Below are positions 1-64,000 of a stretch of 64,000 nucleotides of DNA, piece by piece. The notes under the pieces are model-generated. The model was not told the DNA's origin and made no database searches. It saw nothing but the letters and a program-made list of their open reading frames with translations. The stretch is taken from the IMG/VR virus record IMGVR_UViG_3300037455_000543, positions 283,136-347,135 of that record. One strand, written 5' to 3'. This stretch comes from a virus (taxonomy: Duplodnaviria > Heunggongvirae > Uroviricota > Caudoviricetes). The translations under genes were made by a program, and so were the position numbers. Numbering within the stretch: position 1 is the first letter of the stretch; the number at the start of each line of letters is the position of its first letter.

Positions 1-279
1 GACATACAGGTGAATCATCTCGTGAAGAATCGTATTAACCAGGATCTTCTTGTTATTTAACAACATCGGGTTAATCCAGATGTAATTATGTCCTAGTATT
101 GTGATTGATAATCCGAATGGGTCTGATTCTTTATCCTCTTCCAGATCGAATATTTTCTTCGCATCTTCTTTCTTGTTCACGAAGATTGTACATTTACCAA
201 GTTTCGTTCCCAACTCTTTCTGAAAGAAATCTTTGTTGAAAAAATCATAGACATATTGGCAATACTCTAAGTTAAACAT
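1..279 (-). CDS. SprT-like zincin metalloprotease (3' end outside window)
   Basis: Manual translation MFNLEYCQYVYDFFNKDFF...NTILHEMIHLYV with HExxH; TATAAATA at 303-310 and GGAGG RBS. Confidence 0.65.
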   Translation of the reverse strand, partial: MFNLEYCQYVYDFFNKDFFQKELGTKLGKCTIFVNKKEDAKKIFDLEEDKESDPFGLSITILGHNYIWINPMLLNNKKILVNTILHEMIHLYV

Positions 280-390
280 AGTCCTCCCAGAATCTCATAC
301 ATTATTTATAATGTCGATATTTGAGCCTGTAATAGAAGATACGTAATGTCCTATAAGAAAGATTCAGGAACTTCTTTATCATATTATACC

Positions 391-534
391 TTAGAATTCG
401 ATAACGCCACAGCCGCTGAGTACCATGCATCCTGAGGCCACCAACATGCCAACGCCAGATCCTGCGCAATAGCCACTTGCAATTCTACCGATACCGAACA
501 TTGCGACGATTACAGCTGCACCAATTAAAAACAT
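391..534 (-). CDS. Small membrane protein (47 aa)
   Basis: MFLIGAAVIVAMFGIGRIASGYCAGSGVGMLVASG...; AAGGAG RBS and promoter; resembles the N-terminus of 7713..8186. Confidence 0.6.
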   Translation of the reverse strand: MFLIGAAVIVAMFGIGRIASGYCAGSGVGMLVASGCMVLSGCGVIEF

Positions 535-603
535 TTAAACTCCTTTGGTTATTATTAATATAGGTTTTGTTTTTGGTTTTGTAAATGTCGTAGGATATCT
601 ATC

Positions 604-852
604 CTACATCAGTCTGTATCGCGGATGTTCGTTAATCTTCTTGATGTTTTCTTCGTATTTCTTCGCAGAATAACTCTTTCCATTGAATTCGATGGTATGG
701 TCTTCGTAAACGAATCCACAAACCTTACCGTCGTTACGGACAATCATGTTGATGGGTTTCTTCATACCGAGTCTCTTACGTTGTTCTTCAAAGAATTCAG
801 GAGTGAAGATTTCTACGACACCGTGGTTGGTTTGAACTTTGTTATTTGCCAT
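604..852 (-). CDS. Hypothetical protein
   Basis: GAGGTTAA RBS, early promoter. Confidence 0.75.
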   Translation of the reverse strand: MANNKVQTNHGVVEIFTPEFFEEQRKRLGMKKPINMIVRNDGKVCGFVYEDHTIEFNGKSYSAKKYEENIKKINEHPRYRLM

Positions 853-876
853 GTTTAACCTCTTCGTTATGTTTAT

Positions 877-912
877 AATATAGAAAAATCCAGACTTTTC
901 GTAAGCCTGGAC
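877..912 (-). promoter_or_regulatory. Early promoter fused with terminator hairpin (representative of ~65 early promoters)
   Basis: -35 lies in the TCCAGG...CTGGA hairpin, followed by TTTTT then CTATATT (-10). Confidence 0.8.
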
Positions 913-934
913 ATTAAGGATTTGTCATCACCGT

Positions 935-1159
935 TTACCCGATGAATATCCATTTACCATAAAGGTCGACATGTTCCAATGATTCAAGTTCAATCTTCGT
1001 GTTCTTGGACAACGAATAAGATCCACCGAAGTTGTCGTCGACTTCAATCATCGCATCGCCATGTCCCTGGTCAATCAAAGCTTTGAGCTTGTCGGCCAGT
1101 TCCTGAACGGTCATTATGTGTTTTTTGTTGTTTTCGAGTTTCTCCTGAAGTGATTCCAT
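935..1159 (-). CDS. Hypothetical phage protein (TVxELxxxL family)
   Basis: RBS and promoter; motif shared with 6561..6749 and 29018..29257. Confidence 0.75.
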   Translation of the reverse strand: MESLQEKLENNKKHIMTVQELADKLKALIDQGHGDAMIEVDDNFGGSYSLSKNTKIELESLEHVDLYGKWIFIG

Positions 1160-1229
1160 TGTTTAATCTCCTTTGTTTTACATCTATAATATAGTTAAAT
1201 TCTGAAGATTCGTAAATGATTATCCAAGA

Positions 1230-1436
1230 TTAGAAATTATGAAGACTTCCACGAGCTTTGAGGTCATCAAATAAAGACATCCAGGCTTCATGTTCTCTTT
1301 CACGTTCTTCAATATACTTACGACGTTTTTCGTTTTCAATGTCGTTAATGACTTTGAAAATAAAAACAACAACTCCGATATAGAGAAGCATACAGGAACT
1401 GATGATAAGGGAACATGCTAAAGTAGGTTCATTCAT
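1230..1436 (-). CDS. Single-TM hypothetical protein, leaderless
   Basis: ATG 6 nt after TATATT; hydrophobic N-terminus. Confidence 0.7.
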   Translation of the reverse strand: MNEPTLACSLIISSCMLLYIGVVVFIFKVINDIENEKRRKYIEEREREHEAWMSLFDDLKARGSLHNF

Positions 1437-1533
1437 ATCTATAATATAGTTAAATTCTGAATATTTGTAAATGAGAAATGACCGGAATATTTCATCCGGT
1501 CATCTCTTGGAGGTTAACATAGAAAACCTTTCG

Positions 1534-1851
1534 TTAAACCAGCGACATAACCAGGCTAATTATTACGACACCGACGAATACGTAGCTAAACATTCCAATG
1601 ATGCACACGATAGAGCCCCACAAATCCTTCATGTGATAGGTCTTGTCGAGCAGCCATTCCATGAGCTTCACACCGACCCAGAGGAGCAGGATGAATCCAA
1701 CAATCATAATCACCACATCCATACCAGTGAGAGTGCACACCGTTCCCGGTGTATTGTGGTTGTTCATCATATGAATCATGTTCATTTGGTTAATCATGTT
1801 TGTGGTATTCATGTTATTCATAATGACGAAATGTGTTGTATTCATATTCAT
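1534..1851 (-). CDS. Membrane protein with Met/Asn-rich N-terminus
   Basis: Start moved to the ATG after GAAGAGGTT RBS; two TM segments. Confidence 0.7.
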   Translation of the reverse strand: MNMNTTHFVIMNNMNTTNMINQMNMIHMMNNHNTPGTVCTLTGMDVVIMIVGFILLLWVGVKLMEWLLDKTYHMKDLWGSIVCIIGMFSYVFVGVVIISLVMSLV

Positions 1852-1954
1852 AACCTCTTCGTTATGTTTATAATATAGATAATTCTGGATTTCTTGTAAA
1901 TGGGAAATGACCAAGATATTTCACTCGGTCATTCTAATAAGAAACAGATATCCG

Positions 1955-2245
1955 TTAGAAATTGATTCCTCTTACGAAACCACCACCGAATCCCCATTTT
2001 CCTTTAGACACAGAATATCCCCAACCATAGTGGAAACCCACATTACCATTATTTTCAACATGGATTTTACCGTCAGGACTCTTTTGACATTCAGAATCAA
2101 TTCCAATAAAACATACTGCAATTGTTAATGCAAATATTGCACCAATGAAAAAGTTCACAGATGAATCATTCTTTCGATTGATATAGCACAGAACCAAAAG
2201 GATTGCGAAGATTGCAAAAGAAATTGCTCCGATGTAAAATAACAT
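1955..2245 (-). CDS. Membrane protein
   Basis: AAGGAG RBS before MLFYIG; two TM segments. Confidence 0.7.
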   Translation of the reverse strand: MLFYIGAISFAIFAILLVLCYINRKNDSSVNFFIGAIFALTIAVCFIGIDSECQKSPDGKIHVENNGNVGFHYGWGYSVSKGKWGFGGGFVRGINF

Positions 2246-2255
2246 ATTAATCTCC

Positions 2256-2426
2256 TTAGGATTTATAAGTAAAAGATTCACTTTCCCCGATAGGTTCACC
2301 GTCAAGAACGAGTTGAATCGTCACAGTCTCGTAATTCGGGTCGGAACCATAACCATAACTAGTGTCCGTATCGACACGAATTGACAAATGTTCTTTTAAA
2401 TATGCTTTTAACTGTTCTTCATTCAT
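2256..2426 (-). CDS. Hypothetical protein, leaderless
   Basis: ATG 6 nt after -10. Confidence 0.6.
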   Translation of the reverse strand: MNEEQLKAYLKEHLSIRVDTDTSYGYGSDPNYETVTIQLVLDGEPIGESESFTYKS

Positions 2427-2499
2427 GTTCATAATATAGAAAAAACCAGAGTTTTCGTAAACCCTGGTTATATAATATTCTTGTTCAATCAACGATACG

Positions 2500-2946
2500 T
2501 TATTTAGTTATTTCGAATGCGACCATATATGGTTCTTTGAAATTCATCAGATCTGGACGGAACTTGATTGAAGGATTGTCGAACATTGCATCATAGAGAT
2601 AATCAGCTCTGTTCTTGAACGCAGTACGGACATTGAACTTGAATTCCTTGAAACCCATCTTCTTGAGTGTTTCGGTCATTTCAGGATAAATCCTGTCAGC
2701 CGAGCTGAGATAAGCAGATACGTCAATGACATTCTCATTCGGGTCATAACATTCTGTTGCTATTTCCCTGAAATCATCATCATATTCTTCGCAGATTTCA
2801 TCCCACAAATCATCACCTTCTGGTGTGTTTCTGATTTCATTCCAATGATTGAACTTTTGAAGAAAACCTTGGAGGAGTTCACTACCTTTAGATTCCACGA
2901 TATATCCTTTTTTATTTAAGATTGTTAATGCTTCGTCAAGTTTCAT
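2500..2946 (-). CDS. Late protein, possibly virion-internal
   Basis: TATAAATA upstream; N-terminal LDEALTILNKKGYIVES motif. Confidence 0.7.
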   Translation of the reverse strand: MKLDEALTILNKKGYIVESKGSELLQGFLQKFNHWNEIRNTPEGDDLWDEICEEYDDDFREIATECYDPNENVIDVSAYLSSADRIYPEMTETLKKMGFKEFKFNVRTAFKNRADYLYDAMFDNPSIKFRPDLMNFKEPYMVAFEITK

Positions 2947-3046
2947 AGATTCTCCTATTTTTATTATTTATAAGAGAATCTGGTATTTAATATAGTAAAT
3001 TCTGGGATTTTTGTAAATGGTTTTACGGTAAGAAATTTAACCTCTA

Positions 3047-3274
3047 TTAAAAATTAACCGAAGGTTTATACGACCAGAGTTTGACATCGAGGACATGACA
3101 ATCTCTCGTGACGTCATTCCATTCTCTGTCGACATAACAGAAATGAGGAATATCGCATGCGATGTAGAAATAACCACAGCGAGTCTTTCCGTTCTTCATA
3201 ACGAACATAACGTCGCTCTTATCGGTAGGAAGTTTTTCTTGAGGAGTAAACCATTCAATCGTTGTCGTAATCAT
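3047..3274 (-). CDS. Hypothetical protein (DUF551-like W..P.EKLP motif)
   Basis: EWFTPQEKLP...VKLWSYKP. Confidence 0.6.
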   Translation of the reverse strand: MITTTIEWFTPQEKLPTDKSDVMFVMKNGKTRCGYFYIACDIPHFCYVDREWNDVTRDCHVLDVKLWSYKPSVNF

Positions 3275-3350
3275 ATTAACCTCTTCGTTATGTTTATAAT
3301 ATAGAAAAAACCGGAATTATTGTAAATCCCGGTTTCAACTTATTTTATTC

Positions 3351-3773
3351 TTAGACTCCACGGTCCAGTTCAGGTTTGCATCCTGGTTTCCAGTATTCGA
3401 TTGTTTCATATCCGTCACTGTAATAGTGTTCGGTTTCATATCCCATTTCATGGAAGATTTCTATAGCTTTTTTAACTTCTTCAATCAAACGGAATGAGAT
3501 GATACCGTTGTCGTTACCGGGTTTTAAATAACGTTCAACCTTTTCCTTAACCTGGTCAACCTGTTTTTTAATAAACCGGTCAATGATTTCATTTTCCCAT
3601 TTCTTAATCAGATATTTCTGAATGTCTTCGTAGACTTCATAGTATTTGACATAGTTCGGGTCATCTTCTTCTTTGATTCCCATGTCGTTCAGAATGTTAT
3701 CTGCAACGGAATCAATTGCTTCGTCAACAAGCGAATTGATACGAGTTTCAAAGTTCTTCAAGTCTGTTGCCAT
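3351..3773 (-). CDS. Hypothetical protein
   Basis: RBS and promoter. Confidence 0.75.
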   Translation of the reverse strand: MATDLKNFETRINSLVDEAIDSVADNILNDMGIKEEDDPNYVKYYEVYEDIQKYLIKKWENEIIDRFIKKQVDQVKEKVERYLKPGNDNGIISFRLIEEVKKAIEIFHEMGYETEHYYSDGYETIEYWKPGCKPELDRGV

Positions 3774-3854
3774 ATTGTTAATCTCCTTATGTTTATAATA
3801 TAGTAAAAAACACGGTCATAGTAACCGTGTTTAATTCTGAATTTTTTATTCAAG

Positions 3855-4220
3855 TCAACGGCGGTATCTTCTCGAGTAGGAGATAATTATGCATTTCTGG
3901 AGTTCGGCAAAGAACTGGTTCAAAGCAGTTCTTACCTGTTCTTCCGTTATGTCCTTGAAGTATCTCATCGAAATGTCTGAGCCGATCGGTCCATGTCTGC
4001 GGTCTTCGATACGGTTATTGCTTCCGATGTAAGGATTAAGGCAGAGATAACCGGGTCCTTGTCCGCCAGCAGGAAGCACGTAACGCGTTCCCTTATATTC
4101 AAATAATTCATCAGGATAGGATTCTCTCGGAAGGTAGTAATAATCCTTACCACAGGTAGCGTGTGGACCACGTTTAAAGCCGTAGCTTCTAACTATCTGG
4201 TCATATTGTTCAGACGTCAT
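3855..4220 (-). CDS. Hypothetical protein
   Basis: RBS and promoter. Confidence 0.7.
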   Translation of the reverse strand: MTSEQYDQIVRSYGFKRGPHATCGKDYYYLPRESYPDELFEYKGTRYVLPAGGQGPGYLCLNPYIGSNNRIEDRRHGPIGSDISMRYFKDITEEQVRTALNQFFAELQKCIIISYSRRYRR

Positions 4221-4318
4221 AGATGTATTATAACCTCTTCGTTATGTTTATAATATAGATAATTCTGGATTTTCTGTAAATAGGAAATGACCAGGATATT
4301 TCACCCGGTCATCCCACA

Positions 4319-4334
4319 GGAGGTTAACATGAAA
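4319..4334 (-). promoter_or_regulatory. 3'-UTR anti-RBS/anti-AUG element (UUUCAUGUUAACCUCC)
   Basis: Identical 16-mer also at 6845, 17971 and 21466, always between a stop codon and a terminator. Confidence 0.65.
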
Positions 4335-4347
4335 TTCAGTTTAACGG

Positions 4348-4596
4348 TTAGACAGCAGATTCCAGACACTTGTAACGGACATCATCTTCATTCTCCGAAG
4401 CGAACTCCATTACATAATCCAATGCTTCTTTATCTTCAGATTTGAAGGAGATAACATTGTCATTCTTTTCGAACGAAACCTTTTCAATGTCACCGTCATG
4501 TTCATGATGGATATTAAGACGTTGGAAATCCTCGAGGTCACTGAGACTGTCAAACGCAGCGTCTTCTGTGCAGTAAATAATCTTTCCCTTGAGCAT
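4348..4596 (-). CDS. Hypothetical acidic protein
   Basis: GAGG RBS, operonic with 4606..4890. Confidence 0.7.
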   Translation of the reverse strand: MLKGKIIYCTEDAAFDSLSDLEDFQRLNIHHEHDGDIEKVSFEKNDNVISFKSEDKEALDYVMEFASENEDDVRYKCLESAV

Positions 4597-4605
4597 TCAA
4601 TCCTC

Positions 4606-4890
4606 TTACTTTTCGATTGCTTGGAAGATAAAGTTTCCGACCCAATCCGCTTTCTTACTCCTGCCATTGACCTTGTAGATGAGAGTCACCGAACCAGTGT
4701 CTTCAGAGAAGTAACAAGGACCGGAGTAGTGGAACAGAGTGTCTCCCGTGAACGCATGCATCACCGTCACATCACGGTCGAGTTCGGAAAAGTCGGATTC
4801 GAATTCCTTGTACATCTGCGTGCAGGAGTTACATCCAGTAAAGATGCAGGCCACGAGAATGATGATTGCGAATACGATAAGTTTCTTCAT
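4606..4890 (-). CDS. Putative lipoprotein
   Basis: MKK signal peptide with FTGC lipobox. Confidence 0.75.
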   Translation of the reverse strand: MKKLIVFAIIILVACIFTGCNSCTQMYKEFESDFSELDRDVTVMHAFTGDTLFHYSGPCYFSEDTGSVTLIYKVNGRSKKADWVGNFIFQAIEK

Positions 4891-4991
4891 TTTTTAATCT
4901 CCTTGTTGATTACCTTTATAATATAGTAAAACCGTCTACTAATGTAAACGGTCTCTATTGTAAAAAATGTGTCTGGTTATCGATTCAATAT

Positions 4992-5165
4992 TCAGTTAGT
5001 CATCGTCGCGGTAAGTTCAAGAATCTTGTATTTGTCATCTTTTATACCGTAGGTAGACATCGTATGTTTCACTTCATTCATTGCGTCTTCTTCCGAAGCT
5101 CCGTAAACATTGAATTCTGATTTTCTGTCATACCACTTCACTTTTGCGTTCCAACATTTAATCAT
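4992..5165 (-). CDS. Small hypothetical protein (57 aa)
   Basis: Manual ORF MIKCWNAKVKW...; GAGGTG RBS; TATAAATA at 5185-5192. Confidence 0.6.
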   Translation of the reverse strand: MIKCWNAKVKWYDRKSEFNVYGASEEDAMNEVKHTMSTYGIKDDKYKILELTATMTN

Positions 5166-5192
5166 AAATCACCTCACCATAATATATTTATA

Positions 5193-5540
5193 TCAGAGGT
5201 CGGATAAAATCAGTTCCATGTCGAGTATATCCTTGAATTCATACATATCTACCATTGTCTCTATAAGAAAGTCTTTGGGTTCACCGTTGACCTTTATCGT
5301 AACGTCATATACAGGAAGGAGGATTCCATTCATGATACTTGTATATTGGTCATAATCCACTTTTGGGACGATATACATTGAAAACACTGGTGTTTCCTTA
5401 TCCCCAAGAACATAGGTATGTAGATATGGTTTATTTGTGAATGTGTCCATACCGATAAAACAAGACTTAACAGTTATTTCAGACTCTGCAACGATATGTC
5501 CATCATACATGTCATGTTCTTTATATATTATATTAACCAT
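5193..5540 (-). CDS. Hypothetical protein, leaderless
   Basis: ATG 7 nt after -10. Confidence 0.7.
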   Translation of the reverse strand: MVNIIYKEHDMYDGHIVAESEITVKSCFIGMDTFTNKPYLHTYVLGDKETPVFSMYIVPKVDYDQYTSIMNGILLPVYDVTIKVNGEPKDFLIETMVDMYEFKDILDMELILSDL

Positions 5541-5697
5541 TAAATTAAATATAGAATTATTTTTAAAAACTTTTTCTTTTTAATTTAATTCTGAAAATTT
5601 CGTCCAGTCAATATCCGTAGAGCCAGTTAGCCACTTATTACAGGTAAAAAGAAAGTGGACCGGAGTAGGTCCACAGTCCATGTCTCAGAGACTCAGA

Positions 5698-6096
5698 CTA
5701 GTTGAACATGGTGAAGAGAGAACCAAGGGCGTTCAGTCTTGCACCGAGAAGTCCAATGACTTTGGAAGTTGCAACAGACTTCACATTCTTCATCTTCTGG
5801 TAGACAGTTTCAACCTGTTCGGCAGTCAAGTTGATTTCGAGTTCTTCAGCAGAAGTGATGAAGTCTTCAATCTGGTCAACGACTTCCTTGTCAGTAGTCA
5901 CAGCTTCAAGAACAGTTGCAACCGGAGTTCCAGCGTAAGTTTCCTTCAAGTCGTTCAATGCGTTGAAGACTTTCACAGTAGATTTGATCTGTTCAATCTT
6001 ACCGTTGGAACCGACGTAGTTCTTCACGAGAGTCTGAGCTTCCGGAGAAGTCTGAGAGATGGTGTTGATGAGAGTGAGAAGGATTGTTTTGTTCAT
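5698..6096 (-). CDS. Hypothetical helical protein
   Basis: RBS, promoter, own terminator. Confidence 0.8.
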   Translation of the reverse strand: MNKTILLTLINTISQTSPEAQTLVKNYVGSNGKIEQIKSTVKVFNALNDLKETYAGTPVATVLEAVTTDKEVVDQIEDFITSAEELEINLTAEQVETVYQKMKNVKSVATSKVIGLLGARLNALGSLFTMFN

Positions 6097-6222
6097 AGTT
6101 ATTAACCTCTTGTTGATGTGTATAATATAGTTAATTTTGGGCCTTTTGTAAATGAGGAAGAGAAGATTCTATTTCTAACGCTTCCTGTGCAATGTCCAGT
6201 TTTTTGCGAAGAATCCTCAATA

Positions 6223-6546
6223 TCAACCGTTAGATTTCAAGTAACCATACAGGAACAATAAACCATAGAATACAATACCAATTATGACATACCAAATAAC
6301 GTCTTTGATTACAGGGTCCAATCCCTTTTCTTTGTGAGCTTCTTTTTCTTTTTCGTATTCTTCAATGGTCTTCTGTTTGGGTTTATAACCATCATAGTAA
6401 CTTTCAAGATACTTTGCACCGTCACCATTTGCACAGTCCAGACACATAATTGCATTGGACATTCCACAGATACGTCCAGTCAGATATCCTTCATGCGGTT
6501 GGATTTCTCGACCACAGTAGATACACTTCTTTACTTCTTCAGCCAT
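6223..6546 (-). CDS. Zn-finger protein with C-terminal TM
   Basis: CIYC...CLDC; C-terminal hydrophobic helix. Confidence 0.7.
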   Translation of the reverse strand: MAEEVKKCIYCGREIQPHEGYLTGRICGMSNAIMCLDCANGDGAKYLESYYDGYKPKQKTIEEYEKEKEAHKEKGLDPVIKDVIWYVIIGIVFYGLLFLYGYLKSNG

Positions 6547-6560
6547 ATTAACCTCCTATC

Positions 6561-6749
6561 TTAATAAATGGAAATTTCCTTGTCTTTGCCATCCGTCGCG
6601 ACATTCATTTCACAGAACTTACCAGAGTCTACATTACGAAGAGGCCACTTCTGATATTTCGGAGGAAGTCTCTGTAAGAACTTAATTAAGTCTTCGACAG
6701 TTTCAACATTCATTGCAAATTTCTTTTGTTTGGCACGCATCCAATTCAT
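6561..6749 (-). CDS. Hypothetical protein
   Basis: RBS and promoter. Confidence 0.7.
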   Translation of the reverse strand: MNWMRAKQKKFAMNVETVEDLIKFLQRLPPKYQKWPLRNVDSGKFCEMNVATDGKDKEISIY

Positions 6750-6861
6750 TGTTTAATCTCCTTTGTTTTACATCTATAATATAGTTAAATTCTGAATATC
6801 TGTAAATAAGAAATGACCGGAATATTTCATCCGGTCATCTCGTAGGAGGTTAACATGAAAC

Positions 6862-7674
6862 TTATTTAATCATATCCAGGAACTGTTCAACCGTAATCAT
6901 TTCCGTTCCCTGTTTACGGGCTTTGTTTGCCTTACCCGATGTAGAGTTCAGGTCTTGCATAACTAAGTAAGTCAATCCCTTCTTCACGTCGTCGAAGTTT
7001 TCACCGCCGTTTTCTTTAACCATTTTCTGTAAATCACTTCTCTTGTATTCCATTGCTCCAGTGAAACAGAAACTCTTTCCGGTCAATTTACCTTCAACCT
7101 TTTCTTCTTCGGTGATTTCGACATACTTCAACGTTTCCCGCATGTCTTCAATATTCTTGACAATACCTGAATGAAGTTTTTCCGAAAGGATTTCACCAAT
7201 ACCGTCACAGACGAACCGATAAGGGTTTTCACCGACGAAACCTTCGAGGTTTTCAATCTTCTTGGCAGAAATAATCTTGACAATTTGTTTTTCACCGATA
7301 CCGGAAATATTATAACCAGCAATCAACTTTGCAAGAGTCATTTTCTTATGAGAATTGATTTCCTTCTTAATGTTTTCCCAGTTCTTACCGAGAATCGGAC
7401 TTAACACAGTATCACCCTTCTCCTGATCTTTATAGAGTCCAGATACCGTCATGAACAATCCGTTGTCCTGAATGGTCTGAATAGTCGTAAGACCGAGTTC
7501 CTTAATCTTCTGAACGTCCGTCCACTTCAGGATAGTTCCACTAAGCTTGGAAGGACAACAGTTATTCGTACAGAAGATACGGGTATGGTTTTCATTGATG
7601 TCAAGTTCTGAACCACAAGCAGGACAGACAGTAGGAAGATTCCAGTTATGAAGTTTGATAATGTTCTCAATCAT
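6862..7674 (-). CDS. ligA: NAD-dependent DNA ligase, C-terminal subunit (Zn finger, HhH, BRCT)
   Basis: PTVCPACGS...CTNNCC; ISGIGE and DGIGE HhH motifs; LTGKSFCFTG BRCT. Confidence 0.9.
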   Translation of the reverse strand: MIENIIKLHNWNLPTVCPACGSELDINENHTRIFCTNNCCPSKLSGTILKWTDVQKIKELGLTTIQTIQDNGLFMTVSGLYKDQEKGDTVLSPILGKNWENIKKEINSHKKMTLAKLIAGYNISGIGEKQIVKIISAKKIENLEGFVGENPYRFVCDGIGEILSEKLHSGIVKNIEDMRETLKYVEITEEEKVEGKLTGKSFCFTGAMEYKRSDLQKMVKENGGENFDDVKKGLTYLVMQDLNSTSGKANKARKQGTEMITVEQFLDMIK

Positions 7675-7712
7675 GTTTATAATATAGTAAATTCTGGGTT
7701 TTTTGTAAATGG

Positions 7713-8186
7713 TTATTGTATGATTTCTACTTTGACGCTATCCGATCCATACGCAGTCATTAATGAATCGATATCAAGTTTATGGTTTGATTCAATCTCG
7801 ATGACTTCAAGAGTATCATATTGCGGAACTTCTTCGATGATTTCCTCGATGACTTCTACAGTATCGTACACCGGTTCAATCGGTTTGAATGTTTCCGTAA
7901 CCATGATCGTGTCGTAATCCGATACCTCAACCGTGTCATCCTCATTGATTTCGGGTTCAGTAATTGGATCATTCACGACTTCTTCTACAACTACGGATTC
8001 AACCTGTTGAACAACCTGTGGTTTAGATTCATCGTCAAGAATTGTTCCTGTCATAATCAATACGACGATTATTGCAGAAACCAACATCATTCCGCATCCT
8101 TCGGGAGCTCCATAGTCAGAGAAGACCTTACCCATACCCAATAGGAATACGACGATACAGCAAACAATAATTATTCCTGCAATCAT
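7713..8186 (-). CDS. Membrane protein with acidic repeats
   Basis: Two N-terminal TMs; YDTxEVIE repeats. Confidence 0.75.
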   Translation of the reverse strand: MIAGIIIVCCIVVFLLGMGKVFSDYGAPEGCGMMLVSAIIVVLIMTGTILDDESKPQVVQQVESVVVEEVVNDPITEPEINEDDTVEVSDYDTIMVTETFKPIEPVYDTVEVIEEIIEEVPQYDTLEVIEIESNHKLDIDSLMTAYGSDSVKVEIIQ

Positions 8187-8344
8187 TCTTCTTCCCTGAT
8201 GATGTTGATGGATTCGAGAGTTTCACCGAACATGTCGTAGAGTTTGCTTAATAGTTCTTTCTTATTTTCCGCATGCAACTGTGTGGTATGTGCGAACTTA
8301 GCACCCTTGGTGACTTCGATAACGACTACGATGTAATCTTTCAT
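8183..8344 (-). CDS. Small hypothetical protein (53 aa)
   Basis: Manual ORF MKDYIVVVIEV...; GAGGTTAA RBS and promoter. Confidence 0.65.
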   Translation of the reverse strand: MKDYIVVVIEVTKGAKFAHTTQLHAENKKELLSKLYDMFGETLESINIIREEE

Positions 8345-8432
8345 TGTTTAACCTCTTGTTTATACTATTAATATAGATCTTTTTATCGATGTTGTAAATG
8401 GCCTCGATTGTAAAACCTAATTAACAGTCTCC

Positions 8433-9545
8433 TTATTCGAATACGTAGCCTTCACGAGACTTACCCGAAGTCAAATCCTTAAGAATTCCAGGAATGATTT
8501 CACCGCACTTCGTGATAAGAACCTTGTGTCCAATCTCGATACCCATGTCTTCCATCATGGAAACGTTCACCAGGTTTGCTCTCTGGACAGTCGTACCACA
8601 GAGGTCAACGGGTTCGGTAATCGCAACGGGAGTCAGAGTACCGTTCTTCAGAGACCATTCAATGTCAATGATAGTGGTTTCTGCCAACGTGTATTTCGGT
8701 TTCAGAGCGATGTTGAACTTCGGACGGTAATTGGTTTCGATATCTTCGTAGTCAATGTCCTGTGTCTTCCACACGAGACCGTCGATATCGTAATCACGTT
8801 CTTCCTTCCAGACTTCACCCATGAGTTCGACAGCTTTCTGCCCGTTCATACTCTTGAGGGAGTAAATCTTATACTTAGGAATCTGGAATCCCTGGTCCTT
8901 CAACCAGTCGAGCATGTCGGATTGGTTACGGAACTTATGTTTTCCCTGTTCACGGACATCATACGCTTTGATAGTAAGGTATTCACAACCGATACCGTCA
9001 AGTCTCTTCATCAGACCACTTGCCGCATTACGACAGTTCTTCTTGTCAGGTGCAGCAATCGCTTTCATCGAACGGTGGAGGAGAACTTCACCACGAATCA
9101 CACCAGTGAATTCTTCCTTCAACTTCTTCGGGTAATCCCTCATCTTCAGGACGTTCAAGGTAATCAAATCACCTTCGATACCGTCACCACGAGTGATACC
9201 GTTTTCGATAACACCGTTGTTGTATTCAAGTTCGATAGAACAACCGTCAAGTTTTTCAGTGGTCAACACGAACTCCGAACCATGTTCACGACACTTACCG
9301 AACCATTCGTCCATTTCTTCAGGAGTGTTCGCCTTGTTCTGAGAACCCATGATAATCTTGTGTTTGACCTTCACGAATCCGTCAACGTGGTCGGAACCGA
9401 CTTCATTCAACAGTTCAGAGTCAGGAAATTCATTCTTCAACTTATCCCAGAGCTGGTCGAATTCGACATCCGACATAATCGGTTTATCGTTGTAATAAGC
9501 ATTCTGGGCTTCTTTAATTTTCTGTTCGAGTTCATTCTTATTCAT
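8433..9545 (-). CDS. ligA: NAD-dependent DNA ligase, N-terminal subunit (adenylation and OB domains)
   Basis: YYN..P..SDxEFD, EKLDG, TRGDG, RGEV, RNAASG, DGLV, TPVA motifs; leaderless start at MNKNE. Confidence 0.93.
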   Translation of the reverse strand: MNKNELEQKIKEAQNAYYNDKPIMSDVEFDQLWDKLKNEFPDSELLNEVGSDHVDGFVKVKHKIIMGSQNKANTPEEMDEWFGKCREHGSEFVLTTEKLDGCSIELEYNNGVIENGITRGDGIEGDLITLNVLKMRDYPKKLKEEFTGVIRGEVLLHRSMKAIAAPDKKNCRNAASGLMKRLDGIGCEYLTIKAYDVREQGKHKFRNQSDMLDWLKDQGFQIPKYKIYSLKSMNGQKAVELMGEVWKEERDYDIDGLVWKTQDIDYEDIETNYRPKFNIALKPKYTLAETTIIDIEWSLKNGTLTPVAITEPVDLCGTTVQRANLVNVSMMEDMGIEIGHKVLITKCGEIIPGILKDLTSGKSREGYVFE

Positions 9546-9611
9546 GTCATATAATATAGAAAAAGGACCGACTTTTGTCAATCCTTTTTATAAGAAATTC
9601 AGAATGCCAGT

Positions 9612-12443
9612 CTAACAGAAGGAGGATGCAATTCTCAAGTATCTCTGGAAAGGTGTCTCCGGCTGTTTAGTTTCCAGCAGTGTGGCCATCTTTCTTCGAT
9701 CCATAGATTCAACCATTTCTTCAGGTGAAGTACTGTATTCGTTGTCGGTATTGAAGAATACGGTCTGGTTTCTCTTCATCACGGAAGCGATACCGTAACT
9801 GTTGAACGGAAGGTTCATCTTCAGAGGACCAGATAATACTACCCTACCTTCATCGTCATAAACCGTAGACGTGTTACCGTTCTTTACCAAGACATAATCG
9901 TTACCGAATGTGTTTACGATTTTACCTGGAATATTCTTTACCTTATTGGTCTTAACCCACCATTTATATTCATTATTATCAGTCTTAATCGTCATGATGT
10001 TCGTACCGTCATCACGATTTTCAAACCCAGTGATTTTTTCACCATGTACATCATCCGGTTTAACAACAGCATTACCGTTTTCATCATAGATTGCTTCAGC
10101 GGTACAGATATAGGTTTTCTTCTTGCCGTCTATGTACACAGCTTTAGCGTCAAGAATCTTATTAGGAATTTCCTTAACACCTTTTGCTGAGATATACCAT
10201 GCCTTAACAAATTCCCCTTGCGGATTGGTTCTATTGACCTTGGCAAAACCTCTGTATTCATATACATAGTAAGAATCACGGTCAGATATGTCATTAAGAA
10301 GAACATTACCATTAGCATCGTATGCAAAAACACCAGTACCGTTTCTGTACCTTCCAGCCATTACAACATTCTTGTCTTCAATGTACGCATCCTTAATACC
10401 AAAGGTATATACGTTTCCACCGTTAGCTTCTATATCAGGAATGGTATCATTGGCAGTATGGACTTTACCATCCGGTGTTACCCATTTTTTGGATGAACCG
10501 ATGATATAAGGAGATTCGAGATTTATGTTTGGTAATACGACAGTTTCACGTGTGGACTTAACATAAGCAGTATGGGTATACCAGTTATATGCAAAATTCG
10601 CATTAACCCTTACGTCAGACATATCATTGGTGTATACTTCATTGAATCCGTCAATCTCATTTCGATTAACCTGCGAAACAGTACCTGTCTTTATGTCAAG
10701 CTTATAAATAACATCTCTGTTTCTGAAGTACGGGAAAGAACCTTTACCAAACGGCAATAACTTAGCGTTGACAAGCTTCTTGGTTATGTACTTGTTTAAC
10801 TTCATGTCATAAACAGAAGATTGGTCATCGCCCGTGATGATAACGAGATAACGGTATTCACCAGACTTATCTTTGTGGACACGAGCACTAGCAAATAATC
10901 CTCTGCTTATAGGAGTAGGAAGAATCGCTTTACCTACATGATAAAACTGTACAGTATGATTAGTCGTTGCATAGAAGAATTCAGGGCAGTTATTTCCTTC
11001 TTCATTATACAATGCTTCAATGTTATTCACCCATTGAGTAAACAGTAATCTCTTATTGATGATATAATTTCTTTTACCAGTATGTCTATCCTTGACAACG
11101 TGATGCGTGATATTATTATTCACATCCCATGGGTATATGTAATATACGCCACGAAGATCCTGGTAATTATCATCGTCGAGTCTCTTATAAAGCTTGCTGA
11201 CATCGAAGTTACAACCGTTGACGTTATTTGCTTGTTCCCCGCCTTCATGGAACTTGAACTTCTGGCAGAATTCATCCTTGGTACAACCTACAATGTCGCA
11301 GAACTTATCGATTCTAGCGTTACAGAAATTATCTGCGAAACCATCCTTATGAGCAACATCGTGATTCTCTTGACCGAAATGGTTATATCTACTACAGAAA
11401 CCAGCAACCATTTCATCTGTCGGTTGGGGATCGCTTGAAAGTCTTACACAGATTAAGCTTGTACCCCACTTATCGTATGGTTCTGTTGCTCTGTTACCGT
11501 CTCTGGTACGGTCAAGCTTTTCGAATCCTTCCTTGAATACATAGTATGCAATCTGGGATCTACCACCCATACCGTACATGTTCCAGTGTCTTGGGTCAGT
11601 ATATGTGATACACCATTGGGCGCCGTTGTGTACCTGATCCCATGGGCAGTTAGGATATGTCCACCAGCACCAGGTCTTAGACTGAGCATGGGTATTGATT
11701 CGTACTGCCCAATAACCTTTGTTACCGATACGGAACTTGCCGTCTGTATAAGGTACATGTCCACCCCAATCCGCGTTTGCAAAAGGATCTTCTTCTACTT
11801 CAACGTGTACTTCCTCTGGATTTTGCGCTGCGTTCCATGCATTAAGCCATTCTCTCTCTGCATCAGTAACTTCTTCCCCAGCATCTATCCTACCCTGAAT
11901 GTCAGCTGCCCTATTCGCATTCGCGTTTCTTGCGTCATCCAACATTCTGTTCTTGCCAACGAACTTATCGCCGTAACCGTTGAGGTATATGTCCATCGCT
12001 TCGTCGTAGAACGGCATTACCACGCTGCTAAGCTTATAGAAGTTCCAACCATTCATATTGGTTGACAACCACTGTACCTGTGGAAGTCCATCCCACATCT
12101 GCTTCTGACGATACATGGTGGCCGCGAAATAAACCTTCTTCAGCGAAGCTTTCATACGGGTATTCGCAGGTCTATCAGTACCGTCGTTACATTCGGTCTT
12201 AAGAATTCTTACCAATCCTTCAACGAGGTTCTTGGTCCAGGAAAGCTTGTGAAGTACATCGATAGGGTGACAGTACTCGCTAACCGCCTTGTCCAGGTAT
12301 TCTTCAGCATCCTGCTTCTTCTTCGCATCTGTTACCTCAGTGTCATTGAACATCGGGAAACATCTTTCGTAATTATCAATAAGGAACTGTATAGCCCTTT
12401 TTCTACTTGCAACATCAGCTGCTTCATTTAATATCATACTCAT
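9612..12443 (-). CDS. Large late protein (943 aa), paralogue of 12507..15332
   Basis: TATAAATA-N4-ATG; central WCIT motif; beta-rich C-terminal half. Confidence 0.85.
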   Translation of the reverse strand: MSMILNEAADVASRKRAIQFLIDNYERCFPMFNDTEVTDAKKKQDAEEYLDKAVSEYCHPIDVLHKLSWTKNLVEGLVRILKTECNDGTDRPANTRMKASLKKVYFAATMYRQKQMWDGLPQVQWLSTNMNGWNFYKLSSVVMPFYDEAMDIYLNGYGDKFVGKNRMLDDARNANANRAADIQGRIDAGEEVTDAEREWLNAWNAAQNPEEVHVEVEEDPFANADWGGHVPYTDGKFRIGNKGYWAVRINTHAQSKTWCWWTYPNCPWDQVHNGAQWCITYTDPRHWNMYGMGGRSQIAYYVFKEGFEKLDRTRDGNRATEPYDKWGTSLICVRLSSDPQPTDEMVAGFCSRYNHFGQENHDVAHKDGFADNFCNARIDKFCDIVGCTKDEFCQKFKFHEGGEQANNVNGCNFDVSKLYKRLDDDNYQDLRGVYYIYPWDVNNNITHHVVKDRHTGKRNYIINKRLLFTQWVNNIEALYNEEGNNCPEFFYATTNHTVQFYHVGKAILPTPISRGLFASARVHKDKSGEYRYLVIITGDDQSSVYDMKLNKYITKKLVNAKLLPFGKGSFPYFRNRDVIYKLDIKTGTVSQVNRNEIDGFNEVYTNDMSDVRVNANFAYNWYTHTAYVKSTRETVVLPNINLESPYIIGSSKKWVTPDGKVHTANDTIPDIEANGGNVYTFGIKDAYIEDKNVVMAGRYRNGTGVFAYDANGNVLLNDISDRDSYYVYEYRGFAKVNRTNPQGEFVKAWYISAKGVKEIPNKILDAKAVYIDGKKKTYICTAEAIYDENGNAVVKPDDVHGEKITGFENRDDGTNIMTIKTDNNEYKWWVKTNKVKNIPGKIVNTFGNDYVLVKNGNTSTVYDDEGRVVLSGPLKMNLPFNSYGIASVMKRNQTVFFNTDNEYSTSPEEMVESMDRRKMATLLETKQPETPFQRYLRIASSFC

Positions 12444-12506
12444 ATACTATTTATAACGTTAAAGACTGCCCCTGTAAGGACAGTCTTCTATAAAATAATC
12501 AGAATT

Positions 12507-15332
12507 TTAGCAGAAATAAGCGGCTATATCTAACCAATCAAGCTTCTGTTTAACCTCTGTACCTTCAGTAAGGATCTTACCTATTCTTCTACGTTCCATG
12601 GATTCAACCAATTCATCCATCGTATCAGACATTTCGTTATCGATGTTGACGTACAACATACGGTTTCTTTTCTTGAAGCTTGCAACGCCGTCAGTACCGA
12701 AACCAGTAACGAACTTATAGACGTCATCGAATACGATTCTTCCCTCGTCATCTACCAATCTGGAGCGATCTGTAAGACGTTTACCAGGGAGGAAGATATA
12801 ACCGAATCCCATAGGAATATATGTTGACTCTGCAGATTCAAGTGGAATAACTTTCTTTATATTGACGTTGAGCATCCAGTATCTTCTGTTATAATCATTG
12901 TCCGTTATACCTATCCTGTACCAACCATATTTCGGATCAGCAACACTAACATTACGGACACTTCTTACCTGCGTTCCAAGGTCATAGATAATTTCCAGGT
13001 TCTTACCGTATATCTTACCGTCATTGGTAAAGAAGAAGAAATCATATCCATTATCGACATTTTCTAATATACTTGTATTTTCCAGAGACTTGGTCGTTAC
13101 TTCTCCATCGACGGTCACAGCAACGTAATATAAAGTCTCGTCATCAAGCTTTTTATGGGTCAATGTCAATGTACCATCCGGACTGGTATGAACTCTTTCC
13201 ATGACCGCATCAGTTTCATAGATCTTTTCACCATTGGTGTTGTAGAATCTGTACTTGTAACAGGTGTCGCCGTTTACACGAGTACGTTCATATGTTACAG
13301 TGATTCTCTTCTTACCGACAGTAGATACTTTCTCGACAGATTCATCTGAAGGAATACGGACTTCCTTACCATCAGCAGTTATATAATGCTTTCCATCGCC
13401 GAAGAATTCATTAGATAAGCTACTGTTTATGGCATATGTTCTAATATCATCTGAGAAATCAAACTTTTCACCTGTTTTCCTACAGTATGCATTAACTTCA
13501 TCATCAATAACAAAACTCTTATTTATTGCATATATAATATTATCCACATTAAAACCAAGCGGTACTGGAACAAGCTTGTGTGACTTACTGTCATAGTACT
13601 TATATTCGAATGCACCGGTTTCTTCGTTCTTTATATCCAAATACGGGAATTGTTTTTCTGTACCGTATTTAACTTCTCCAATGATAGGTGTAGGAGTAAT
13701 CCATCTACGAGTTTTAAGGTTATAGAAAGAATATTTATCGTCGTTAGAAAGACATAGAATATGATTTGGATTGACATGGTACGAATAATTTTGAGGTATC
13801 GGATCAGAAAGCAGCTGATGACCGTCTATATCAAAGAACTGCCTTTTACCATTCTTTATACCTTGGATCCACATGAAATTATTCTTATTTTCCCAAGATA
13901 AGTCTTGACACCATGGGATTATGAATCTACCATCCTTGAATATACTGCTTACTCTATTGGATCTATCATATACCTTATAAAACTTACCATATTCACTAAT
14001 TGATATCGCGCTAAAGTTGAACTTACGGTTATCAACAAACTCACCTTTAACGATCTTCTTCATTACGTCAGCAATATCTATATCGTCATCGTTTTTGAAC
14101 GGGAACAACTCAAAGAACTGATCCTTCGTAATTCCCAGTACAGTACAGAGAGCATCAACCCTTTTGCGTAAGAAGCTATCACCGTATTGAGGACCGTCAC
14201 CCCATTCTCTAGCAGTACCTGGACCGTAATGGTTATACCTGGAAGTTAAGTTTCTTACGAAGTCATTGTCCGGTTTCGTATCTTCGTCGACCATGAGACA
14301 CATCAAACTCCTACCCCATTCATCATTCGGCGCGGAAGCACTTGTCATAGGTCTGGTGAGATTCTGGAATCCTTCCTTGAATATGAAGTATGCAATACAG
14401 CGTGTACCAATACCGTAACCGCCGAAATGAGTACCTGGACCACAGATACACCATCTAGCGCCGATCTGACCAGCAAACGGACAATCCGGCCAACCCCAGT
14501 AGTACCAAGTACTTGCTTGGCTTTTCTGCGTAATCTTTACCGCATAATAACCGTCATTACCAACCTTGAAGATATTTCCCATAAACGGTTTATGTCCATC
14601 CCAGTTGGTTTGTGTCCACGGGTTTTCTTCTACCTGATCATTCTCTTCTTCGACTTCTGCTGCCTGATCCACAGCTCTTGCTGCTTCACGTTCAGCTCTA
14701 GCTCGCATTACGTTCATGAAGTTCTGCTCTTCTGCAGTCAGTTCTTCACCTCTGGCAATTTTTGCTTCAAGTTCTTCCTTTCTGGCAGCATCTGCTGCTT
14801 CCTTCTCGCGACGACGCTGGATTGCTCCTTCTCTGAAAGCTTCCTTGCCAGGCCATACATCTCCGTAACCTTCGTTATAAATCCTTACGAATTCATCGTA
14901 ATGCGGCATCACGACACTGCTGAGCTTGTAGAAACTCCAACCATTCATGTCCTTTGACATGATATCTTCCTTGCGAACCCCATCCCAGACTTGTTTCTGT
15001 CTGTACATCATTGCGGCGAAATACAGCTTGTGCATCTGACCGATCATTCTTTCGTTTGCAGGTCTTGCAGATTCGTCATTACATTCTGTCTTGAGGATTC
15101 TGACACATCCCTGTAACAAAGCTTTTGTCCAGTTACAAGCACGTTCGATATTCCATGGTTCAGCGTACGTGAGTTCAATGTTCTCCTCGTATTGCCTTGC
15201 CTTGACATCTTTTTCTATTGGAGATAGTTTCTGGTCTTCTAACGGGAAACATCTATTGAAATTAGCCTTGAGGAAGTTGATTGCTCCTTTACGGCTCTCA
15301 TTATCGATTGATTCAAGTAATAATTTATTCAT
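12507..15332 (-). CDS. Large late protein (941 aa), paralogue of 9612..12443
   Basis: TATAAATA-N4-ATG; shares RILKTECND, FYKLSSVVMP, SRYNH. Confidence 0.85.
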   Translation of the reverse strand: MNKLLLESIDNESRKGAINFLKANFNRCFPLEDQKLSPIEKDVKARQYEENIELTYAEPWNIERACNWTKALLQGCVRILKTECNDESARPANERMIGQMHKLYFAAMMYRQKQVWDGVRKEDIMSKDMNGWSFYKLSSVVMPHYDEFVRIYNEGYGDVWPGKEAFREGAIQRRREKEAADAARKEELEAKIARGEELTAEEQNFMNVMRARAEREAARAVDQAAEVEEENDQVEENPWTQTNWDGHKPFMGNIFKVGNDGYYAVKITQKSQASTWYYWGWPDCPFAGQIGARWCICGPGTHFGGYGIGTRCIAYFIFKEGFQNLTRPMTSASAPNDEWGRSLMCLMVDEDTKPDNDFVRNLTSRYNHYGPGTAREWGDGPQYGDSFLRKRVDALCTVLGITKDQFFELFPFKNDDDIDIADVMKKIVKGEFVDNRKFNFSAISISEYGKFYKVYDRSNRVSSIFKDGRFIIPWCQDLSWENKNNFMWIQGIKNGKRQFFDIDGHQLLSDPIPQNYSYHVNPNHILCLSNDDKYSFYNLKTRRWITPTPIIGEVKYGTEKQFPYLDIKNEETGAFEYKYYDSKSHKLVPVPLGFNVDNIIYAINKSFVIDDEVNAYCRKTGEKFDFSDDIRTYAINSSLSNEFFGDGKHYITADGKEVRIPSDESVEKVSTVGKKRITVTYERTRVNGDTCYKYRFYNTNGEKIYETDAVMERVHTSPDGTLTLTHKKLDDETLYYVAVTVDGEVTTKSLENTSILENVDNGYDFFFFTNDGKIYGKNLEIIYDLGTQVRSVRNVSVADPKYGWYRIGITDNDYNRRYWMLNVNIKKVIPLESAESTYIPMGFGYIFLPGKRLTDRSRLVDDEGRIVFDDVYKFVTGFGTDGVASFKKRNRMLYVNIDNEMSDTMDELVESMERRRIGKILTEGTEVKQKLDWLDIAAYFC

Positions 15333-15396
15333 ACAATATTTATAACGAAAAAGACTGCCTCATAAGAGACAGTCTTCAGCAGAATAGGAAATTCTG

Positions 15397-15654
15397 TTAA
15401 TTTTCTTTCTTTTTCCTGATAATTGTATAACGTCTTACCTGTATCTTACGTTGGGATTCGGTGAGACGATATTCCCGACAGGAAGGATTCGTGCAACGGT
15501 GTGTGTAGTAATAACCGCTTCCATAATATACTTCTGTCGGTTCACGTGGCATAATCACTTCATCTGTCACTTTCGTAGTGTCTGATGCCTTCTGGAAGTT
15601 ACCAGCGAAGGCCAAACCAGTCAGGATAAGGGAAATAAGGATTATCTTCTTCAT
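15397..15654 (-). CDS. Secreted hypothetical protein
   Basis: MKKIILISL...AFA signal peptide; AAAGGAG RBS. Confidence 0.7.
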   Translation of the reverse strand: MKKIILISLILTGLAFAGNFQKASDTTKVTDEVIMPREPTEVYYGSGYYYTHRCTNPSCREYRLTESQRKIQVRRYTIIRKKKEN

Positions 15655-15664
15655 TGTAACTCCT

Positions 15665-15904
15665 TTAGGTTTCAGGTTCATAGAACTTCGGGGTTTTACC
15701 AGAGATTCCGACTACATCGAAACGTTCTGCAAGGTCGGGATTGTTTTCGAGGAATTCACGTGCATCCTTAATATGATGGAATGCAAGGGATTCATCGGGG
15801 TCATCCGTTACCTTCACATTACCGACTCCAGCATCGATTCGTTCCTGGAAGTAGTAGTATTTGTAACCGTTCGTTCTCTTGGATTCAAGTGCGTAGTAAA
15901 TCAT
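15665..15904 (-). CDS. Hypothetical protein (TxDxxxAxxF family)
   Basis: RBS and promoter. Confidence 0.7.
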   Translation of the reverse strand: MIYYALESKRTNGYKYYYFQERIDAGVGNVKVTDDPDESLAFHHIKDAREFLENNPDLAERFDVVGISGKTPKFYEPET

Positions 15905-15985
15905 TTTAACCTCTTGCTTATGTCTATAATATAGAAAAAGGACTGACTTCTGTCAATCCTTCTCTAGGAGATTTATGGTAACAGT

Positions 15986-16474
15986 CTACTTCAGAAGCTT
16001 GATGAGCTGGAGGAGAGCGCCGGTCTTCTTCTTGTTGAGTTCAAAACCGAGGTCCTTGGCAAAGGATTCAACCTTGTCAAAGATTTCGTCGAAGTTCGGG
16101 TCAATGAACGGACGAGTCTGCTGTTCCTTCACATGGTCAGTTTCACCAAGGACAATCTTCTTGATTTCGTGACCAATCTTGAACATTGCTTCACGGTGTT
16201 CATGGACCTTCTTCAGAATCTGCTTACGTTCTTCGATTTCGTGACGGAGAGACATCTTCTTGGATTCGAACGTGTTCATGAGCTGTTCCAGCTTCAGAGT
16301 GCTCTTACCGTCGACACGGAAAGCGACAGATGCCTTCTTATGCTTCTTGTTGAGTTCACGCTTGAGATGCTTCCAGCAACGCTTGTGGTCGTGGTAACGT
16401 TCAATCAGGTTGTCCAGGATGGTGATTTCGGACTGCGTGAGAGTGGTTTGGATATCGATGAGCTTCTTCTTCAT
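15986..16474 (-). CDS. Basic coiled-coil hypothetical protein
   Basis: RBS and promoter. Confidence 0.8.
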   Translation of the reverse strand: MKKKLIDIQTTLTQSEITILDNLIERYHDHKRCWKHLKRELNKKHKKASVAFRVDGKSTLKLEQLMNTFESKKMSLRHEIEERKQILKKVHEHREAMFKIGHEIKKIVLGETDHVKEQQTRPFIDPNFDEIFDKVESFAKDLGFELNKKKTGALLQLIKLLK

Positions 16475-16544
16475 AAGTTTTTAACCTCTTGTTTTTTGAT
16501 GATTATAATATAGTTAAATGTTTGGGTTTTGTAAACGGGCAAGA

Positions 16545-17153
16545 TTAGATATGATACTTTAAGCCAACCTTTACCTGGAATCTGGTTTTCTTTCCTTCGG
16601 GAATTACGAATTGCGAGTTCAGAGAAGTATAGACAGACATGTGGTAATCAGTCCTTAAACCAGCTTCCAACGTATAGTTCATATCCTCAATCTTATACGG
16701 TAATTTTTCTACGGTGACATCTTCTTCATCGGTCGATACATAAGTTTCTTCGTGGAAAGTATTGAGTTCAACAATCGCCATATAACTCAGGTAGAACATC
16801 TCACCCATGTATACGATACCACCGAGACTTCCTGTCCATATACCATATTCGTCAACTACCGTTCCTTCCTTATTGTCATCGAGGTAACAGTCATACATGA
16901 GGTTTGTCTTACCGTTGACACCGAAAGCGAAGTTGTTATTCACCACATACAGTGCTTCTGCTCCGACACCAGCACTCCCTGCAAACCCGTTCCAGTGTTT
17001 TCCGATACCGCCATGAAGTGTGACATCGAAGTCAACAAAGGGCGAAATCTCAATCTTTTTCATGTCCGCACCGAATGAAATGTGTGCAAGACACAATACC
17101 GCCAGAATGATAGCGATACAGATAGAAGGACCAGGTGAAGTTTGATATTTCAT
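16545..17153 (-). CDS. Putative outer-membrane beta-barrel protein
   Basis: Signal peptide, amphipathic strands, C-terminal VKVGLKYHI. Confidence 0.6.
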   Translation of the reverse strand: MKYQTSPGPSICIAIILAVLCLAHISFGADMKKIEISPFVDFDVTLHGGIGKHWNGFAGSAGVGAEALYVVNNNFAFGVNGKTNLMYDCYLDDNKEGTVVDEYGIWTGSLGGIVYMGEMFYLSYMAIVELNTFHEETYVSTDEEDVTVEKLPYKIEDMNYTLEAGLRTDYHMSVYTSLNSQFVIPEGKKTRFQVKVGLKYHI

Positions 17154-17226
17154 AATTTCCTCTTGTTGGTTATAATATAGCAAATTCCGTAGATTCTGTC
17201 AATCCATATTTTTAGAATAAAACGAT

Positions 17227-17325
17227 TTAGTTATCACCCTTGGTCTTGGTTTCCTCGGAACGCGGAGTAGTCGCAATCACGACACCGCAACCAATCAGAA
17301 TCAAACTACCGAATACTGCTACCAT
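17227..17325 (-). CDS. Small TM peptide (32 aa)
   Basis: GGAGG RBS and promoter. Confidence 0.55.
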   Translation of the reverse strand: MVAVFGSLILIGCGVVIATTPRSEETKTKGDN

Positions 17326-17447
17326 ATAACCTCCATTGTTATACCTATAATATAGATAATTCTGAACTTTTTGTAAAGAAAAAAGACTGGAATATTTTAT
17401 CCAGTCAACGAAGATAACAATGGACAAAAGGAAAAATAGTCAGTCGG

Positions 17448-17801
17448 CTACTTTCCTTCAGTGAACAGTTTATACTGGTCAAGACAAACGGTTTCGATGA
17501 CATCAATCGTTTCGTTGATCTTGTTTTCCAGAGTGAACGGTGAATCATCGAACAGATTTCCGAAACTGTGCCAGTAGCTTGCTCTTGTGTTATAACGATC
17601 TCCGTCCATTGTAGTCATCACACAGAAGATCATGTCGTCGATATGCTTATAAATCGACAACTTATAACCCTTGTTTTCCTTGTCCCACAGTTCGACAGAA
17701 CCGTACTTCTCTTTAATGAGCAGTTTGCAACGGAAGACGAAATCGCCACTGTTAAAGTTCAGTTTTACGGTATTGCCGTTAATTTCGATTTTATATTTCA
17801 C
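17448..17801 (-). CDS. Hypothetical protein
   Basis: GTG start, AAAGGAG RBS; leader nearly identical to that of 23475..23969. Confidence 0.7.
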   Translation of the reverse strand: MKYKIEINGNTVKLNFNSGDFVFRCKLLIKEKYGSVELWDKENKGYKLSIYKHIDDMIFCVMTTMDGDRYNTRASYWHSFGNLFDDSPFTLENKINETIDVIETVCLDQYKLFTEGK

Positions 17802-17991
17802 GTGTTAATCTCCTTTCGATTATGATTATAATATAGTAAATTTCATATGTATTGTCAATACGAAAAAATCAGAATTATTTCATTAGTCATCCGGCGAGGC
17901 CATCGAGAACTGCGCTTAATATAATAAACTTAAAAGAAACCTGCCGAGGGTTAACTCGACAGGTTCAACAGGAGGTTAACATGAAAATCCT

Positions 17992-18978
17992 TTACGGAAC
18001 ATACAGAATTGTGGGATTGTCCTTATGAACATCACACATCTTCATCCAGAACTGATTCTTCAGGCAATAACCGTACCAGTAGAAATCAATCATGTGAAGA
18101 TCCCAATCACTGAGCTTATTCATCTTGAAAGAAATCTTGTTCTTATCCTTCTTAATAGTTTCATGTTCAGGAAGGAAAGATTCGAAATCCTTTGCCTTGT
18201 CCAGATACACATCCGTAAGTTCGAATGTCGTATACTTATTTTCAGGGTCAGTGAAAACTCTTGGAGTAGGTAACGTGATTCCGTTATCCTTACAGAAGTT
18301 ATTCCACTTTTCCGTCATGGTTTGCATATTGAACGGCTTGGAGATGATATGCTTACCATTCTTCGTCGGGATGATAGGAGTTTCATCCATAACACCCTTA
18401 ATAGTTCTTTCGGTAGCAAGTTCAAGACTTACTTCTTCACTAAGTTCAAGCTGATCACAGTAACCCTTTAATTTTTCTGCTTCAGACTTGATATGTCGTA
18501 CATACGGTTCACATTCGAACATCATCCTTAACATATCTTCCTGATACGGAACATATTCCTTATCGAGGTCAACAATCCATGTCTTATCATTTCCAGCAGA
18601 ACATACTTGTCCAGCAGCGGATGCGACGAGATGATAAGGAGAGTTAAACGTTTCACCAGACTTACATTGCTGGGCAATATGCATCATCATTTCCAGTGCG
18701 ATACTCTTGAATGTTCTCTTGTTGAGTCTGATGTAAGCTCGGACATTGAACATATCACACATCTTGATGATATCTTCCTTCACCTTATCGAAATAGTCGA
18801 GCGAGGGGATGAGATAATCCTTGATGGAACGTGAATGCATGTTGCCGTGATAACGCGGGTCAGCCACACCGTTCGTATGAGGGTCATCACTCTGACGCCT
18901 CAGTAATTGCACATAATAGCAATCGCCTTCGTCTTCGAATTTAAGTAAGCTTCTGATTTGGTCAAAATTATTTACCAT
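17992..18978 (-). CDS. AEP-superfamily primase/polymerase-like protein
   Basis: WIVDLD (hhhDhD), PTKNGKH (sxGxH) and C-terminal DVHKD motifs. Confidence 0.55.
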   Translation of the reverse strand: MVNNFDQIRSLLKFEDEGDCYYVQLLRRQSDDPHTNGVADPRYHGNMHSRSIKDYLIPSLDYFDKVKEDIIKMCDMFNVRAYIRLNKRTFKSIALEMMMHIAQQCKSGETFNSPYHLVASAAGQVCSAGNDKTWIVDLDKEYVPYQEDMLRMMFECEPYVRHIKSEAEKLKGYCDQLELSEEVSLELATERTIKGVMDETPIIPTKNGKHIISKPFNMQTMTEKWNNFCKDNGITLPTPRVFTDPENKYTTFELTDVYLDKAKDFESFLPEHETIKKDKNKISFKMNKLSDWDLHMIDFYWYGYCLKNQFWMKMCDVHKDNPTILYVP

Positions 18979-19051
18979 TGTCGTTAATCCTTCTGTTATT
19001 ATATAATATAGTAAGTTATTACGGTAATGTAAACCTGTTTTACCCTACAGA

Positions 19052-19357
19052 TTACCTTGTGCCATCATCTATCACAACGGATTCTGTTCCATCCTGTGAT
19101 TTGATTTCTGTTGGAAGAACAGCATATTGTGTAACGGATTCGAATGAGCGTGGTTCTGTGACATGACATGCGTATGGCCACCAACCCAACTTCTTACTTC
19201 TCTTGTTCCGAACGAGTTGAACTTGCATCAACGTGTAACGTCTCGTATCTCCCCAGTATGTGCAGACAAGACCAAGAACAACATGGTTAAGCAAATACTC
19301 CATAGAGTTCTCAGTAACTGGTACAAATTGTAACGTAGTTTCCAAAATCTTATTCAT
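19052..19357 (-). CDS. Hypothetical protein
   Basis: RBS and promoter. Confidence 0.7.
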   Translation of the reverse strand: MNKILETTLQFVPVTENSMEYLLNHVVLGLVCTYWGDTRRYTLMQVQLVRNKRSKKLGWWPYACHVTEPRSFESVTQYAVLPTEIKSQDGTESVVIDDGTR

Positions 19358-19455
19358 TTATTAACCTCTTCGTTATGCTTATAATATAGTAAAAGACATG
19401 GCCATTGTAACCATGTCTAATTCTGGATTTTCCTTACAGTTTACACCACTGCAAT

Positions 19456-19770
19456 TCAATCGTTGTCATGAGGAACTTCTACGAGTTCAGCGCCGTCACA
19501 GTGATGAATCCGATAGATCTTACCTTCGACTTCTTTAATCTTGATGTCTGCGCCGAAACCGTTATATTCCGCCGGAGTTAAAGATTCAAGGGTTTCGATA
19601 AGGACAGGATCATGACGTTTGATGTTGTAACCAGTTCTGATCTCACTTTCAGTAGGACAACCAACCATGGTTCCGTTACGCTTTTCATAAATCTCCATGA
19701 ACCGGATAATTGCAGTGTCAGAAAGTTTGAATCCACCGTAATCATCATTGTATGCAACTTTAAGTGACAT
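19456..19770 (-). CDS. Conserved viral hypothetical protein (YGGF.LS / RHDP family)
   Basis: NDDYGGFKLS, RHDPVLI, DGAE motifs. Confidence 0.7.
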   Translation of the reverse strand: MSLKVAYNDDYGGFKLSDTAIIRFMEIYEKRNGTMVGCPTESEIRTGYNIKRHDPVLIETLESLTPAEYNGFGADIKIKEVEGKIYRIHHCDGAELVEVPHDND

Positions 19771-19786
19771 GTTTTATCTCCTTTTA

Positions 19787-20005
19787 TTATCCTTCGTAAC
19801 CGTAAATGAAAATACCATCAGGGCAATGAATTTCATGCTGTACCTTATGAACTCCTGCATGGAAACTATTCCAATACGGTTTGGTATAAGTTCCAGCAAC
19901 GAATCCGGCGAATTGTTCCCTAGTTAATCCCTTCCACCATTCATGGGTTTCGGAATCAAAGATGTTGAAAACTTCGTAAGAGTTGTAGGTTGGTTTTTTC
20001 GACAT
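19787..20005 (-). CDS. Hypothetical protein
   Basis: RBS and promoter. Confidence 0.7.
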   Translation of the reverse strand: MSKKPTYNSYEVFNIFDSETHEWWKGLTREQFAGFVAGTYTKPYWNSFHAGVHKVQHEIHCPDGIFIYGYEG

Positions 20006-20080
20006 ATGTTAATCTCCTGTTTGTTTATAATATAGAAAAATCCAGAGTTTTCGTAAACCCTGGATATAATAATGTTCTGT

Positions 20081-20305
20081 TTAGCCAAATGTATAAGACA
20101 CAGTTTTCGTCATCTTCATCACAGTAAGTGTCTGTCCGGGAAAATTCTTTTCGAGATATTCTTTCCGTTCGTTCGCAGACTTTTCGTTATCCCACTTCAT
20201 TGCCCATTCCGGTGAGTTACAATAGACGATATGTTTCTTGCCAGCGAAGGACCAGTTCTGAACTGCTTTCCCTGTTCTGGTATTCAGTATGATGTATTTT
20301 TCCAT
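20081..20305 (-). CDS. Hypothetical protein (TxDxxxAxxF-like family)
   Basis: Operonic ORF. Confidence 0.7.
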   Translation of the reverse strand: MEKYIILNTRTGKAVQNWSFAGKKHIVYCNSPEWAMKWDNEKSANERKEYLEKNFPGQTLTVMKMTKTVSYTFG

Positions 20306-20306
20306 G

Positions 20307-20582
20307 TTACTTACCGTTATAAAGCGGATTGATTTGTTTCACTGCTTGGTAATTCGAGATGTTATGAAAAGTTCTTCCATCATCACAGATGAGCATCGGA
20401 TAATGCATATATGCTCCAGTGTTTTCCCGTGTCAATCGACCGACACATTCAATACCTCCAGGAAGGATGTAAGTCATGTGAGAGTCTTTGAAGCTCATGT
20501 CATATTGTTCTTGACAACCAGCTGCGACCATTGCTATTCCGATGGGAATCACGACCATTAGAGTAAGGATAAGTTTCTTCAT
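20307..20582 (-). CDS. Putative lipoprotein
   Basis: MKK...AAGC lipobox. Confidence 0.7.
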   Translation of the reverse strand: MKKLILTLMVVIPIGIAMVAAGCQEQYDMSFKDSHMTYILPGGIECVGRLTRENTGAYMHYPMLICDDGRTFHNISNYQAVKQINPLYNGK

Positions 20583-20638
20583 TGTTTAACCTCTTGTTGA
20601 TGTTTATAATATAGTAAATTCTGAATTTTTTGTAAACC

Positions 20639-20851
20639 TTATACTATGGTTCCTATTGTTACAGGCACCCCTACAAAGAACAGTGTCACGAGCAAAGAGA
20701 TGAAAAGGATCTCAGCAATCTTGAGAAGGACATAAGTTCCAATTGCAATGATCGTCTTTCCGAGACAACCACAATTGTTACCGAACTTTCCAACGATAAT
20801 GGCCGTCACAATCACGTTAAAGATGAAGAGAAGAAATCCGAGAAAAGACAT
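20639..20851 (-). CDS. Small membrane protein
   Basis: GGAGG RBS; hydrophobic. Confidence 0.7.
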   Translation of the reverse strand: MSFLGFLLFIFNVIVTAIIVGKFGNNCGCLGKTIIAIGTYVLLKIAEILFISLLVTLFFVGVPVTIGTIV

Positions 20852-20933
20852 TCATAACCTCCGTGTTATGATTATAATATAGAAAAAACCGGTTATTTTG
20901 TAACCGGTTCTATTCTGATTTTTCTGTTTCAGC

Positions 20934-21380
20934 CTACTCTTCGAGTTCGAACGAGTATTGTCCCGCGTAACATGGACCTGTGACCTTCTCTTCCAATCCG
21001 TTTTCTTTTTCGAAACATTGTACGATGTCAGAGAGATGGGTACAATCCAAAACACCAACGAACTTACGGAGAACCTTGATTTCGTCCCACGTAATCGGAT
21101 CGGCTTCTTCCAACCAACCTTGTACGTCTTCTACCGACATTTCATAGTATTCATGATTGTCATCATCAACGGTGACTTCGGGATCACATTCGTTGATTCG
21201 GTTGAGCAATTCTTCCTTTTGCTTTTCCGTAACGATAATCTTTTCCTTGCACCATGGACCGGAACCGCATTCGAAATCTACACAATAGAACTTCTTACTT
21301 GCGAGTTCATCTACGGTAAGTTTGCGACGGTCGCGGTTAATGTCAACTGCTCTTCTTAACTTAGGCATTATGTACTCCAT
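20934..21380 (-). CDS. Hypothetical protein
   Basis: Early promoter upstream. Confidence 0.75.
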   Translation of the reverse strand: MEYIMPKLRRAVDINRDRRKLTVDELASKKFYCVDFECGSGPWCKEKIIVTEKQKEELLNRINECDPEVTVDDDNHEYYEMSVEDVQGWLEEADPITWDEIKVLRKFVGVLDCTHLSDIVQCFEKENGLEEKVTGPCYAGQYSFELEE

Positions 21381-21486
21381 TTGTTAATCGTTATGTTCAT
21401 AATATAGAAAATTCTATTGTTTTTGTAATAAAAAACGACCAGAACTTTTGCTCTAGTCGTCTTTCGGAGGTTAACATGAAACTCTT

Positions 21487-21573
21487 TTAACAGTAGTATG
21501 CCAGAGTCACACAGAATCCAATCGCAACTGCGAATTCAATAATGTCTTCTGTAATCATTAAGAACTTTTTCAT
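21487..21573 (-). CDS. Small hydrophobic peptide (28 aa)
   Basis: MKKFLMITEDIIEFAVAIGFCVTLAYYC; AAGGAG RBS. Confidence 0.55.
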   Translation of the reverse strand: MKKFLMITEDIIEFAVAIGFCVTLAYYC

Positions 21574-21583
21574 TTTCTACTCC

Positions 21584-21781
21584 TTATCCGACAAATCCCG
21601 CAATTCCACCAAACACGAACGTAATTCCCTTCGCTTCGGTCTTAACGATGTCGGTAACGAAATAGACCGCGGAAGTAATCGTGTTACAGAGATGTTTGAC
21701 ACAGTTATAATCACCAACAATCATTCCGATGACGAAGAAGATTGCGAGAACGATGAGTGTGATAGTCAGGACTTTGGACAT
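21584..21781 (-). CDS. Small membrane protein
   Basis: GGAGG RBS and promoter. Confidence 0.7.
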   Translation of the reverse strand: MSKVLTITLIVLAIFFVIGMIVGDYNCVKHLCNTITSAVYFVTDIVKTEAKGITFVFGGIAGFVG

Positions 21782-21850
21782 GGTGTAACCTCCGTTGTTT
21801 GATTATAATATAGTTAATCTAGGACCATTTGTAAGTGGGAAAACTCAGAA

Positions 21851-22135
21851 TTAACTTTTACAGTCACCAGTGGCACACTTTCTCAAGAATTCTTCAAACA
21901 GGTTGATACCGTATTCTTTGTCATCCCATGGGATTGCAGTTGTCGACCACGGTTCCACGTAGACACAGAACATCGTACCACAGACGAAGACAGATTCGAG
22001 ATCCAGACGATAATGTAAACCGTCCAGATCACTGTCCCAATTATTGGAAAAATTCTTCATCATCGTTTCCGCTTCTTCTACGGTGTCGAATTCGATGACG
22101 AACGTGTGGTGTTTACGGTCAATATTCCATTTCAT
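21851..22135 (-). CDS. Hypothetical protein
   Basis: RBS and promoter. Confidence 0.7.
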   Translation of the reverse strand: MKWNIDRKHHTFVIEFDTVEEAETMMKNFSNNWDSDLDGLHYRLDLESVFVCGTMFCVYVEPWSTTAIPWDDKEYGINLFEEFLRKCATGDCKS

Positions 22136-22214
22136 ATTTAACTCTCCTGTTTGTTTATAATATAGAAAAATCCAGAGTTTTCGTAAACCCTGGATATTCT
22201 GGATTTTCTTTCAG

Positions 22215-22433
22215 TTATCGCTTGATTTTTACTTTTTGCGTACATGAATGCAGTTCGCTAGAATGTTTCTTGAAACAATTACTACAGACATATACAAGTA
22301 AATTGTCACGGTTCTTCCCATAAAGTCTGAACGAACCATCATTCTTCTTATGACACCAGTGACAACGTTTTTCTTTGTCGTTTCCACCAAGGTAGTTCAA
22401 CATTTTTGTTTCATCGTTTGAATAGTGAGGCAT
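22215..22433 (-). CDS. Small Zn-finger protein
   Basis: CHWC...CSNC. Confidence 0.65.
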   Translation of the reverse strand: MPHYSNDETKMLNYLGGNDKEKRCHWCHKKNDGSFRLYGKNRDNLLVYVCSNCFKKHSSELHSCTQKVKIKR

Positions 22434-22530
22434 TGTAATCTCCGTTAATCATCCCAACCGTTTTCGTCACCGAAACCTTCTCCAATCGCTTGGATAACCT
22501 GTAGACAGATAGAAAAGAACTTCTTAATCA

Positions 22531-22785
22531 TTATTCAACCTCCTTGAACCAACGTTGGAGATTATCCTTGAGTTCTTTTTCATCTGGAAAAGAATAATCT
22601 TCCGCCCAACAGACCAGAACCGAGAACTGTTTGTCAGAACCAGTGATGAAAAAGTTTTCAAGACCATTTGCATCGTAGTAATTGTCCATACGGTTACAGA
22701 TATATTCTACCTGACTTTCCGTCGCTCCAGAGAGTTCAAGAGTGATGACATCGACGGTGCTGTTGAAGTCAATTTCGATTTCCAT
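22531..22785 (-). CDS. Hypothetical protein
   Basis: RBS and promoter. Confidence 0.7.
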   Translation of the reverse strand: MEIEIDFNSTVDVITLELSGATESQVEYICNRMDNYYDANGLENFFITGSDKQFSVLVCWAEDYSFPDEKELKDNLQRWFKEVE

Positions 22786-22862
22786 AAGTTAATCTCCTAT
22801 TTTTATTATAATATAGTTAATTCTGGGCGATTTGTTAATGTAAAATAATCAGAATTGTTTGC

Positions 22863-23462
22863 TCAGACAGCATTAGTAGCTTTAATCTACAGAAAAGTCA
22901 GGAGTCTTTATCGACTCCCGACCACTTCTTCCGGGTACATACCAGTGGACCAGGTCGGATCGCTCCGGCTTGTTCTGTATTACATACACAATACTGTTAT
23001 CACACTGAAAAACATAAATCCGATCGAAATCTTAGACAGCAAATCAGTCTTAATGTTCTTACATGTTCCACATTCAATTCCGTTCAAATTCCAGATGTAA
23101 GGATTGTATGAATGAAAATCATAACCATTATCCCAGTCATGGAAATGATCATATCTCGGTTCTTCATACATTCCACCGTCTCGAAGAAGTTTGAATCCGT
23201 TTCGACCAACATACTGGATGAGTTCTTTCTTCGTCATCTTATGTTTGACAGTCTGTGTTCCAGCACAGCCAGCCTGATAAGTTACAGACACATTGTAGAT
23301 TCTTTTTTCTTGATTCATAATTAACCTTCCTTTTGTTTCACAAAAGATAGAAAAATTTTTGATTTTTGTATATAAAAAATCTAGAATTATAATTAATCAG
23401 ACAGCATTAGTAGCTTTAATCTACAGAAAAGTCAGGAGTCTTAATTGACTCCCGTCCACTTC
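22863..23462. repeat. Direct repeat flanking the 22980..23318 cassette
   Basis: 46-bp exact repeat at 22863-22908 and 23397-23442, continuing imperfectly through the terminator. Confidence 0.9.
22980..23318 (-). CDS. Hypothetical protein with C-terminal TM
   Basis: RBS and promoter variant. Confidence 0.7.
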   Translation of the reverse strand: MNQEKRIYNVSVTYQAGCAGTQTVKHKMTKKELIQYVGRNGFKLLRDGGMYEEPRYDHFHDWDNGYDFHSYNPYIWNLNGIECGTCKNIKTDLLSKISIGFMFFSVITVLCM

Positions 23463-23474
23463 AGAGACTGGAGG

Positions 23475-23969
23475 TTAATCCCATTCCTTACAGAGTTTCT
23501 TGTTTTCAAGATCCTTGAAGATTCCCTTCCAGTTGTTGTAACAATCGTCGAAGTATTCTTCCGGGTACATACCGGTGGACCAGGAGGAAGGATCTTCATC
23601 GTGAGAGGGTTCGTCTTCACCACAAATCACACACAATACCATCCTGACAACTTCTCGAATGTCCGGAGATACATAATCCATATCATCCCACTTCGTAGTT
23701 TCACCGTCACTGGTCTGTTCCAGATGATAAACGAGGTGGTAGAACGGATTCTCGTCCTTGTCGTCATGTTTCCAACAGATGGTGAGATGTCCTTCCGTAC
23801 ATTCCGGTTTGTCTTCACAGTAAGTGTGAATCTTGATGATGTCGAAGTTCTTTTCGTAAGTCAACTTTACGTCGACAGACGGGAAAGACCGAGCGATGTA
23901 GACTTGATTACCGAAGTCTTTGTTGATTCGTCCGATGATTTCAAAGATGTTGATGTTTTCTTTTTTCAT
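23475..23969 (-). CDS. Hypothetical protein
   Basis: RBS and promoter. Confidence 0.75.
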   Translation of the reverse strand: MKKENINIFEIIGRINKDFGNQVYIARSFPSVDVKLTYEKNFDIIKIHTYCEDKPECTEGHLTICWKHDDKDENPFYHLVYHLEQTSDGETTKWDDMDYVSPDIREVVRMVLCVICGEDEPSHDEDPSSWSTGMYPEEYFDDCYNNWKGIFKDLENKKLCKEWD

Positions 23970-24054
23970 GTGTTAATCTCCTTTCGATTATGACTATAAT
24001 ATAGAAAAAATCCAGAATTGTGTCAACCCTGGATTAAAGATTCTTATGTTGTGG

Positions 24055-24420
24055 TTAGCCATTATAGTCTTTGAAGAACTTCATATAACTGTTCCAAGCT
24101 TTCATGAACTTCGGTTTAGTCAGTGATTCCCAAGACAATACTCTGTCTTCCAGCCTCACTGTGACGGAAGGCATTTTGTCTTCGTCAAAACTGTAATACT
24201 GAACCGTTCCGTCCATGAACTTGATTTCCACACTCTTGAATCCGTCACAATCGTTCATTACGACGGAATAGACATGACCAATCCCTTCGAGACTTGTATT
24301 CGGCCAAAAAGACATTTCAGTTCCATATTTGTTCTTGGTGATGTTCACGATTCCCTTGTCAGACTGAGAGGCGAAGGCGATAGAGACGATGAGGAGAGCG
24401 AAGATGATGATTTTTTTCAT
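24055..24420 (-). CDS. Secreted hypothetical protein
   Basis: MKKIIIF...AFA signal peptide. Confidence 0.75.
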   Translation of the reverse strand: MKKIIIFALLIVSIAFASQSDKGIVNITKNKYGTEMSFWPNTSLEGIGHVYSVVMNDCDGFKSVEIKFMDGTVQYYSFDEDKMPSVTVRLEDRVLSWESLTKPKFMKAWNSYMKFFKDYNG

Positions 24421-24584
24421 GTTATTTTCCTTTTTGTTTGATTACAAGATAGTTAATTCTGAACTTCTTGTAAGTAGAAAATGTTAGAATTTAAATATAC
24501 AGTCGACATTCGTAGACATAATCAACAAAAAAACCTGGACCGTAACAGATCCAGGTTCTTCTCGGAAAGGGGTGATTAACAAAA

Positions 24585-24947
24585 TTACTTGTCGAAGTAC
24601 TGCCAACGAGTCTTTTCAACCTTCTGAATGAACTTTTCGTCCGGAACGAAATAATCATGGTCATTCTGGGTCTTCCATGCTTCGATGTTCTTTTCGACAG
24701 CGGAACGAGTGTAACGACACCAACCATCATGGGGACCAGACCAATCGGTCATATCCTTCTGATGCTGATACTTGATGGGAGTGCAGGTTTCTTCGTCGAA
24801 ACCTTCTTCATCTTCCACAATACCATTCATCTGAGCCTTTTCACGGGCACGACGCTGTTGTTTGGTATCGTGTTTCCACTTCTTCATTCCCCTGTGGGAG
24901 ACACAGCAACACGGACGCTTTGCAACTTTACGATAAGAACGAGACAT
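24585..24947 (-). CDS. Basic hypothetical protein (MSRSYRK family)
   Basis: N-terminal MSRSYRK; own terminator. Confidence 0.7.
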   Translation of the reverse strand: MSRSYRKVAKRPCCCVSHRGMKKWKHDTKQQRRAREKAQMNGIVEDEEGFDEETCTPIKYQHQKDMTDWSGPHDGWCRYTRSAVEKNIEAWKTQNDHDYFVPDEKFIQKVEKTRWQYFDK

Positions 24948-25022
24948 ATTTTATTTCCTTTTTAATTACGCCACTAAATATATAAAATTTTCAGAACTCT
25001 TAACACACTATCGGATTAAGCT

Positions 25023-25223
25023 TTATTCATTTAGCTCATCAGCCTGAAGCTGGTCAGCCGAATGAGCAGCGAGATATTGTTTACGGAACTTTTCGCCGGA
25101 TCTCTTAACCAACTCTCTTACGAACTCTTCACCAGGATCACAACCTCTGCGTTCTCCTTCCAGCCACTTCTCCACTTCAATCCAGTGGATTTGTTCCATC
25201 ATGTATCTCTGAAAATCGTCCAT
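25023..25223 (-). CDS. DUF4032-like small protein
   Basis: IEVEKWLEGERRGCDPG motif. Confidence 0.5.
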   Translation of the reverse strand: MDDFQRYMMEQIHWIEVEKWLEGERRGCDPGEEFVRELVKRSGEKFRKQYLAAHSADQLQADELNE

Positions 25224-25258
25224 AAAAAAGTTCCCCTCCTTTTTTATTTACGGACGGA

Positions 25259-25606
25259 TTACCCGTGACCGGCCGGAGCGTCGATGTGAATCACACGCTT
25301 CAAAGCTCGATATCCTTCAATCGAACCCCACTTCACACCGTCAATCTGCATTTCCCAGAGATCCCAGCGGTTACCGTAACACAGACACTTGTGGTTGATG
25401 ATCTTGACGTGCTTGTCCTTCAGGACCTGCGGTTTCCATTCGTCATCGTCATAAACCTTACGTCCATGAGAATCCCAGTAGATGTCAATCTTGACCTGCT
25501 TGAAATCCCCTTCGAAAAGGACTTCGTCGCCGAGATCCTGAGTCGGAATATGAATGACCGTAGCTTCCATCGGAACGCCGCCAACTTCAATCGTTTCTGT
25601 TGCCAT
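25259..25606 (-). CDS. Hypothetical protein
   Basis: Start at MATET after GAGGTT RBS. Confidence 0.7.
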   Translation of the reverse strand: MATETIEVGGVPMEATVIHIPTQDLGDEVLFEGDFKQVKIDIYWDSHGRKVYDDDEWKPQVLKDKHVKIINHKCLCYGNRWDLWEMQIDGVKWGSIEGYRALKRVIHIDAPAGHG

Positions 25607-25802
25607 ATTGTATAACCTCTTGTTGATGTGTATAATATAGTAACTTCTGACAATCCTGTCAATAGGTAATATCAGAATTATTTTCTTCAGTAATCCATGG
25701 CCACATATATTCATACTCGCGTTTTAAGACCCTGTTTATAATACCAGTGTAATTACACCTGTAATAATAAATACTGTCCCAGAACGCGAATATGAACGAT
25801 TA

Positions 25803-26438
25803 TTAGTAGTAATTCTGCCAAACCTTCTCGGTCAATCCTGCATCGACAATAACCAACTTGCCTTTAGGGTTGATACCATAATTAGCCATCCTATGTGACA
25901 TCAGGTCGCCGACTGCCATATCATTCTTTACGATGAAATTCACGAACTTTTTCGCAATGTCTGTATTGTGAACCTTCAGCGTCGACGGTGCAACTCCGTG
26001 TTTCTTATAGAGATATTTGTGTAAAAGCTGGTCAAACTGTTTCGGCGACATCTTGAAACGTTCTTTAATATTGGTTCTGTCTGCTCTGGTACAATAATCT
26101 ACGACCAACCAGGCTGGACGAACATGAGGTTCCTTTCGATGAACCTTGCATACGAATTCAGACTTGATTCCTGCTTCTACCTTATTCTGTTCAAGACCTG
26201 CTTCACTGGTTGCGACTTTCAAGACCAAACCATCTTCCAAGAGATAAGCCTGTCTGCTGGAACCTTCACCAATCCTGGGAAGAACAATCGAATTACGGAG
26301 CTTTTCCAGTGCATTGTAGTAGACTTCATAAGAATCAAATACATGGTTCAAGGATATAAAACTGTCACGTTCTTCGCGGTAGAACTTCTTATAATCCTTG
26401 TTCAACCTTGCCAGCAACTGTTTGGTTTCCTTTTTCAT
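25803..26438 (-). CDS. Protein-kinase-like protein
   Basis: IGEGSSR Gly loop, VLKVA, NKVE, GDL..H..N, IVDAG. Confidence 0.7.
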   Translation of the reverse strand: MKKETKQLLARLNKDYKKFYREERDSFISLNHVFDSYEVYYNALEKLRNSIVLPRIGEGSSRQAYLLEDGLVLKVATSEAGLEQNKVEAGIKSEFVCKVHRKEPHVRPAWLVVDYCTRADRTNIKERFKMSPKQFDQLLHKYLYKKHGVAPSTLKVHNTDIAKKFVNFIVKNDMAVGDLMSHRMANYGINPKGKLVIVDAGLTEKVWQNYY

Positions 26439-26745
26439 TATACCTCCCAGATATAAATGTTGGGGTTTGTCTTCTTCAGGTCATTGTAGACACGTTCGAC
26501 TGTCCTGTAATCGGGGTCCTTATAGAGTACTTTTCGACCTTCGCGGATAGAATAGATTTTCTTGCAGTTGATGAATTCCATTACCGAATCTCCTTATCGT
26601 TGAGGGTTACGTCCACAACCTTTAATCCCCACTTCTTTGCGAGTTCCCGAACCAGTTGCGACTTGCTAGGTGCAGTTCTCATTCTTACGGTGAATTCTTC
26701 GTTGAATCCTGTAATTTTTTCATTGAATCCCATTAGACTGTCTCC

Positions 26746-27153
26746 TTACACGTTTACGTCTTCGTTTTCCAACACCACACCATGATCGGTAAGGAACTTG
26801 AGAACCTGTTCACGGTTATAGACACTGAGATCGATGGTGAAGCTGGTGACACCAGTAATGGTCAATGTCTGGGACGATTTGGGATTGCAGAACAGGATAG
26901 TGGAATCTTCACCCATTCGATCATCCAGCTGATCACACTTCTGGAATTCATACCAAGGCTGGAGATTGGACAAGACAAGACCTGTCGGAACATAACGAAC
27001 ATGCGGTGAACACTTCACTTCGTGGATCCTTCCGTAATACTTCATGGGACCCATCTGACCGTGACGGTCCTTATCCTTATGCTGGTTGATGATGATGTTG
27101 AAACCGCGTTCGGTGAAGTTTTGGCAGTTGAGTTCGAGATAATCTTTCTTCAT
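26746..27153 (-). CDS. Hypothetical protein
   Basis: RBS and promoter. Confidence 0.7.
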   Translation of the reverse strand: MKKDYLELNCQNFTERGFNIIINQHKDKDRHGQMGPMKYYGRIHEVKCSPHVRYVPTGLVLSNLQPWYEFQKCDQLDDRMGEDSTILFCNPKSSQTLTITGVTSFTIDLSVYNREQVLKFLTDHGVVLENEDVNV

Positions 27154-27233
27154 AATAACCTCATTGTTATGTCTATAATATAAAAAATCCGGATTGAATT
27201 GTCAACCCGGAAAATTCAGAATTATGCGTTCAG

Positions 27234-27515
27234 TCAGGTAGGATCGCCGTAGTATTCCTTGTAGAAGTCGGACTCCAGGAATTCGTTGATTTCATCAATA
27301 AACCCCTGGTTCGTCCCTCGACGAATGAATGACTTTTCGGCGCCGTCATCACACGAGAATGTGATTGGAACTTGTGGAAGATCTCTGAGTCTTTTCGAAT
27401 ATACTACGGTTCTTCCGTCCGTAAGTTCCAAGTCCGTCTTCGTGAATCTGACGTTATACCCAGTGACGTCGACAAACCCATGGTCAGGGCTTTTGATACC
27501 GACAATTTTACGCAT
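27234..27515 (-). CDS. Hypothetical protein
   Basis: Overlaps the stop of the upstream gene. Confidence 0.65.
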   Translation of the reverse strand: MRKIVGIKSPDHGFVDVTGYNVRFTKTDLELTDGRTVVYSKRLRDLPQVPITFSCDDGAEKSFIRRGTNQGFIDEINEFLESDFYKEYYGDPT

Positions 27516-28236
27516 CGACAACCTTCTTTCCAGTCTTACCGTCTACATACTTTCCGTCGACATATTCGAGAAAGCTGTCCACGTTGTCGATATCGACACT
27601 CCAGCGTTGCTTTTCGCTTGCCATGAAGTTCTTATACCAACTTTCCTGAGTATAGTCTTTCACCTTCGGTGCAGTCTTGTAGTAACGAAGACCGTCATAG
27701 TTGAACTTTACCACAGGATTGGTATAGTCGGCGTCATTCCTCAAGGAAGGAATCCAGTTCTTCATCGGCACGAAGTTGGTAATCAGTTCATTCAAGCGGA
27801 CACAGAACAATATTTCCTGTTCAGTAATCGACTTACTCGATACAGTGTTTATGCCGTTATACCTGGCTTCGCCATGGTTAGAGATGAACATGGAAGACCA
27901 GAACCCGCGGAGTCCCTGACGTTCAGCGAAGTCCTTCGCATGACACCAGACACCAATGACCCGATTGCAACGGATTTTGTCCTTGTTTTTTGCGTTGATG
28001 AGATATCCGTCCTTTCCAGAGAACATTCCAGCCGGATTGAGCAGACCCTGCGGAGTTCCGTGTCCACACATAATCAGAGTGTCATGTTCCTTTTCAATTG
28101 CGGAAGTTACCAGTTCGACAGCATTTGCGGTTTTCTTAGTAATTTCAACAACTTTCACGTTGGGAATTCCCTTCCAGATGTAACGAAGTACAGCGGTATC
28201 GGTGTCACCCATGTTAGAGAAGATTACAGTTGCCAT
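27508..28236 (-). CDS. Hypothetical protein, possible caspase-hemoglobinase fold
   Basis: IMCGHG and IGVWC could form a His-Cys dyad. Confidence 0.5.
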   Translation of the reverse strand: MATVIFSNMGDTDTAVLRYIWKGIPNVKVVEITKKTANAVELVTSAIEKEHDTLIMCGHGTPQGLLNPAGMFSGKDGYLINAKNKDKIRCNRVIGVWCHAKDFAERQGLRGFWSSMFISNHGEARYNGINTVSSKSITEQEILFCVRLNELITNFVPMKNWIPSLRNDADYTNPVVKFNYDGLRYYKTAPKVKDYTQESWYKNFMASEKQRWSVDIDNVDSFLEYVDGKYVDGKTGKKVVDA

Positions 28237-28372
28237 TTTTATTGTCTCCAGTTTTATGGTTTCTAATGAACTCAAGTAATCAGGTCATTCTAATCACTCA
28301 TTCATTATACCTATAATATAGTTAAATTCTGAATGTTTGTCAATGGGGAAAGTTTAGAATTATTTCTTCAGT

Positions 28373-28918
28373 TTACTTCCATAGCTTCATGAGCTGAGAA
28401 CCCTTCAGTACTTCCACACCGTCTTCATACATCTTCACACGACACAGTGTCTTGCCGGAGTCGTAAGTCTTACGTTCACGAACTACCTCAATGGTCTTTC
28501 CGTCAATCTGACCCTTGATACTGTCCATCGTAATCGTCCATGCATCACGGTGATTTTTAATTGCCTGAGCCACGGTTGAAACCAGTGCCGGGTCCTTCTT
28601 GATCTTGGTGAACAGCTTGTTTTCCTGCAAACAGTAGAGGAGAGTGTAGAAAAGCTTCTTCTTCCAATCACCGAGGTTTACTGTCTTCCATTCTTCGCCG
28701 TTCAACTGCTTCAGGTTCGTCTTGTTAAAGTCACGACCTGTTCGAGACTTACGGGAGATGTTTTCGACCATGTAGGTATTCGTGTCTGTCTGGATAGTCC
28801 ACGTTTCCTTTTCTTCGGTCTTTTCGTGTGCGGTTACATGCCCCGACTTTGCTGCGGTGACAATCGACTTGATCGTGGCCTCACAAGTAGGAACAACATT
28901 TACATTGGGTTCTGACAT
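28373..28918 (-). CDS. Hypothetical protein
   Basis: AAGGAG RBS, promoter variant. Confidence 0.75.
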   Translation of the reverse strand: MSEPNVNVVPTCEATIKSIVTAAKSGHVTAHEKTEEKETWTIQTDTNTYMVENISRKSRTGRDFNKTNLKQLNGEEWKTVNLGDWKKKLFYTLLYCLQENKLFTKIKKDPALVSTVAQAIKNHRDAWTITMDSIKGQIDGKTIEVVRERKTYDSGKTLCRVKMYEDGVEVLKGSQLMKLWK

Positions 28919-29017
28919 AGATAGTCTCCTTAATTGAATTTTTACTTAATAAAGATAATTAAATTTGGATATTTTGTAAACCCTTTTCTTCAGACTTAAT
29001 TCATTCGGTTGGCCTTA

Positions 29018-29257
29018 TTAGATTATTACCACTTTTTGGCCATCCTCGCCTTTCTCAGCGGGAACAAACACTTCATAAGAATAATCTGTTCCGTCAAATC
29101 TGTCCCAGGTCCGTCTTGTTTCAACTACCATGGTGTCAACCTTGGGATAAAGATTTACTTTCTGATACCCGCTGCGTTCCATGTCGCTCTGGTACTGAAT
29201 GATTTCCAGCTCAGGATCAAGTTTCTGAAGCTTTTCGATAAGTTCTTTTACTTTCAT
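29018..29257 (-). CDS. Hypothetical phage protein (MKVKELIEKL family)
   Basis: N-terminal motif; RBS. Confidence 0.75.
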   Translation of the reverse strand: MKVKELIEKLQKLDPELEIIQYQSDMERSGYQKVNLYPKVDTMVVETRRTWDRFDGTDYSYEVFVPAEKGEDGQKVVII

Positions 29258-29259
29258 TG

Positions 29260-29421
29260 TTATTCTCCTTTTAATTGTTTAATTCTTGCCGGGATAACCT
29301 TCTTCATGTTACATTCGTCACAGCAGACACCATTCTTAATCACAGGTTCGGCATTGTTACCGTAACCATAGAACGGAAGTCCACAGAAACAGCATGTGTA
29401 TTTCAGGTTCTGTTCACTCAT
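29260..29421 (-). CDS. Small Zn-binding phage protein (53 aa)
   Basis: Manual ORF ...CCFCG...GNNAEPV..GVCCDECN. Confidence 0.65.
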   Translation of the reverse strand: MSEQNLKYTCCFCGLPFYGYGNNAEPVIKNGVCCDECNMKKVIPARIKQLKGE

Positions 29422-29432
29422 GATTTATCTCC

Positions 29433-29666
29433 TTATTCAATTTCTTCAATCCAGTATGAAACTCCTTCTGACTTGTCATATTTCTTTTCCCGTTTCAGAA
29501 TTCGTTCAGCATTAACCTTGTCGAATTTCTGGGCTTTAGACTTATCAGAAGTCAAATCAATTTCATTCGGACTGTAATCCTTATAATAAGAGGTATTCCA
29601 GTCATAGTCTTTCTTTTTGGCATTCCATACTCGGATTGCAATACAGATTCGATAAAGTTTATCCAT
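29433..29666 (-). CDS. Hypothetical protein (TxDxxxAxxF family)
   Basis: LTSDKSKAQKF. Confidence 0.7.
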   Translation of the reverse strand: MDKLYRICIAIRVWNAKKKDYDWNTSYYKDYSPNEIDLTSDKSKAQKFDKVNAERILKREKKYDKSEGVSYWIEEIE

Positions 29667-29765
29667 TGTTCTCTCTCGTTTATGTCTATAATATAATAAA
29701 TTCTGGTTATTCTGTCAATACATATTTTTAGAATTTATATATCCAGTCAACATTATAAATAGTAC

Positions 29766-30554
29766 ATGAGCAGTTTTAATGACTACGTTATCGACCAAGC
29801 AGTTCAGACAGGTTGTCCCGAGGATTACCTCACTGAGAAGATGTGGTTCGACTATAAGACCCGTAACGGTAAGAAGACAAAGAAGTGGCACACCACCAGA
29901 AAGAATTACCGTATTCAGATCAATAAAAAGACAGGACAGCCGAAAGAAGTATATATCTCCCCAATGGAAAGACTCAAGAGAAAGATTGGTCAAAAGAAAG
30001 CCGCTCTCAAACGTAAGTCCAAGCAGAAGAATATCACAGCAAAACGTCTGAAGTCCTTCGGTGTTCGTCGTAAGACTGGTATGAAGTATAACACAGTAGG
30101 ACATACCAGTACGAAGAAGAAAGCAAGATCCATCAGAACGTATGACCCATACCACGAATACGGTGGATTACATCCCAATATGTACGAATCACAGTTGTTA
30201 CTGGAATTCCCACATATCGAGGTTCTTCCTGACTTCATCTGGGATTTCTATGAAGAATGTGGTAGTTCAGACGGTTCATGGTTAATGCAGTTAGTCTCAC
30301 TGTATAAAGACCACCGCATGGTTTCATTACGACAGGGCGAAGATGATGATAATAACCGTGAGTACGGAGATAACGGAGTTTATAACCTTACTCCAGGAGA
30401 ATTGGAACGAGTAACATATAACCTCTGCAGAGATACATGGTTTATCAAGTACGCGAGAGACGGGTATAAGAAACTCTCTGAAGAAAACAGGGACTTGTTC
30501 GATCTGTACGTTGACGAGCGACTACTGTATAAGATACTTGACGGATATATTTAA
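29766..30554 (+). CDS. Late basic protein, prohead-core-like N-terminal half
   Basis: TATAAATA-N4-ATG; ERLKRKIGQKKAALKRKSK; lone plus-strand gene in the region. Confidence 0.7.
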   Translation: MSSFNDYVIDQAVQTGCPEDYLTEKMWFDYKTRNGKKTKKWHTTRKNYRIQINKKTGQPKEVYISPMERLKRKIGQKKAALKRKSKQKNITAKRLKSFGVRRKTGMKYNTVGHTSTKKKARSIRTYDPYHEYGGLHPNMYESQLLLEFPHIEVLPDFIWDFYEECGSSDGSWLMQLVSLYKDHRMVSLRQGEDDDNNREYGDNGVYNLTPGELERVTYNLCRDTWFIKYARDGYKKLSEENRDLFDLYVDERLLYKILDGYI

Positions 30555-30605
30555 ATATGAAAAAGACCGGTATGAACACCGGCCTTTAATTTTTCAGGAT
30601 TTCAA

Positions 30606-30875
30606 TTAGATTTCTGTTACCTTGATCGTCGCGTCTACCTCGCCGACATATATCTTATCACCTTGTTTGACATAACCGGACTTCTTTGCCGAGGTCAGCT
30701 TGCTCTTGGCCGCACTTGGACTTACAAACTGTGTCGCCTTGGAAACATCTTCCGTCCACGTTGCCCAACCGGGTTTTGAACCCCAGTACAGTCGTTTTTC
30801 GTTGCCGAAATTACGGTTATTTTCACCGGGTTCCAGTACCAATAACCAGTAATGACCTTTTGCTTCAAATTCCAT
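30606..30875 (-). CDS. Hypothetical protein (TxDxxxAxxF family)
   Basis: WTEDVSKATQF. Confidence 0.7.
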   Translation of the reverse strand: MEFEAKGHYWLLVLEPGENNRNFGNEKRLYWGSKPGWATWTEDVSKATQFVSPSAAKSKLTSAKKSGYVKQGDKIYVGEVDATIKVTEI

Positions 30876-30884
30876 AATGCTCCT

Positions 30885-31046
30885 TTATGCTACAGATTCA
30901 AATTTAAAAGCTTCACTACGTTCTTTATGTTTAACAGCACGGCGAATCTTCTTACGACTGCGATTGTGTTTGGGTGTAGACGAATCATGACGATGCTGAA
31001 TACTGTCGTTTTCCAATACACCTCTTAAGAGTTTGTTATTCTGCAT
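30885..31046 (-). CDS. Small basic protein (53 aa)
   Basis: Manual ORF MQNNKLLRG...RSRKKIRRAVKHKER. Confidence 0.6.
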   Translation of the reverse strand: MQNNKLLRGVLENDSIQHRHDSSTPKHNRSRKKIRRAVKHKERSEAFKFESVA

Positions 31047-31048
31047 GA

Positions 31049-31198
31049 TTAGTCCTTAAAAGCCTGACGGTTTTCTTTCTGACGGTTGTACTTCTTCTTA
31101 GACGGAACAGTACGGGTACGGAGTGTCAAACCGTTATTACTGTTCGCAATTCGTTCCGCACGCTGACGGACAGATTCCTTTGCTTGATTGTTCTTCAT
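31049..31198 (-). CDS. Small basic protein (49 aa) with ArfA-like tail
   Basis: Manual ORF ...LRTRTVPSKKKYNRQKE; GAGGTT RBS and promoter. Confidence 0.6.
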   Translation of the reverse strand: MKNNQAKESVRQRAERIANSNNGLTLRTRTVPSKKKYNRQKENRQAFKD

Positions 31199-31281
31199 AA
31201 TAACCTCGTTGATTATATTTATAATATAGAAAAATCCAGAGTTTTCGTAAACCCTGGATATTCTGATTTTTCTTTCAGTTA

Positions 31282-31842
31282 TCAGATACTGTCAAGAATG
31301 TCTTTGAATTCATCCATTTCTCTCTGATCTTTTTCTTCTTTTGTTTCTTTCTTGACCGCAAAGTCATCAACAATCTGAATCAACTGTTCGAGTCCAGCAT
31401 CGACAAGCTCAGACATTTTCTTCTTATCGTACTGTTCATCATCCGCGACAGACTCAACCAACATCTTGAAAGCTCTGAGATGATTCTTCAGTTCCGCTGC
31501 CTCGAGTGTAGTTTTCTTTGGCTCAGGTTTTTCTTCCTTCTTCGGTGCAAGTCCGAAGTATTCAGGATCAGGACAATATCTTGGATTCGGAACACAGACG
31601 GAATGTCCTGTATTCGTCGCATCGTACCACTTGTCCACACTCTTGTTGAACTTGTCCCATGATTCAAACTGCCCAGGTCTATTATCATCAGCACTGAAGT
31701 GATCATCGTATTCGATTGCATCAGGCATGCCCAATGCACGAGTCAAAGCTCTGAATACTGGAGCCATGGTCCTATCAAGTCTGTTATTATAAAGTTTTAC
31801 TTTCTTTGGTTCTTTTTTGGTTTCTTTCTTAGTTTCACTCAT
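31282..31842 (-). CDS. Hypothetical protein, leaderless
   Basis: ATG 7 nt after -10. Confidence 0.75.
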   Translation of the reverse strand: MSETKKETKKEPKKVKLYNNRLDRTMAPVFRALTRALGMPDAIEYDDHFSADDNRPGQFESWDKFNKSVDKWYDATNTGHSVCVPNPRYCPDPEYFGLAPKKEEKPEPKKTTLEAAELKNHLRAFKMLVESVADDEQYDKKKMSELVDAGLEQLIQIVDDFAVKKETKEEKDQREMDEFKDILDSI

Positions 31843-31907
31843 GTTATATAATATAGAAAAAGCCAGAGTTATTGTAAACCCTGGTTTTAGAAATTGTTTT
31901 ATTGTGA

Positions 31908-32300
31908 TTAGTCTTCGTCCTCGTCTTCGTAATTGTATTCAATAGCAACACGTTCGAAAACCTTCTTGTAATCATCACCCTCGACACTGAACTTGTAGAC
32001 TTCATAGGGGTCAGGGTCCATGTAACTGGAGAGCCACATTCTGATGATTCCAGAACAACCGTTTTCCCGGAATGCTCGCTTGAATTCACCAATGAGCTCT
32101 TTCAGCTGTTCGTCGTTTTCGTAACCGCCTTGCATTTCCCAGCGAATTCCCAAGTCATACTTTTCTTTCTTCGGGTCATCAGGAATCCACATATCATAAG
32201 TTTCGTAATAGGAAGTTCCAGGCATTCGAGATGTGTTGATGCACTTAGGGTCGAACTTATCTTTCCAATGAAGGACCTTGACTTCTTTCATATTTGCCAT
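31908..32300 (-). CDS. Hypothetical protein
   Basis: ORF track; RBS. Confidence 0.7.
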   Translation of the reverse strand: MANMKEVKVLHWKDKFDPKCINTSRMPGTSYYETYDMWIPDDPKKEKYDLGIRWEMQGGYENDEQLKELIGEFKRAFRENGCSGIIRMWLSSYMDPDPYEVYKFSVEGDDYKKVFERVAIEYNYEDEDED

Positions 32301-32641
32301 TGTTTATTTCCCCTTTGATTAGTCGACAGACTTCTTTGCAGTTACAAACTTTCTTTTCTTTCGCCAGCACTTGACACAGCAAGCATAACCCATACGAGGC
32401 CAGATCAGACCAAGCTGGTTTGCATACTTGATGTTGTTTTTGCATTCGGTGCAGGGAAGATTCATTTTCATAAGTAACCTCATTGTTATACTTATAATAT
32501 AGTATTTTTATTGGACTTTGTAAGTAATAATTCTGAATTTTCTTACACTCAGTTTTTACTTGTAGAGCCAGCTAGCCACATATGCAGGGTAAAAGAAAAC
32601 GGTCAGCCGGAGCCGACCGTCTTTGGAGGTTAACTAGGACA

Positions 32642-33418
32642 CTAAGCCTTGATAGTTCCCTTGACTTCGATGTCGCCAACCTTGGTGGTGAATTCGTTAT
32701 CAGCGTGAATCTTCAGCACCTTCATGTTGTAGAGCAGTTCGTTGAGCTTCTTGTAATCGCCAACCTGCTTACCGGTCATAGCTGTCTTCAGATTCTTTGC
32801 TGCGTTCGTAGTCTTCGAGGAAAGTCCCTTCAAGTTGACCTTGATTTCGGTATTTGCTTCCACGACAGTGCGGTTAGTCACCGGCTTGTTGTAATAACCG
32901 TCCGGACGAAGACCGAGATAGTTCAGTCGAATCTGTTCCGGGGACATAGCCGGCTTGGGCTGTGCAGTCTTGAACAGGCTTGCCACGAACTTGTTGACCG
33001 ATGCGTTGAAGACTTCCTTGACATCCACAGCGGTCTTGTCAGTCAACGGGAACTGACCGAGATTGACGATGTTGTTCTTGACCGGGACAGTCAGTCGACC
33101 CTGTTCCCACTTATCTTTCGTCATCATCAGGAACTGTTGCTTGAGTTCGCCGTTCTTGACGATAGTAATCGTCCTCATCTGCTTGCAACGGTGTTCCGTG
33201 CCGTTTGCTTCAATCATCTTGCCCGGAATGTCGAACTTGATGTTCAGGTTTCCGGTAGATGCATATTCAACCGAATGAATCGGCCAGCATTCGGTATCGG
33301 CAACGAAACGAGTTCCGTTATCCGCGACTTCGGTGATATTGGAATTGTCGTAGTTGTCGAACGGCTTGCATGCGACGTTAGAGTTTTTGATGGCGGTGAG
33401 AGCTTCGAAAATTGTCAT
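32642..33418 (-). CDS. Hypothetical protein
   Basis: Start at MTIFE after GAGGTTAA. Confidence 0.8.
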   Translation of the reverse strand: MTIFEALTAIKNSNVACKPFDNYDNSNITEVADNGTRFVADTECWPIHSVEYASTGNLNIKFDIPGKMIEANGTEHRCKQMRTITIVKNGELKQQFLMMTKDKWEQGRLTVPVKNNIVNLGQFPLTDKTAVDVKEVFNASVNKFVASLFKTAQPKPAMSPEQIRLNYLGLRPDGYYNKPVTNRTVVEANTEIKVNLKGLSSKTTNAAKNLKTAMTGKQVGDYKKLNELLYNMKVLKIHADNEFTTKVGDIEVKGTIKA

Positions 33419-33648
33419 AGTGTTTAACCTCTTGTTGATGTGTATAATATAGTAAATCATAGGCCTGTTGTCAATGGTTCTATTCTGAACATTTTTCTTC
33501 AGTCATCCAGGCAGTCTATACATGTAAGGCCAGTTAGCTACATGGTTTACATGACTTACTCCGGGTATATGAAAAAAACCAGTCTCTCGGGGTAGAGAAA
33601 CTGGTTTACCTGGTCGAAGGGGGTAAAGGAGATAAAGTGACCAGGGTT

Positions 33649-33957
33649 TTAGATTTCTTCTTTTTCAGCCTTCTGACGCTTGAGCAAAGCCTGTCGCTGA
33701 CGGTAATGCTGCAAACCGAGATCCATGTTCTTCTTGCTGAAACAGCCAGCCCAGAACGGTGCAGACTTCACCATCTTCTTGAGCATGTCCGGTGTGATAG
33801 AACCGGCAATACCGAAACGAGAGTTGAAGTATTCGGCACTGATACCGTGACCGACGTTCTTTTCGGCTTCGGCAACGACCATTCGGTAAAGAGCGTCATT
33901 GCTACCGGTGAACTTTTGAACTTTCTTGGAACAGAGAATTTGACGAAGACTAGACAT
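33649..33957 (-). CDS. Hypothetical basic protein
   Basis: RBS, promoter, terminator. Confidence 0.75.
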   Translation of the reverse strand: MSSLRQILCSKKVQKFTGSNDALYRMVVAEAEKNVGHGISAEYFNSRFGIAGSITPDMLKKMVKSAPFWAGCFSKKNMDLGLQHYRQRQALLKRQKAEKEEI

Positions 33958-34138
33958 AAATAACCTCTTTTGTTGATGTCTTGTTTTATTGTATACTACA
34001 ATATAGTAAAATGTGACTCACCTGTCAATGCGTTCTTTATTGAATAATTTATACAGTTAACCTTAATAGAACCGGTAGATTAAAAGAAAACCGGATGTCC
34101 AAATGACACCCGGTCTTCAGGAGGTTACTTATGGGAAT

Positions 34139-34519
34139 TTACTTTGACATCTTTTCGTTTACAGCTTGCCTGACCTCATGTACCCTGGCTTTTACGGTTG
34201 ATTTCGATTTTTCAGTTTGGGCATTGATTGAATCGACTGCTTTATCTTTCTGTTCTTTCAGACCTTTCACAACTGAATCCGCCTTATTGAGAACGGCTTC
34301 TGTCGCTGAATCCTTGACTTCTGTCGCCTTTGCTGAGACGTCATTCATGACTTCTGTCGTTCCGTCCTTGATTGCATCCGCTACGGAGTCGACGACATTG
34401 TGGGTTGCAGAAACGAAAGCTTCAGTGTTCTTGGGATTATTCGAGAATCCCTGATATGCGAAATAACCGCCGATTGCGATTGCTGCGAGAAGTGCGATGG
34501 TTGCGAGGAACTTTAACAT
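34139..34519 (-). CDS. Membrane-anchored helical protein
   Basis: N-terminal TM, Ala/Lys-rich helix. Confidence 0.75.
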   Translation of the reverse strand: MLKFLATIALLAAIAIGGYFAYQGFSNNPKNTEAFVSATHNVVDSVADAIKDGTTEVMNDVSAKATEVKDSATEAVLNKADSVVKGLKEQKDKAVDSINAQTEKSKSTVKARVHEVRQAVNEKMSK

Positions 34520-34709
34520 ATTTTTTATCTCCTGTTGTTAGTTGTTCGTTGTTGATTATAATATAGTTAATTGAATTACCTTTATACATATATCACTTAG
34601 TAGAATTATTTGTCAGTCAACTTAACTGAATCCGGCTTAACGAAATGTATGTATAAAAAAGAAACCACGGAATTAACCGTGGTTCCAGGTCACAGGACCG
34701 AGAGTCTTG

Positions 34710-35249
34710 TTAGCCGAAGATGGTCTTCAGCAAGTTCACAATCTGCGGAGCCTTTTCCTTGATGTCCTTAGCAACCTTGACAAACTGGTCTTCAGTTTCC
34801 GGTTCAGTTTCCGGTTCCTGTGCAGTTTCAAGTTCGTCGTCCTGGAGTTCAAGGTCAGTTTCCGGGTCGAATTCCGGTTCCGGTTCAATTGCACCGGCGA
34901 CGGTTTCAGCTTCCGGATTTTCTTCCACCTTGCCGACCAGTCCGTCCATTGCACGCTTGTCAGCATCGGCATAAGCCTTGCGGAGACCTGCGAGGATGTC
35001 GTCGACCTGAGCATCGGTCAGTTCGTCCTTGTGTTCCTTGACCAGTTCGAGGGCGGAACGGGCTTCAGTCTGCAGCTTTTCGAGTTCGTCGTCGGTCGGC
35101 TGGATGAGTGCGAGAATCATGCCGTTGCTGGATGCTTCGTTGAGCACCATAGCAATTGCCTTGATTGCTGCAATCTTCTTGTCCTTCGGAGCAGACTTCG
35201 GAGTGCGAAGAGCGGTGATTGCGTTGAGAATTTCGGTTGCGTTTGCCAT
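34710..35249 (-). CDS. Hypothetical acidic protein
   Basis: RBS and promoter; GC-richer codons; EPE repeats. Confidence 0.8.
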   Translation of the reverse strand: MANATEILNAITALRTPKSAPKDKKIAAIKAIAMVLNEASSNGMILALIQPTDDELEKLQTEARSALELVKEHKDELTDAQVDDILAGLRKAYADADKRAMDGLVGKVEENPEAETVAGAIEPEPEFDPETDLELQDDELETAQEPETEPETEDQFVKVAKDIKEKAPQIVNLLKTIFG

Positions 35250-35353
35250 AATTTAACCTCTTGTTGTTTGGCGTTGTTGTTTTCGTTGATGATTATAATA
35301 TAGAAAAAGGGGTGGGGATTTTAAACGGATCCCCTAACCGAATTTTTTACCAG

Positions 35354-35572
35354 TTAGCCCTGGACCGGAGCAACAGCTTCCGCAGTCGGGGCCTTCGGTG
35401 CCTTGGGTGCCTTAAAGACAACCTTGACCAACTTAGCCTTACCGTCTTCGACGACCGGATGAGCGATGGTCACGCGGTTCGCCGTGTAGCGAAGCATGAT
35501 GTCCTGCTTGGTGAGACCGCCGTCGATGAGGGACTGGATGTGTGCCTTGGCCTGTTCAGTGTAGTTCTTCAT
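35354..35572 (-). CDS. Small hypothetical protein
   Basis: AAGGAG RBS; KAPKAPKAP tail. Confidence 0.75.
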   Translation of the reverse strand: MKNYTEQAKAHIQSLIDGGLTKQDIMLRYTANRVTIAHPVVEDGKAKLVKVVFKAPKAPKAPTAEAVAPVQG

Positions 35573-35701
35573 AGTGATTTACTCCTTGAGTTTGTTTTGT
35601 TTGTTGATGTTTTGTTTTGTTGATGTGCTTAATATAGTTAATTTCGTAAGCTTTGTCAATGCGTTTGTGAAGCATTATTTTTTCGCAGTCAACCTTGAGG
35701 T

Positions 35702-35869
35702 TTAGTCTTCAGTTTCGTCTTCAGACACCCATTCAGTTGTACGACACATATCTTCAACTGCATATTCACTCATCTCAGACAAGCATTCGCGAGCAACGGT
35801 TTCCCAATCGAGTTCACCGCTTTCACACTTAGCAAGCAGAGCATTCGTGTATTTTCTTACGTTAACCAT
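35702..35869 (-). CDS. Small phage protein (55 aa)
   Basis: Manual ORF MVNVRKYTNALL...ECLSEMSEYAVEDM. Confidence 0.65.
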   Translation of the reverse strand: MVNVRKYTNALLAKCESGELDWETVARECLSEMSEYAVEDMCRTTEWVSEDETED

Positions 35870-35949
35870 ATTAACCTCATCGTTATGTGCATAATATAGA
35901 AAAAACGAGCTTAATTGAAAGCCCGTTCTATCTTAATATTTTTCCCCAG

Positions 35950-36171
35950 TTATCTCATGTTAAAGGCATCCAGTAATCCGGAGTAGTCCTCGTCAATCTG
36001 TGCCTTCTTAACAGATCTTCTATACTGTGGTGGTTTATAATAACTCTTTTTCTTTTTCGGATGTCTCTGAGTTAATATATATCTGGTTCTTGGCTGTCTG
36101 CGTGCAGAGAGGTTGATTACAGGTTCATCCAGGAGTTCGTCAAGTATTTCAAATATGTCAAATATATTCAT
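35950..36171 (-). CDS. Hypothetical protein
   Basis: Start at MNIFD. Confidence 0.55.
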   Translation of the reverse strand: MNIFDIFEILDELLDEPVINLSARRQPRTRYILTQRHPKKKKSYYKPPQYRRSVKKAQIDEDYSGLLDAFNMR

Positions 36172-36245
36172 ATTATTATATATGAAAAACCCATGGAGAA
36201 TTAACTCCATGGGAAACAAATGACCAACAAAAGGACAAATTATGG

Positions 36246-36536
36246 TCAAATCTTACTCAATGTCGCTTGTATCTCTGTATCTGCATATAGTTCCCAGAAA
36301 TCTGGTTTATCCTGGTTTGCAAGAAGATCCAGCAACAACATATCCCACATGGGATTAACGGGATTATCAATCATCTCATTGATGACGATATCAATCTCAT
36401 GTTCAGAATAAAGCTTTACAAGATTCTTGTATGCGTTATCAGTCGCAATGACTGGAACATTACGATACTTAAGAGAATTTGCGACAATATTCTTTAAACG
36501 GTTAATCTCGTTATAATAGATGTCATTCGTAATCAT
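36246..36536 (-). CDS. Hypothetical protein, leaderless
   Basis: ATG 6 nt after -10. Confidence 0.7.
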   Translation of the reverse strand: MITNDIYYNEINRLKNIVANSLKYRNVPVIATDNAYKNLVKLYSEHEIDIVINEMIDNPVNPMWDMLLLDLLANQDKPDFWELYADTEIQATLSKI

Positions 36537-36601
36537 AATCTTAATATAATAAAATGCAGGGTCAATGTAAACCCTACATATTCTATTTAGCCACCTTCAG
36601 T

Positions 36602-36787
36602 TTACTTAACAGAAAGAACCAACTTTAATACTTGAAGTTCGGCAATTCTCGCTTTCAAATCTCTGACTCGCATCTCGTAGACGAACCTCAGAGATTCCAG
36701 AGCGGAGTTCTTAGGTAAAACACCAGAGTTAATGATCTTGATTGCGTTTTCGAATTTTTCTTTCTTTTCAATGAGTTCTTTAATCAT
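36602..36787 (-). CDS. Hypothetical protein
   Basis: GGAG RBS. Confidence 0.65.
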   Translation of the reverse strand: MIKELIEKKEKFENAIKIINSGVLPKNSALESLRFVYEMRVRDLKARIAELQVLKLVLSVK

Positions 36788-37046
36788 TGAGTATCTCCAT
36801 TAGTTAAGGTTTATACTATATTATCGTATTTGGAGATAAAAATGTAAAGTATTATAATATATCTGTCAATATCATTATACCTAGAATAAGGAATACGACA
36901 AACATTGCAGCTACAATACTACCTGCTGACGTTCCATAAATGAATGCTTCTGCATTTCCAGCATTCTGGGCAGCTGTGATCACCATCGCGGTCTGTAAGT
37001 CATGCATAATCGCCTCCTTGTTTTATTTATCTATTGAGGGTCCTCT

Positions 37047-37160
37047 AAAAATAACAAAACCCTGTGACCATCATCACAGGGTTCCGACATTGTTTCCAAC
37101 CCGAGGTCAATATCGGCAAACCTCGCCGGGCTGGTCAAAAAGGAGCCACCAGACACCGGA
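37047..37160 (-). ncRNA. Candidate three-hairpin small RNA ending in an intrinsic terminator
   Basis: Stems 37126-37159 and 37084-37116 with C/U-rich loops; terminator stem 37058-37083 plus U-tract. Confidence 0.45.
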
Positions 37161-37173
37161 ATTCAAAAATGGA

Positions 37174-37289
37174 TGGTAGCAATGGCAGGACTCGAACCTA
37201 CAACCCGCTGGTTACAAGCCAAAAATAGGAACAGTCAATGCATTACTGCGGACAGTAAGTAAGCTGCTCTACCATTGAGCTACATTGCA
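37174..37289 (-). tRNA. tRNA-Thr(UGU) interrupted by a 41-nt insertion in the anticodon stem
   Basis: TGCAATG-TAGCTCAATGGTAGAGCA-GC[41 nt]TGG-CTTGTAA-CCAGC...GGTTCGAGTCC...CATTGCT-A-CCA. Confidence 0.7.
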
Positions 37290-37366
37290 CCATCTGCAAA
37301 AGTAGGCGGGGTGTATGAACCGTAAAAATAATTGTTATTAATAGGAACACCCTGTGCCTTAATTTC

Positions 37367-37567
37367 TTAGTCACACTCTCGGTTGATGATATACTTCTGC
37401 TTGATTTCATCAGGAGCATCAATCAGTTCAACCTTGATGTCACCAACTGCTTCCTTCTGAACATCAGCCAGCATGATTTCCTTTGCGGCATCATACTCTT
37501 CATCTGTTGCACTATCAGGCAATGCGAATTGGCGCTTTACAGTGTAAGTTACTTCAAACTTCTTCAT
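37367..37567 (-). CDS. Hypothetical protein
   Basis: RBS and promoter. Confidence 0.7.
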   Translation of the reverse strand: MKKFEVTYTVKRQFALPDSATDEEYDAAKEIMLADVQKEAVGDIKVELIDAPDEIKQKYIINRECD

Positions 37568-37654
37568 TATTTATTCTCCTTTCGTTGTTGATTGTATTGT
37601 TAATATAATAAATTATTCTACTCTTGTAAACCCTCAATGAGGGATTATTTTTTA

Positions 37655-37810
37655 TCAGTCATCCTCATCATCTTCTACCGGTTCCTCGTCATCGTAGACG
37701 GAATCATATCCGCATTCAGGACATTCCCATCCTTCAACCAACTGGTGATCGATATGCGGATCATCAGTAATCATTCTTTTGAGCTTTGCATCACAGTTAG
37801 GACATCTCAT
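37655..37810 (-). CDS. Small Zn-ribbon protein (51 aa)
   Basis: MRCPNC...WECPECG, acidic tail. Confidence 0.65.
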   Translation of the reverse strand: MRCPNCDAKLKRMITDDPHIDHQLVEGWECPECGYDSVYDDEEPVEDDEDD

Positions 37811-37822
37811 AGTTAATTCTCC

Positions 37823-38044
37823 TTAAAGGTTACCCATCCTGTTTTTCTGTAATGCGCTTAAAACAATTGCAGGCATTACTGCAAAATCTGTAATGTCAAC
37901 CTTCGTTTGCTGTGTAATGTCTTCAACACTATATGTTCCGGTTTCGGCAATAAAATCACCTACCTTACAAGCATCAGTTTCTGAAAGTTGTGTTTTAGAC
38001 GTTATTTCAACAGGAATAAATACCATTTTTGTAAATTCAGCCAT
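37823..38044 (-). CDS. Hypothetical protein
   Basis: N-terminus resembles 43044..43268. Confidence 0.7.
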   Translation of the reverse strand: MAEFTKMVFIPVEITSKTQLSETDACKVGDFIAETGTYSVEDITQQTKVDITDFAVMPAIVLSALQKNRMGNL

Positions 38045-38280
38045 AATTAACTCCTTATTGGTTATGTTCTTAATATAGAAAAAGATGTGGCTATTGTAAA
38101 CCACATCCTTATCTTATATTCTGTTCAGTTATCTTATGGAAGTTCTATATGGAATACGAAATAACTGCTTCCCGGTTTATTCGTGATGTTAACAATTCTT
38201 CCGTCATATTCATTATACACGAACTGCAACATATCGAGTTCGTCTTTGGTAAGGTTAATCGAATATACCATTATTACTCC

Positions 38281-38697
38281 TTATAACTTATACATTGCAC
38301 AGATTTTAGTGAACATTTCAAATGCGGATTCTGCTTCATGAGGTTCATAAATGAAATACTTGGTACAGCCGACAGATTCTTCTTCGTTTTCGTATTCCAA
38401 GGAAATAACATATCCGTCCTTCAGAACTTCGTAACCGTTACCATTGTTTTTACTGTCCGACCACCGCATCTGTCTCAGCATACCCTTTTCAAGGAGTTCA
38501 AGAGTAACAAAGACATTGGAAAAATGGTTTGTCTTAACGGTTTTACCATGCTTAAATTCCGTGGTCGGAATATTGATTTTACCTTCAAAGTGATTCAACT
38601 TAATGGTATCGATATGGTCAAAGAAATCTTGTTCGTTTTCAATAAAAGTCTTTTTCTCAGAAACATATTCATCGAGTCGCATACTGTATTGAGCCAT
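38281..38697 (-). CDS. Hypothetical protein
   Basis: RBS and promoter. Confidence 0.75.
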   Translation of the reverse strand: MAQYSMRLDEYVSEKKTFIENEQDFFDHIDTIKLNHFEGKINIPTTEFKHGKTVKTNHFSNVFVTLELLEKGMLRQMRWSDSKNNGNGYEVLKDGYVISLEYENEEESVGCTKYFIYEPHEAESAFEMFTKICAMYKL

Positions 38698-38783
38698 GGT
38701 TTAATCTCCTTATTGGTTATGTTTATAATATAGAAAAAGATGTGGCTATTGTAAGCCACATCCTTAAAGTTATTTTGCTTTAG

Positions 38784-39062
38784 TCAGCTATTCATTCGTT
38801 TCCGGAATTCCTTGAAGTCTTCAGATACCGGCATGTATTCACCATGAATATAGACAGTCTTATCGTCATCACCGTAATAGAATAACACGTCTTCTTGATA
38901 CATATCAGACGAAGTGACTCTTGCTTTGATGGTATTATTCTTATTCCACTGTTCACTTAACCAGTAGATATACATATCCGGCAAACGACGTTCAATAAGT
39001 TTTTTAGTCTTATTGACATCATGTTTTTCAGACCAGGGTTTGCGACATTCGTAATACGGCAT
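38784..39062 (-). CDS. Hypothetical protein
   Basis: AAGGAGG RBS. Confidence 0.7.
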   Translation of the reverse strand: MPYYECRKPWSEKHDVNKTKKLIERRLPDMYIYWLSEQWNKNNTIKARVTSSDMYQEDVLFYYGDDDKTVYIHGEYMPVSEDFKEFRKRMNS

Positions 39063-39174
39063 AATTGCCTCCTTTAATTAAGGGTTATTACGTTATCATC
39101 GCTCTCCATATTATAATATAGAAAAAGATGTAGCCATTGTAAGCTACATCCTTAAGGTTGTTTTGTTTCAGTTA

Positions 39175-39594
39175 TCAATAATCATCGTGATAGGAACAGA
39201 CGAACCCCATGTGGTCGTATGCACGTTCTATTGCGTTCAACTTGTCACTTTCTTTCACAATGATCTTCTTTTGAAGTTTATCTTCCAGATAATAAAGTTC
39301 TTTACCTTTTGCTCCGATAAACAATCCTGGACGTCTTACCCAGATAGTAATTTTGTTCCATCCACGTCTTACCTTGACAATTCCACTGTCCTTCATGTAC
39401 GCATATGCCTTTTCCGGCGACCCGAAATGATTGATCATATTATAATACATGGAGATAAGAATTGTCTCTGCTGGAAAGATAAAGCGATAAACCGCTCGGA
39501 AAAAGAGATAGGTATAGACTTTGATGTCATCCCAGAGAGTGATCTTGATTCCGAGACGTTCAGACCGTTCTTTTCTTGATTCGCTTCCAAACAT
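39175..39594 (-). CDS. KH-domain (uS3-like) RNA-binding protein
   Basis: ITIWVRRPGLFIGAKGKEL (GxxG loop; cf. RPGIVIGKKG of RpsC). Confidence 0.65.
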   Translation of the reverse strand: MFGSESRKERSERLGIKITLWDDIKVYTYLFFRAVYRFIFPAETILISMYYNMINHFGSPEKAYAYMKDSGIVKVRRGWNKITIWVRRPGLFIGAKGKELYYLEDKLQKKIIVKESDKLNAIERAYDHMGFVCSYHDDY

Positions 39595-39612
39595 ATTAGA
39601 CTCCTGTTTGAA

Positions 39613-40164
39613 CTATTTTGTTGAAATATTATAATTACCAGACCATGCTTGAAAATTACTTCTATCACCTGATGATGGTATAATGGATAATATAGTTCCA
39701 GTGCATTCAATAGAATCCATACCTCCATGCCAAACACCATCTATTGAATTTGAACTTTCTTGCTGTTCATAAGCATTAAAATAAAAATAAACTGTTTTAG
39801 TTGTATTTGTTTCAGATTTACCATTAACCATACATTTTATTGTATAGTTTATTGCTACTGACATGTTATATTCAGTATTATTTTTCATTACAAGGTGGGC
39901 ATAGTTTGAAGATTTTGTTATACCAACATATACTAAATCTGTCATGAAGTAATGTTTTTTAATTTCTGTTTTATTAGAAGATGATGATATCAACCAATTA
40001 TTATAATAAGATGATGAACTTAAAATATCACAGCCGAGCAACATATATTTTTCACAATCTGATTGATTTTCATAATTTTCAATATCAGATTCAGTTACAC
40101 TTGTTCCTGTATCAACAGCGCATCCATAAATAAATAGCATTAAACAAATAATTAAATATTTCAT
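39613..40164 (-). CDS. Putative lipoprotein with Ser-rich linker (AT-rich island)
   Basis: MKYLIICLMLFIYGC; SSSS runs. Confidence 0.7.
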   Translation of the reverse strand: MKYLIICLMLFIYGCAVDTGTSVTESDIENYENQSDCEKYMLLGCDILSSSSYYNNWLISSSSNKTEIKKHYFMTDLVYVGITKSSNYAHLVMKNNTEYNMSVAINYTIKCMVNGKSETNTTKTVYFYFNAYEQQESSNSIDGVWHGGMDSIECTGTILSIIPSSGDRSNFQAWSGNYNISTK

Positions 40165-40249
40165 TATAACTCCTTTATTTTTATATAATATAGAAAAAGA
40201 TGACATTATTATAAATGTCATCTTTTAATTTTTTTCTATTCAGTTAACA

Positions 40250-42130
40250 TTAAAAACGATAACCTATACCTAAACCCATCACATCGCTTTTATATTCTTT
40301 CAATATTGTAGTTGATTTAATCAAATTTGTTTCATACATAAAATATGCTATCCAATGCTCGTTAAAATTAAACCCAAATTTATAATCAATTACATAATTA
40401 TTGAATTCAATATTATCTAAATCCTGTATAAACAATTGATTATAATTTATATTACCAAAGAATCCTAAAATATTTAATTCTAAACCAATTCCAAGTTTAA
40501 AATATATACTAGTAATCGACTTATCACCGTCATATGAAAAACTTTCTAAACTTGTATAATCTACACCAAAAATGGATAACGAGGTATTAACAAAAGGCGT
40601 AATACTTATATCTTCATTTCCGATTTTAGAACCAATGATATAATTTAAAGACATTACTAATGGATATTGAGTATTATCTTTTAAGTCATTCGCGTTATTA
40701 CCGTAAAATTCAAAAGAAATCCAATGATTTAACGAAAAATATTGACTTAAATTCAACGGTTCATCATATTCCCAGTCCGTCGAATAATCATTAACCCAAT
40801 GACTTCCAGATGGTTTAGATACACATTGATTTAAACTTTCATCGTATCTGCTAAACCAACAAGAAACTTTCTCTTCACAATTACCATAACGTTCTACATA
40901 ACCTTCTTCACATTCCCAATGTCCTTCATATATCCAATTAGAATGTTCAGGCTTAATTACACATGTTCCAGTTTCATAATTAAATTGAAATGGTTCTTCA
41001 CAAATAAAACAATTGCCATTGCCATCTTCATGATATTTTTCATCACATGCCCATGTTGCACCATCAGAATAAACCCAATGAGAATGTTCAGGTTTTGTAA
41101 AACATTCATTATTTTCTTCATCATAATGAGCACAAGTCTTTTTTATTTCACAACCATAACTTCCTTTAACATAACCATCTTCACAATAATATTCATCATT
41201 ACTCCAATATGCATGTTCTGGTGGATCTATACAAGTATTTGTAAATTCATCATATTTCTGATTAATTAAGCAAATTGATTTTCTAATACAACTATTATTA
41301 GATATAATATAACCATTATCACAAGACCAATCTACACTATTCTCAGCATTCCAATGAGAGTATGGAGGTTTAGAAATACAAGTATTAGATGGTTCATAAT
41401 ATCTACTTAAACTATCACATTGTACAATTTCTTCACATATATCACCTTGATTTACATAGCCTTTATCACATTCCCAATCAAATTTATTCTTAAGCCAATG
41501 AGAATGTTCAGGTCGTTCATAACAACGATTTTCATTTTTATTATACTTATCTGTTTCATTACATTGTACAATTTCTTCGCAAATATCGCCTTGGTTTACA
41601 TAACCATTATTACAAGTATAACCAATTTTTTTATTACGATGTGCATTTTCGGGTAAAATGGAACAATTAAATTCGTCTATTGCGTATTCATCATTATCGC
41701 AAATATAAGGTTTTACACAAGTATATGCTTCATTCTCAATTTTATATACCATTCCTGCTGGACAAGTAACATAAATCTTATTATTTTCATTAGCATTTTC
41801 AGTCGGAATAATATAATCTACGAATATTTTATTACCCATACCAACATATCGATTAATATCATAATCAGTATATCGTTTATCTGAATATGCATCTATAGGG
41901 CCCAATGAACCCACCCAAAAATTTGAGCTTGTTCTAACATGTATATCATTAACATCACATGCATAATTATCAACTAATCCATGTGTTAAATCTACACGAG
42001 TTTTACAAATAATTTGTTTTGACTTCGCCGGTTTAATAACATTAACCTTATCAAAGGATTGTGTATATGTCACAATACCGGCATTTACGAAACATATCAT
42101 ACACAAAATTACCAAAAGAATTTTTTTCAT
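40250..42130 (-). CDS. Secreted Cys-rich repeat protein with C-terminal beta-barrel-like domain
   Basis: Signal peptide; C..(K/R)PEHSHW....W.C..GY repeats; ends GLGIGYRF. Confidence 0.75.
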   Translation of the reverse strand: MKKILLVILCMICFVNAGIVTYTQSFDKVNVIKPAKSKQIICKTRVDLTHGLVDNYACDVNDIHVRTSSNFWVGSLGPIDAYSDKRYTDYDINRYVGMGNKIFVDYIIPTENANENNKIYVTCPAGMVYKIENEAYTCVKPYICDNDEYAIDEFNCSILPENAHRNKKIGYTCNNGYVNQGDICEEIVQCNETDKYNKNENRCYERPEHSHWLKNKFDWECDKGYVNQGDICEEIVQCDSLSRYYEPSNTCISKPPYSHWNAENSVDWSCDNGYIISNNSCIRKSICLINQKYDEFTNTCIDPPEHAYWSNDEYYCEDGYVKGSYGCEIKKTCAHYDEENNECFTKPEHSHWVYSDGATWACDEKYHEDGNGNCFICEEPFQFNYETGTCVIKPEHSNWIYEGHWECEEGYVERYGNCEEKVSCWFSRYDESLNQCVSKPSGSHWVNDYSTDWEYDEPLNLSQYFSLNHWISFEFYGNNANDLKDNTQYPLVMSLNYIIGSKIGNEDISITPFVNTSLSIFGVDYTSLESFSYDGDKSITSIYFKLGIGLELNILGFFGNINYNQLFIQDLDNIEFNNYVIDYKFGFNFNEHWIAYFMYETNLIKSTTILKEYKSDVMGLGIGYRF

Positions 42131-42190
42131 TTAAATACCTCTTGTTTGATTGATGATTATAATATAGTAATTTATGGCTAAATTATAAAC

Positions 42191-42218
42191 AAAAAAGGCT
42201 GAGAATTTCTTCTCAGTC
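42191..42218 (-). terminator. Terminator of the tRNA cluster
   Basis: GACTGAGAA-GAAA-TTCTCAGCC-TTTTTT. Confidence 0.75.
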
Positions 42219-42225
42219 GCCTTTA

Positions 42226-42302
42226 TCCGTAAGGAGAGATTCGAACTCCCACACACGAGGATATAAGCCCCATCGCCTGATACCATCGGACATTGCTTAC
42301 GG
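42226..42302 (-). tRNA. tRNA-Ile(UAU)
   Basis: CCGTAAG/CTTACGG acceptor; CT-TAT-AT loop; GTTCGAATC; irregular D arm. Confidence 0.7.
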
Positions 42303-42310
42303 GAAGTTCG

Positions 42311-42384
<74 letters not shown>

Positions 42385-42389
42385 AATAG

Positions 42390-42465
42390 TGGACCTGGTG
42401 GGGCTCGAACCCACGACCCATCGATTAAAAGTCGATTGCGCTAAATACCACTGCGCCACAAGTCC
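42390..42465 (-). tRNA. tRNA-Lys(UUU)
   Basis: ATCGA-CTTTTAA-TCGAT; canonical T arm. Confidence 0.88.
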
Positions 42466-42502
42466 ATTTAGTTTGATTATACTGGCTAGCTCTGCCAGTT
42501 AG

Positions 42503-42589
42503 TTGAGGTGGCTGGATTCGAACCAGCGCTGTGTCATTAACCGTACAGGATTCAAAGTCCCGCGCCATCGCCAACTAGGCCACACCTCA
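42503..42589 (-). tRNA. tRNA-Gln(UUG) with long variable region
   Basis: U1-A72; CGGGA-CTTTGAA-TCCTG; ~18-nt variable region. Confidence 0.75.
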
Positions 42590-42597
42590 AAAATTCG

Positions 42598-42671
42598 TAC
42601 CCTAGCCAGGATTCGAACCTGGGACCCTCTGCTTAGAAGGCAGATGCTCTATCCAGCTGAGCTACTAGGGC
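42598..42671 (-). tRNA. tRNA-Arg(UCU)
   Basis: GCCCTAGTAGCTCAGCTGGATAGAGC..TCTGC-CTTCTAA-GCAGA. Confidence 0.92.
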
Positions 42672-42673
42672 AT

Positions 42674-42704
42674 AAAAAATGTTCCCGTGTTTGCACACAG
42701 GAAC
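42674..42704 (-). terminator. Attenuator terminator directly upstream of tRNA-Arg
   Basis: GTTCCTGTGT-GCAA-ACACGGGAAC-A-TTTTTT. Confidence 0.8.
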
Positions 42705-42737
42705 CAAAAATCATTCAGAGTTCAGTGAACAAACAGA

Positions 42738-42794
42738 TCAAAACCAAGGTGAACCTTGTTTTCTTATTCTTATTTGTTTTCTTATACTCATCAT
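42738..42794 (-). CDS. Leader peptide MMSIRKQIRIRKQGSPWF (putative tRNA-operon attenuator)
   Basis: ATG ATG AGT ATA AGA AAA CAA ATA AGA ATA AGA AAA CAA GGT TCA CCT TGG TTT TGA; TATAAATA at 42800-42807; early -10 at 42843-42848. Confidence 0.75.
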   Translation of the reverse strand: MMSIRKQIRIRKQGSPWF

Positions 42795-43043
42795 ATTTTT
42801 ATTTATAGGAGAAAATTTTTGTTTTTCGTTTTTACGTTGTATAATATAGTAAATTATTTCATCTTTGTAAACCCCTAATTATATTCTTCACTGTCCAGGA
42901 TAGATTGGGCGATTTCTTCACAGTTGCAGCCGTTATCCCAGTCTTCGTAGATAGATCCAGCATACGATGCGATCAGATCATCTGCCTGGTCAACGGAACA
43001 ACCCTTTCGGACCAAATGGTCTTTAACGATTTCTTTTACTTCT

Positions 43044-43268
43044 TCAATACGCATTTTGCTTCTTCAGGATTTCATTTAATGTTTTTGCAGGTCTGATACA
43101 CCAATCGGTAAATTCCGCGACACTACGTACTTTGTCATCTACATATTCATCTAATCCTGCTTGACGGAATGCAGTTCTTAACCGATTCGCAATTATTCGT
43201 ACTTGATCATCTGTAAGTTCTTTTTTTGAATCAACTGTAAATGGAATATAAACTGTCTTTTGTGTCAT
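43044..43268 (-). CDS. Hypothetical protein
   Basis: Operonic ORF. Confidence 0.7.
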   Translation of the reverse strand: MTQKTVYIPFTVDSKKELTDDQVRIIANRLRTAFRQAGLDEYVDDKVRSVAEFTDWCIRPAKTLNEILKKQNAY

Positions 43269-43269
43269 T

Positions 43270-43563
43270 TTACTTCTCCAGTTTTTGAATGTATTCAGTT
43301 ATATACTTCATATAGGTTTCGAATGTGTCAAACTCTTTAAAGTTGTAGTTTCTTTCTATATGCAGTGTTTTACCGACGAAAGTCTTAATAGTAATTGATT
43401 GATTATAAGCTTTGATTTGAACCTGGAATGTAAAGTCTTTATGCTTTATGATAACATATTTAACGTCTACTTCACAAGACCAATCTTTAAGTCCACCAAG
43501 TTCAGGGTTAAACTTCTTACACAAAACATCTATTACTTGTTGTGTATTGAATCTTAATTCCAT
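43270..43563 (-). CDS. Hypothetical protein
   Basis: TAATG coupling. Confidence 0.7.
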   Translation of the reverse strand: MELRFNTQQVIDVLCKKFNPELGGLKDWSCEVDVKYVIIKHKDFTFQVQIKAYNQSITIKTFVGKTLHIERNYNFKEFDTFETYMKYITEYIQKLEK

Positions 43564-43829
43564 TACTTATCCTTTTTCTTGCTGTATTTCAACATAACAG
43601 ACATATTCTGACCATTAAACCACGAGGTTGCATTATAACCACGTTCCTTAAGCAAAGTTTCCATGTCTTCACATCTCTCAATATTATGCAGTTCAACAGT
43701 CCAACCTCTGGGATGTTTTTTCAGATAAGTATCGAGTTCTTCATTAAGTCCATCCCAATACAGCTTATTTTCATGTTCTTGCACAATCTTATAAGCTTCT
43801 TCAAGAGTCATCTGTTCTTTTTTAGTCAT
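43563..43829 (-). CDS. Hypothetical protein
   Basis: Start at MTKKE after GAGG. Confidence 0.7.
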   Translation of the reverse strand: MTKKEQMTLEEAYKIVQEHENKLYWDGLNEELDTYLKKHPRGWTVELHNIERCEDMETLLKERGYNATSWFNGQNMSVMLKYSKKKDK

Positions 43830-43914
43830 AATCAACCTCTTTGTTATACTTATAATATAGAAAAAGATGTGGCTAATGTAAACCACATCTCTTATTATTA
43901 TTTGTCGCAGTCAG

Positions 43915-44499
43915 CTAAATTTCCCACTTAGTGACTTTCCACTTGGTCCAGAGCTGAATAACACTCGGTGTTTCAAATTCCTTGTTATTCTTGATGGACT
44001 TTTCGGTAATAACCGGGAAGTTTTCAGGCGGATTATCCTTATCCTTCGGGTTATAATTAGGCGGATATGCTTTTCTTCCCTTAACAGTCCAACCTTCATT
44101 GGTGAAAGATGCAGTCATGTCTTCTTTGATGAAATCCACAACTTCCTTTTCGTCCTTGCAAATAACCGGAGCAAACACAGCAAGACCTTCACCGGGTTCA
44201 TCGTAATTTGCGATTGTAACGATCCAACAAGTTTTCTTCGGCTTAGATACACGGCCGGAACCACACGGCTGGAGATTGTCAGGCAGAGAACTTCCAAGGT
44301 CATTGAAACCAAAGTTGACGAAATCTTCTTCATCTTCCGCTTCGAAGACGAAATGGAATTCCTTGCGATCCTTGACTGGTTCTACCTTAACAAAAGTATA
44401 AGTTCCAGTATAATCCTTTGCTAATCCACGGAGGACAGCATCTCGGACAGTGTTAATCGAGGGTTTTCTTCCTTCGTATTCAATATCTACATAAACCAT
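43915..44499 (-). CDS. Hypothetical protein
   Basis: RBS and promoter. Confidence 0.75.
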   Translation of the reverse strand: MVYVDIEYEGRKPSINTVRDAVLRGLAKDYTGTYTFVKVEPVKDRKEFHFVFEAEDEEDFVNFGFNDLGSSLPDNLQPCGSGRVSKPKKTCWIVTIANYDEPGEGLAVFAPVICKDEKEVVDFIKEDMTASFTNEGWTVKGRKAYPPNYNPKDKDNPPENFPVITEKSIKNNKEFETPSVIQLWTKWKVTKWEI

Positions 44500-44585
44500 T
44501 ATGTAACTCCTTTTGATTGATATGTATAATATAGAAAAAACGTGGCTTTTCGTAAGCCACGCTCTTGTTGTGTTTTTATTTCAGT

Positions 44586-44798
44586 TTACTCTTGTTCCCA
44601 GTGTGAATCAATGTGGACATTGTTCTTACCTTCAGGATCAATGACGGAGAAGAAATAACCGTGTTCCATTCCGTCAATAGCAACAAGTTCATTCGCCTGT
44701 TCCTGACAATAATCCTGGAGATTGTCCATCAATTCATTGAAACCAGTATTTTCCGCAACGTCATCAGTTGTTATTTCTATAACCAGTTTACGTTTCAT
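44586..44798 (-). CDS. Hypothetical protein
   Basis: RBS. Confidence 0.7.
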   Translation of the reverse strand: MKRKLVIEITTDDVAENTGFNELMDNLQDYCQEQANELVAIDGMEHGYFFSVIDPEGKNNVHIDSHWEQE

Positions 44799-44808
44799 TG
44801 TTTACTCC

Positions 44809-45213
44809 TTATTTAATCTTGCTTGCCAAGTATTCCGCAGCTTCCACAATTGAATCGAACGGTTTTTCATGTTCTCCACCGGCTGAAACTTGGAATTTTC
44901 CAGGTCCACGGAAGTCGTAAGCAATATACCCACGGAACTTACCTTTTTCATCGGCATTGAATAATCGAAGAACATCATACAATGAACCAGAGACCGGACA
45001 ACAATTCTTACCGGAAAGTTCGAGTTCACCGATCTTCGGGTTCTTCTTGACCATGATCTTCAACGGTTTGATGAACTTCTTAGTCCGGTTATAAAGTGCT
45101 GTACTGCTACAGAACCAGTCATACCAGATGTCTTCCGCAAGGTCCCGACGTTTTTGTTCATCGTTCTTTGCTTCGTTCCATTCTTTAAGAAATTGATTTA
45201 CTTGCTTTCCCAT
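44809..45213 (-). CDS. Hypothetical phage protein
   Basis: WYDWFC and KNCCPVSGSLYD motifs; RBS. Confidence 0.75.
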   Translation of the reverse strand: MGKQVNQFLKEWNEAKNDEQKRRDLAEDIWYDWFCSSTALYNRTKKFIKPLKIMVKKNPKIGELELSGKNCCPVSGSLYDVLRLFNADEKGKFRGYIAYDFRGPGKFQVSAGGEHEKPFDSIVEAAEYLASKIK

Positions 45214-45236
45214 GTGTTTATCTCCTTGTGTTAATT

Positions 45237-45560
45237 CTAATCCGTCAACTTGGCAAATACCTTTTCAGTAATAGCGGAAATTGCTTTCTTTACATCCATT
45301 CCAGTACAGTCGACATACACACCACCCATGTGATCCGACCAAGGATCACCATCTGAATCAAAACCGACCCAAATCTCTTCAATATCCATTTGGTGTTTGT
45401 GATCTGGAACAGGATGAATATAGATTTCCTTACGGTTGATACAACTATGTGTTCCCGGATTCTTGAAAGGATAAGTCAAAATCAACGTGTCACCACTGAT
45501 TTTATATTCACTGTGACCAATGCTGCGAGCCAAATCCGTTAAAAACTGTTCCATCTTCAT
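45237..45560 (-). CDS. Hypothetical protein
   Basis: RBS and promoter. Confidence 0.7.
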   Translation of the reverse strand: MKMEQFLTDLARSIGHSEYKISGDTLILTYPFKNPGTHSCINRKEIYIHPVPDHKHQMDIEEIWVGFDSDGDPWSDHMGGVYVDCTGMDVKKAISAITEKVFAKLTD

Positions 45561-45646
45561 AGATAATCTCCTGTTGATGCTTATAATATAGTAAAATATG
45601 GCATTATTGTAAAGGAAAGGCACTGGATATTTCTATCCAGTCAACC

Positions 45647-46219
45647 TTAAGTGTTAGAACCGTCCTGACCACAGCGAAGAATTAACTGTTCAGGAGTGTA
45701 GTACTTTTTATACATACTTTCACACTTATGTTTGAGTACGTCACTGTTCTTGAGTTGTTCCAGCAAAGACGGAAGTTCTGCAAGGAATTCTTCCACGGTT
45801 TCATACTTCTTGTTGTTGATTCGACAGGTAAGACTCGGCCAGGTCTGTTCGAATTCACCATTGTCATTCGTAATACCCCAACCCCAGTGTGTCTTCGGAT
45901 CATCCGTACGTTTCGGTTCGTAGATGTCAACCACAGAGTATTCAACACCGTCAATTACGGTATCAAGCGGAGCAACCCAAGCACAACCCATATAGATGGA
46001 CGGGTACATTGCGGGGGATTTCGAGTTGAACTTTTCCCAGTTCTTGATAACTCTTGCCCAATTGTCACGTTTTTCGATGTTATACTGAGCTGCATTCTTT
46101 CGAGCTGCCTTCTTGCTCCAGAATGCATGGACCTTCTTGAAATAATCCGGCTTGTTGCGATAGAGAGGGAGGAATCCGGCGGATTCGATAAGATGGTTCA
46201 AACTCTTGATTGTAATCAT
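45647..46219 (-). CDS. Hypothetical protein
   Basis: RBS and promoter. Confidence 0.75.
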   Translation of the reverse strand: MITIKSLNHLIESAGFLPLYRNKPDYFKKVHAFWSKKAARKNAAQYNIEKRDNWARVIKNWEKFNSKSPAMYPSIYMGCAWVAPLDTVIDGVEYSVVDIYEPKRTDDPKTHWGWGITNDNGEFEQTWPSLTCRINNKKYETVEEFLAELPSLLEQLKNSDVLKHKCESMYKKYYTPEQLILRCGQDGSNT

Positions 46220-46348
46220 GTTAATCTCCTGTTGATGCCTATAATATAGTAAAAAGTGGCATGTCTGTATATAAAAAATGACTGGATATTCCTATCCAGT
46301 CATCCTTTTTCACCACACAACAAGGAGATACCATTATCCATTTTTTAA

Positions 46349-46880
46349 CGTGGTTGTCATGATGAACCTATCCACAAAACCATGGTGATCCCGAGTGTAT
46401 TCAGCACTCTTTTGTTACGTAGTACGGATCACTTAACCACGGGGAGGACACGTAAAAACTAATACTCCCATAGCCTAGCATCCCAGTCACGATGGACGCC
46501 ACCCCGTCTGGTTTTACGGACCGGTTATCTCGCGCAGTCCAGTGCGTCATATTTGGCTGAAGAGACCAAACAAACCAGAAAATAAACTTTGTTTTGGAGT
46601 CACCTTTAGCTTGCCAATCCAATGGCGATACACTCTCTCAAGGTACAGCATGGATAAATTGTCTAAACCCAACATGTTTAACGTTCATGCAAACGGTCAG
46701 TTTTACTCATTACAGGAAACTAACAAGACCGCCCTAGTCCCATATAATATTGACGACTACTAGATGCTACTAGGATTTATTTAAATCATTAGTAAGGTCC
46801 CTTTGGCTCATGCCTATCCTTACCGTTTATGCGCGATTAACTGCAATGGCTTTACGCTGGGCTCACTCCAGTAATGATTT
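46349..46880 (-). ncRNA. Large structured ncRNA candidate (ROOL/GOLLD-like), co-transcribed with tRNA-Leu
   Basis: ~530 nt with no credible ORF; many nested stems; terminator at 46274-46305. Confidence 0.65.
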
Positions 46881-46886
46881 TTTTCG

Positions 46887-46971
46887 TAGCCGGAGAGGGA
46901 CTTGAACCCTCACGGAGATTGCCTCCAGCAGATTTTAAGTCTGCGCTGTCTACCCATTCCAGCATCCGGCC
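46887..46971 (-). tRNA. tRNA-Leu(UAA)
   Basis: GCAGA-CTTAAAA-TCTGC; long variable arm GGAG-GCAAT-CTCC. Confidence 0.9.
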
Positions 46972-47095
46972 AGGCTGCTCCCGTTTTATAAGGAGCGAAG
47001 CAATATCAACTTCAGCATTAAGGTACAATACTAACAGGTTTTAATATAGAATTTTATCCTCGAATTGTCAACCCGTCTTAACAGAATTTTCTGTT

Positions 47096-47266
47096 TCAGT
47101 CAACTCCCGCAATGATAAAAACTATTCCAAATAACAGAAAAGTTCCAACAAGCGGTAAGAAACTGATATCCAACCAATCTTCAAGTTTGATTCCATATCT
47201 GACTTTACTGAAAATCAGATAACCGGCAACACAAAGCATTAAAATACCAAGAATAATGAAAAACAT
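47096..47266 (-). CDS. Small two-TM protein
   Basis: AAGGAG RBS before MFFII. Confidence 0.65.
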   Translation of the reverse strand: MFFIILGILMLCVAGYLIFSKVRYGIKLEDWLDISFLPLVGTFLLFGIVFIIAGVD

Positions 47267-47277
47267 CTTAATACTCC

Positions 47278-47529
47278 TTAACCGAACATCTTCTTCCAGC
47301 ATTCAGGGCAGATTCCGCTTACGAACATTTCTCTCCATCCCCTGTCTACTTCAGGGATAATGTCCTGAATCTTTTCACCGGTAATTCCACGGTTATACAG
47401 ACGTTCCGACTGTTCGTGACTGAAACCCTGCATTTCATACCGAGTACTACAGCTGAAACAGTTAATAGAAACACTGCACTTTCCGTTCTTTGTTACGTTG
47501 ACTTTCTTCGTAGTTGTTTTTGTTGCCAT
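47278..47529 (-). CDS. Zn-ribbon phage protein
   Basis: CFSC...REMFVSGICPECW. Confidence 0.7.
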   Translation of the reverse strand: MATKTTTKKVNVTKNGKCSVSINCFSCSTRYEMQGFSHEQSERLYNRGITGEKIQDIIPEVDRGWREMFVSGICPECWKKMFG

Positions 47530-47589
47530 AGTATTATCTCCTGTTGATGTGTATAATATAATAAAAAACGGGCTTAATTGAAACCCGTC

Positions 47590-48027
47590 TTAATACTTTT
47601 CTATATTCTCAAGCATCCATCTTACGTCATAGTTATCTCTGAACGTATCATAATAAACTGTCGTATTGTTAGTTAGACACATTGTTATCGCTTTTACCAG
47701 TTCAATATAGTCATCGACGGAAATATGTCTATCGAGGAATGGATCTACTCTTAAAGGGAAATAACATTTCGGATAATATGAATCGATATGTTTAGTCTTT
47801 CTGAATACGGAGGAATTAGGTTTTATCATACGTTTAACCACGTTGTACCTTCCAACGAAGTTCAGATCAAACGGTAGTACCGAAACGAATTCGAATGTAC
47901 CGTCTCTGCAATCAACTGTCGTATCTGGAATCTCTGAGATAACAGTAAACAGATCCTTCTGTACTGATTCATGTAATTCATCCCAGTTATGTTCCGGGAA
48001 CAGTATTTGTTCTGAAATATATTCCAT
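47590..48027 (-). CDS. Hypothetical protein
   Basis: ORF track. Confidence 0.65.
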   Translation of the reverse strand: MEYISEQILFPEHNWDELHESVQKDLFTVISEIPDTTVDCRDGTFEFVSVLPFDLNFVGRYNVVKRMIKPNSSVFRKTKHIDSYYPKCYFPLRVDPFLDRHISVDDYIELVKAITMCLTNNTTVYYDTFRDNYDVRWMLENIEKY

Positions 48028-48083
48028 AATAAAAAGGTCCGGTTACTGTTACATAACCGGATCTCTGTTTTGTCTTTAATAGA

Positions 48084-49715
48084 TTACATCATACCCGGAA
48101 TCGGCATAGACATCTGGATGTCCTGTTTCTTTTCCTTCTTCTCAACAATAGTACAATTCGTCATCAAGATAAGTCCAGCAATGGAAGCTGCATTCTTCAA
48201 TGCATGCTTTGTAACCTTAACCGGGTCAATGATACCTGCTTCAACAAGATCATAATACTTATTTCCACGAGCATCGTAACCTGCGTTACCCTTAAGTTCC
48301 TTAACCTTATTGACAACCACAGACGATTCATTTCCGCCGTTTTCTACAATCTGACGGAGAGGTGCTTCAATTGCCTTACGAACAATATTCATACCAGTAA
48401 TGATATCATGATGGAATGCATCGTTTTCGAGTTCATTCCAGTCAATACCCTGTTCTGCGCGAATCAAAGCAGTACCACCGCCAGGTACAATACCTTCTTC
48501 TACAGCAGCTTGAGTTGCGTGATAAGCGTCATCGATACGATCCTTCTTTTCATTCATTTCAACTTCAGTTGCTGCACCAACCTTAATCACAGCAATACCA
48601 GAAGTAAGCTTAGCAATTCGAGTCTTCAACTGTTCCTTTTCGTACTCAGAGGTTGCAGATTCAAGTAAAGACTTTAACTGAGCGACATGTTCTGCAATCT
48701 GTTCTGGATCACCTGCACCGTCAACGATCGTGGTAGAATCCTTCGTCACACGTACACACTTAGCAGTACCAAGAACTTCTGCACCAGTTTCTGCAAGGGT
48801 TACACCGAGTTCATCACATACAAGAGTACTTCCAGTAAGAACAGCGATATCACGAAGATTATTCTGCCTGGAATCACCGTAACCCGGAGCTCTAACAGCA
48901 ACAACCTTAATAACACCACGAAGCTTATTCATTACAAGACCAGCAAGAGCTTCAGTATCAACGTCTTCAGCAATAATAACAATAGGTTTACCCTGACCAT
49001 TTGCTTGTTCCAAATGATTCATCATATCCTTCATCGTCATAATCTTGTGACTGTACAACAGGATATATGGGTTTTCAAGTACACACTCTGCCTTTTCATT
49101 TGTTGCGAAATACGGAGACAAATAACCATTACCGAACTGCATACCTTCTACGACATCGAGAACAGTTTCTGCCGTCCTGGATTCTTCAACCGTAATAACA
49201 CCGTCATTACCGACCTTTTCCATTGCATCGGCAATGATCTTACCCACTTCGTATTCACCGTTACCAGAAACCTGACCAACGTTAAGAATTGCGTCCTTAT
49301 CCTTAACCGGAATTGCAATCTTATCAAGCTGGTTAACAATCGCGTCTACCGCACGGTCAATACCAACCTTAACTTCAAACGCATCTGCACCTGCTGTGAT
49401 ATTCTTTAATCCTTCGCGAGCAATTGCTTCTGCAAGAACAACAGACGTGGTAGTACCGTCACCACACGAATCATTGGTCTTGGAAGAAACTTCCTTAGCA
49501 AGTTGAGCACCCTGGTTTTCTGTCGGGTCTTCAAGCTCCACAGACTTTGCGACTGTAACACCGTCCTTGGTAATCGTGGACATACCGTGTTCATTCGCAA
49601 TGAGTACAGTCTTACCAGACGGTCCTAACGTACTCTTTACAGCCTTAGCAAGTTGAGACAAACCAGACATAAGCTTTTCACGTGCATCAACTTCAAATCT
49701 TAATTCTTTTGACAT
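48084..49715 (-). CDS. groEL: Chaperonin GroEL
   Basis: [43 protein letters not shown]. Confidence 0.97.
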
Positions 49716-49860
49716 ATTTTTCCTCTATCTATTAAAAACAATTCAAATATAGTAAAAATTTGCATACTTATAAAGTATTTTATTAAATTCTGTATTTTTT
49801 ATACAAAAAACCTGGAGTTTTACATCCAGGTTTTTAAAAATCATATAAAGGTAGTCGTGA

Positions 49861-50754
49861 TTACTTCTGCATTGCCTCGAACTTAATCTGCTTCTTAGCG
49901 TCTTCAACCTTACGGTGAATCTTAGCAGCAACTACGTTCATGATATCGTTTTCAAGGAGATCATAACGAGAGTTAATCAACTTACCGATGATATAATCGC
50001 TCTTTTCAGAGAGGTAACGACCAGTCTTGGCGTAGTAGTTGTAGTTTTCAGACTTGGTTTCGTCAGCAGGAGGTTCTTCATCTTCACCGCCGTTATTACC
50101 ATTATCTCCATTATTATCACCGTTATTATTGTCACCGCCGTTATTATTGGATCCGTTGTTGTCTCCACCGTTATCGTTGGATTCACCACCGTTATCCCCG
50201 CCGTTGTCTTCGGAACTTACAGAGTCGTCTTCAGAAAAGTCGTCACCGCCGAAATCGTCTCCACCGAAATCATCACCAGATTCTTCACCACCTTCAGTAG
50301 ATTCACCTTCATCAGAAGATTCGTCTTCCTTATTGAGGTTATCAACCTTGTCAGTTAATGTCTGGATAGCAGTTGTAAGGGTAGAAAGGATATCCTTTAA
50401 TTCAGTAGTAGCTTCAGCTTCTTCCTTTGTACCGTCATCTTCTTTCTTTTCTTCGCTGGAATCTTCGCCGAAATCATCCATGCTTTCAGAATCACCTTCG
50501 TCATCATCAGCAGTGAAATCAGATTCGCCGTCACCGGTATCATCTTCACCACCTTCAGATGGTTCTTCGGAAATGTCTACATTGTCATCGATATTATCGA
50601 TTGATGTATCTTTTTCTTCCTTTTCCTGTGTTTCTTCTTCCCCAGTTGAATCCTTTGTAACAACCGGTTGTTCTTCTTCACCGTCCAGGAATCCTTCGTT
50701 TATTGCATGGGCTTGCTTCCATGCCTTGAACTTTGTTTCTTCGCTTCTATTCAT
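49861..50754 (-). CDS. Highly acidic late protein (core/scaffold-like)
   Basis: TATAAATA upstream; D/E/G/N low complexity. Confidence 0.7.
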   Translation of the reverse strand: MNRSEETKFKAWKQAHAINEGFLDGEEEQPVVTKDSTGEEETQEKEEKDTSIDNIDDNVDISEEPSEGGEDDTGDGESDFTADDDEGDSESMDDFGEDSSEEKKEDDGTKEEAEATTELKDILSTLTTAIQTLTDKVDNLNKEDESSDEGESTEGGEESGDDFGGDDFGGDDFSEDDSVSSEDNGGDNGGESNDNGGDNNGSNNNGGDNNNGDNNGDNGNNGGEDEEPPADETKSENYNYYAKTGRYLSEKSDYIIGKLINSRYDLLENDIMNVVAAKIHRKVEDAKKQIKFEAMQK

Positions 50755-50804
50755 AGTATTAAAACCCTTTATATAATTTTTATATATTATTTATATCACT
50801 TTAA

Positions 50805-51215
50805 TTAAAGTGTATTTTTGAAAATTTGGAACTCTGTAGAATTGTATAATTCAGCGAATTTTCTATCCAGATCCATGCATTTCATGAAATTCTTCTCTTC
50901 CTGACATGCAACACACTTAATATCTTCCAAATATGTATCAAATGTGGCCTTATAATTAGTGGATCTCTTGAATAAATCCATTGCCGCGTAAGGACGGAAG
51001 TTATTTCTTAATACTTTTACTGTATCGTCGTTAAGATCCTTAACGAACTTTTCTGCCTTATCAACTGCATTTTTAACAGTTTCATCCTTCTGTACAGTTT
51101 CGATGTCAGACTTCAGGAGTTTCGGTATAATCAATATGTATACCAGTGGATTGTTTTCAGCAGAAGAAAACTTCGCCGTCTCGTTAATCATGTATTCACT
51201 TAATGTATTGTTCAT
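50805..51215 (-). CDS. Late hypothetical protein
   Basis: ATGA overlap with upstream gene. Confidence 0.7.
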   Translation of the reverse strand: MNNTLSEYMINETAKFSSAENNPLVYILIIPKLLKSDIETVQKDETVKNAVDKAEKFVKDLNDDTVKVLRNNFRPYAAMDLFKRSTNYKATFDTYLEDIKCVACQEEKNFMKCMDLDRKFAELYNSTEFQIFKNTL

Positions 51216-51541
51216 TTTTTACTCTTTTCCTTATCGGCGTCATATTCATACTTAGCAGCGATTTTTGTCAAAGAAATGGCCATTTGATTCAATGTGGCTT
51301 TCATTTCCTTAATATCTTCTTTAATACCGCCAGTCTCTGTTGTCAGGTTATCTACGTCCTTCTTCATAAGCATATACTCCCTTTCCAGCTCATTTTGCTT
51401 CTCACGAAGTTCATCAGCAGCAGTGTCTCTGCTTGCAGCAGTATTCTTTCTTTGTACATATACAATCAAATATACTACTGCGGCTGCCAGAATAGCAGTT
51501 GCATTGCCTGATTCAAACGCAGTCTTAATAAGTTCTTCCAT
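51212..51541 (-). CDS. TM plus coiled-coil protein (holin-like)
   Basis: Single N-terminal TM, heptad repeat; TATAAATA upstream. Confidence 0.55.
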   Translation of the reverse strand: MEELIKTAFESGNATAILAAAVVYLIVYVQRKNTAASRDTAADELREKQNELEREYMLMKKDVDNLTTETGGIKEDIKEMKATLNQMAISLTKIAAKYEYDADKEKSKK

Positions 51542-51579
51542 AGTTTCGGTTTCCTTTTATAATATATTTATAAAAGTTA

Positions 51580-52449
51580 TTACGAGTCACTCCAGGAAGG
51601 TTTAGTTGAATCCCAGTAATAGAATGTCTTTGGATCTCTACGTTTATCAGGATCAGTTTCACATACCCAAAGTCTGGTATAATCGTCTACTTTTTGTTCA
51701 GCTGCGGTTAAATCACCAGCAAGAATCTTTAACATGTCATATATGGCAGAAAGGGCCATATCCTGAACAGTATTCTTACTGCCAAGGTTATCGATCTGGC
51801 TTCTTAGATTAACATAATCCTGGTCATTTACCAATCCAGCTTTATAACCTGATTCCAAACTGCCTGAGACAGTCCAAAGGATATCTCGTACAGCAGGACT
51901 TAAATGTAACGGTCTTTCGACTGTACCTGTACCCTGAATCTCCGCGTTATTGGTATAGATTCCACTCCATGCAGATACGTCATACTTCTGTGCAAGGATA
52001 TCATTCATTGCAGAAAGTGTTTCATATATGTCAGGTACGTACCCTGCGGAATTCCATATACCGCTATTTGCAGACACACATCCTGCCGCATCTTCCAGCG
52101 CAGAGTAATTATCAAGTCTTTCATAAGCAGACAGAGCTGCGGAAATATCTTCCGGGTTAAACGCAGACAACGCGGACAGATCTACCAGGGTATTCCATCT
52201 TTCATAATCCGCGGAGGTAACACAGATACAATCATCTTCCTCATGGTTACAGCAATCATTCCACCATGGCTGTACTATAGCAGGTTCTGAATCATTCCAT
52301 CTGGGATGTATATTATGTGGCCAATCCGCGTGTGGTACGAACGGAGGTTCATGATGCGGGATGTTATCTGGTGTAAAATCATCCGGTTCTGGCGGATGAG
52401 GCGGATAATAACCGTCATACGGGTACTGTGGTGGAAATCTTTTATTCAT
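51580..52449 (-). CDS. Late protein, Pro/His-rich N-terminus, possible virion fibre
   Basis: TATAAATA-N4-ATG; LSA / SANS.W motifs. Confidence 0.65.
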   Translation of the reverse strand: MNKRFPPQYPYDGYYPPHPPEPDDFTPDNIPHHEPPFVPHADWPHNIHPRWNDSEPAIVQPWWNDCCNHEEDDCICVTSADYERWNTLVDLSALSAFNPEDISAALSAYERLDNYSALEDAAGCVSANSGIWNSAGYVPDIYETLSAMNDILAQKYDVSAWSGIYTNNAEIQGTGTVERPLHLSPAVRDILWTVSGSLESGYKAGLVNDQDYVNLRSQIDNLGSKNTVQDMALSAIYDMLKILAGDLTAAEQKVDDYTRLWVCETDPDKRRDPKTFYYWDSTKPSWSDS

Positions 52450-52518
52450 ATATTATTTATAATACAGTAAAAACCACTGTTTTTGAGACAGTGGTTTCGT
52501 CATCTGATGACGGTTTAA

Positions 52519-52998
52519 TTAAACGTACCTAGACGCAATCTTCTCAACCCAAGACGGTTCATGTTCAGGTTTTGCTGGAGCCGGAGCAGGATTCGGTGCT
52601 GGTGCAGCAGCTGGAGCAGCCGGCGCTGGGGTTTCAGCAGGAGCAGGAGTTTCGGCAGGTGCTGGATTCGGTGCTGGTGCAGCAGCCGGAGCTTTCTTTA
52701 CGGAATAACCCGCATCTGTTGCAACACGCATTGCCTGGTTAATCTGATCATTAGTTGCTTGCTGTACTGGAGCTTTACGTACTGTATAACCAGCATCTGT
52801 CGCAATCCTCAAAGCTTGGTTAATATCATCGGTACTGGCAGTACTTGTAGTACCTGTCGGATCCTTACGTACTGTATAACCGTTTGCTTTTGCGATGTTC
52901 TTCGCAATGTCCAGCTTATTATCCGGTAAAGAAACACCGTAACCAGCGTTACGAACAACTTCCTTTGCCTTCAAGATATCGTCTATAGAATATTCCAT
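52519..52998 (-). CDS. Late protein with four A...GY.V repeats and Pro/Ala linker
   Basis: GAGG RBS before MEYS; repeats. Confidence 0.7.
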   Translation of the reverse strand: MEYSIDDILKAKEVVRNAGYGVSLPDNKLDIAKNIAKANGYTVRKDPTGTTSTASTDDINQALRIATDAGYTVRKAPVQQATNDQINQAMRVATDAGYSVKKAPAAAPAPNPAPAETPAPAETPAPAAPAAAPAPNPAPAPAKPEHEPSWVEKIASRYV

Positions 52999-53032
52999 TT
53001 TATTTTTCCTCACTAGTGTATTAACTTGTTAT

Positions 53033-54394
53033 TTATACTAAAACTTGACCGTTATAACGGAGAGCTCCATCAGAGTCTTTTCTCCAGTTATTTATAAATG
53101 ACGAGAGGTTCTGACAATCAACTGCGAAATCCGATGTCGGATCCTTTGCAATCTTTATTGCTGCTTCTGTCACAGTAATGAACTTTTCCCCGTCATACAT
53201 CATATGGTTGTCACCAGATTCCGTAGAAAGAACTTCTTCTTCATATACTGCAGGTAATCGTTCCAAGTCAAGTTTTTCATACCCACAATCTTTCTTGACG
53301 TATATATAACCTTCTGCATCAGTAAATGTACCGTCTTCGAGTTCTTCCAGGTCTAATGCTTCATCCGGGTGTAACTGTCCCCATGCAGCTTTAAACGAAT
53401 CGATAGTTGTACTCCAGTAACGTACAGCTTTAATCTTCTTCCAGGAACCGTCTTTGAGATTACTCCACTTAAGATCATCTCCTTCCAAACCACCCGGGAA
53501 TATGTTTTTACTGAGGTTATATGCGTTGTTCGCGTTCTTCAGTTTATGTGGATCCACGCAGAGTTTATAAGTCGAATCTATTTCGGTCTTAAGATTACTT
53601 ATCTGTACCTGAGCTCCTTCTAATCCACCGTATATACTATTACGGTACTCAGTAGATATATTATAACTGTCACCGGACTTCTGTAGTTTGAGTACACTCA
53701 TACTATGGTTGAAGAAGTTACTGGCAGTTGCAATCTCAGCGCAGGACTTACTGTCATCGAATGCACACTGGAAGAAATCACATAGTTTCTGCAGGTAATC
53801 AATGACACCGTAATCTATCAGCTGGTCCAGGTAATCTTCGCAGAGTTTCTTCAACTGTCTGATCTTACGTGCAATCCATCTATAATATGTTTCCAGCTGA
53901 TCCTTACACCAACCCAGGAATTCCTTTATGTACGAAATACCGAACTCTACAGTGAATCCCGCGGAACAAACCATCTGCTGGAATTGGGAGAAATCACTTA
54001 TCACTCCCCTAATATTATTGATTAACGGTTCTACTTCGATACATTGTTTCTTCCACCACTTGATAAGTTTCTTCATTAACCATGAATCCGGGTCAAGTAA
54101 CTCATTAAGCAATGCAAGACATTTCCACAGTCTGTGACACCAGAAACTCTTATCTGTACCGAACAACGCGTTATATAACATGTCGAACAGTTCTTTTTCA
54201 TACTGTTTGACGAGATCCACAATCAGTTTGATGGTATGATCCATCATGTATTCAGCGACTGTGATAGCGGCAGTGGCCACGGATTCTATACGGTTAAGTA
54301 ATCCTTTTGCCAAAGCTGAATAACCTTCAATCGCCGCACGGATTAATTCGAGGGATCCGTACAAGTATGTACACATTAAACTGGTTGCGCTCAT
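53033..54394 (-). CDS. Late hypothetical protein (453 aa)
   Basis: TATAAATA upstream. Confidence 0.8.
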   Translation of the reverse strand: MSATSLMCTYLYGSLELIRAAIEGYSALAKGLLNRIESVATAAITVAEYMMDHTIKLIVDLVKQYEKELFDMLYNALFGTDKSFWCHRLWKCLALLNELLDPDSWLMKKLIKWWKKQCIEVEPLINNIRGVISDFSQFQQMVCSAGFTVEFGISYIKEFLGWCKDQLETYYRWIARKIRQLKKLCEDYLDQLIDYGVIDYLQKLCDFFQCAFDDSKSCAEIATASNFFNHSMSVLKLQKSGDSYNISTEYRNSIYGGLEGAQVQISNLKTEIDSTYKLCVDPHKLKNANNAYNLSKNIFPGGLEGDDLKWSNLKDGSWKKIKAVRYWSTTIDSFKAAWGQLHPDEALDLEELEDGTFTDAEGYIYVKKDCGYEKLDLERLPAVYEEEVLSTESGDNHMMYDGEKFITVTEAAIKIAKDPTSDFAVDCQNLSSFINNWRKDSDGALRYNGQVLV

Positions 54395-54465
54395 TAAAAA
54401 TTTCCGGGGAAGTTTTTTATTTTTATATATTTATAACGAAAAAAGGACAGAGCAGATCTATCCAT

Positions 54466-54920
54466 TGAACTTTAGATGTTCGGAGATGTCCATGTTAGGG
54501 TGATCGTCTTAAAGTCAGGTTCTTTGAGTTCTATCCTACACCAGCGAGTTAAACATGGACCGGAGACATCAAGCCTATCCAGGAACACTGAATAGACTGA
54601 CAGGTATGGACCATCAACCTCTGTGGGATTTACTTATAGGCTTACGATGCAGGCATTCCGGCTCACCGACTACATCCTATAATACCGATGCGGCTATCTA
54701 GGTTCTTTGTTATCAGAACCCTCTGCGGTAATATACGCTAGACTGTTTCTTGTAATACCACGGATTAGGTATAACTCGGCCGTCCGAGCCAAGAAACTTA
54801 CTGAAAGGACTTACCTCATCCCCAGCGGCTTACCCTCTACCGACAGCATCATTGAGTTGAGTTTCGCTCCGAGGAATAAGACTTACTATGTAATTGCGTT
54901 TCTTAGGGAACCTAAGTTCA
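54466..54920 (-). ncRNA. Large structured ncRNA candidate
   Basis: Ends pair (UGAACUUAG / CUAAAGUUCA); internal stems; terminator at 54439-54463; promoter -10 at 55048-55053. Confidence 0.6.
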
Positions 54921-55143
54921 TTATTATATATAACAGTTTTCCACTGGAACCTTTTGTCCCAGTTTATTAATAATATACTAACAGTTTACTAACATGTTAT
55001 AAACACAGTTACAACATATTGAACCCAGTTACCTATTTTTTGGTTTAAATATAGAAAAGTTTTCTGTTTTGTAAAGTTATAGAAATATTTAGATTTTAAT
55101 GTTAACGTTTATAAACATTTACTTTTTTACTATATTTGTGTAT

Positions 55144-56904
55144 ATGTATATTGAATTTGAAAAGCTTTCGTTTTGTAATATATTGTCCTATGGTGCCCAA
55201 GGCGCAGAGATAAAGTTCCAGCCGGGCCTCAATACAATCAGAGCTCCGAACGGTTCAGGTAAGTCTACTATGTTGGACGCTCTTACATTCGTATTGTTCG
55301 GCAAACCCTATAGAGACATCAAGCTGGATGAATTGATCAATGAAACCAATAAGAAGGGTCTGGAAGTAACGATCGACTTCCGTATTGGTAAGGATAAGTA
55401 TTCTATCACACGCGGATTGAAACCGACTGTTCTTACGATCATGAAGAACGGAAAGGAAATGGATCTTCTATCCACGAAGAAACTCACGCAGGATGAAATC
55501 GATAAGTTACTGGGGATTAACCTCAGACTTTTCAAGAATATTGTCGCCGTCGCGTGTACGAATAACAAACCATTCCTGTCGTTACCTATCGGTGATAAAC
55601 GTGCTCTGATGGAAAACATATTTAACATAGACAAGCTTGGAGCTATGTTAAAGGACGTAAAGAAGCAAAAAACAGCTTCAAATGCGGAATATTCTATAAA
55701 AAATACAGAATTATCTGGTATAAACCAGCAGATCAACGATAATAATAACTATATTTCGCAGATGGAAGAATATATTTCCACGTTTAACGAAACTCGAAAC
55801 GCGAACATCGAAAAGTTAAACGAGCAGATCAAACAGTACCAGACACGAATCAATAAAGCTGGTAAGAACATTACGTTGGCGGAAAATAAGATTACGGAGT
55901 TAACGGAATCTATTAAAGGTAAGTCTGTACAGGACGAAATCGAGCAGATAAACATAGAGATCGGTAAAACCATGTCGACTATCGAGAAAAACGGTACGAC
56001 ACTTGAGAAACTTAAGAAGACAAAACTCTGTCCTATCTGTAAGAGTCCATTGGATGAAGGACATGCGAAGAAACACCTGGAAGAATTACAGCAGGAACTC
56101 GATGACATGGAAAAGAACAAGTACCCGGTTCTTCAGCAGAAGTATGCAGAGCTTGTTCAGATTCAGAAAGAGTATAACGAATCTGTTGGATTCATTCGTG
56201 AAATCAGGGAAAAGCTTAATGCAGAAAAGAACATAAAGTCCCAAGCAGAAAACGATCTTTCCAAGGTTGAACATTCATTAGAGACAGAACAAAATAAGAC
56301 ATGTCCTGCAAACCTGGACAAGTACAAGTTAAAGCTTGAAGAGTTACAGGTACGATTCGATGCGATTAAATGTGACTGTGAGCAGTTGATAGAAGACATG
56401 AAGTTGCAGAACGAATTGATTGATATCCTTGGTGATTCTGGTATCAAGACATACTTCTATAGAAAGCTTATCGCTTTACTTAATAAGAACGTTAATGAAT
56501 TCCTGGTCAAGTTCGAGATGAATAACATTCATATAGAATTTGATGAACAAATGAAGGAATGTATCACGAAGAATATGAAGGGTAGATCCTATAATTCGTT
56601 CTCTGGCGGTGAGAAGACTCGTATTGATATGTCTATCCTACTGTCGTTCTTTAACATCAGCAGATTGATTTCTAACTGGAGTTCTAACCTGGTATTCATA
56701 GATGAATTGCTGGATCAGAACATAGATAAACCAGGTATCGACCAGTTCGTATGTACGTTATATAATATAATAGCGGAAGGTAAGAAAAACCTGGGAATAT
56801 ATATCATATCACACATGCTGGGAGAAATGAAGGTTCCAGTAACGTCATCAGTGATAATAAGAAAAGTACATGACTTTAGTACATTAGAGGTTAAATATGG
56901 TTAA
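55144..56904 (+). CDS. Recombination endonuclease ATPase subunit (T4 gp46/Rad50/SbcC-like)
   Basis: NGSGKST Walker A, CPIC hook, FSGGE signature, FIDE Walker B; leaderless start. Confidence 0.95.
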   Translation: MYIEFEKLSFCNILSYGAQGAEIKFQPGLNTIRAPNGSGKSTMLDALTFVLFGKPYRDIKLDELINETNKKGLEVTIDFRIGKDKYSITRGLKPTVLTIMKNGKEMDLLSTKKLTQDEIDKLLGINLRLFKNIVAVACTNNKPFLSLPIGDKRALMENIFNIDKLGAMLKDVKKQKTASNAEYSIKNTELSGINQQINDNNNYISQMEEYISTFNETRNANIEKLNEQIKQYQTRINKAGKNITLAENKITELTESIKGKSVQDEIEQINIEIGKTMSTIEKNGTTLEKLKKTKLCPICKSPLDEGHAKKHLEELQQELDDMEKNKYPVLQQKYAELVQIQKEYNESVGFIREIREKLNAEKNIKSQAENDLSKVEHSLETEQNKTCPANLDKYKLKLEELQVRFDAIKCDCEQLIEDMKLQNELIDILGDSGIKTYFYRKLIALLNKNVNEFLVKFEMNNIHIEFDEQMKECITKNMKGRSYNSFSGGEKTRIDMSILLSFFNISRLISNWSSNLVFIDELLDQNIDKPGIDQFVCTLYNIIAEGKKNLGIYIISHMLGEMKVPVTSSVIIRKVHDFSTLEVKYG

Positions 56905-57154
56905 TTGGCAACAAGTAACCCCAGCAGATGCAATCATGCTCTGTGAACGTTGGGGATTCAAGATGAAGGAAATTGATTTCTTCGCAATGGAAGAGAAGGA
57001 ATATTATGTACCTGAAACCGGATTCAGTTTCAAGTACAAGATTCAAAACTCTGACCCAGTAAAGTTCTTTATCGATCCGTACATCAACGGTAAATCGGTT
57101 ACAGTGGAAGAATTCAAAGCAGCAGTTACTGACTATTATAATTCAAAGAAGTAG
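56897..57154 (+). CDS. Hypothetical protein
   Basis: GAGGTTAA RBS; operonic. Confidence 0.75.
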   Translation: MVNWQQVTPADAIMLCERWGFKMKEIDFFAMEEKEYYVPETGFSFKYKIQNSDPVKFFIDPYINGKSVTVEEFKAAVTDYYNSKK

Positions 57155-57159
57155 GTTTG

Positions 57160-58188
57160 ATGAAAGTCGCATTACTAGCAGATTTACATTTCGGTGTTAA
57201 ACGCGGTGACCAGATCTGGATGAATTCGCAAGTCAGATTCTTTGAAAAACAGCTTGTACCGGAATTAAAGAGTAAGAATATTACGGAGATATGGATTCTT
57301 GGCGATGTATTCGATACCAGAGAATCAGTGAACGTGAACGTCATCGGTACTGTAATCCACGTTTTCAAGGACATTTTAAAGGATTTCAACGTGACATGTA
57401 TCGTTGGAAACCATGACATGTACCTTAAAACCAGTACAGAAATACATTCCCTAAAGATCCTAGATCTATTACCGAACGTAAAGGTATATGATAAACGTGC
57501 AGAAATGGAAGTAGACGGCAAGAGCATACTACTCTTACCTTGGATAACTGACTATGCTGAACCTCTGGGTTTAAAGAAAAAGTACGATTACTGTCTGTCA
57601 CATTTAGATATCATCGGTTATGACATGGGATCCGGTCGTCTTTCTGATTCTGGAATCTACGCGAATGAACTCCTGAAGAATATCAAGCATGTATATGCTG
57701 GACATTATCACGAAGGTGTATACCGTACATACGAAGGTGGAAAGTCCATCTGTTATATTGGAGCTCCGTACCAGATCACACGTAATGATTACAACCGTCC
57801 TAGAGGGTACAGAATCCTGGACGTGGGTACAGAGAAGGATGAATTCATACAGAACCATGAATCGATCATCTTCACGAAACATACGTACCCGGATGACGTG
57901 GATGAATCCGTTATCTCAGGAAACGTGGTCGACATGGATGTACCTATCGAACTCGCGGATAAGAAGTTCAATGCATATATAGAAAAGCTGGAGAAGATGA
58001 ATCCTGCTTATCCTGTCAACGTGAACGTACTTATTACTGAATCAGAAGAACTCGATATCATTGATACTGATAACCTGAACATCGTTACGTTATTCAATGA
58101 ATTCATTAAGACACATGAGACGGAAGTAGATAAGGATAAGCTGACAACTGCGTTCATGGATCTCTATAACCAGTATAAGGAAGATTAA
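57160..58188 (+). CDS. Recombination nuclease subunit (T4 gp47/Mre11/SbcD-like)
   Basis: DLHFG, LGDVFD, GNHD, GHYH motifs. Confidence 0.95.
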   Translation: MKVALLADLHFGVKRGDQIWMNSQVRFFEKQLVPELKSKNITEIWILGDVFDTRESVNVNVIGTVIHVFKDILKDFNVTCIVGNHDMYLKTSTEIHSLKILDLLPNVKVYDKRAEMEVDGKSILLLPWITDYAEPLGLKKKYDYCLSHLDIIGYDMGSGRLSDSGIYANELLKNIKHVYAGHYHEGVYRTYEGGKSICYIGAPYQITRNDYNRPRGYRILDVGTEKDEFIQNHESIIFTKHTYPDDVDESVISGNVVDMDVPIELADKKFNAYIEKLEKMNPAYPVNVNVLITESEELDIIDTDNLNIVTLFNEFIKTHETEVDKDKLTTAFMDLYNQYKED

Positions 58189-58189
58189 T

Positions 58190-58747
58190 ATGAATTTTGT
58201 CGTAATGGGAATTGACCGTATTGGTAAGAATACTTTTATAGAAAAGATATTAAAGGATTTCGATCCTGAACTTAAAGAAATACATCTCAGCAAACCTCCC
58301 GCTGACGTGGATCCGTTAATGTTCACCAAAGCAGAGTATGCAGAATACTTCATGGAATTAAAGAAGAAGGACCATCTCTGTTATAACCGCGGACATATCG
58401 ATGAATTCGTGTATGGACCGCTGTACCGTGAGCAGAATACGTACTGGTTAAAGATCTACGAAGAAGAACTTTGGGATGATGTACAGAATACGGTATTCAT
58501 ACTCCTTATCTCAGAGAACTTTAACGTAATGGAAGATGACGGCAACTCGTTGGATTATTCCAGGAGACAGGAAGAACAGGATTTGTTCATCAAACATTTC
58601 CAGGAATCACCGATGACGAATAAGATTATCATCAGAACGATTGACCGTAACGGTTACAGGTTAATCTCTTCTATTAAGGAAGACCTGATTCGTGAAATTG
58701 TAAAAATCACAGAGAAAAACGCAAAGCTTAACAATAACCTGAAATAA
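58190..58747 (+). CDS. Thymidylate/dNMP kinase-like P-loop protein
   Basis: GIDRIGKNT; NRGHIDEFVYGP; adjacent to thyA. Confidence 0.75.
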   Translation: MNFVVMGIDRIGKNTFIEKILKDFDPELKEIHLSKPPADVDPLMFTKAEYAEYFMELKKKDHLCYNRGHIDEFVYGPLYREQNTYWLKIYEEELWDDVQNTVFILLISENFNVMEDDGNSLDYSRRQEEQDLFIKHFQESPMTNKIIIRTIDRNGYRLISSIKEDLIREIVKITEKNAKLNNNLK

Positions 58748-58764
58748 TTTCTATATTTAACAGT

Positions 58765-59613
58765 ATGAAACAGTATTTGGAAGTATTAAATAGAATCCTT
58801 ACAGAAGGTAAGATCAAACATAACCGTACAGGTGTCGATACTCTATCAGTTTCAGGTACCATGTTGGAATTCGACATGTCTACCGGAAAGTTTCCGCTGA
58901 TGACAACAAAGAAAATGGGTCTGAAGAACATCTGCGCTGAACTGGAAATGTTTCTCCATGGGATTACAGATAAGAAGTTCCTACAGGATCGTAACTGTCA
59001 TATTTGGGATGATTGGTGTAACCCGAAGAAAGTTCCGTACGGTACAGACGACGTTACCAAACAGAAAATGAAGGACGAATCCGATCTTGGTCCTATCTAC
59101 GGAAGTCAATGGGTTAATTTTAACGGTGAAGGGGTAAACCAGTTACAGAAGGTACTCGATACTCTTAAGACGAATCCTACCGATCGTAGAATGATTGTTT
59201 CCGCGTGGAATCCACTGAAGCTGGACCAGATGGCGTTACCTCCATGTCATTACTGTTACCAGATCCTATGTAATGACGGTTATGTAGATCTGTTATGGAA
59301 TCAACGTTCATCGGATTATCCTATTGGAGTTCCATACGACATCGCATCGTACGCAATGTTACTTACTCTTATCTGTAAGCAGGTAAACATGAAACCCGGT
59401 AAGTTAATTGGTTTCTTCGCAGATTCCCATATCTATGTCAATCAGATTGAAGGTGTCAAGGAACAACTTTCCAGGGAACCGTATGAATTACCAACAGTAA
59501 AGATTACCAACGCTGACGATCCTAACTGGACTATCTGGGACTGGAAGTATACTGATTTTACTCTCGAAAACTATCAGTGCCATCCGGCTATCAAGATGCC
59601 AGTAGCAGTATAA
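58765..59613 (+). CDS. thyA: Thymidylate synthase
   Basis: RTG, LGPIYG.QW, RRMIVSAWNP, LPPCH, QRSSD, HIY.N. Confidence 0.96.
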   Translation: MKQYLEVLNRILTEGKIKHNRTGVDTLSVSGTMLEFDMSTGKFPLMTTKKMGLKNICAELEMFLHGITDKKFLQDRNCHIWDDWCNPKKVPYGTDDVTKQKMKDESDLGPIYGSQWVNFNGEGVNQLQKVLDTLKTNPTDRRMIVSAWNPLKLDQMALPPCHYCYQILCNDGYVDLLWNQRSSDYPIGVPYDIASYAMLLTLICKQVNMKPGKLIGFFADSHIYVNQIEGVKEQLSREPYELPTVKITNADDPNWTIWDWKYTDFTLENYQCHPAIKMPVAV

Positions 59614-59781
59614 ATATTACAGTTACGCTTACCTTTCCTGGTAAGACTGGCTCTCTACGGGGAGCATTGAGAGAACCTGTCGACGGGTTCTCTTTTCTAT
59701 ATCCAGTCAGTTTACGTAAACCCAGTCAACGGCAATTATAAATAATACAGATTAAACATTTAATTTAAAGGAGTTTATAAT

Positions 59782-60147
59782 ATGCCACTTAATTTTACAG
59801 CAGACCAGTTAGCCCAAGCCAGAGAACAGGAAAGAGCTATCAATGCTATGGATGACCGCGATTACATCGTAACCGTCTGTAACGTTATTGCCAATGCCCT
59901 TAAGTCTCCGACTACCAGAAATCTTGACCTTTCTGAAATCCGTCAGTTGGTTGCAAATGTTCAGGAACAGATTGAAGACAAGATTTATGCTCAGGCTGAC
60001 AAGCTCGAAGCTCCGGAAGAAGAACCTGGCCTCGGCGACGATGACCTCGATGATCTCGATCTCGGTGAATCAACCGAAACTTCCAAACAGTTCACTCTCA
60101 AGGAAGCAAAAGAGATTCTTCTCAAGTCCGGCTACAATATTGACTAG
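59782..60147 (+). CDS. Late hypothetical protein
   Basis: TATAAATA and AAGGAG; C-terminal LKEAKEILLKSGY. Confidence 0.75.
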   Translation: MPLNFTADQLAQAREQERAINAMDDRDYIVTVCNVIANALKSPTTRNLDLSEIRQLVANVQEQIEDKIYAQADKLEAPEEEPGLGDDDLDDLDLGESTETSKQFTLKEAKEILLKSGYNID

Positions 60148-60222
60148 TTTTTGCGTTTAACTAGGGAATAAAACAAAATCGGTAGTTTTAACTACCGATT
60201 TTTTAATTTAAAACACCAATTA

Positions 60223-60534
60223 TTAAGCGATTGCCGCCTGATACTTTTCAAGAACACAGGCTTCAATATGTTCTCGAAGCTGTCGGGTAATCGGACAGCA
60301 GATACTGCGGTAATCTTCACCCTTATAGAAGGGATCATTCGGATAACCGACGAACAAACCGTTTTCGCCTTCCATGACACGAAGTCCGCGAATCTGAATC
60401 TGGTCATTCAAAACAATCGTGGCCAAACCCTTCATGTGTCCCATGCTAGGACCTTCCTTGAAAGGGAAAACCTGAACATTGGTTACGGCCAGGCAGTCAA
60501 AGGCTTTGGATGTTTCTCTGATTTCGTTTTTCAT
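60223..60534 (-). CDS. spoVG: SpoVG-family nucleic-acid-binding protein
   Basis: KGLATIVLND..IRGLRVMEGENGLFVGYP...PITRQLRE. Confidence 0.88.
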   Translation of the reverse strand: MKNEIRETSKAFDCLAVTNVQVFPFKEGPSMGHMKGLATIVLNDQIQIRGLRVMEGENGLFVGYPNDPFYKGEDYRSICCPITRQLREHIEACVLEKYQAAIA

Positions 60535-60546
60535 TATTAACTCCTG

Positions 60547-61092
60547 TTAATGGTTATCATTGTCGATAACAATATAGGAATTATTGAATACGAATTGGTA
60601 CAACTTCTCAGGATTATTTTCAAACCAGTCCACCAATACTGTAGAATCTCCACCTTCAGTCGGTGCACTCTGGTGATCGATATAACCGACATACTTCGGC
60701 TGGACTCTGTAATTGCTGCTGACCGAGATTTCACCGATATCGTCTTCCCATTCTACCATGACTCCATGCTTACGGAAACAGTCAGCAACTCCAGCCAAGG
60801 CGGTATTAACCTCGGTTTTCATCTCCGAAACCAGTTTACTACGAACACGTTCCAGGTCACGGAGAGTCGTATCTAGCGGAATCCACTTCGTCTTGGTAGT
60901 GAGATAGGCCACCAATGCATAGTCGAGCTTTTCTTCCGGGTTATACAGGTTTTCCGGTCCCCAGCCGTATTCACCGTTACCCGAGATATACAAAGTCAAT
61001 CCTTTCAGATCCCCGATAACATCGTCACTGAACGTAATACTGTGACATGAACTGGAATTGGTTTCAAATACGTTATTTCTGGATTTTTTCAT
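60547..61092 (-). CDS. Conserved hypothetical protein (FETNSSS.HS family)
   Basis: RNNVFETNSSSCHS; GYIDHQS. Confidence 0.75.
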   Translation of the reverse strand: MKKSRNNVFETNSSSCHSITFSDDVIGDLKGLTLYISGNGEYGWGPENLYNPEEKLDYALVAYLTTKTKWIPLDTTLRDLERVRSKLVSEMKTEVNTALAGVADCFRKHGVMVEWEDDIGEISVSSNYRVQPKYVGYIDHQSAPTEGGDSTVLVDWFENNPEKLYQFVFNNSYIVIDNDNH

Positions 61093-61095
61093 TTT

Positions 61096-61620
61096 CTAAT
61101 TATCGTCCTCAAGGTCTTGAAATTCAAAATCAGTTTCCGAACAGTAGTTCTTGTCAATAAGTCGTTCGCAACCGTGATCCTGTGCTTCCTGCAGTCTCTT
61201 CTTGAAATCATTGGCCACATTGATAATACTGTCCATACGAGCAATAGCATTGTCGATCGTTTCGTCATCGTCGAAATACACTACGCTATCATGTTCAGAA
61301 TCAAATCCCTTATATGGATCGGCATACAATCCGTTGCTGATCGAGTAACCTTCTTTCTGATTCATCTTCGTTGCATACTCCGCGAAATCCACGAACAGGA
61401 CATTACGCCGACGGGTACAGAATTCATCCTGCACTACCGGTTTATCAGCCTTCTTCCAGATTGCCAGGATCTGCGCCTTAATCTGCTTTTGCTGCGCAGT
61501 CAATACCTTCAGTTTTTGCCAATCCAATTCAACTTCACCCTTCTGGCCACAGTTCACTTTCTTCAGGGGAATGGTCGTCTTCTTGCTCTTCGTCGTGATC
61601 TTGTGTTTGCATGTTGGCAT
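61096..61620 (-). CDS. Hypothetical protein
   Basis: RBS and promoter. Confidence 0.75.
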   Translation of the reverse strand: MPTCKHKITTKSKKTTIPLKKVNCGQKGEVELDWQKLKVLTAQQKQIKAQILAIWKKADKPVVQDEFCTRRRNVLFVDFAEYATKMNQKEGYSISNGLYADPYKGFDSEHDSVVYFDDDETIDNAIARMDSIINVANDFKKRLQEAQDHGCERLIDKNYCSETDFEFQDLEDDN

Positions 61621-61737
61621 ACTGTAACTCCTTGTTTTTCTCCAAATATAGCAAAACTGTCAATAACCGTCAACCTGGCATATTTTATTTCGGTTATTCA
61701 CCATTAACCCAGTTCTCGGTTCATAAACCAGTCCGCT

Positions 61738-62247
61738 CTACAAATCCTCGATCGCCAGACAGGTTTCCAGTTCGCTCTTGAAAACCAGGTATTCCGTCTC
61801 AGTCTCAATCTTCTCACACTGGTCGACAAACTGATAGAAATTTTCAGAATTTAAAAAATTCAGTACTTTCTGTATACCGGTCAGCCAGCCTTCGCCGATC
61901 TTCACAGGCGACCGTGCATATTCGTCAGTATTCCTAAACCAGTCACTGTCAATCTGGTTATAATGCCACGGACGGTCCTTATAATATGAATTTTCAAGTT
62001 TCGGTAAAAAACGGTAATGGAAAAACCGAATACAGTATTTCGGGATATCGTCTTCCGTCTGTCCGGTAAACCGTTTCACTTCAATCAGTTTATGATAACC
62101 GTGTTTTTCGGTTTTCCTGTGAATATAGAAATGCCTGAGGTTTTGATATCGGTCAAGTTTCTCGACATCCTCGAAATTCCTGCTATCGTTTATTATAACC
62201 AACAATCCATGATCTTTATAGATTGCGTTCATGTAATCCGTGTCCAT
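61738..62247 (-). CDS. Hypothetical protein
   Basis: Near-leaderless start. Confidence 0.7.
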   Translation of the reverse strand: MDTDYMNAIYKDHGLLVIINDSRNFEDVEKLDRYQNLRHFYIHRKTEKHGYHKLIEVKRFTGQTEDDIPKYCIRFFHYRFLPKLENSYYKDRPWHYNQIDSDWFRNTDEYARSPVKIGEGWLTGIQKVLNFLNSENFYQFVDQCEKIETETEYLVFKSELETCLAIEDL

Positions 62248-62460
62248 AGTCTATATAATATAATAAATTCCGGATTTTTTGTCAATATACTTAATACACT
62301 ATACTTAATACAGTCCGACTCGGTTAACCCGGTCAGCTTTATAGAAACCGGTCAACCTTAATACTTTATAGAATAACTATGATTTCCGCGGTTGACTTAA
62401 CAGAATATACTTAACACTTTATACTTTATACACCTTAACAGATTTACTATATTACATGAC

Positions 62461-63636
62461 ATGAAAGCAAAACAACAACCAACGGTCGTCAAGTTCGAAG
62501 ACTTCATAAAAGACATGGATTCGGCTTTTGTCGCAGGAATTACCGTATATCTCGGCGACGCGAATAACCGGACCATCCTGGAAATCGACGAAACGCTGAA
62601 CCGGATCATACCGGAAGACAAAGACTACCGGAATACGATAGTTTTCCAGAATGTCACCTTCAGGTCGGCCAAACGTGTAAACTATTCCAGAATTTTCGAA
62701 ATCTACTGCGACTGCAGATTTATAAACTGCAGGTTCGAAACCAACATGGAACTCCGCACCGAACGTTCCCTGCAATTGGATAACTGCACGACCATTTGCG
62801 ATGTCAAACTCTACGGCGGAAATCCATCTCTAAAAAACTGTAACTTCAGTACATCGGACATATCCTTCGAAGCTTGCAGCAATGTCGTAGTATGGGACAG
62901 TAAGTTCTACGGTGTTCACTTCGGTGGTTTCTGTGAAGCCTACGTGACGATGCAACGTTGCGAGATTACCGAAAATGTCGATGTCGAGGAATCTCATTTC
63001 GCCACATTCAACTTCATCGGCGGAAAACTGAAGACTTTCCAGTTTGAGGAATGCCATATCCATAGCCTGGATCTTTCCAGTCAGGATTCTTCCACTATAG
63101 TCAATCTCAAGGTTGACCAAATCTATATAAGAAGTTCTTTTATAGATCATGCTACGTTCCTTTCCGACCGTATCAAGGAAATCAATGTCCGTATGTCAAT
63201 GCTTAACAGATCGGTTACCTATGACAGTAAACTTCCGAAAATCTTTTCCGAAAGATCCGTCGGTTTCATTCCTACGCAGCAACACCTGACGCTTTATAAA
63301 AAGGCCAAGGTAGTCTGTAAGGACACCGGGAAACAAGTCGACGAGGTTATCGTAAAACTGGAAGTTCCGGACGACGCAAAGAGAGTATATTGCGATTACG
63401 GTAAAATCAGGGTTTCGAAAGCCGTAACCGTCGGTTTCTATAAGCTTAATGGAAAGACGTATACTCTTAATACAAAACGAGGACATATTGTCGTCGCCCA
63501 ATACGGTAAAGATTACGAATACGAAATCGGAAAAACCCAGAAACCTACAGAAGCATTCGATTCGACATTCGGAAGATGCGGTTCCGGAATCCACGGTTTC
63601 GAATCTTTCCAGGAAGCGGTTGACTATATTCTCTAA
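62461..63636 (+). CDS. Beta-helix repeat protein with C-terminal DUF5758-like domain
   Basis: LYKK...IVKLEVP..AKR...R.SKA...FD....CGSGIHGF.S.QEA..Y; leaderless. Confidence 0.7.
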   Translation: MKAKQQPTVVKFEDFIKDMDSAFVAGITVYLGDANNRTILEIDETLNRIIPEDKDYRNTIVFQNVTFRSAKRVNYSRIFEIYCDCRFINCRFETNMELRTERSLQLDNCTTICDVKLYGGNPSLKNCNFSTSDISFEACSNVVVWDSKFYGVHFGGFCEAYVTMQRCEITENVDVEESHFATFNFIGGKLKTFQFEECHIHSLDLSSQDSSTIVNLKVDQIYIRSSFIDHATFLSDRIKEINVRMSMLNRSVTYDSKLPKIFSERSVGFIPTQQHLTLYKKAKVVCKDTGKQVDEVIVKLEVPDDAKRVYCDYGKIRVSKAVTVGFYKLNGKTYTLNTKRGHIVVAQYGKDYEYEIGKTQKPTEAFDSTFGRCGSGIHGFESFQEAVDYIL

Positions 63637-63745
63637 CCTGATTAACCTTAACTGGCTCGGTTAACCGGGGATGAACCGGAAAACTGGCTGAGATAAGAAA
63701 AATTCAGAATTGAGAATCGGGAACGGTGAGGGGATGAACCTTAAT

Positions 63746-63783
63746 AAAAAATTTCCTGGAAAATTTTCCGGGAAAATTTTTTT
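63746..63783. repeat. Near-perfect palindrome in a non-coding region
   Basis: AAAAAATTTCCTGGAAAATTTTCCGGGAAAATTTTTTT. Confidence 0.7.
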
Positions 63784-64000
63784 ATGTCAAAAAATTTGAC
63801 GATCTTAGATCAGGTTATACCTATACCGGTTATTTTGGTTTATCTGGTTTATCGGTTATGCCCTTACTGGTTTATCCAGCTTAATAGAAAAAGGACCAGG
63901 TTTACCTTAATAGAAACCTGGACATGTCTGGGTATATATTGTCGTATTATTAACGATTTATTAACGGTTATTTCACGCGGAAAAAATACAGAATTTTTTA

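Follow-up and report, generated by a model that had tools for sequence, protein, structure and literature searches.

The early region of an uncultured rumen phage, obtained from a metagenome and with a genome of 424,163 bp, raises the question of what short sequences complementary to ribosome-binding sites (RBSs) do between the stop codons and terminators of its genes. A preliminary description of one stretch of this genome (the window; 64,000 nucleotides) had interpreted them as 3′UTR elements antisense to Shine-Dalgarno (SD) sequence and start codon, which silence early phage or host mRNAs in cis or trans. Recent work has shown that long-range pairing between anti-SD sequences and RBSs represses Gram-positive mRNAs strongly and is generally avoided in them, and its known natural regulatory uses amount to a handful of bacterial genes. 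Judged from its sequence, the phage lineage considered here appears to use such pairing as a portable module, repeated in many early units, placed as late in the transcript as it can be and evolving together with the 5′UTR. No comparable array in a virus was found in the phage literature searched and, if confirmed, this would be the first one known to us.

Early transcription units

Between 1 and 54.5 kb, the genes are carried on the minus strand. Units of the early region share a layout of a sigma-A-type promoter, a short stereotyped 5′UTR, one to three small genes and an intrinsic terminator. The promoter motif TTTACA/TTGACA-N17-TATATT is present in at least 45 copies, many of which have their −35 box in the loop of a terminator hairpin. 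The SD sequence of the unit 5′UTRs is GAGGTTAA or GGAGAT, and the usual SD sequence of the phage is GAGGTTA. Gene and unit boundaries come from a simple in-house caller, and transcript ends are predicted. An anti-RBS element, complementary to the SD sequence and the bases flanking it, is present in ∼15-20% of units, leaving ∼80% without one. Searched against Rfam at gathering score, the window yields matches to tRNAs and cow-rumen-2 alone, and none at the elements.

Sequence, position and enrichment of the elements

The elements are built around a general core, TAACCTC(C), which is complementary to the SD sequence GAGGTTA; this phage often has a longer form, a 16-mer that reads TTTCATGTTAACCTCC in the mRNA sense (minus strand) and GGAGGTTAACATGAAA on the plus strand. 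The 16-mer contains the palindromes GTTAAC and CATG. Its four exact copies (plus-strand positions 4319, 6845, 17971 and 21466) adjoin three types of hairpin, as previously described, and follow a stop codon by 1-13 nt and precede a terminator hairpin by 4-6 nt. Genome-wide, these four are the only matches with up to one mismatch, all in a single orientation. A search with up to two mismatches gave six matches against 0.10 expected, a number reached by none of the shuffled sequences. The variant at 1509 is a copy with two mismatches.

Elements overall are located 1-25 nt past stop codons and ahead of hairpins (Table 1). Five of the further variants listed in the preliminary description are confirmed as 3′UTR sequences: those at 32625, 34120, 15966, 17426 and, within a hairpin loop, 33625. 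Two others do not hold as mRNA 3′UTR elements: the sequence at ∼36229 falls inside a translationally coupled open reading frame, and the element-like sequence at 46322 closes a non-coding RNA unit, which lacks an RBS. The elements at 23470-23477, 35693-35704 and 36832-36844 are additional to the earlier list.

Table 1. Anti-RBS elements and predicted partner regions in the window
Feature	Position	Strand	Context
2-mismatch copy of the 16-mer, TTCTATGTTAACCTCC	1509..1524	-	After gene 1845..1534
Exact 16-mer	4319..4334	-	Stop of gene 4596..4348 13 nt before; terminator hairpin 6 nt after
Exact 16-mer	6845..6860	-	1 nt past stop of gene 7674..6862
Variant CATAAATCTCCT	15966..15977	-	Past stop of gene 16474..15986; type mismatched to the unit's own RBS
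Weak variant TTTTTCCTTTT	17426..17436	-	Past stop of gene 17801..17448
Exact 16-mer	17971..17986	-	5 nt past stop of 328-aa gene 18978..17992; different hairpin
Exact 16-mer	21466..21481	-	Ends unit 21781..21487
5′UTR/RBS of gene 21781, AACGGAGGTTACACC ahead of ATG	21784..21803	-	Predicted partner of 21466-21481
TAACCTCC	23470..23477	-	Includes the stop codon (TAA) of gene 23969..23475
Element TGTCCTAGTTAACCTCC	32625..32641	-	Immediately past stop of gene 33418..32642
5′UTR/RBS of gene 33418, AAGAGGTTAAACACT ahead of ATG	33421..33441	-	Predicted partner of 32625-32641
Variant CACTTTATCTCCTTT	33625..33639	-	In CCTGGTC/GACCAGG hairpin loop, past stop of gene 33957..33649
Variant CATAAGTAACCTCC	34120..34133	-	5 nt past stop of gene 34519..34139; terminator follows
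TAAACCTCAAGG	35693..35704	-	Overlaps stop of gene 35869..35702
Variant CATTTTTATCTCC	36832..36844	-	Past stop of gene 37007..36852

Comparison with shuffled controls, a check suggested earlier, shows the elements to be enriched. A strict pattern of RBS complement plus start-codon complement is present in 8 of 64 stop-proximal segments, four of which carry the same 16-mer and are thus not independent; dinucleotide shuffles gave 0.64 ± 0.78 (maximum of 4 in 300) and coding controls 0.8.

Conservation in related phages

The elements are also conserved in related phages. A related phage fragment contains three exact copies and one near-exact copy of the 16-mer in the same setting with other hairpins; in the relative G003, the identical 16-mer is found in the same setting and the adjoining hairpins differ. 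Across four related phages, stop-proximal 3′UTRs (9.9 kb) contain 24 copies of the core TAACCTC (2.4 per kb), compared with 7 in coding sequence (146 kb; 0.05 per kb) and 9 in the remaining intergenic DNA (43 kb), an enrichment of ∼50-fold in a single orientation and at a single position. The strict pattern is in excess in G003 (5 vs 0.26) and G001 (2 vs 0.2), and shows no excess in G002 (1 vs 0.66). Complementarity to the start codon, which the preliminary description had included in the element, is not a general feature, since relatives have TAACCTCC without CAT, or a CAT placed only 2 nt from the SD complement.

In clade B of a family of genes encoding 281-aa proteins, all 10 distinct sequences have the same TTAACCTCGCAAA, whereas the stretch that separates it from the stop codon is variable. 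At orthologous sites in relatives, the 16-mer is replaced by other anti-RBS sequences, so the common denominator is RBS complementarity and not one particular sequence. The G003 orthologue of gene 1845..1534, for instance, is followed at the same site by the other generic form, TTTTTCCATAACCTCCTGATGAT. The copy at 17971 has no counterpart after the orthologues of the 328-aa gene in three relatives.

Predicted pairing with the unit's own RBS

The complementarity to the phage's own RBSs that had been noticed earlier is upheld, and for a subset of elements it is specific to the unit in which they reside. For 7 of 32 elements, the RBS region of the unit's own first gene ranks among the top 5% of all RBS regions as a pairing partner (p = 9e-4); against promoter-proximal RBS regions only, this holds for 5 of 28 (p = 0.012). 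With this strict background, own-RBS pairing has an overall mean z of −0.42 (p about 0.07-0.08), specificity being clear for only a subset. The element at 32625 pairs with its own RBS region and the first codons of gene 33418 at −16.3 kcal/mol, and that at 35693 pairs with its own RBS region GATGAGGTTAA at −14.8 kcal/mol (top 2-3%). The best partner of the 6845 copy is the RBS of gene 8344 (−14.4 kcal/mol), the nearest upstream gene that is SD-led and not separated from the element by a terminator. For the exact copies of the 16-mer, which are generic in this respect, the unit's own RBS is no better a partner than most other RBS regions, and the CATGTTAA part is invariant though the units' own spacers differ. 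The SD type of the elements at 15966 and 33625 is the wrong one for their own RBS.

Compensatory changes among homologues, as expected of cis pairing, are present; their basis is three or four clades of one family together with scattered pairs. The three clades of the 281-aa family differ in the sequence flanking the SD; they have the 5′ ends CAATCGAGGT, ATTGCGAGGT and ATCAACAGGAG and the matching 3′ ends ACCTCGATTG, ACCTCGCAA and CTCCTGATGAT, with pairing energies of −16 to −21 kcal/mol within a clade versus means of −6 to −11 between clades. Similarly, the element at 21466 is kept after the orthologous gene in G003 (G003-c), and CGGAGG with CCUCCG in one phage corresponds to UGGAGG in the RBS with CCUCCA in the element of the other.

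Thermodynamic predictions of folding point in the same direction. The minimum free energy (MFE) and centroid folds of the 21466 unit agree in pairing CGGAGGUUA, part of its own RBS, with UAACCUCCG. In full-length folds, closure of the 5′ onto the 3′ end is predicted in the MFE and centroid structures of unit 21803-21425 and unit 33441-32580 (an 862-nt mRNA), and in the centroid structure of unit 1868-1468.

A proposed function in cis, and its alternatives

We favour, with moderate confidence, the view that the elements are sense-strand 3′UTR modules that pair in cis with the 5′UTR and SD sequence of their own unit. Once the transcript is finished, the element would pair with its 5′UTR and SD sequence, at times including the AUG, and the resulting helix beside the terminator hairpin would hold the mRNA closed. 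With the RBS thus masked, translation would mostly be carried out by ribosomes loaded during transcription of the gene; the decay of the mRNA may also be altered, as precedents in Bacillus subtilis and Staphylococcus aureus suggest. If true, RNA alone would give the phage a simple means of confining the synthesis of early and possibly toxic proteins to the period in which their genes are being transcribed. These units would then provide natural matched 5′/3′ pairs for studying how mRNA closure affects translation and decay, as well as a compact rule for designing synthetic genes that limit their own expression.

Of the two modes of silencing originally envisaged, cis is thus favoured by the ranking of own RBSs, the three matched clades and the predicted folds. 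Action in trans, in which the element and terminator hairpin, as full mRNA or stable 3′ fragment, would silence other early phage or host mRNAs through their RBSs, is rather unlikely, notwithstanding the broad pairing capacity of the 16-mer. For the 16-mer alone, 38 of 63 promoter-proximal RBS regions give pairing energies of −10 kcal/mol or better; its mean energy is −10.9 versus −6.3 for shuffled 16-mers, and it is kept in eight copies in two phages whatever the unit's own RBS. The non-coding RNA unit terminated by the element-like sequence at 46322 and the variant in a hairpin loop, a placement typical of many small-RNA seed regions, would also suit a trans regulator. However, no RBS in the whole genome is complementary to the 16-mer, either perfectly or within one mismatch, kinetics favour cis pairing, and clade-specific matching to the own RBS is unexpected of a pure trans regulator. 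Furthermore, more distant relatives retain only GTTAACCTC, so the copies of the 16-mer may be identical because recombination has spread them recently. We regard as unlikely, too, an extended scenario in which the invariant 16-mer and its terminator hairpin persist as abundant 3′ fragments, forming a distributed anti-RBS pool that titrates or silences the stereotyped start regions of early phage mRNAs and possibly those of the host, as an RNA-only timer of early-gene shut-off beside a RegA-type repressor.

The remaining explanations fare less well. The inverted RBS copies could be relics of recombination between promoter-terminator cassettes, devoid of RNA function: intergenic cassettes are highly repeated and exchanged between relatives, the 328-aa gene is followed by four different cassettes in four phages, and the 16-mer could spread along with cassettes beside which genes come and go. 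Such an origin is nevertheless improbable given the 50-fold enrichment of the core in one orientation and position, the invariance of the element amid variable 3′UTR flanks, and the matched 5′/3′ differences of the three clades, which recombination relics leave unexplained. Exact conservation over 16 nt beside variable hairpins, at a fixed distance from the terminator, might instead mark a DNA or RNA site that is recognized by a protein of the phage or its host, for example a nuclease or a factor acting in termination or antitermination, and the phage does encode RNA-binding regulators, including a RegA homologue; yet no candidate binder emerged, and the replacement of the 16-mer by other anti-RBS sequences at orthologous sites makes this very unlikely. 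More doubtful still is an insulator against read-through. Here, the element would meet and pair with the RBS of the following gene only when transcription continues past the terminator, and translation of that gene would be confined to transcripts from its own promoter. In phage T4, hairpins sequester the RBSs of gene e, soc and I-TevI in early read-through transcripts, with one arm pairing with the RBS of the downstream gene; the phage elements would resemble these in that an upstream complementary sequence hides the SD or AUG depending on the transcript that carries it. Element and downstream RBS do flank the terminator-promoter cassette as an inverted repeat in several units (for example, 6845 and gene 6749; 17971 and gene 17801), but specific complementarity of the T4 type is not supported, as downstream RBSs are no better than average partners (their percentile averages 0.54, and 3 of 32 reach the top 5%), and several of the genes concerned lack a leader or carry an SD of another type. 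Least credible are genuine plus-strand RBSs, from which micro-ORFs of antisense transcripts would be translated. The arrangement GGAGG-N5-ATG can serve as an RBS, and four of eight copies open four-codon frames (MKLI, MKLI, MKLF and MKNF); however, the peptides are unrelated and range from 4 to 38 aa, the 1509 copy has no ATG, relatives have none or one only 2 nt after GGAGGTT, and the promoter pattern revealed no plus-strand early promoters in the region. A peptide function had already been judged unlikely, and the plus-strand frames (4, 4, 15 and 38 aa, unrelated) agree with this.

Relation to known systems

For the favoured function in cis, pairing of the icaR type is the best model, as had been suggested at the outset, and the most likely interpretation of the sequences is that a known control of a few bacterial genes is found here as a repeated phage module. 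Pairing between the 5′ and 3′UTR has been described for S. aureus icaR (PMC3868564). As in icaR, the phage units have an anti-SD-like motif in the 3′UTR, before the terminator. The icaR motif is complementary to the SD region of its own mRNA, a match that is clear for a subset of the phage elements, and such pairing would mask the RBS. The icaR motif is pyrimidine-rich and belongs to a single bacterial gene with a long 3′UTR; the phage elements, in contrast, are short modules of ∼8-25 nt between stop codon and terminator, spread over many early units and in part an invariant 16-mer.

In B. subtilis, aSD-like sequences several hundred nucleotides downstream pair with the SD in vivo, speed up decay and block translation, and they are depleted from endogenous genes as harmful (Gill et al., 2025; PMC12697547). 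The phage units, at 0.2-1 kb, fall within the SD-aSD distances tested in that work (PMC12697547). In contrast to this depletion, the phage elements show a ∼50-fold enrichment at a single defined location, and this implies that they are used deliberately. An interaction between 5′ and 3′UTR is also known for B. subtilis hbs (PMC5737220), but it overlaps an RNase Y site rather than being anti-SD, and concerns one gene and no array.

The genomic setting recalls the PeSL cassettes of T4-type phages, which combine a stem-loop with an early sigma-70-type promoter between small early genes (PMC2839356, PMC4122927). The phage elements are positioned at the upstream edge of such stem-loop-plus-early-promoter cassettes, which are repeated and lie between small early genes, although the hosts here use strong SDs and sigma-A-type promoters. 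To our knowledge, PeSL cassettes have no anti-RBS component. Like PeSLs, the cassettes mark borders of gene insertion, deletion or replacement between related genomes, as where gene 21368..20934 of this phage, missing from G003, lies beside a conserved cassette.

Organisation of the early region

The phage record of 424,163 bp has direct terminal repeats, and the window comprises its bases 283136-347135. Nearly all genes from 1 to ~54.5 kb of the window lie on the minus strand, divided among very many short transcription units; gene and unit boundaries were called with a simple in-house caller, and transcript ends are inferred. Each early unit contains one to three small genes followed by an intrinsic terminator. 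Early promoters are of sigma-A type (TTTACA/TTGACA-N17-TATATT in minus-strand sense, at least 45 copies) and are followed by a 5′ UTR of ~20 nt with a stereotyped Shine-Dalgarno (SD) sequence, AAGAGGTTAA or AAGGAGATTAA. In a genome scan with our own promoter pattern, matches concentrate at genome positions 280-335 kb, so that essentially the whole early region falls inside the window. In many units the -35 box of the following promoter sits in the terminator hairpin loop, an arrangement that resembles PeSL, the promoter-terminator cassettes known from T4-type phages (PMC2839356, PMC4122927).

Elements complementary to ribosome-binding sites in early 3′ UTRs

Between stop codon and terminator, many early units carry an element complementary to a ribosome-binding site (RBS). 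Its most uniform form is a 16-mer, plus-strand GGAGGTTAACATGAAA (mRNA sense TTTCATGTTAACCTCC), with the core TAACCTC(C), the complement of the SD GAGGTTA. A pattern search recovered the exact copies at 4319, 6845, 17971 and 21466, and the three hairpin types adjoining them, as in the preliminary description. These copies lie 1-13 nt past the stop codon and 4-6 nt ahead of the terminator hairpin, all in one orientation, and the genome has no others when one mismatch is tolerated. With two tolerated, six matches are found against 0.10 expected, and a two-mismatch copy lies at 1509. Of the variants listed earlier, those at 32625, 34120, 33625, 15966 and 17426 are real and located in 3′ UTRs, and more were found at 23470, 35693 and 36832. 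Two others were misassigned: ~36229 falls within an ORF that starts at a TTG overlapping the stop codon before it, and 46322 is the end of a non-coding RNA unit, not an mRNA 3′ UTR. This large unit (46349-46880) has no RBS of its own, and the anti-5′UTR/SD-like ATGGTATCTCCTTGTTGTG just ahead of its terminator (46316-46335, minus) may belong to the fold of that RNA or be a trans-acting site.

The notion that the motif recurs in stop-to-terminator intervals holds against shuffled controls. Eight of 64 stop-proximal segments contain a strict pattern, defined as CAT or CAC followed after 3-10 nt by a strong anti-SD, compared with 0.64 ± 0.78 in dinucleotide shuffles (maximum 4, n = 300), 0.8 in coding sequence and 0 in reverse and reverse-complement controls; since the same 16-mer makes up four of the eight matches, only about five independent families are represented. 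Counts of the core TAACCTC pooled over four phages are 24 in stop-proximal 3′ UTRs (9.9 kb), 7 in coding sequence (146 kb) and 9 in the remaining intergenic DNA (43 kb). The complementary GAGGTTA has 72 copies in the intergenic DNA of these phages when stop-proximal 3′ UTRs are set aside, consistent with a role as the usual SD. A genome-wide test for association between motif and terminators was discarded, as the in-house terminator detector was too lenient (control motif, 9/36).

Conservation in related phages

Searches of the phage collection for near-identical DNA and protein gave no match. Three relatives (G001, G002 and G003) were recovered via a 328-aa neighbour gene (~72% amino-acid identity), and all three share the same early-region build. 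None of the three has the element 3′ of this gene, and the cassette found at that place differs in each. G003, a 47-kb fragment, contains the 16-mer four times, three times exactly and once with one mismatch, in the same setting but again with different hairpins. Copy 21466 and G003 copy c both stand behind orthologous 65-aa genes, and copy 4319 and G003 copy a each end a unit, the first genes of which are orthologous. At the orthologue of gene 1845..1534, G003 has TTTTTCCATAACCTCCTGATGAT and this phage TTTTCTATGTTAACCTCC, which are related but different elements. A composite scan of viral contigs for element plus promoter returned only G003 and three unrelated contigs, which were rejected as the motif there is a true gene start. 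More distant relatives retain only GTTAACCTC(C/G) of the 16-mer.

The recurring element in G001 and G002 is TAACCTCC followed by TGATGAT(GA), with CAT either missing or only 2 nt from the SD complement. The start-codon complement proposed at the outset is therefore not general; judged from these sequences, what is general is complementarity to the SD together with its flanks. A three-frame stop was considered for the TGATGATGA tail of the element in the relatives, but complementarity to the 5′ UTR sequence ATCA(A)CAGGAG accounts for it better. A second generic 3′ UTR element, TTTTTCCATAACCTCCTGATGATGA, follows several unrelated genes in related rumen phages (loci L076, L078-L082 and L090; G001, G002), and is homologous to the 16-mer of this phage at one orthologous site.

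Matching of 5′ and 3′ ends

The clearest sequence evidence for matching between an element and the RBS of its own unit comes from a 281-aa gene family, on which the covariation evidence mainly rests. A metagenome scan yielded 80 loci with 33 distinct 5′/3′ pairs, and the element is present in three clades.

Matched 5′ and 3′ sequences in three clades of the 281-aa gene family
Clade	5′ RBS flank	3′ element
A	CAATCGAGGT	ACCTCGATTG
B	ATTGCGAGGT	ACCTCGCAA
G	ATCAACAGGAG	CTCCTGATGAT

Duplex energies are -16 to -21 kcal/mol within clades, whereas cross-clade means are -6 to -11. In a fourth member of the family GAGGTTAACA pairs with its own element, and clades with weak AAGGAA-type SDs have none. The clade B element is invariant in 10 distinct sequences, in which the bases between stop codon and element are variable. 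Elsewhere, in the orthologous pair 21466/G003 copy c, CGGAGG with CCUCCG stands against UGGAGG with CCUCCA. In the family of gene 33418, GTTAACCTC is kept in three members with GAGGTTAA-type SDs, and the element has decayed in one member whose SD is GGAGTTAAA.

Each element was also compared with all RBS regions of its genome by RNAduplex energy. The element's own RBS, that of the unit's first gene, was among the top 5% in 7 of 32 cases, where 1.6 would be expected (p = 9e-4; Wilcoxon p = 0.02; all-RBS background), and in 5 of 28 (p = 0.012; mean z -0.42, p ~0.07-0.08) when the background consisted of promoter-proximal, SD-led regions only. Predicted complete mRNAs of three units fold with their 5′ and 3′ ends closed by element-RBS pairing, the helix directly adjoining the terminator hairpin. 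Units 21803-21425 and 33441-32580 show this closure in both MFE and centroid structures, and unit 1868-1468 shows it in the centroid. A local structure pairing the element with the terminator loop (UUUCAU-AUGAAA) was dropped, as the loops differ between copies.

The RBS of the downstream gene shows no preference by RNAduplex (mean percentile 0.54, top 5% in 3/32), a result that counts against read-through insulation as in T4 gene e/soc. Plus-strand micro-ORFs are unlikely because, as the preliminary description held, the frames (4-38 aa) encode unrelated peptides; in addition, relatives lack a usable ATG and our in-house pattern detects no plus-strand promoters in the early region. No Rfam family matched at the elements. 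Outside the window the genome encodes a homologue of RegA, the translational repressor of T4 (G000:C1:236587-236898; PF01818, 78 bits; L116), which may also target the stereotyped early RBS regions. A search for RegB gave no match in the phage, nor in the control genomes.

The invariant 16-mer

The 16-mer itself is a near-universal anti-RBS. Its predicted pairing reaches -10 kcal/mol or below with 38 of 63 promoter-proximal RBS regions, with a mean of -10.9 compared with -6.3 for shuffled versions. Its own units are no better partners than average against the strict promoter-proximal background, and its CATGTTAA part does not track their spacers. In our reading, its exact conservation in each of two phages and from one to the other reflects both selection for a match to a stereotyped 5′ UTR and spread with recombining cassettes; alternatively, exact identity may stem from a constant partner in trans, or from a protein. 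At copy 6845 the adjoining gene is leaderless, and no terminator lies between it and gene 8344; with the RBS of the latter, the pairing energy is -14.4 kcal/mol.

Possible mechanism and precedents

Pairing between 5′ and 3′ UTRs has been described for icaR (PMC3868564) and hbs (PMC5737220). Work in B. subtilis has shown that the SD pairs in vivo with an aSD-like sequence lying several hundred nucleotides downstream, which shortens half-life and lowers translation (PMC12697547). For the phage elements, the data show where they lie, that they are enriched and conserved, that their 5′ and 3′ differences match, and that folding predicts closure. The mechanism proposed from this would begin with the element being transcribed last, just ahead of the terminator. 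The RBS would consequently be open during transcription of the gene and masked once the transcript is finished, and each early mRNA would be held to a short burst of translation. More speculatively, ribosomes terminating a few bases upstream of the element might transiently reopen the helix. Two element-ended units encode small, very hydrophobic, membrane-like proteins (103 and 65 aa; 1534-1845 and 21584-21781, minus), products that would fit a need for limited translation. A phage-directed literature search of limited coverage found no paper on 3′ UTR anti-RBS elements in phage early genes. As the pairing principle is already known, what we regard as new is restricted to a repeated, portable, terminator-adjacent module in a virus.

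Further features of the early region

Early genes with minus-strand starts at 7674, 1436, 31842 and 36536 look leaderless, since the ATG follows the -10 box by 5-7 nt and no SD is present (for example CTATATTATAAACATG). Two paralogous ~940-aa genes (9612-12443 and 12507-15332) start almost directly after GTTATAAATA (12443-12470 and 15332-15360, minus; also ~7010-7035 of locus L007), which resembles the T4 late promoter TATAAATA; by this sequence they seem to be late-type genes within the early region. A 626-aa ORF (40250-42130, minus) without a PHROG match lies in DNA of 28% G+C that contains internal repeats of ~140 nt. Hairpins with the -35 box in the loop (e.g. 22140-22215, 31215-31283, 20024-20081) look like insertions into a simpler promoter, CAGAAT-(hairpin)-TTTTCTATATTATA versus TTCAGAATTTAACTATATTATA, and the recurrent ACTGAA just 3′ of stop codons would then mark the place of the old -35. 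Finally, the longer intergenic regions have a conserved block between terminator and next promoter, of the type GTGGCTAACTGGCTCTAC (~5610-5650, 32560-32600, 33520-33550; locus L115).

Follow-up and report, generated by a model that had tools for sequence, protein, structure and literature searches.

Large, intricately folded RNAs are rare in bacteria and phages. The two classes described so far from phages, GOLLD (RF02032) and ROOL (RF03087), occur near phage tRNA islands (Weinberg et al. 2009; Weinberg et al. 2017, PMC5737381). In GOLLD, the 3′ region is conserved, the 5′ region varies, and tRNAs are sometimes present in the linker (Weinberg et al. 2009). ROOL, which was first found in rumen data, has an average length of 581 nt, is present in at least three bacterial phyla, and was proposed to be possibly co-transcribed with tRNAs (Weinberg et al. 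2017, PMC5737381). Both RNAs form closed homo-oligomeric cages made of RNA only, ROOL as an 8-mer and GOLLD as a 14-mer (Kretsch et al., bioRxiv 10.1101/2024.12.08.627333).

Here, we analyze a 64,000-nt stretch of DNA (hereafter the window) that corresponds to bases 283136-347135 of a 424,163-bp virus record (IMGVR_UViG_3300037455_000543) with direct terminal repeats. A first-pass annotation of the window had noticed an ornate noncoding RNA of ~530 nt (46349-46880) downstream of tRNA-Leu and had taken it for a ROOL-like RNA or a new class. Our comparative sequence analysis indicates, with a probability of roughly 0.8, that this locus is a real, independent, structured noncoding RNA gene of a new family, encoded on the minus strand.

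An ORF-free element between tRNA-Leu and a gene for a 190-aa protein

Genes in the window are oriented on the minus strand nearly throughout. The RNA locus is flanked by tRNA-Leu(UAA) (46886-46971, minus strand), which has no encoded CCA, and by a gene for a 190-aa protein (45647-46219, minus strand); a phage GroEL gene lies 1.2 kb upstream of the locus. This is a setting of the ROOL type, namely, a virus record in which tRNA-Leu adjoins the RNA, with a cluster of five tRNAs 4 kb downstream. Pfam and PHROGs searches with nine neighboring proteins gave matches to GroEL and to one family of unknown function only.

The element extends from approximately 46885 to 46272 on the minus strand (~610 nt). 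The first-pass annotation had pointed to the right place, but its 3′ boundary fell ~75 nt short of the end of the RNA at the terminator. Its statement that the region contains no credible ORF was confirmed, as each of the six frames is interrupted by 7 to 16 stops of at least two kinds across 46311-46885. Coding through an alternative genetic code was ruled out because the stop kinds are mixed and no single reassignment opens any frame. The longest ORFs in the region are 73 aa with TTG or GTG starts, and they cross the site at which relatives carry insertions of 80-146 nt.

Homologs in closely related megaphages

Homologs of the RNA are present on ~10 metagenomic contigs of close megaphage relatives and represent three sequence types; the contigs derive from the data sets ERZ27298744, ERZ27297722, SRR16020819, SRR29517105, Ga0265301, and Ga0265298. 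Loci anchored on GroEL yielded one homolog, L004, which was also the only one recovered among these loci with an nhmmer profile. Homologs of the downstream 190-aa protein, followed to their contigs, led to L048, L049, L050, L051, and L052-L056, and a 19-mer that is invariant in all copies, scanned through JGI metagenomes, led to L057 and L059 (two true and eight chance matches). Conserved-word scans of IMG/VR with four patterns returned only the known contig, with the remaining matches being due to chance. No close IMG/VR relatives of the 190-aa neighbor protein were found, and a profile search for its distant homologs returned the same eight clusters; in the two most divergent of these (L104 and L105), the RNA is absent upstream of the 190-aa gene homolog. 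Neither the nhmmer profile nor a covariance model (R2) detected a second copy of the RNA in the genome.

Type A comprises the window, L057, and L059, and type B comprises L004, L048, L049, and L051. L052 (L052:1-830) is a mosaic that carries a third version of helices P1-P3 and of pseudoknot 1, which form part of the 5′ module. L050 (L050:1-591) is likewise a mosaic and combines a B-like 5′ module with an A-like 3′ module, the latter sharing 97.5% identity with the window. Recombination between phages seems to have occurred at or near the linker, and, judging from these sequences, the two modules are freely recombined among sister phages. The DNA identity of the RNA between types is 74-75%, compared with 68-82% for the flanking genes; the notion of a conservation above that of the flanks was therefore rejected.

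In five related megaphages whose GroEL proteins are 51-64% identical, blastn and two covariance models (R1 and R2) found no credible copy; the best match scored 13.8 bits and lay inside a 626-aa ORF. The syntenic region of these five genomes also contains no large gene-free gap. The distribution of the RNA is therefore limited to a narrow clade.

The 5′ module and the linker

The RNA consists of two folded modules, 46775-46588 and 46586-46304, that meet at a permissive linker site (46588/46587); all coordinates in this and the following section are on the minus strand. In type A only, the modules are preceded by a 5′ extension domain (46783-46885), which is closed by AAAUCAUUA/UAAUGAUUU and contains GUAAGG/CCUUAC; in sister phages, the RNA's own promoter is found at this position. 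The four substitutions that L057 and L059 show in the extension are all in predicted loops. These two helices, both named in the first-pass annotation, are thus known from one phage species (type A) only.

The 5′ module begins with helix P1 (46775-46769/46738-46732), which encloses hairpin P1a (46765-46758/46749-46742) with a conserved GUCG core in its loop; the pairs of both helices were counted in alignment A3. The P3 hairpin (46698-46722) has six pairs, is 100% paired, and shows three pairs in three different versions, and its 13-nt loop (CCUGURAUGAGUA) varies at one A/G position and is otherwise invariant. Pseudoknot 1 (46672-46695) is of the H-type. Its stem a (46695-46692/46685-46682) and stem b (46690-46686/46676-46672) are both 100% paired, with changes on both sides in two of four and four of five pairs, respectively: the window has CGUU/AACG with GCAUG/CAUGU, and L052 has CAGUU/AACUG with GUGCA/UGCAU. 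The following segment (46608-46670) contains the invariant P4 hairpin (46670-46667/46655-46652) and a three-way junction formed by P5 (46650-46647/46611-46608), P5a (46646-46643/46631-46628), and P5b (46626-46623/46616-46613). P5b changes from GCCA/UGGC to GUUG/CAAC, and P5a from GUAC/GUAU to GAGG/CCUC to GGG/CCC, with the MAFFT register of the latter helix being one off. The module closes with an invariant single-stranded block, AAGGUGACUCCAAAACAAA (46588-46606), which ends at the linker site.

The linker has no insert in the window, ~82 nt of hairpins in L050, and ~146 nt with a tRNA-like element in type B. This type B cloverleaf scores 39.9 bits as a tRNA and lies on the same strand as the RNA. 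The element (L048:4507-4579 and L004:3279-3354) has a 6-nt anticodon loop, CGAAAA or CAGAAA, in which ARAGORN assigns an anticodon of 2 nt. The anticodon stem covaries between L004 and L048, and the odd loop is therefore apparently maintained rather than decaying. The acceptor stem is degenerate, with four to six of seven pairs. The GOLLD arrangement, in which the linker between two domains sometimes includes a tRNA, is thus found here as well, as a likeness in build that is no evidence of homology.

This arrangement also allows the 5′ and 3′ modules to be regarded as two co-transcribed RNAs, which RNase P/Z would split at the tRNA-like element in sister phages. Such a reading agrees with the independent recombination of the modules (L050, with L052 also being mosaic), with the tRNA score of the insert between them, and with the fact that the sole long-range helix connecting them is lineage-specific. 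However, the modules are always adjacent and in the same order, from one promoter to one terminator; nothing separates them in the window; and the acceptor stem of the tRNA-like element is degenerate. We therefore consider two separate RNAs to be improbable.

The 3′ module, tail, and terminator

The 3′ module opens with P6 (46579-46572/46514-46507), which encloses P6a (46569-46566/46556-46553) and P6b (46541-46537/46521-46517). In the sister type, P6b is 8 bp long and shows covariation among the copies of that type; its register in the window was set by eye. The P6b loop keeps a self-complementary hexamer in every type, UGCGCG in the window and UGCGCA in type B. The former self-pairs with two terminal G·U pairs, and the latter is extended to AUGCGCAU in some type B copies. 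A self-complementary loop hexamer of this kind may be an element that mediates loop-loop dimerization, with one such hexamer being close to chance expectation.

The next hairpin, P7 (GCGUCC/GGAUGC, 46478-46499), is 97% paired, with four of five pairs changed on both sides, and has a conserved loop core, UCGUGA. Pseudoknot 2 (46442-46476) is formed by S1 (AGGCUA/UAGUUU, 46476-46471/46461-46456) and S2 (GGGAG/CUCCC, 46469-46465/46446-46442); both stems are 100% paired, and one pair in S1 and three in S2 are changed on both sides. The 3′ domain (46349-46441) is closed by P-alpha (CGUGGUU/AACCACG, 46441-46435/46355-46349) and contains P-beta (46432-46426/46391-46385) and P-gamma (46409-46405/46397-46393), with a conserved strand, ACUACGUAAYAAAAG, between the helices of the domain. 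Three pairs of P-beta and two of P-gamma are changed on both sides. P-alpha is invariant in six of seven pairs and is thus conserved without covariation. Pseudoknot 3 and the 3′ tail (46304-46363) follow. P10 (46363-46359/46334-46330), which crosses P-alpha, is 100% paired with two pairs changed on both sides, and is mutually exclusive with P-delta (46384-46380/46362-46358). Because both crossing stems pair, the three pseudoknots are supported. A candidate 12-bp helix (46423-46412/46323-46312) retains 12 of 12 pairs in nine of nine sequences, at a length that, with G·U pairs, is expected about once by chance. The 3′ tail also contains an invariant block, AUCUCCUUGUUGUGUGGUGAAAAA.

All nine helices named in the first-pass annotation exist in the sequence, and their fates in the comparison differ. 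Four are conserved: GGGAG/CUCCC, GUGAUCC/GGAUCAC, and GAGUG/CACUC through compensatory changes, and CGUGGUU/AACCACG (P-alpha) without covariation. CGGUC/GACCG pairs in eight of nine sequences but shows one-sided changes only and overlaps better-supported helices. UAGCAUC/GAUGCUA and GACGC/GCGUC were abandoned as conserved features; they are lineage-specific, with zero to three pairs in the other type, and clash with the covarying P7.

An intrinsic terminator (46272-46303, minus strand) follows the 3′ tail. Preceded by an A-tract, its 11-bp stem with a 4-nt loop runs straight into UUUUUU, and the terminator sequence hardly differs among the relatives. A terminator after the RNA had been correctly predicted, but it lies outside the interval originally given for the RNA. 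Lying between an A-tract and a U-tract (46272-46310 including these flanks), the hairpin could stop transcription from either direction. A consensus scan reported a terminator on the plus strand only; the minus-strand stem was probably extended into the T run.

Strand, promoters, and the link to tRNA-Leu

The minus strand is indicated consistently by the G·U pairs, the standard promoter motif, the terminator, and the tRNA-like insert of the relatives. The proportion of paired cells is 93.4% on the minus strand versus 83.1% on the plus strand, with 89 G·U cells, and RNAalifold gives -107 kcal/mol for the minus strand versus -82 kcal/mol for the plus strand. On this sequence evidence, the RNA strand is the minus strand, the same as that of tRNA-Leu.

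Upstream of tRNA-Leu, a promoter TTGACA-N17-TATATT (47043-47071, minus strand) has 11 of 12 consensus matches, and the minus strand of the window has no promoter-like site in the interval from tRNA-Leu to the RNA. The RNA would therefore have to be read from the tRNA-Leu promoter (47071-47043), which is, as far as promoter motifs indicate, the only promoter-like site able to drive it in this genome; tRNA-Leu and the RNA are probably co-transcribed. A second promoter, TATACA-N17-TATATT (46243-46271, minus strand), includes the TTTACTATATT motif and serves the next gene (45647-46219, 190 aa). With one mismatch or less, TTTACTATATT occurs 61 times in the window versus 2.8 expected, and nearly all of these copies precede genes and lie on the gene strand (for example, at 46243-46253, 45585-45595, and 42843-42853). 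The motif resembles an extended -10 and appears to be the standard promoter element of the phage. With a separate promoter for the next gene beyond the terminator, the RNA is a stand-alone unit.

The relatives differ from the window in this respect. TTTACA-N17-TATATT lies directly upstream of the RNA in L048 and L057, and in type B it lies between tRNA-Leu and the RNA core. L057 and L059 belong to the same phage species as the window (99.7% identical over 2.3-4.3 kb) and contain the RNA intact behind its own promoter, which is located ~10 nt before the 5′ extension. In place of tRNA-Leu, they carry a 952-nt cassette (L057:2275-3226) at the position corresponding to 46881-46966 of the window. 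Its product, at 269 aa, contains two C2H2-like zinc-finger motifs and gives only weak Pfam matches; the gene may be mobile and homing-endonuclease-like, with the tRNA as its target. Because this 99.7%-identical strain has the RNA and its own promoter but no tRNA, the link to tRNA-Leu is facultative: the adjacency seen in the first-pass annotation is true for the window but is not obligatory.

In the mechanism that we propose, a host-type RNA polymerase would transcribe the RNA from the phage's standard promoter. In the window, transcription would start at the tRNA-Leu promoter, and 3′ processing of the tRNA would create the 5′ end of the RNA, whereas in the 99.7%-identical strain and in the sister type, transcription would start at the RNA's own promoter. 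Transcription would end at the intrinsic terminator (46303-46272).

The position of the RNA between two genes could alternatively mean that it is a cis-acting element, either a 3′ trailer for the maturation of tRNA-Leu or a long 5′ leader or riboswitch of the 190-aa gene. The RNA abuts tRNA-Leu with no promoter between them, and it lies upstream of the 190/192-aa gene at every locus that has the RNA. A trailer function, however, is at odds with the 99.7%-identical RNA that exists without the tRNA and behind its own promoter, and a leader function is at odds with the strong terminator and separate promoter before the next gene, as well as with the distant 190-aa gene homologs (L104 and L105) that have no RNA upstream. 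These observations make a cis-acting role very unlikely and favor an independent RNA gene.

Comparison with known RNA families

In an Rfam 15 search over the RNA region, at gathering scores and at E ≤ 10 with lax filters, only tRNA was above threshold, and the same search of the divergent sister-type locus, at the gathering score and at E ≤ 10, gave only tRNAs above threshold. Weak matches to MicC, SAM-II, HH10, and others were rejected because their scores were far under the gathering thresholds. The GOLLD model (RF02032; gathering score of 150 bits), which covers the conserved 3′ region, had no match at E ≤ 10 in the region, the sister-type locus, or the whole genome. The ROOL model (RF03087; gathering score of 99.1 bits) had no match at E ≤ 10 in the region, the sister-type locus, or the 424-kb genome, a negative that rests mainly on the two region searches, as control genomes gave no match in the genome-wide search either. 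ARAGORN found no tmRNA, and the Rfam models of tmRNA, RNase P RNA, and group I introns had no matches at E ≤ 10 in the region or the sister-type locus. A group I intron of tRNA-Leu(UAA) was ruled out because the tRNA is uninterrupted, with the RNA located after its 3′ end. Blastn against GenBank phages matched only the tRNA-Leu part.

Of the two possibilities raised in the first-pass annotation, the new class is the one that agrees with these searches, and membership in ROOL or GOLLD is not, there being no match to an Rfam family. Divergence beyond the reach of the Rfam models might still conceal membership in ROOL or GOLLD, given the shared phage and tRNA setting, the size, the several pseudoknots, and the GOLLD-like linker with a tRNA-like element in relatives. 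Such a member would have had to escape both models at E ≤ 10 with lax filters in two divergent types, and genome-wide, and we regard this explanation as highly improbable. The RNA is an undescribed family that is confined to a small, narrow megaphage clade.

The window contains further RNA candidates. A full-length match to the Rfam cow-rumen-2 motif (54621-54727, minus strand) scores 71.6 bits (gathering score of 66) and sits within an ORF-poor stretch (~54439-54932); it has no similarity to the RNA at 46885-46272. In addition, Rfam identifies a tRNA at 37177-37289 (minus strand; 44.1 bits) that ARAGORN missed and that has 52 nt around the anticodon versus 11 expected. An intron or a large insertion may account for the excess, and this tRNA is located within a 2.6-kb stretch (35623-38281) without an ORF of 100 aa or more.

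Covariation and folding energy

The proposed structure comprises 107 pairs in 19 helices, including the three pseudoknots. Counted on the same sequences from which the structure was derived, these are 90-97% paired, and 40 pairs are changed on both sides, in a set that represents about three independent lineages so that many of the double changes are inherited rather than repeated events. For P1 and P1a (alignment A3; 15 pairs), 91.4% of the cells are paired and six pairs are changed on both sides. The corresponding values are 90.3% and 15 pairs for the 5′ core (A6; 31 pairs), 94.4% and 12 pairs for the first half of the 3′ module (A4; 36 pairs), and 97.1% and seven pairs for its second half (A5; 25 pairs). 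In each of the four counts, none of 500 shuffles reached the observed covariation score, and a control in which the partner was slid by one to three columns gave 23-53% pairing. The compensatory changes clearly set the proposed helices apart from both controls.

Folding energy, which had also been suggested as an indicator, did not distinguish the RNA: the single-sequence energy of the minus strand equals that of shuffles (z of -0.26 and -0.16), and the plus strand has a z of -3.0. The poor value of the minus strand presumably arises from its G+U-rich composition, and single-sequence z-scores are uninformative here, or misleading on strand. The explanation that there is no functional RNA, but decayed coding or spacer DNA with chance helices or a plus-strand antisense transcript, could appeal to these energies but is hardly tenable in view of the 40 pairs changed on both sides, the pairing far above that of the slid controls, the 89 G·U cells that would be A·C mismatches on the plus strand, and the promoters, terminator, tRNA-like insert, and neighboring genes, all of which are on the minus strand.

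Discussion

The comparison of about 10 related loci supports the reading of this element as a noncoding RNA gene of its own, and its possible function can be approached by analogy. Among possible roles, we tentatively favor that of a stable particle that would act in trans while the phage infects its host, much as is supposed for GOLLD and ROOL. Self-assembly of the RNA, specifically, is more doubtful; if it occurs, the copies may associate through the conserved loop UGCGCR. By the same analogy, the RNA may deal with tRNAs or with the translation machinery. The most elaborate version of this reading is speculative and, in our opinion, unlikely: the RNA would be a third family of phage RNA particles that self-assemble, evolved independently of the other two, in which UGCGCR joins the copies and the linker displays or encloses a tRNA-shaped cargo. 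Such an assembly could, for instance, act on the ribosome, or it could decoy or shelter tRNAs from tRNA-cutting nucleases of the host.

A further, unrelated family with the same genomic habit (a giant phage, nearby tRNAs, and a linker into which a tRNA-shaped insert fits) would suggest convergence on a function in infection that is linked to tRNAs or translation. The natural variants, with a linker that is empty, 82 nt long, or tRNA-like, with or without the 5′ extension, and with or without the adjacent tRNA, constitute a compact comparative system in which such a function could be examined. Even if the RNA is only a lineage-specific structured RNA, it is an addition to the catalogs of RNA families and a correction of megaphage annotation.

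Compared with ROOL, the new RNA gives no match to the model in the region or genome, and the conserved motifs differ. ROOL is present in at least three bacterial phyla, whereas the new RNA is known from ~10 closely related phage contigs. The two RNAs are alike in size, and the several multistem junctions and three supported pseudoknots of the new RNA may be a further likeness. They also share a phage setting near tRNA genes, possible co-transcription with tRNAs, and an association with rumen data.

Compared with GOLLD, the new RNA shows no sequence or structure match to the model and is shorter, at ~610 nt (~660 nt in the sister type) versus often more than 800 nt. Its core modules are about equally conserved (74-75%), in contrast to the conserved 3′ and variable 5′ halves of GOLLD, and it is known from one narrow megaphage clade only. 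On the other hand, both are large, pseudoknotted, ORF-free RNAs of phages or prophages that lie beside tRNA genes, and both are built in two parts: the linker of GOLLD can carry a tRNA, and that of the new RNA carries a tRNA-like element in the sister phages.
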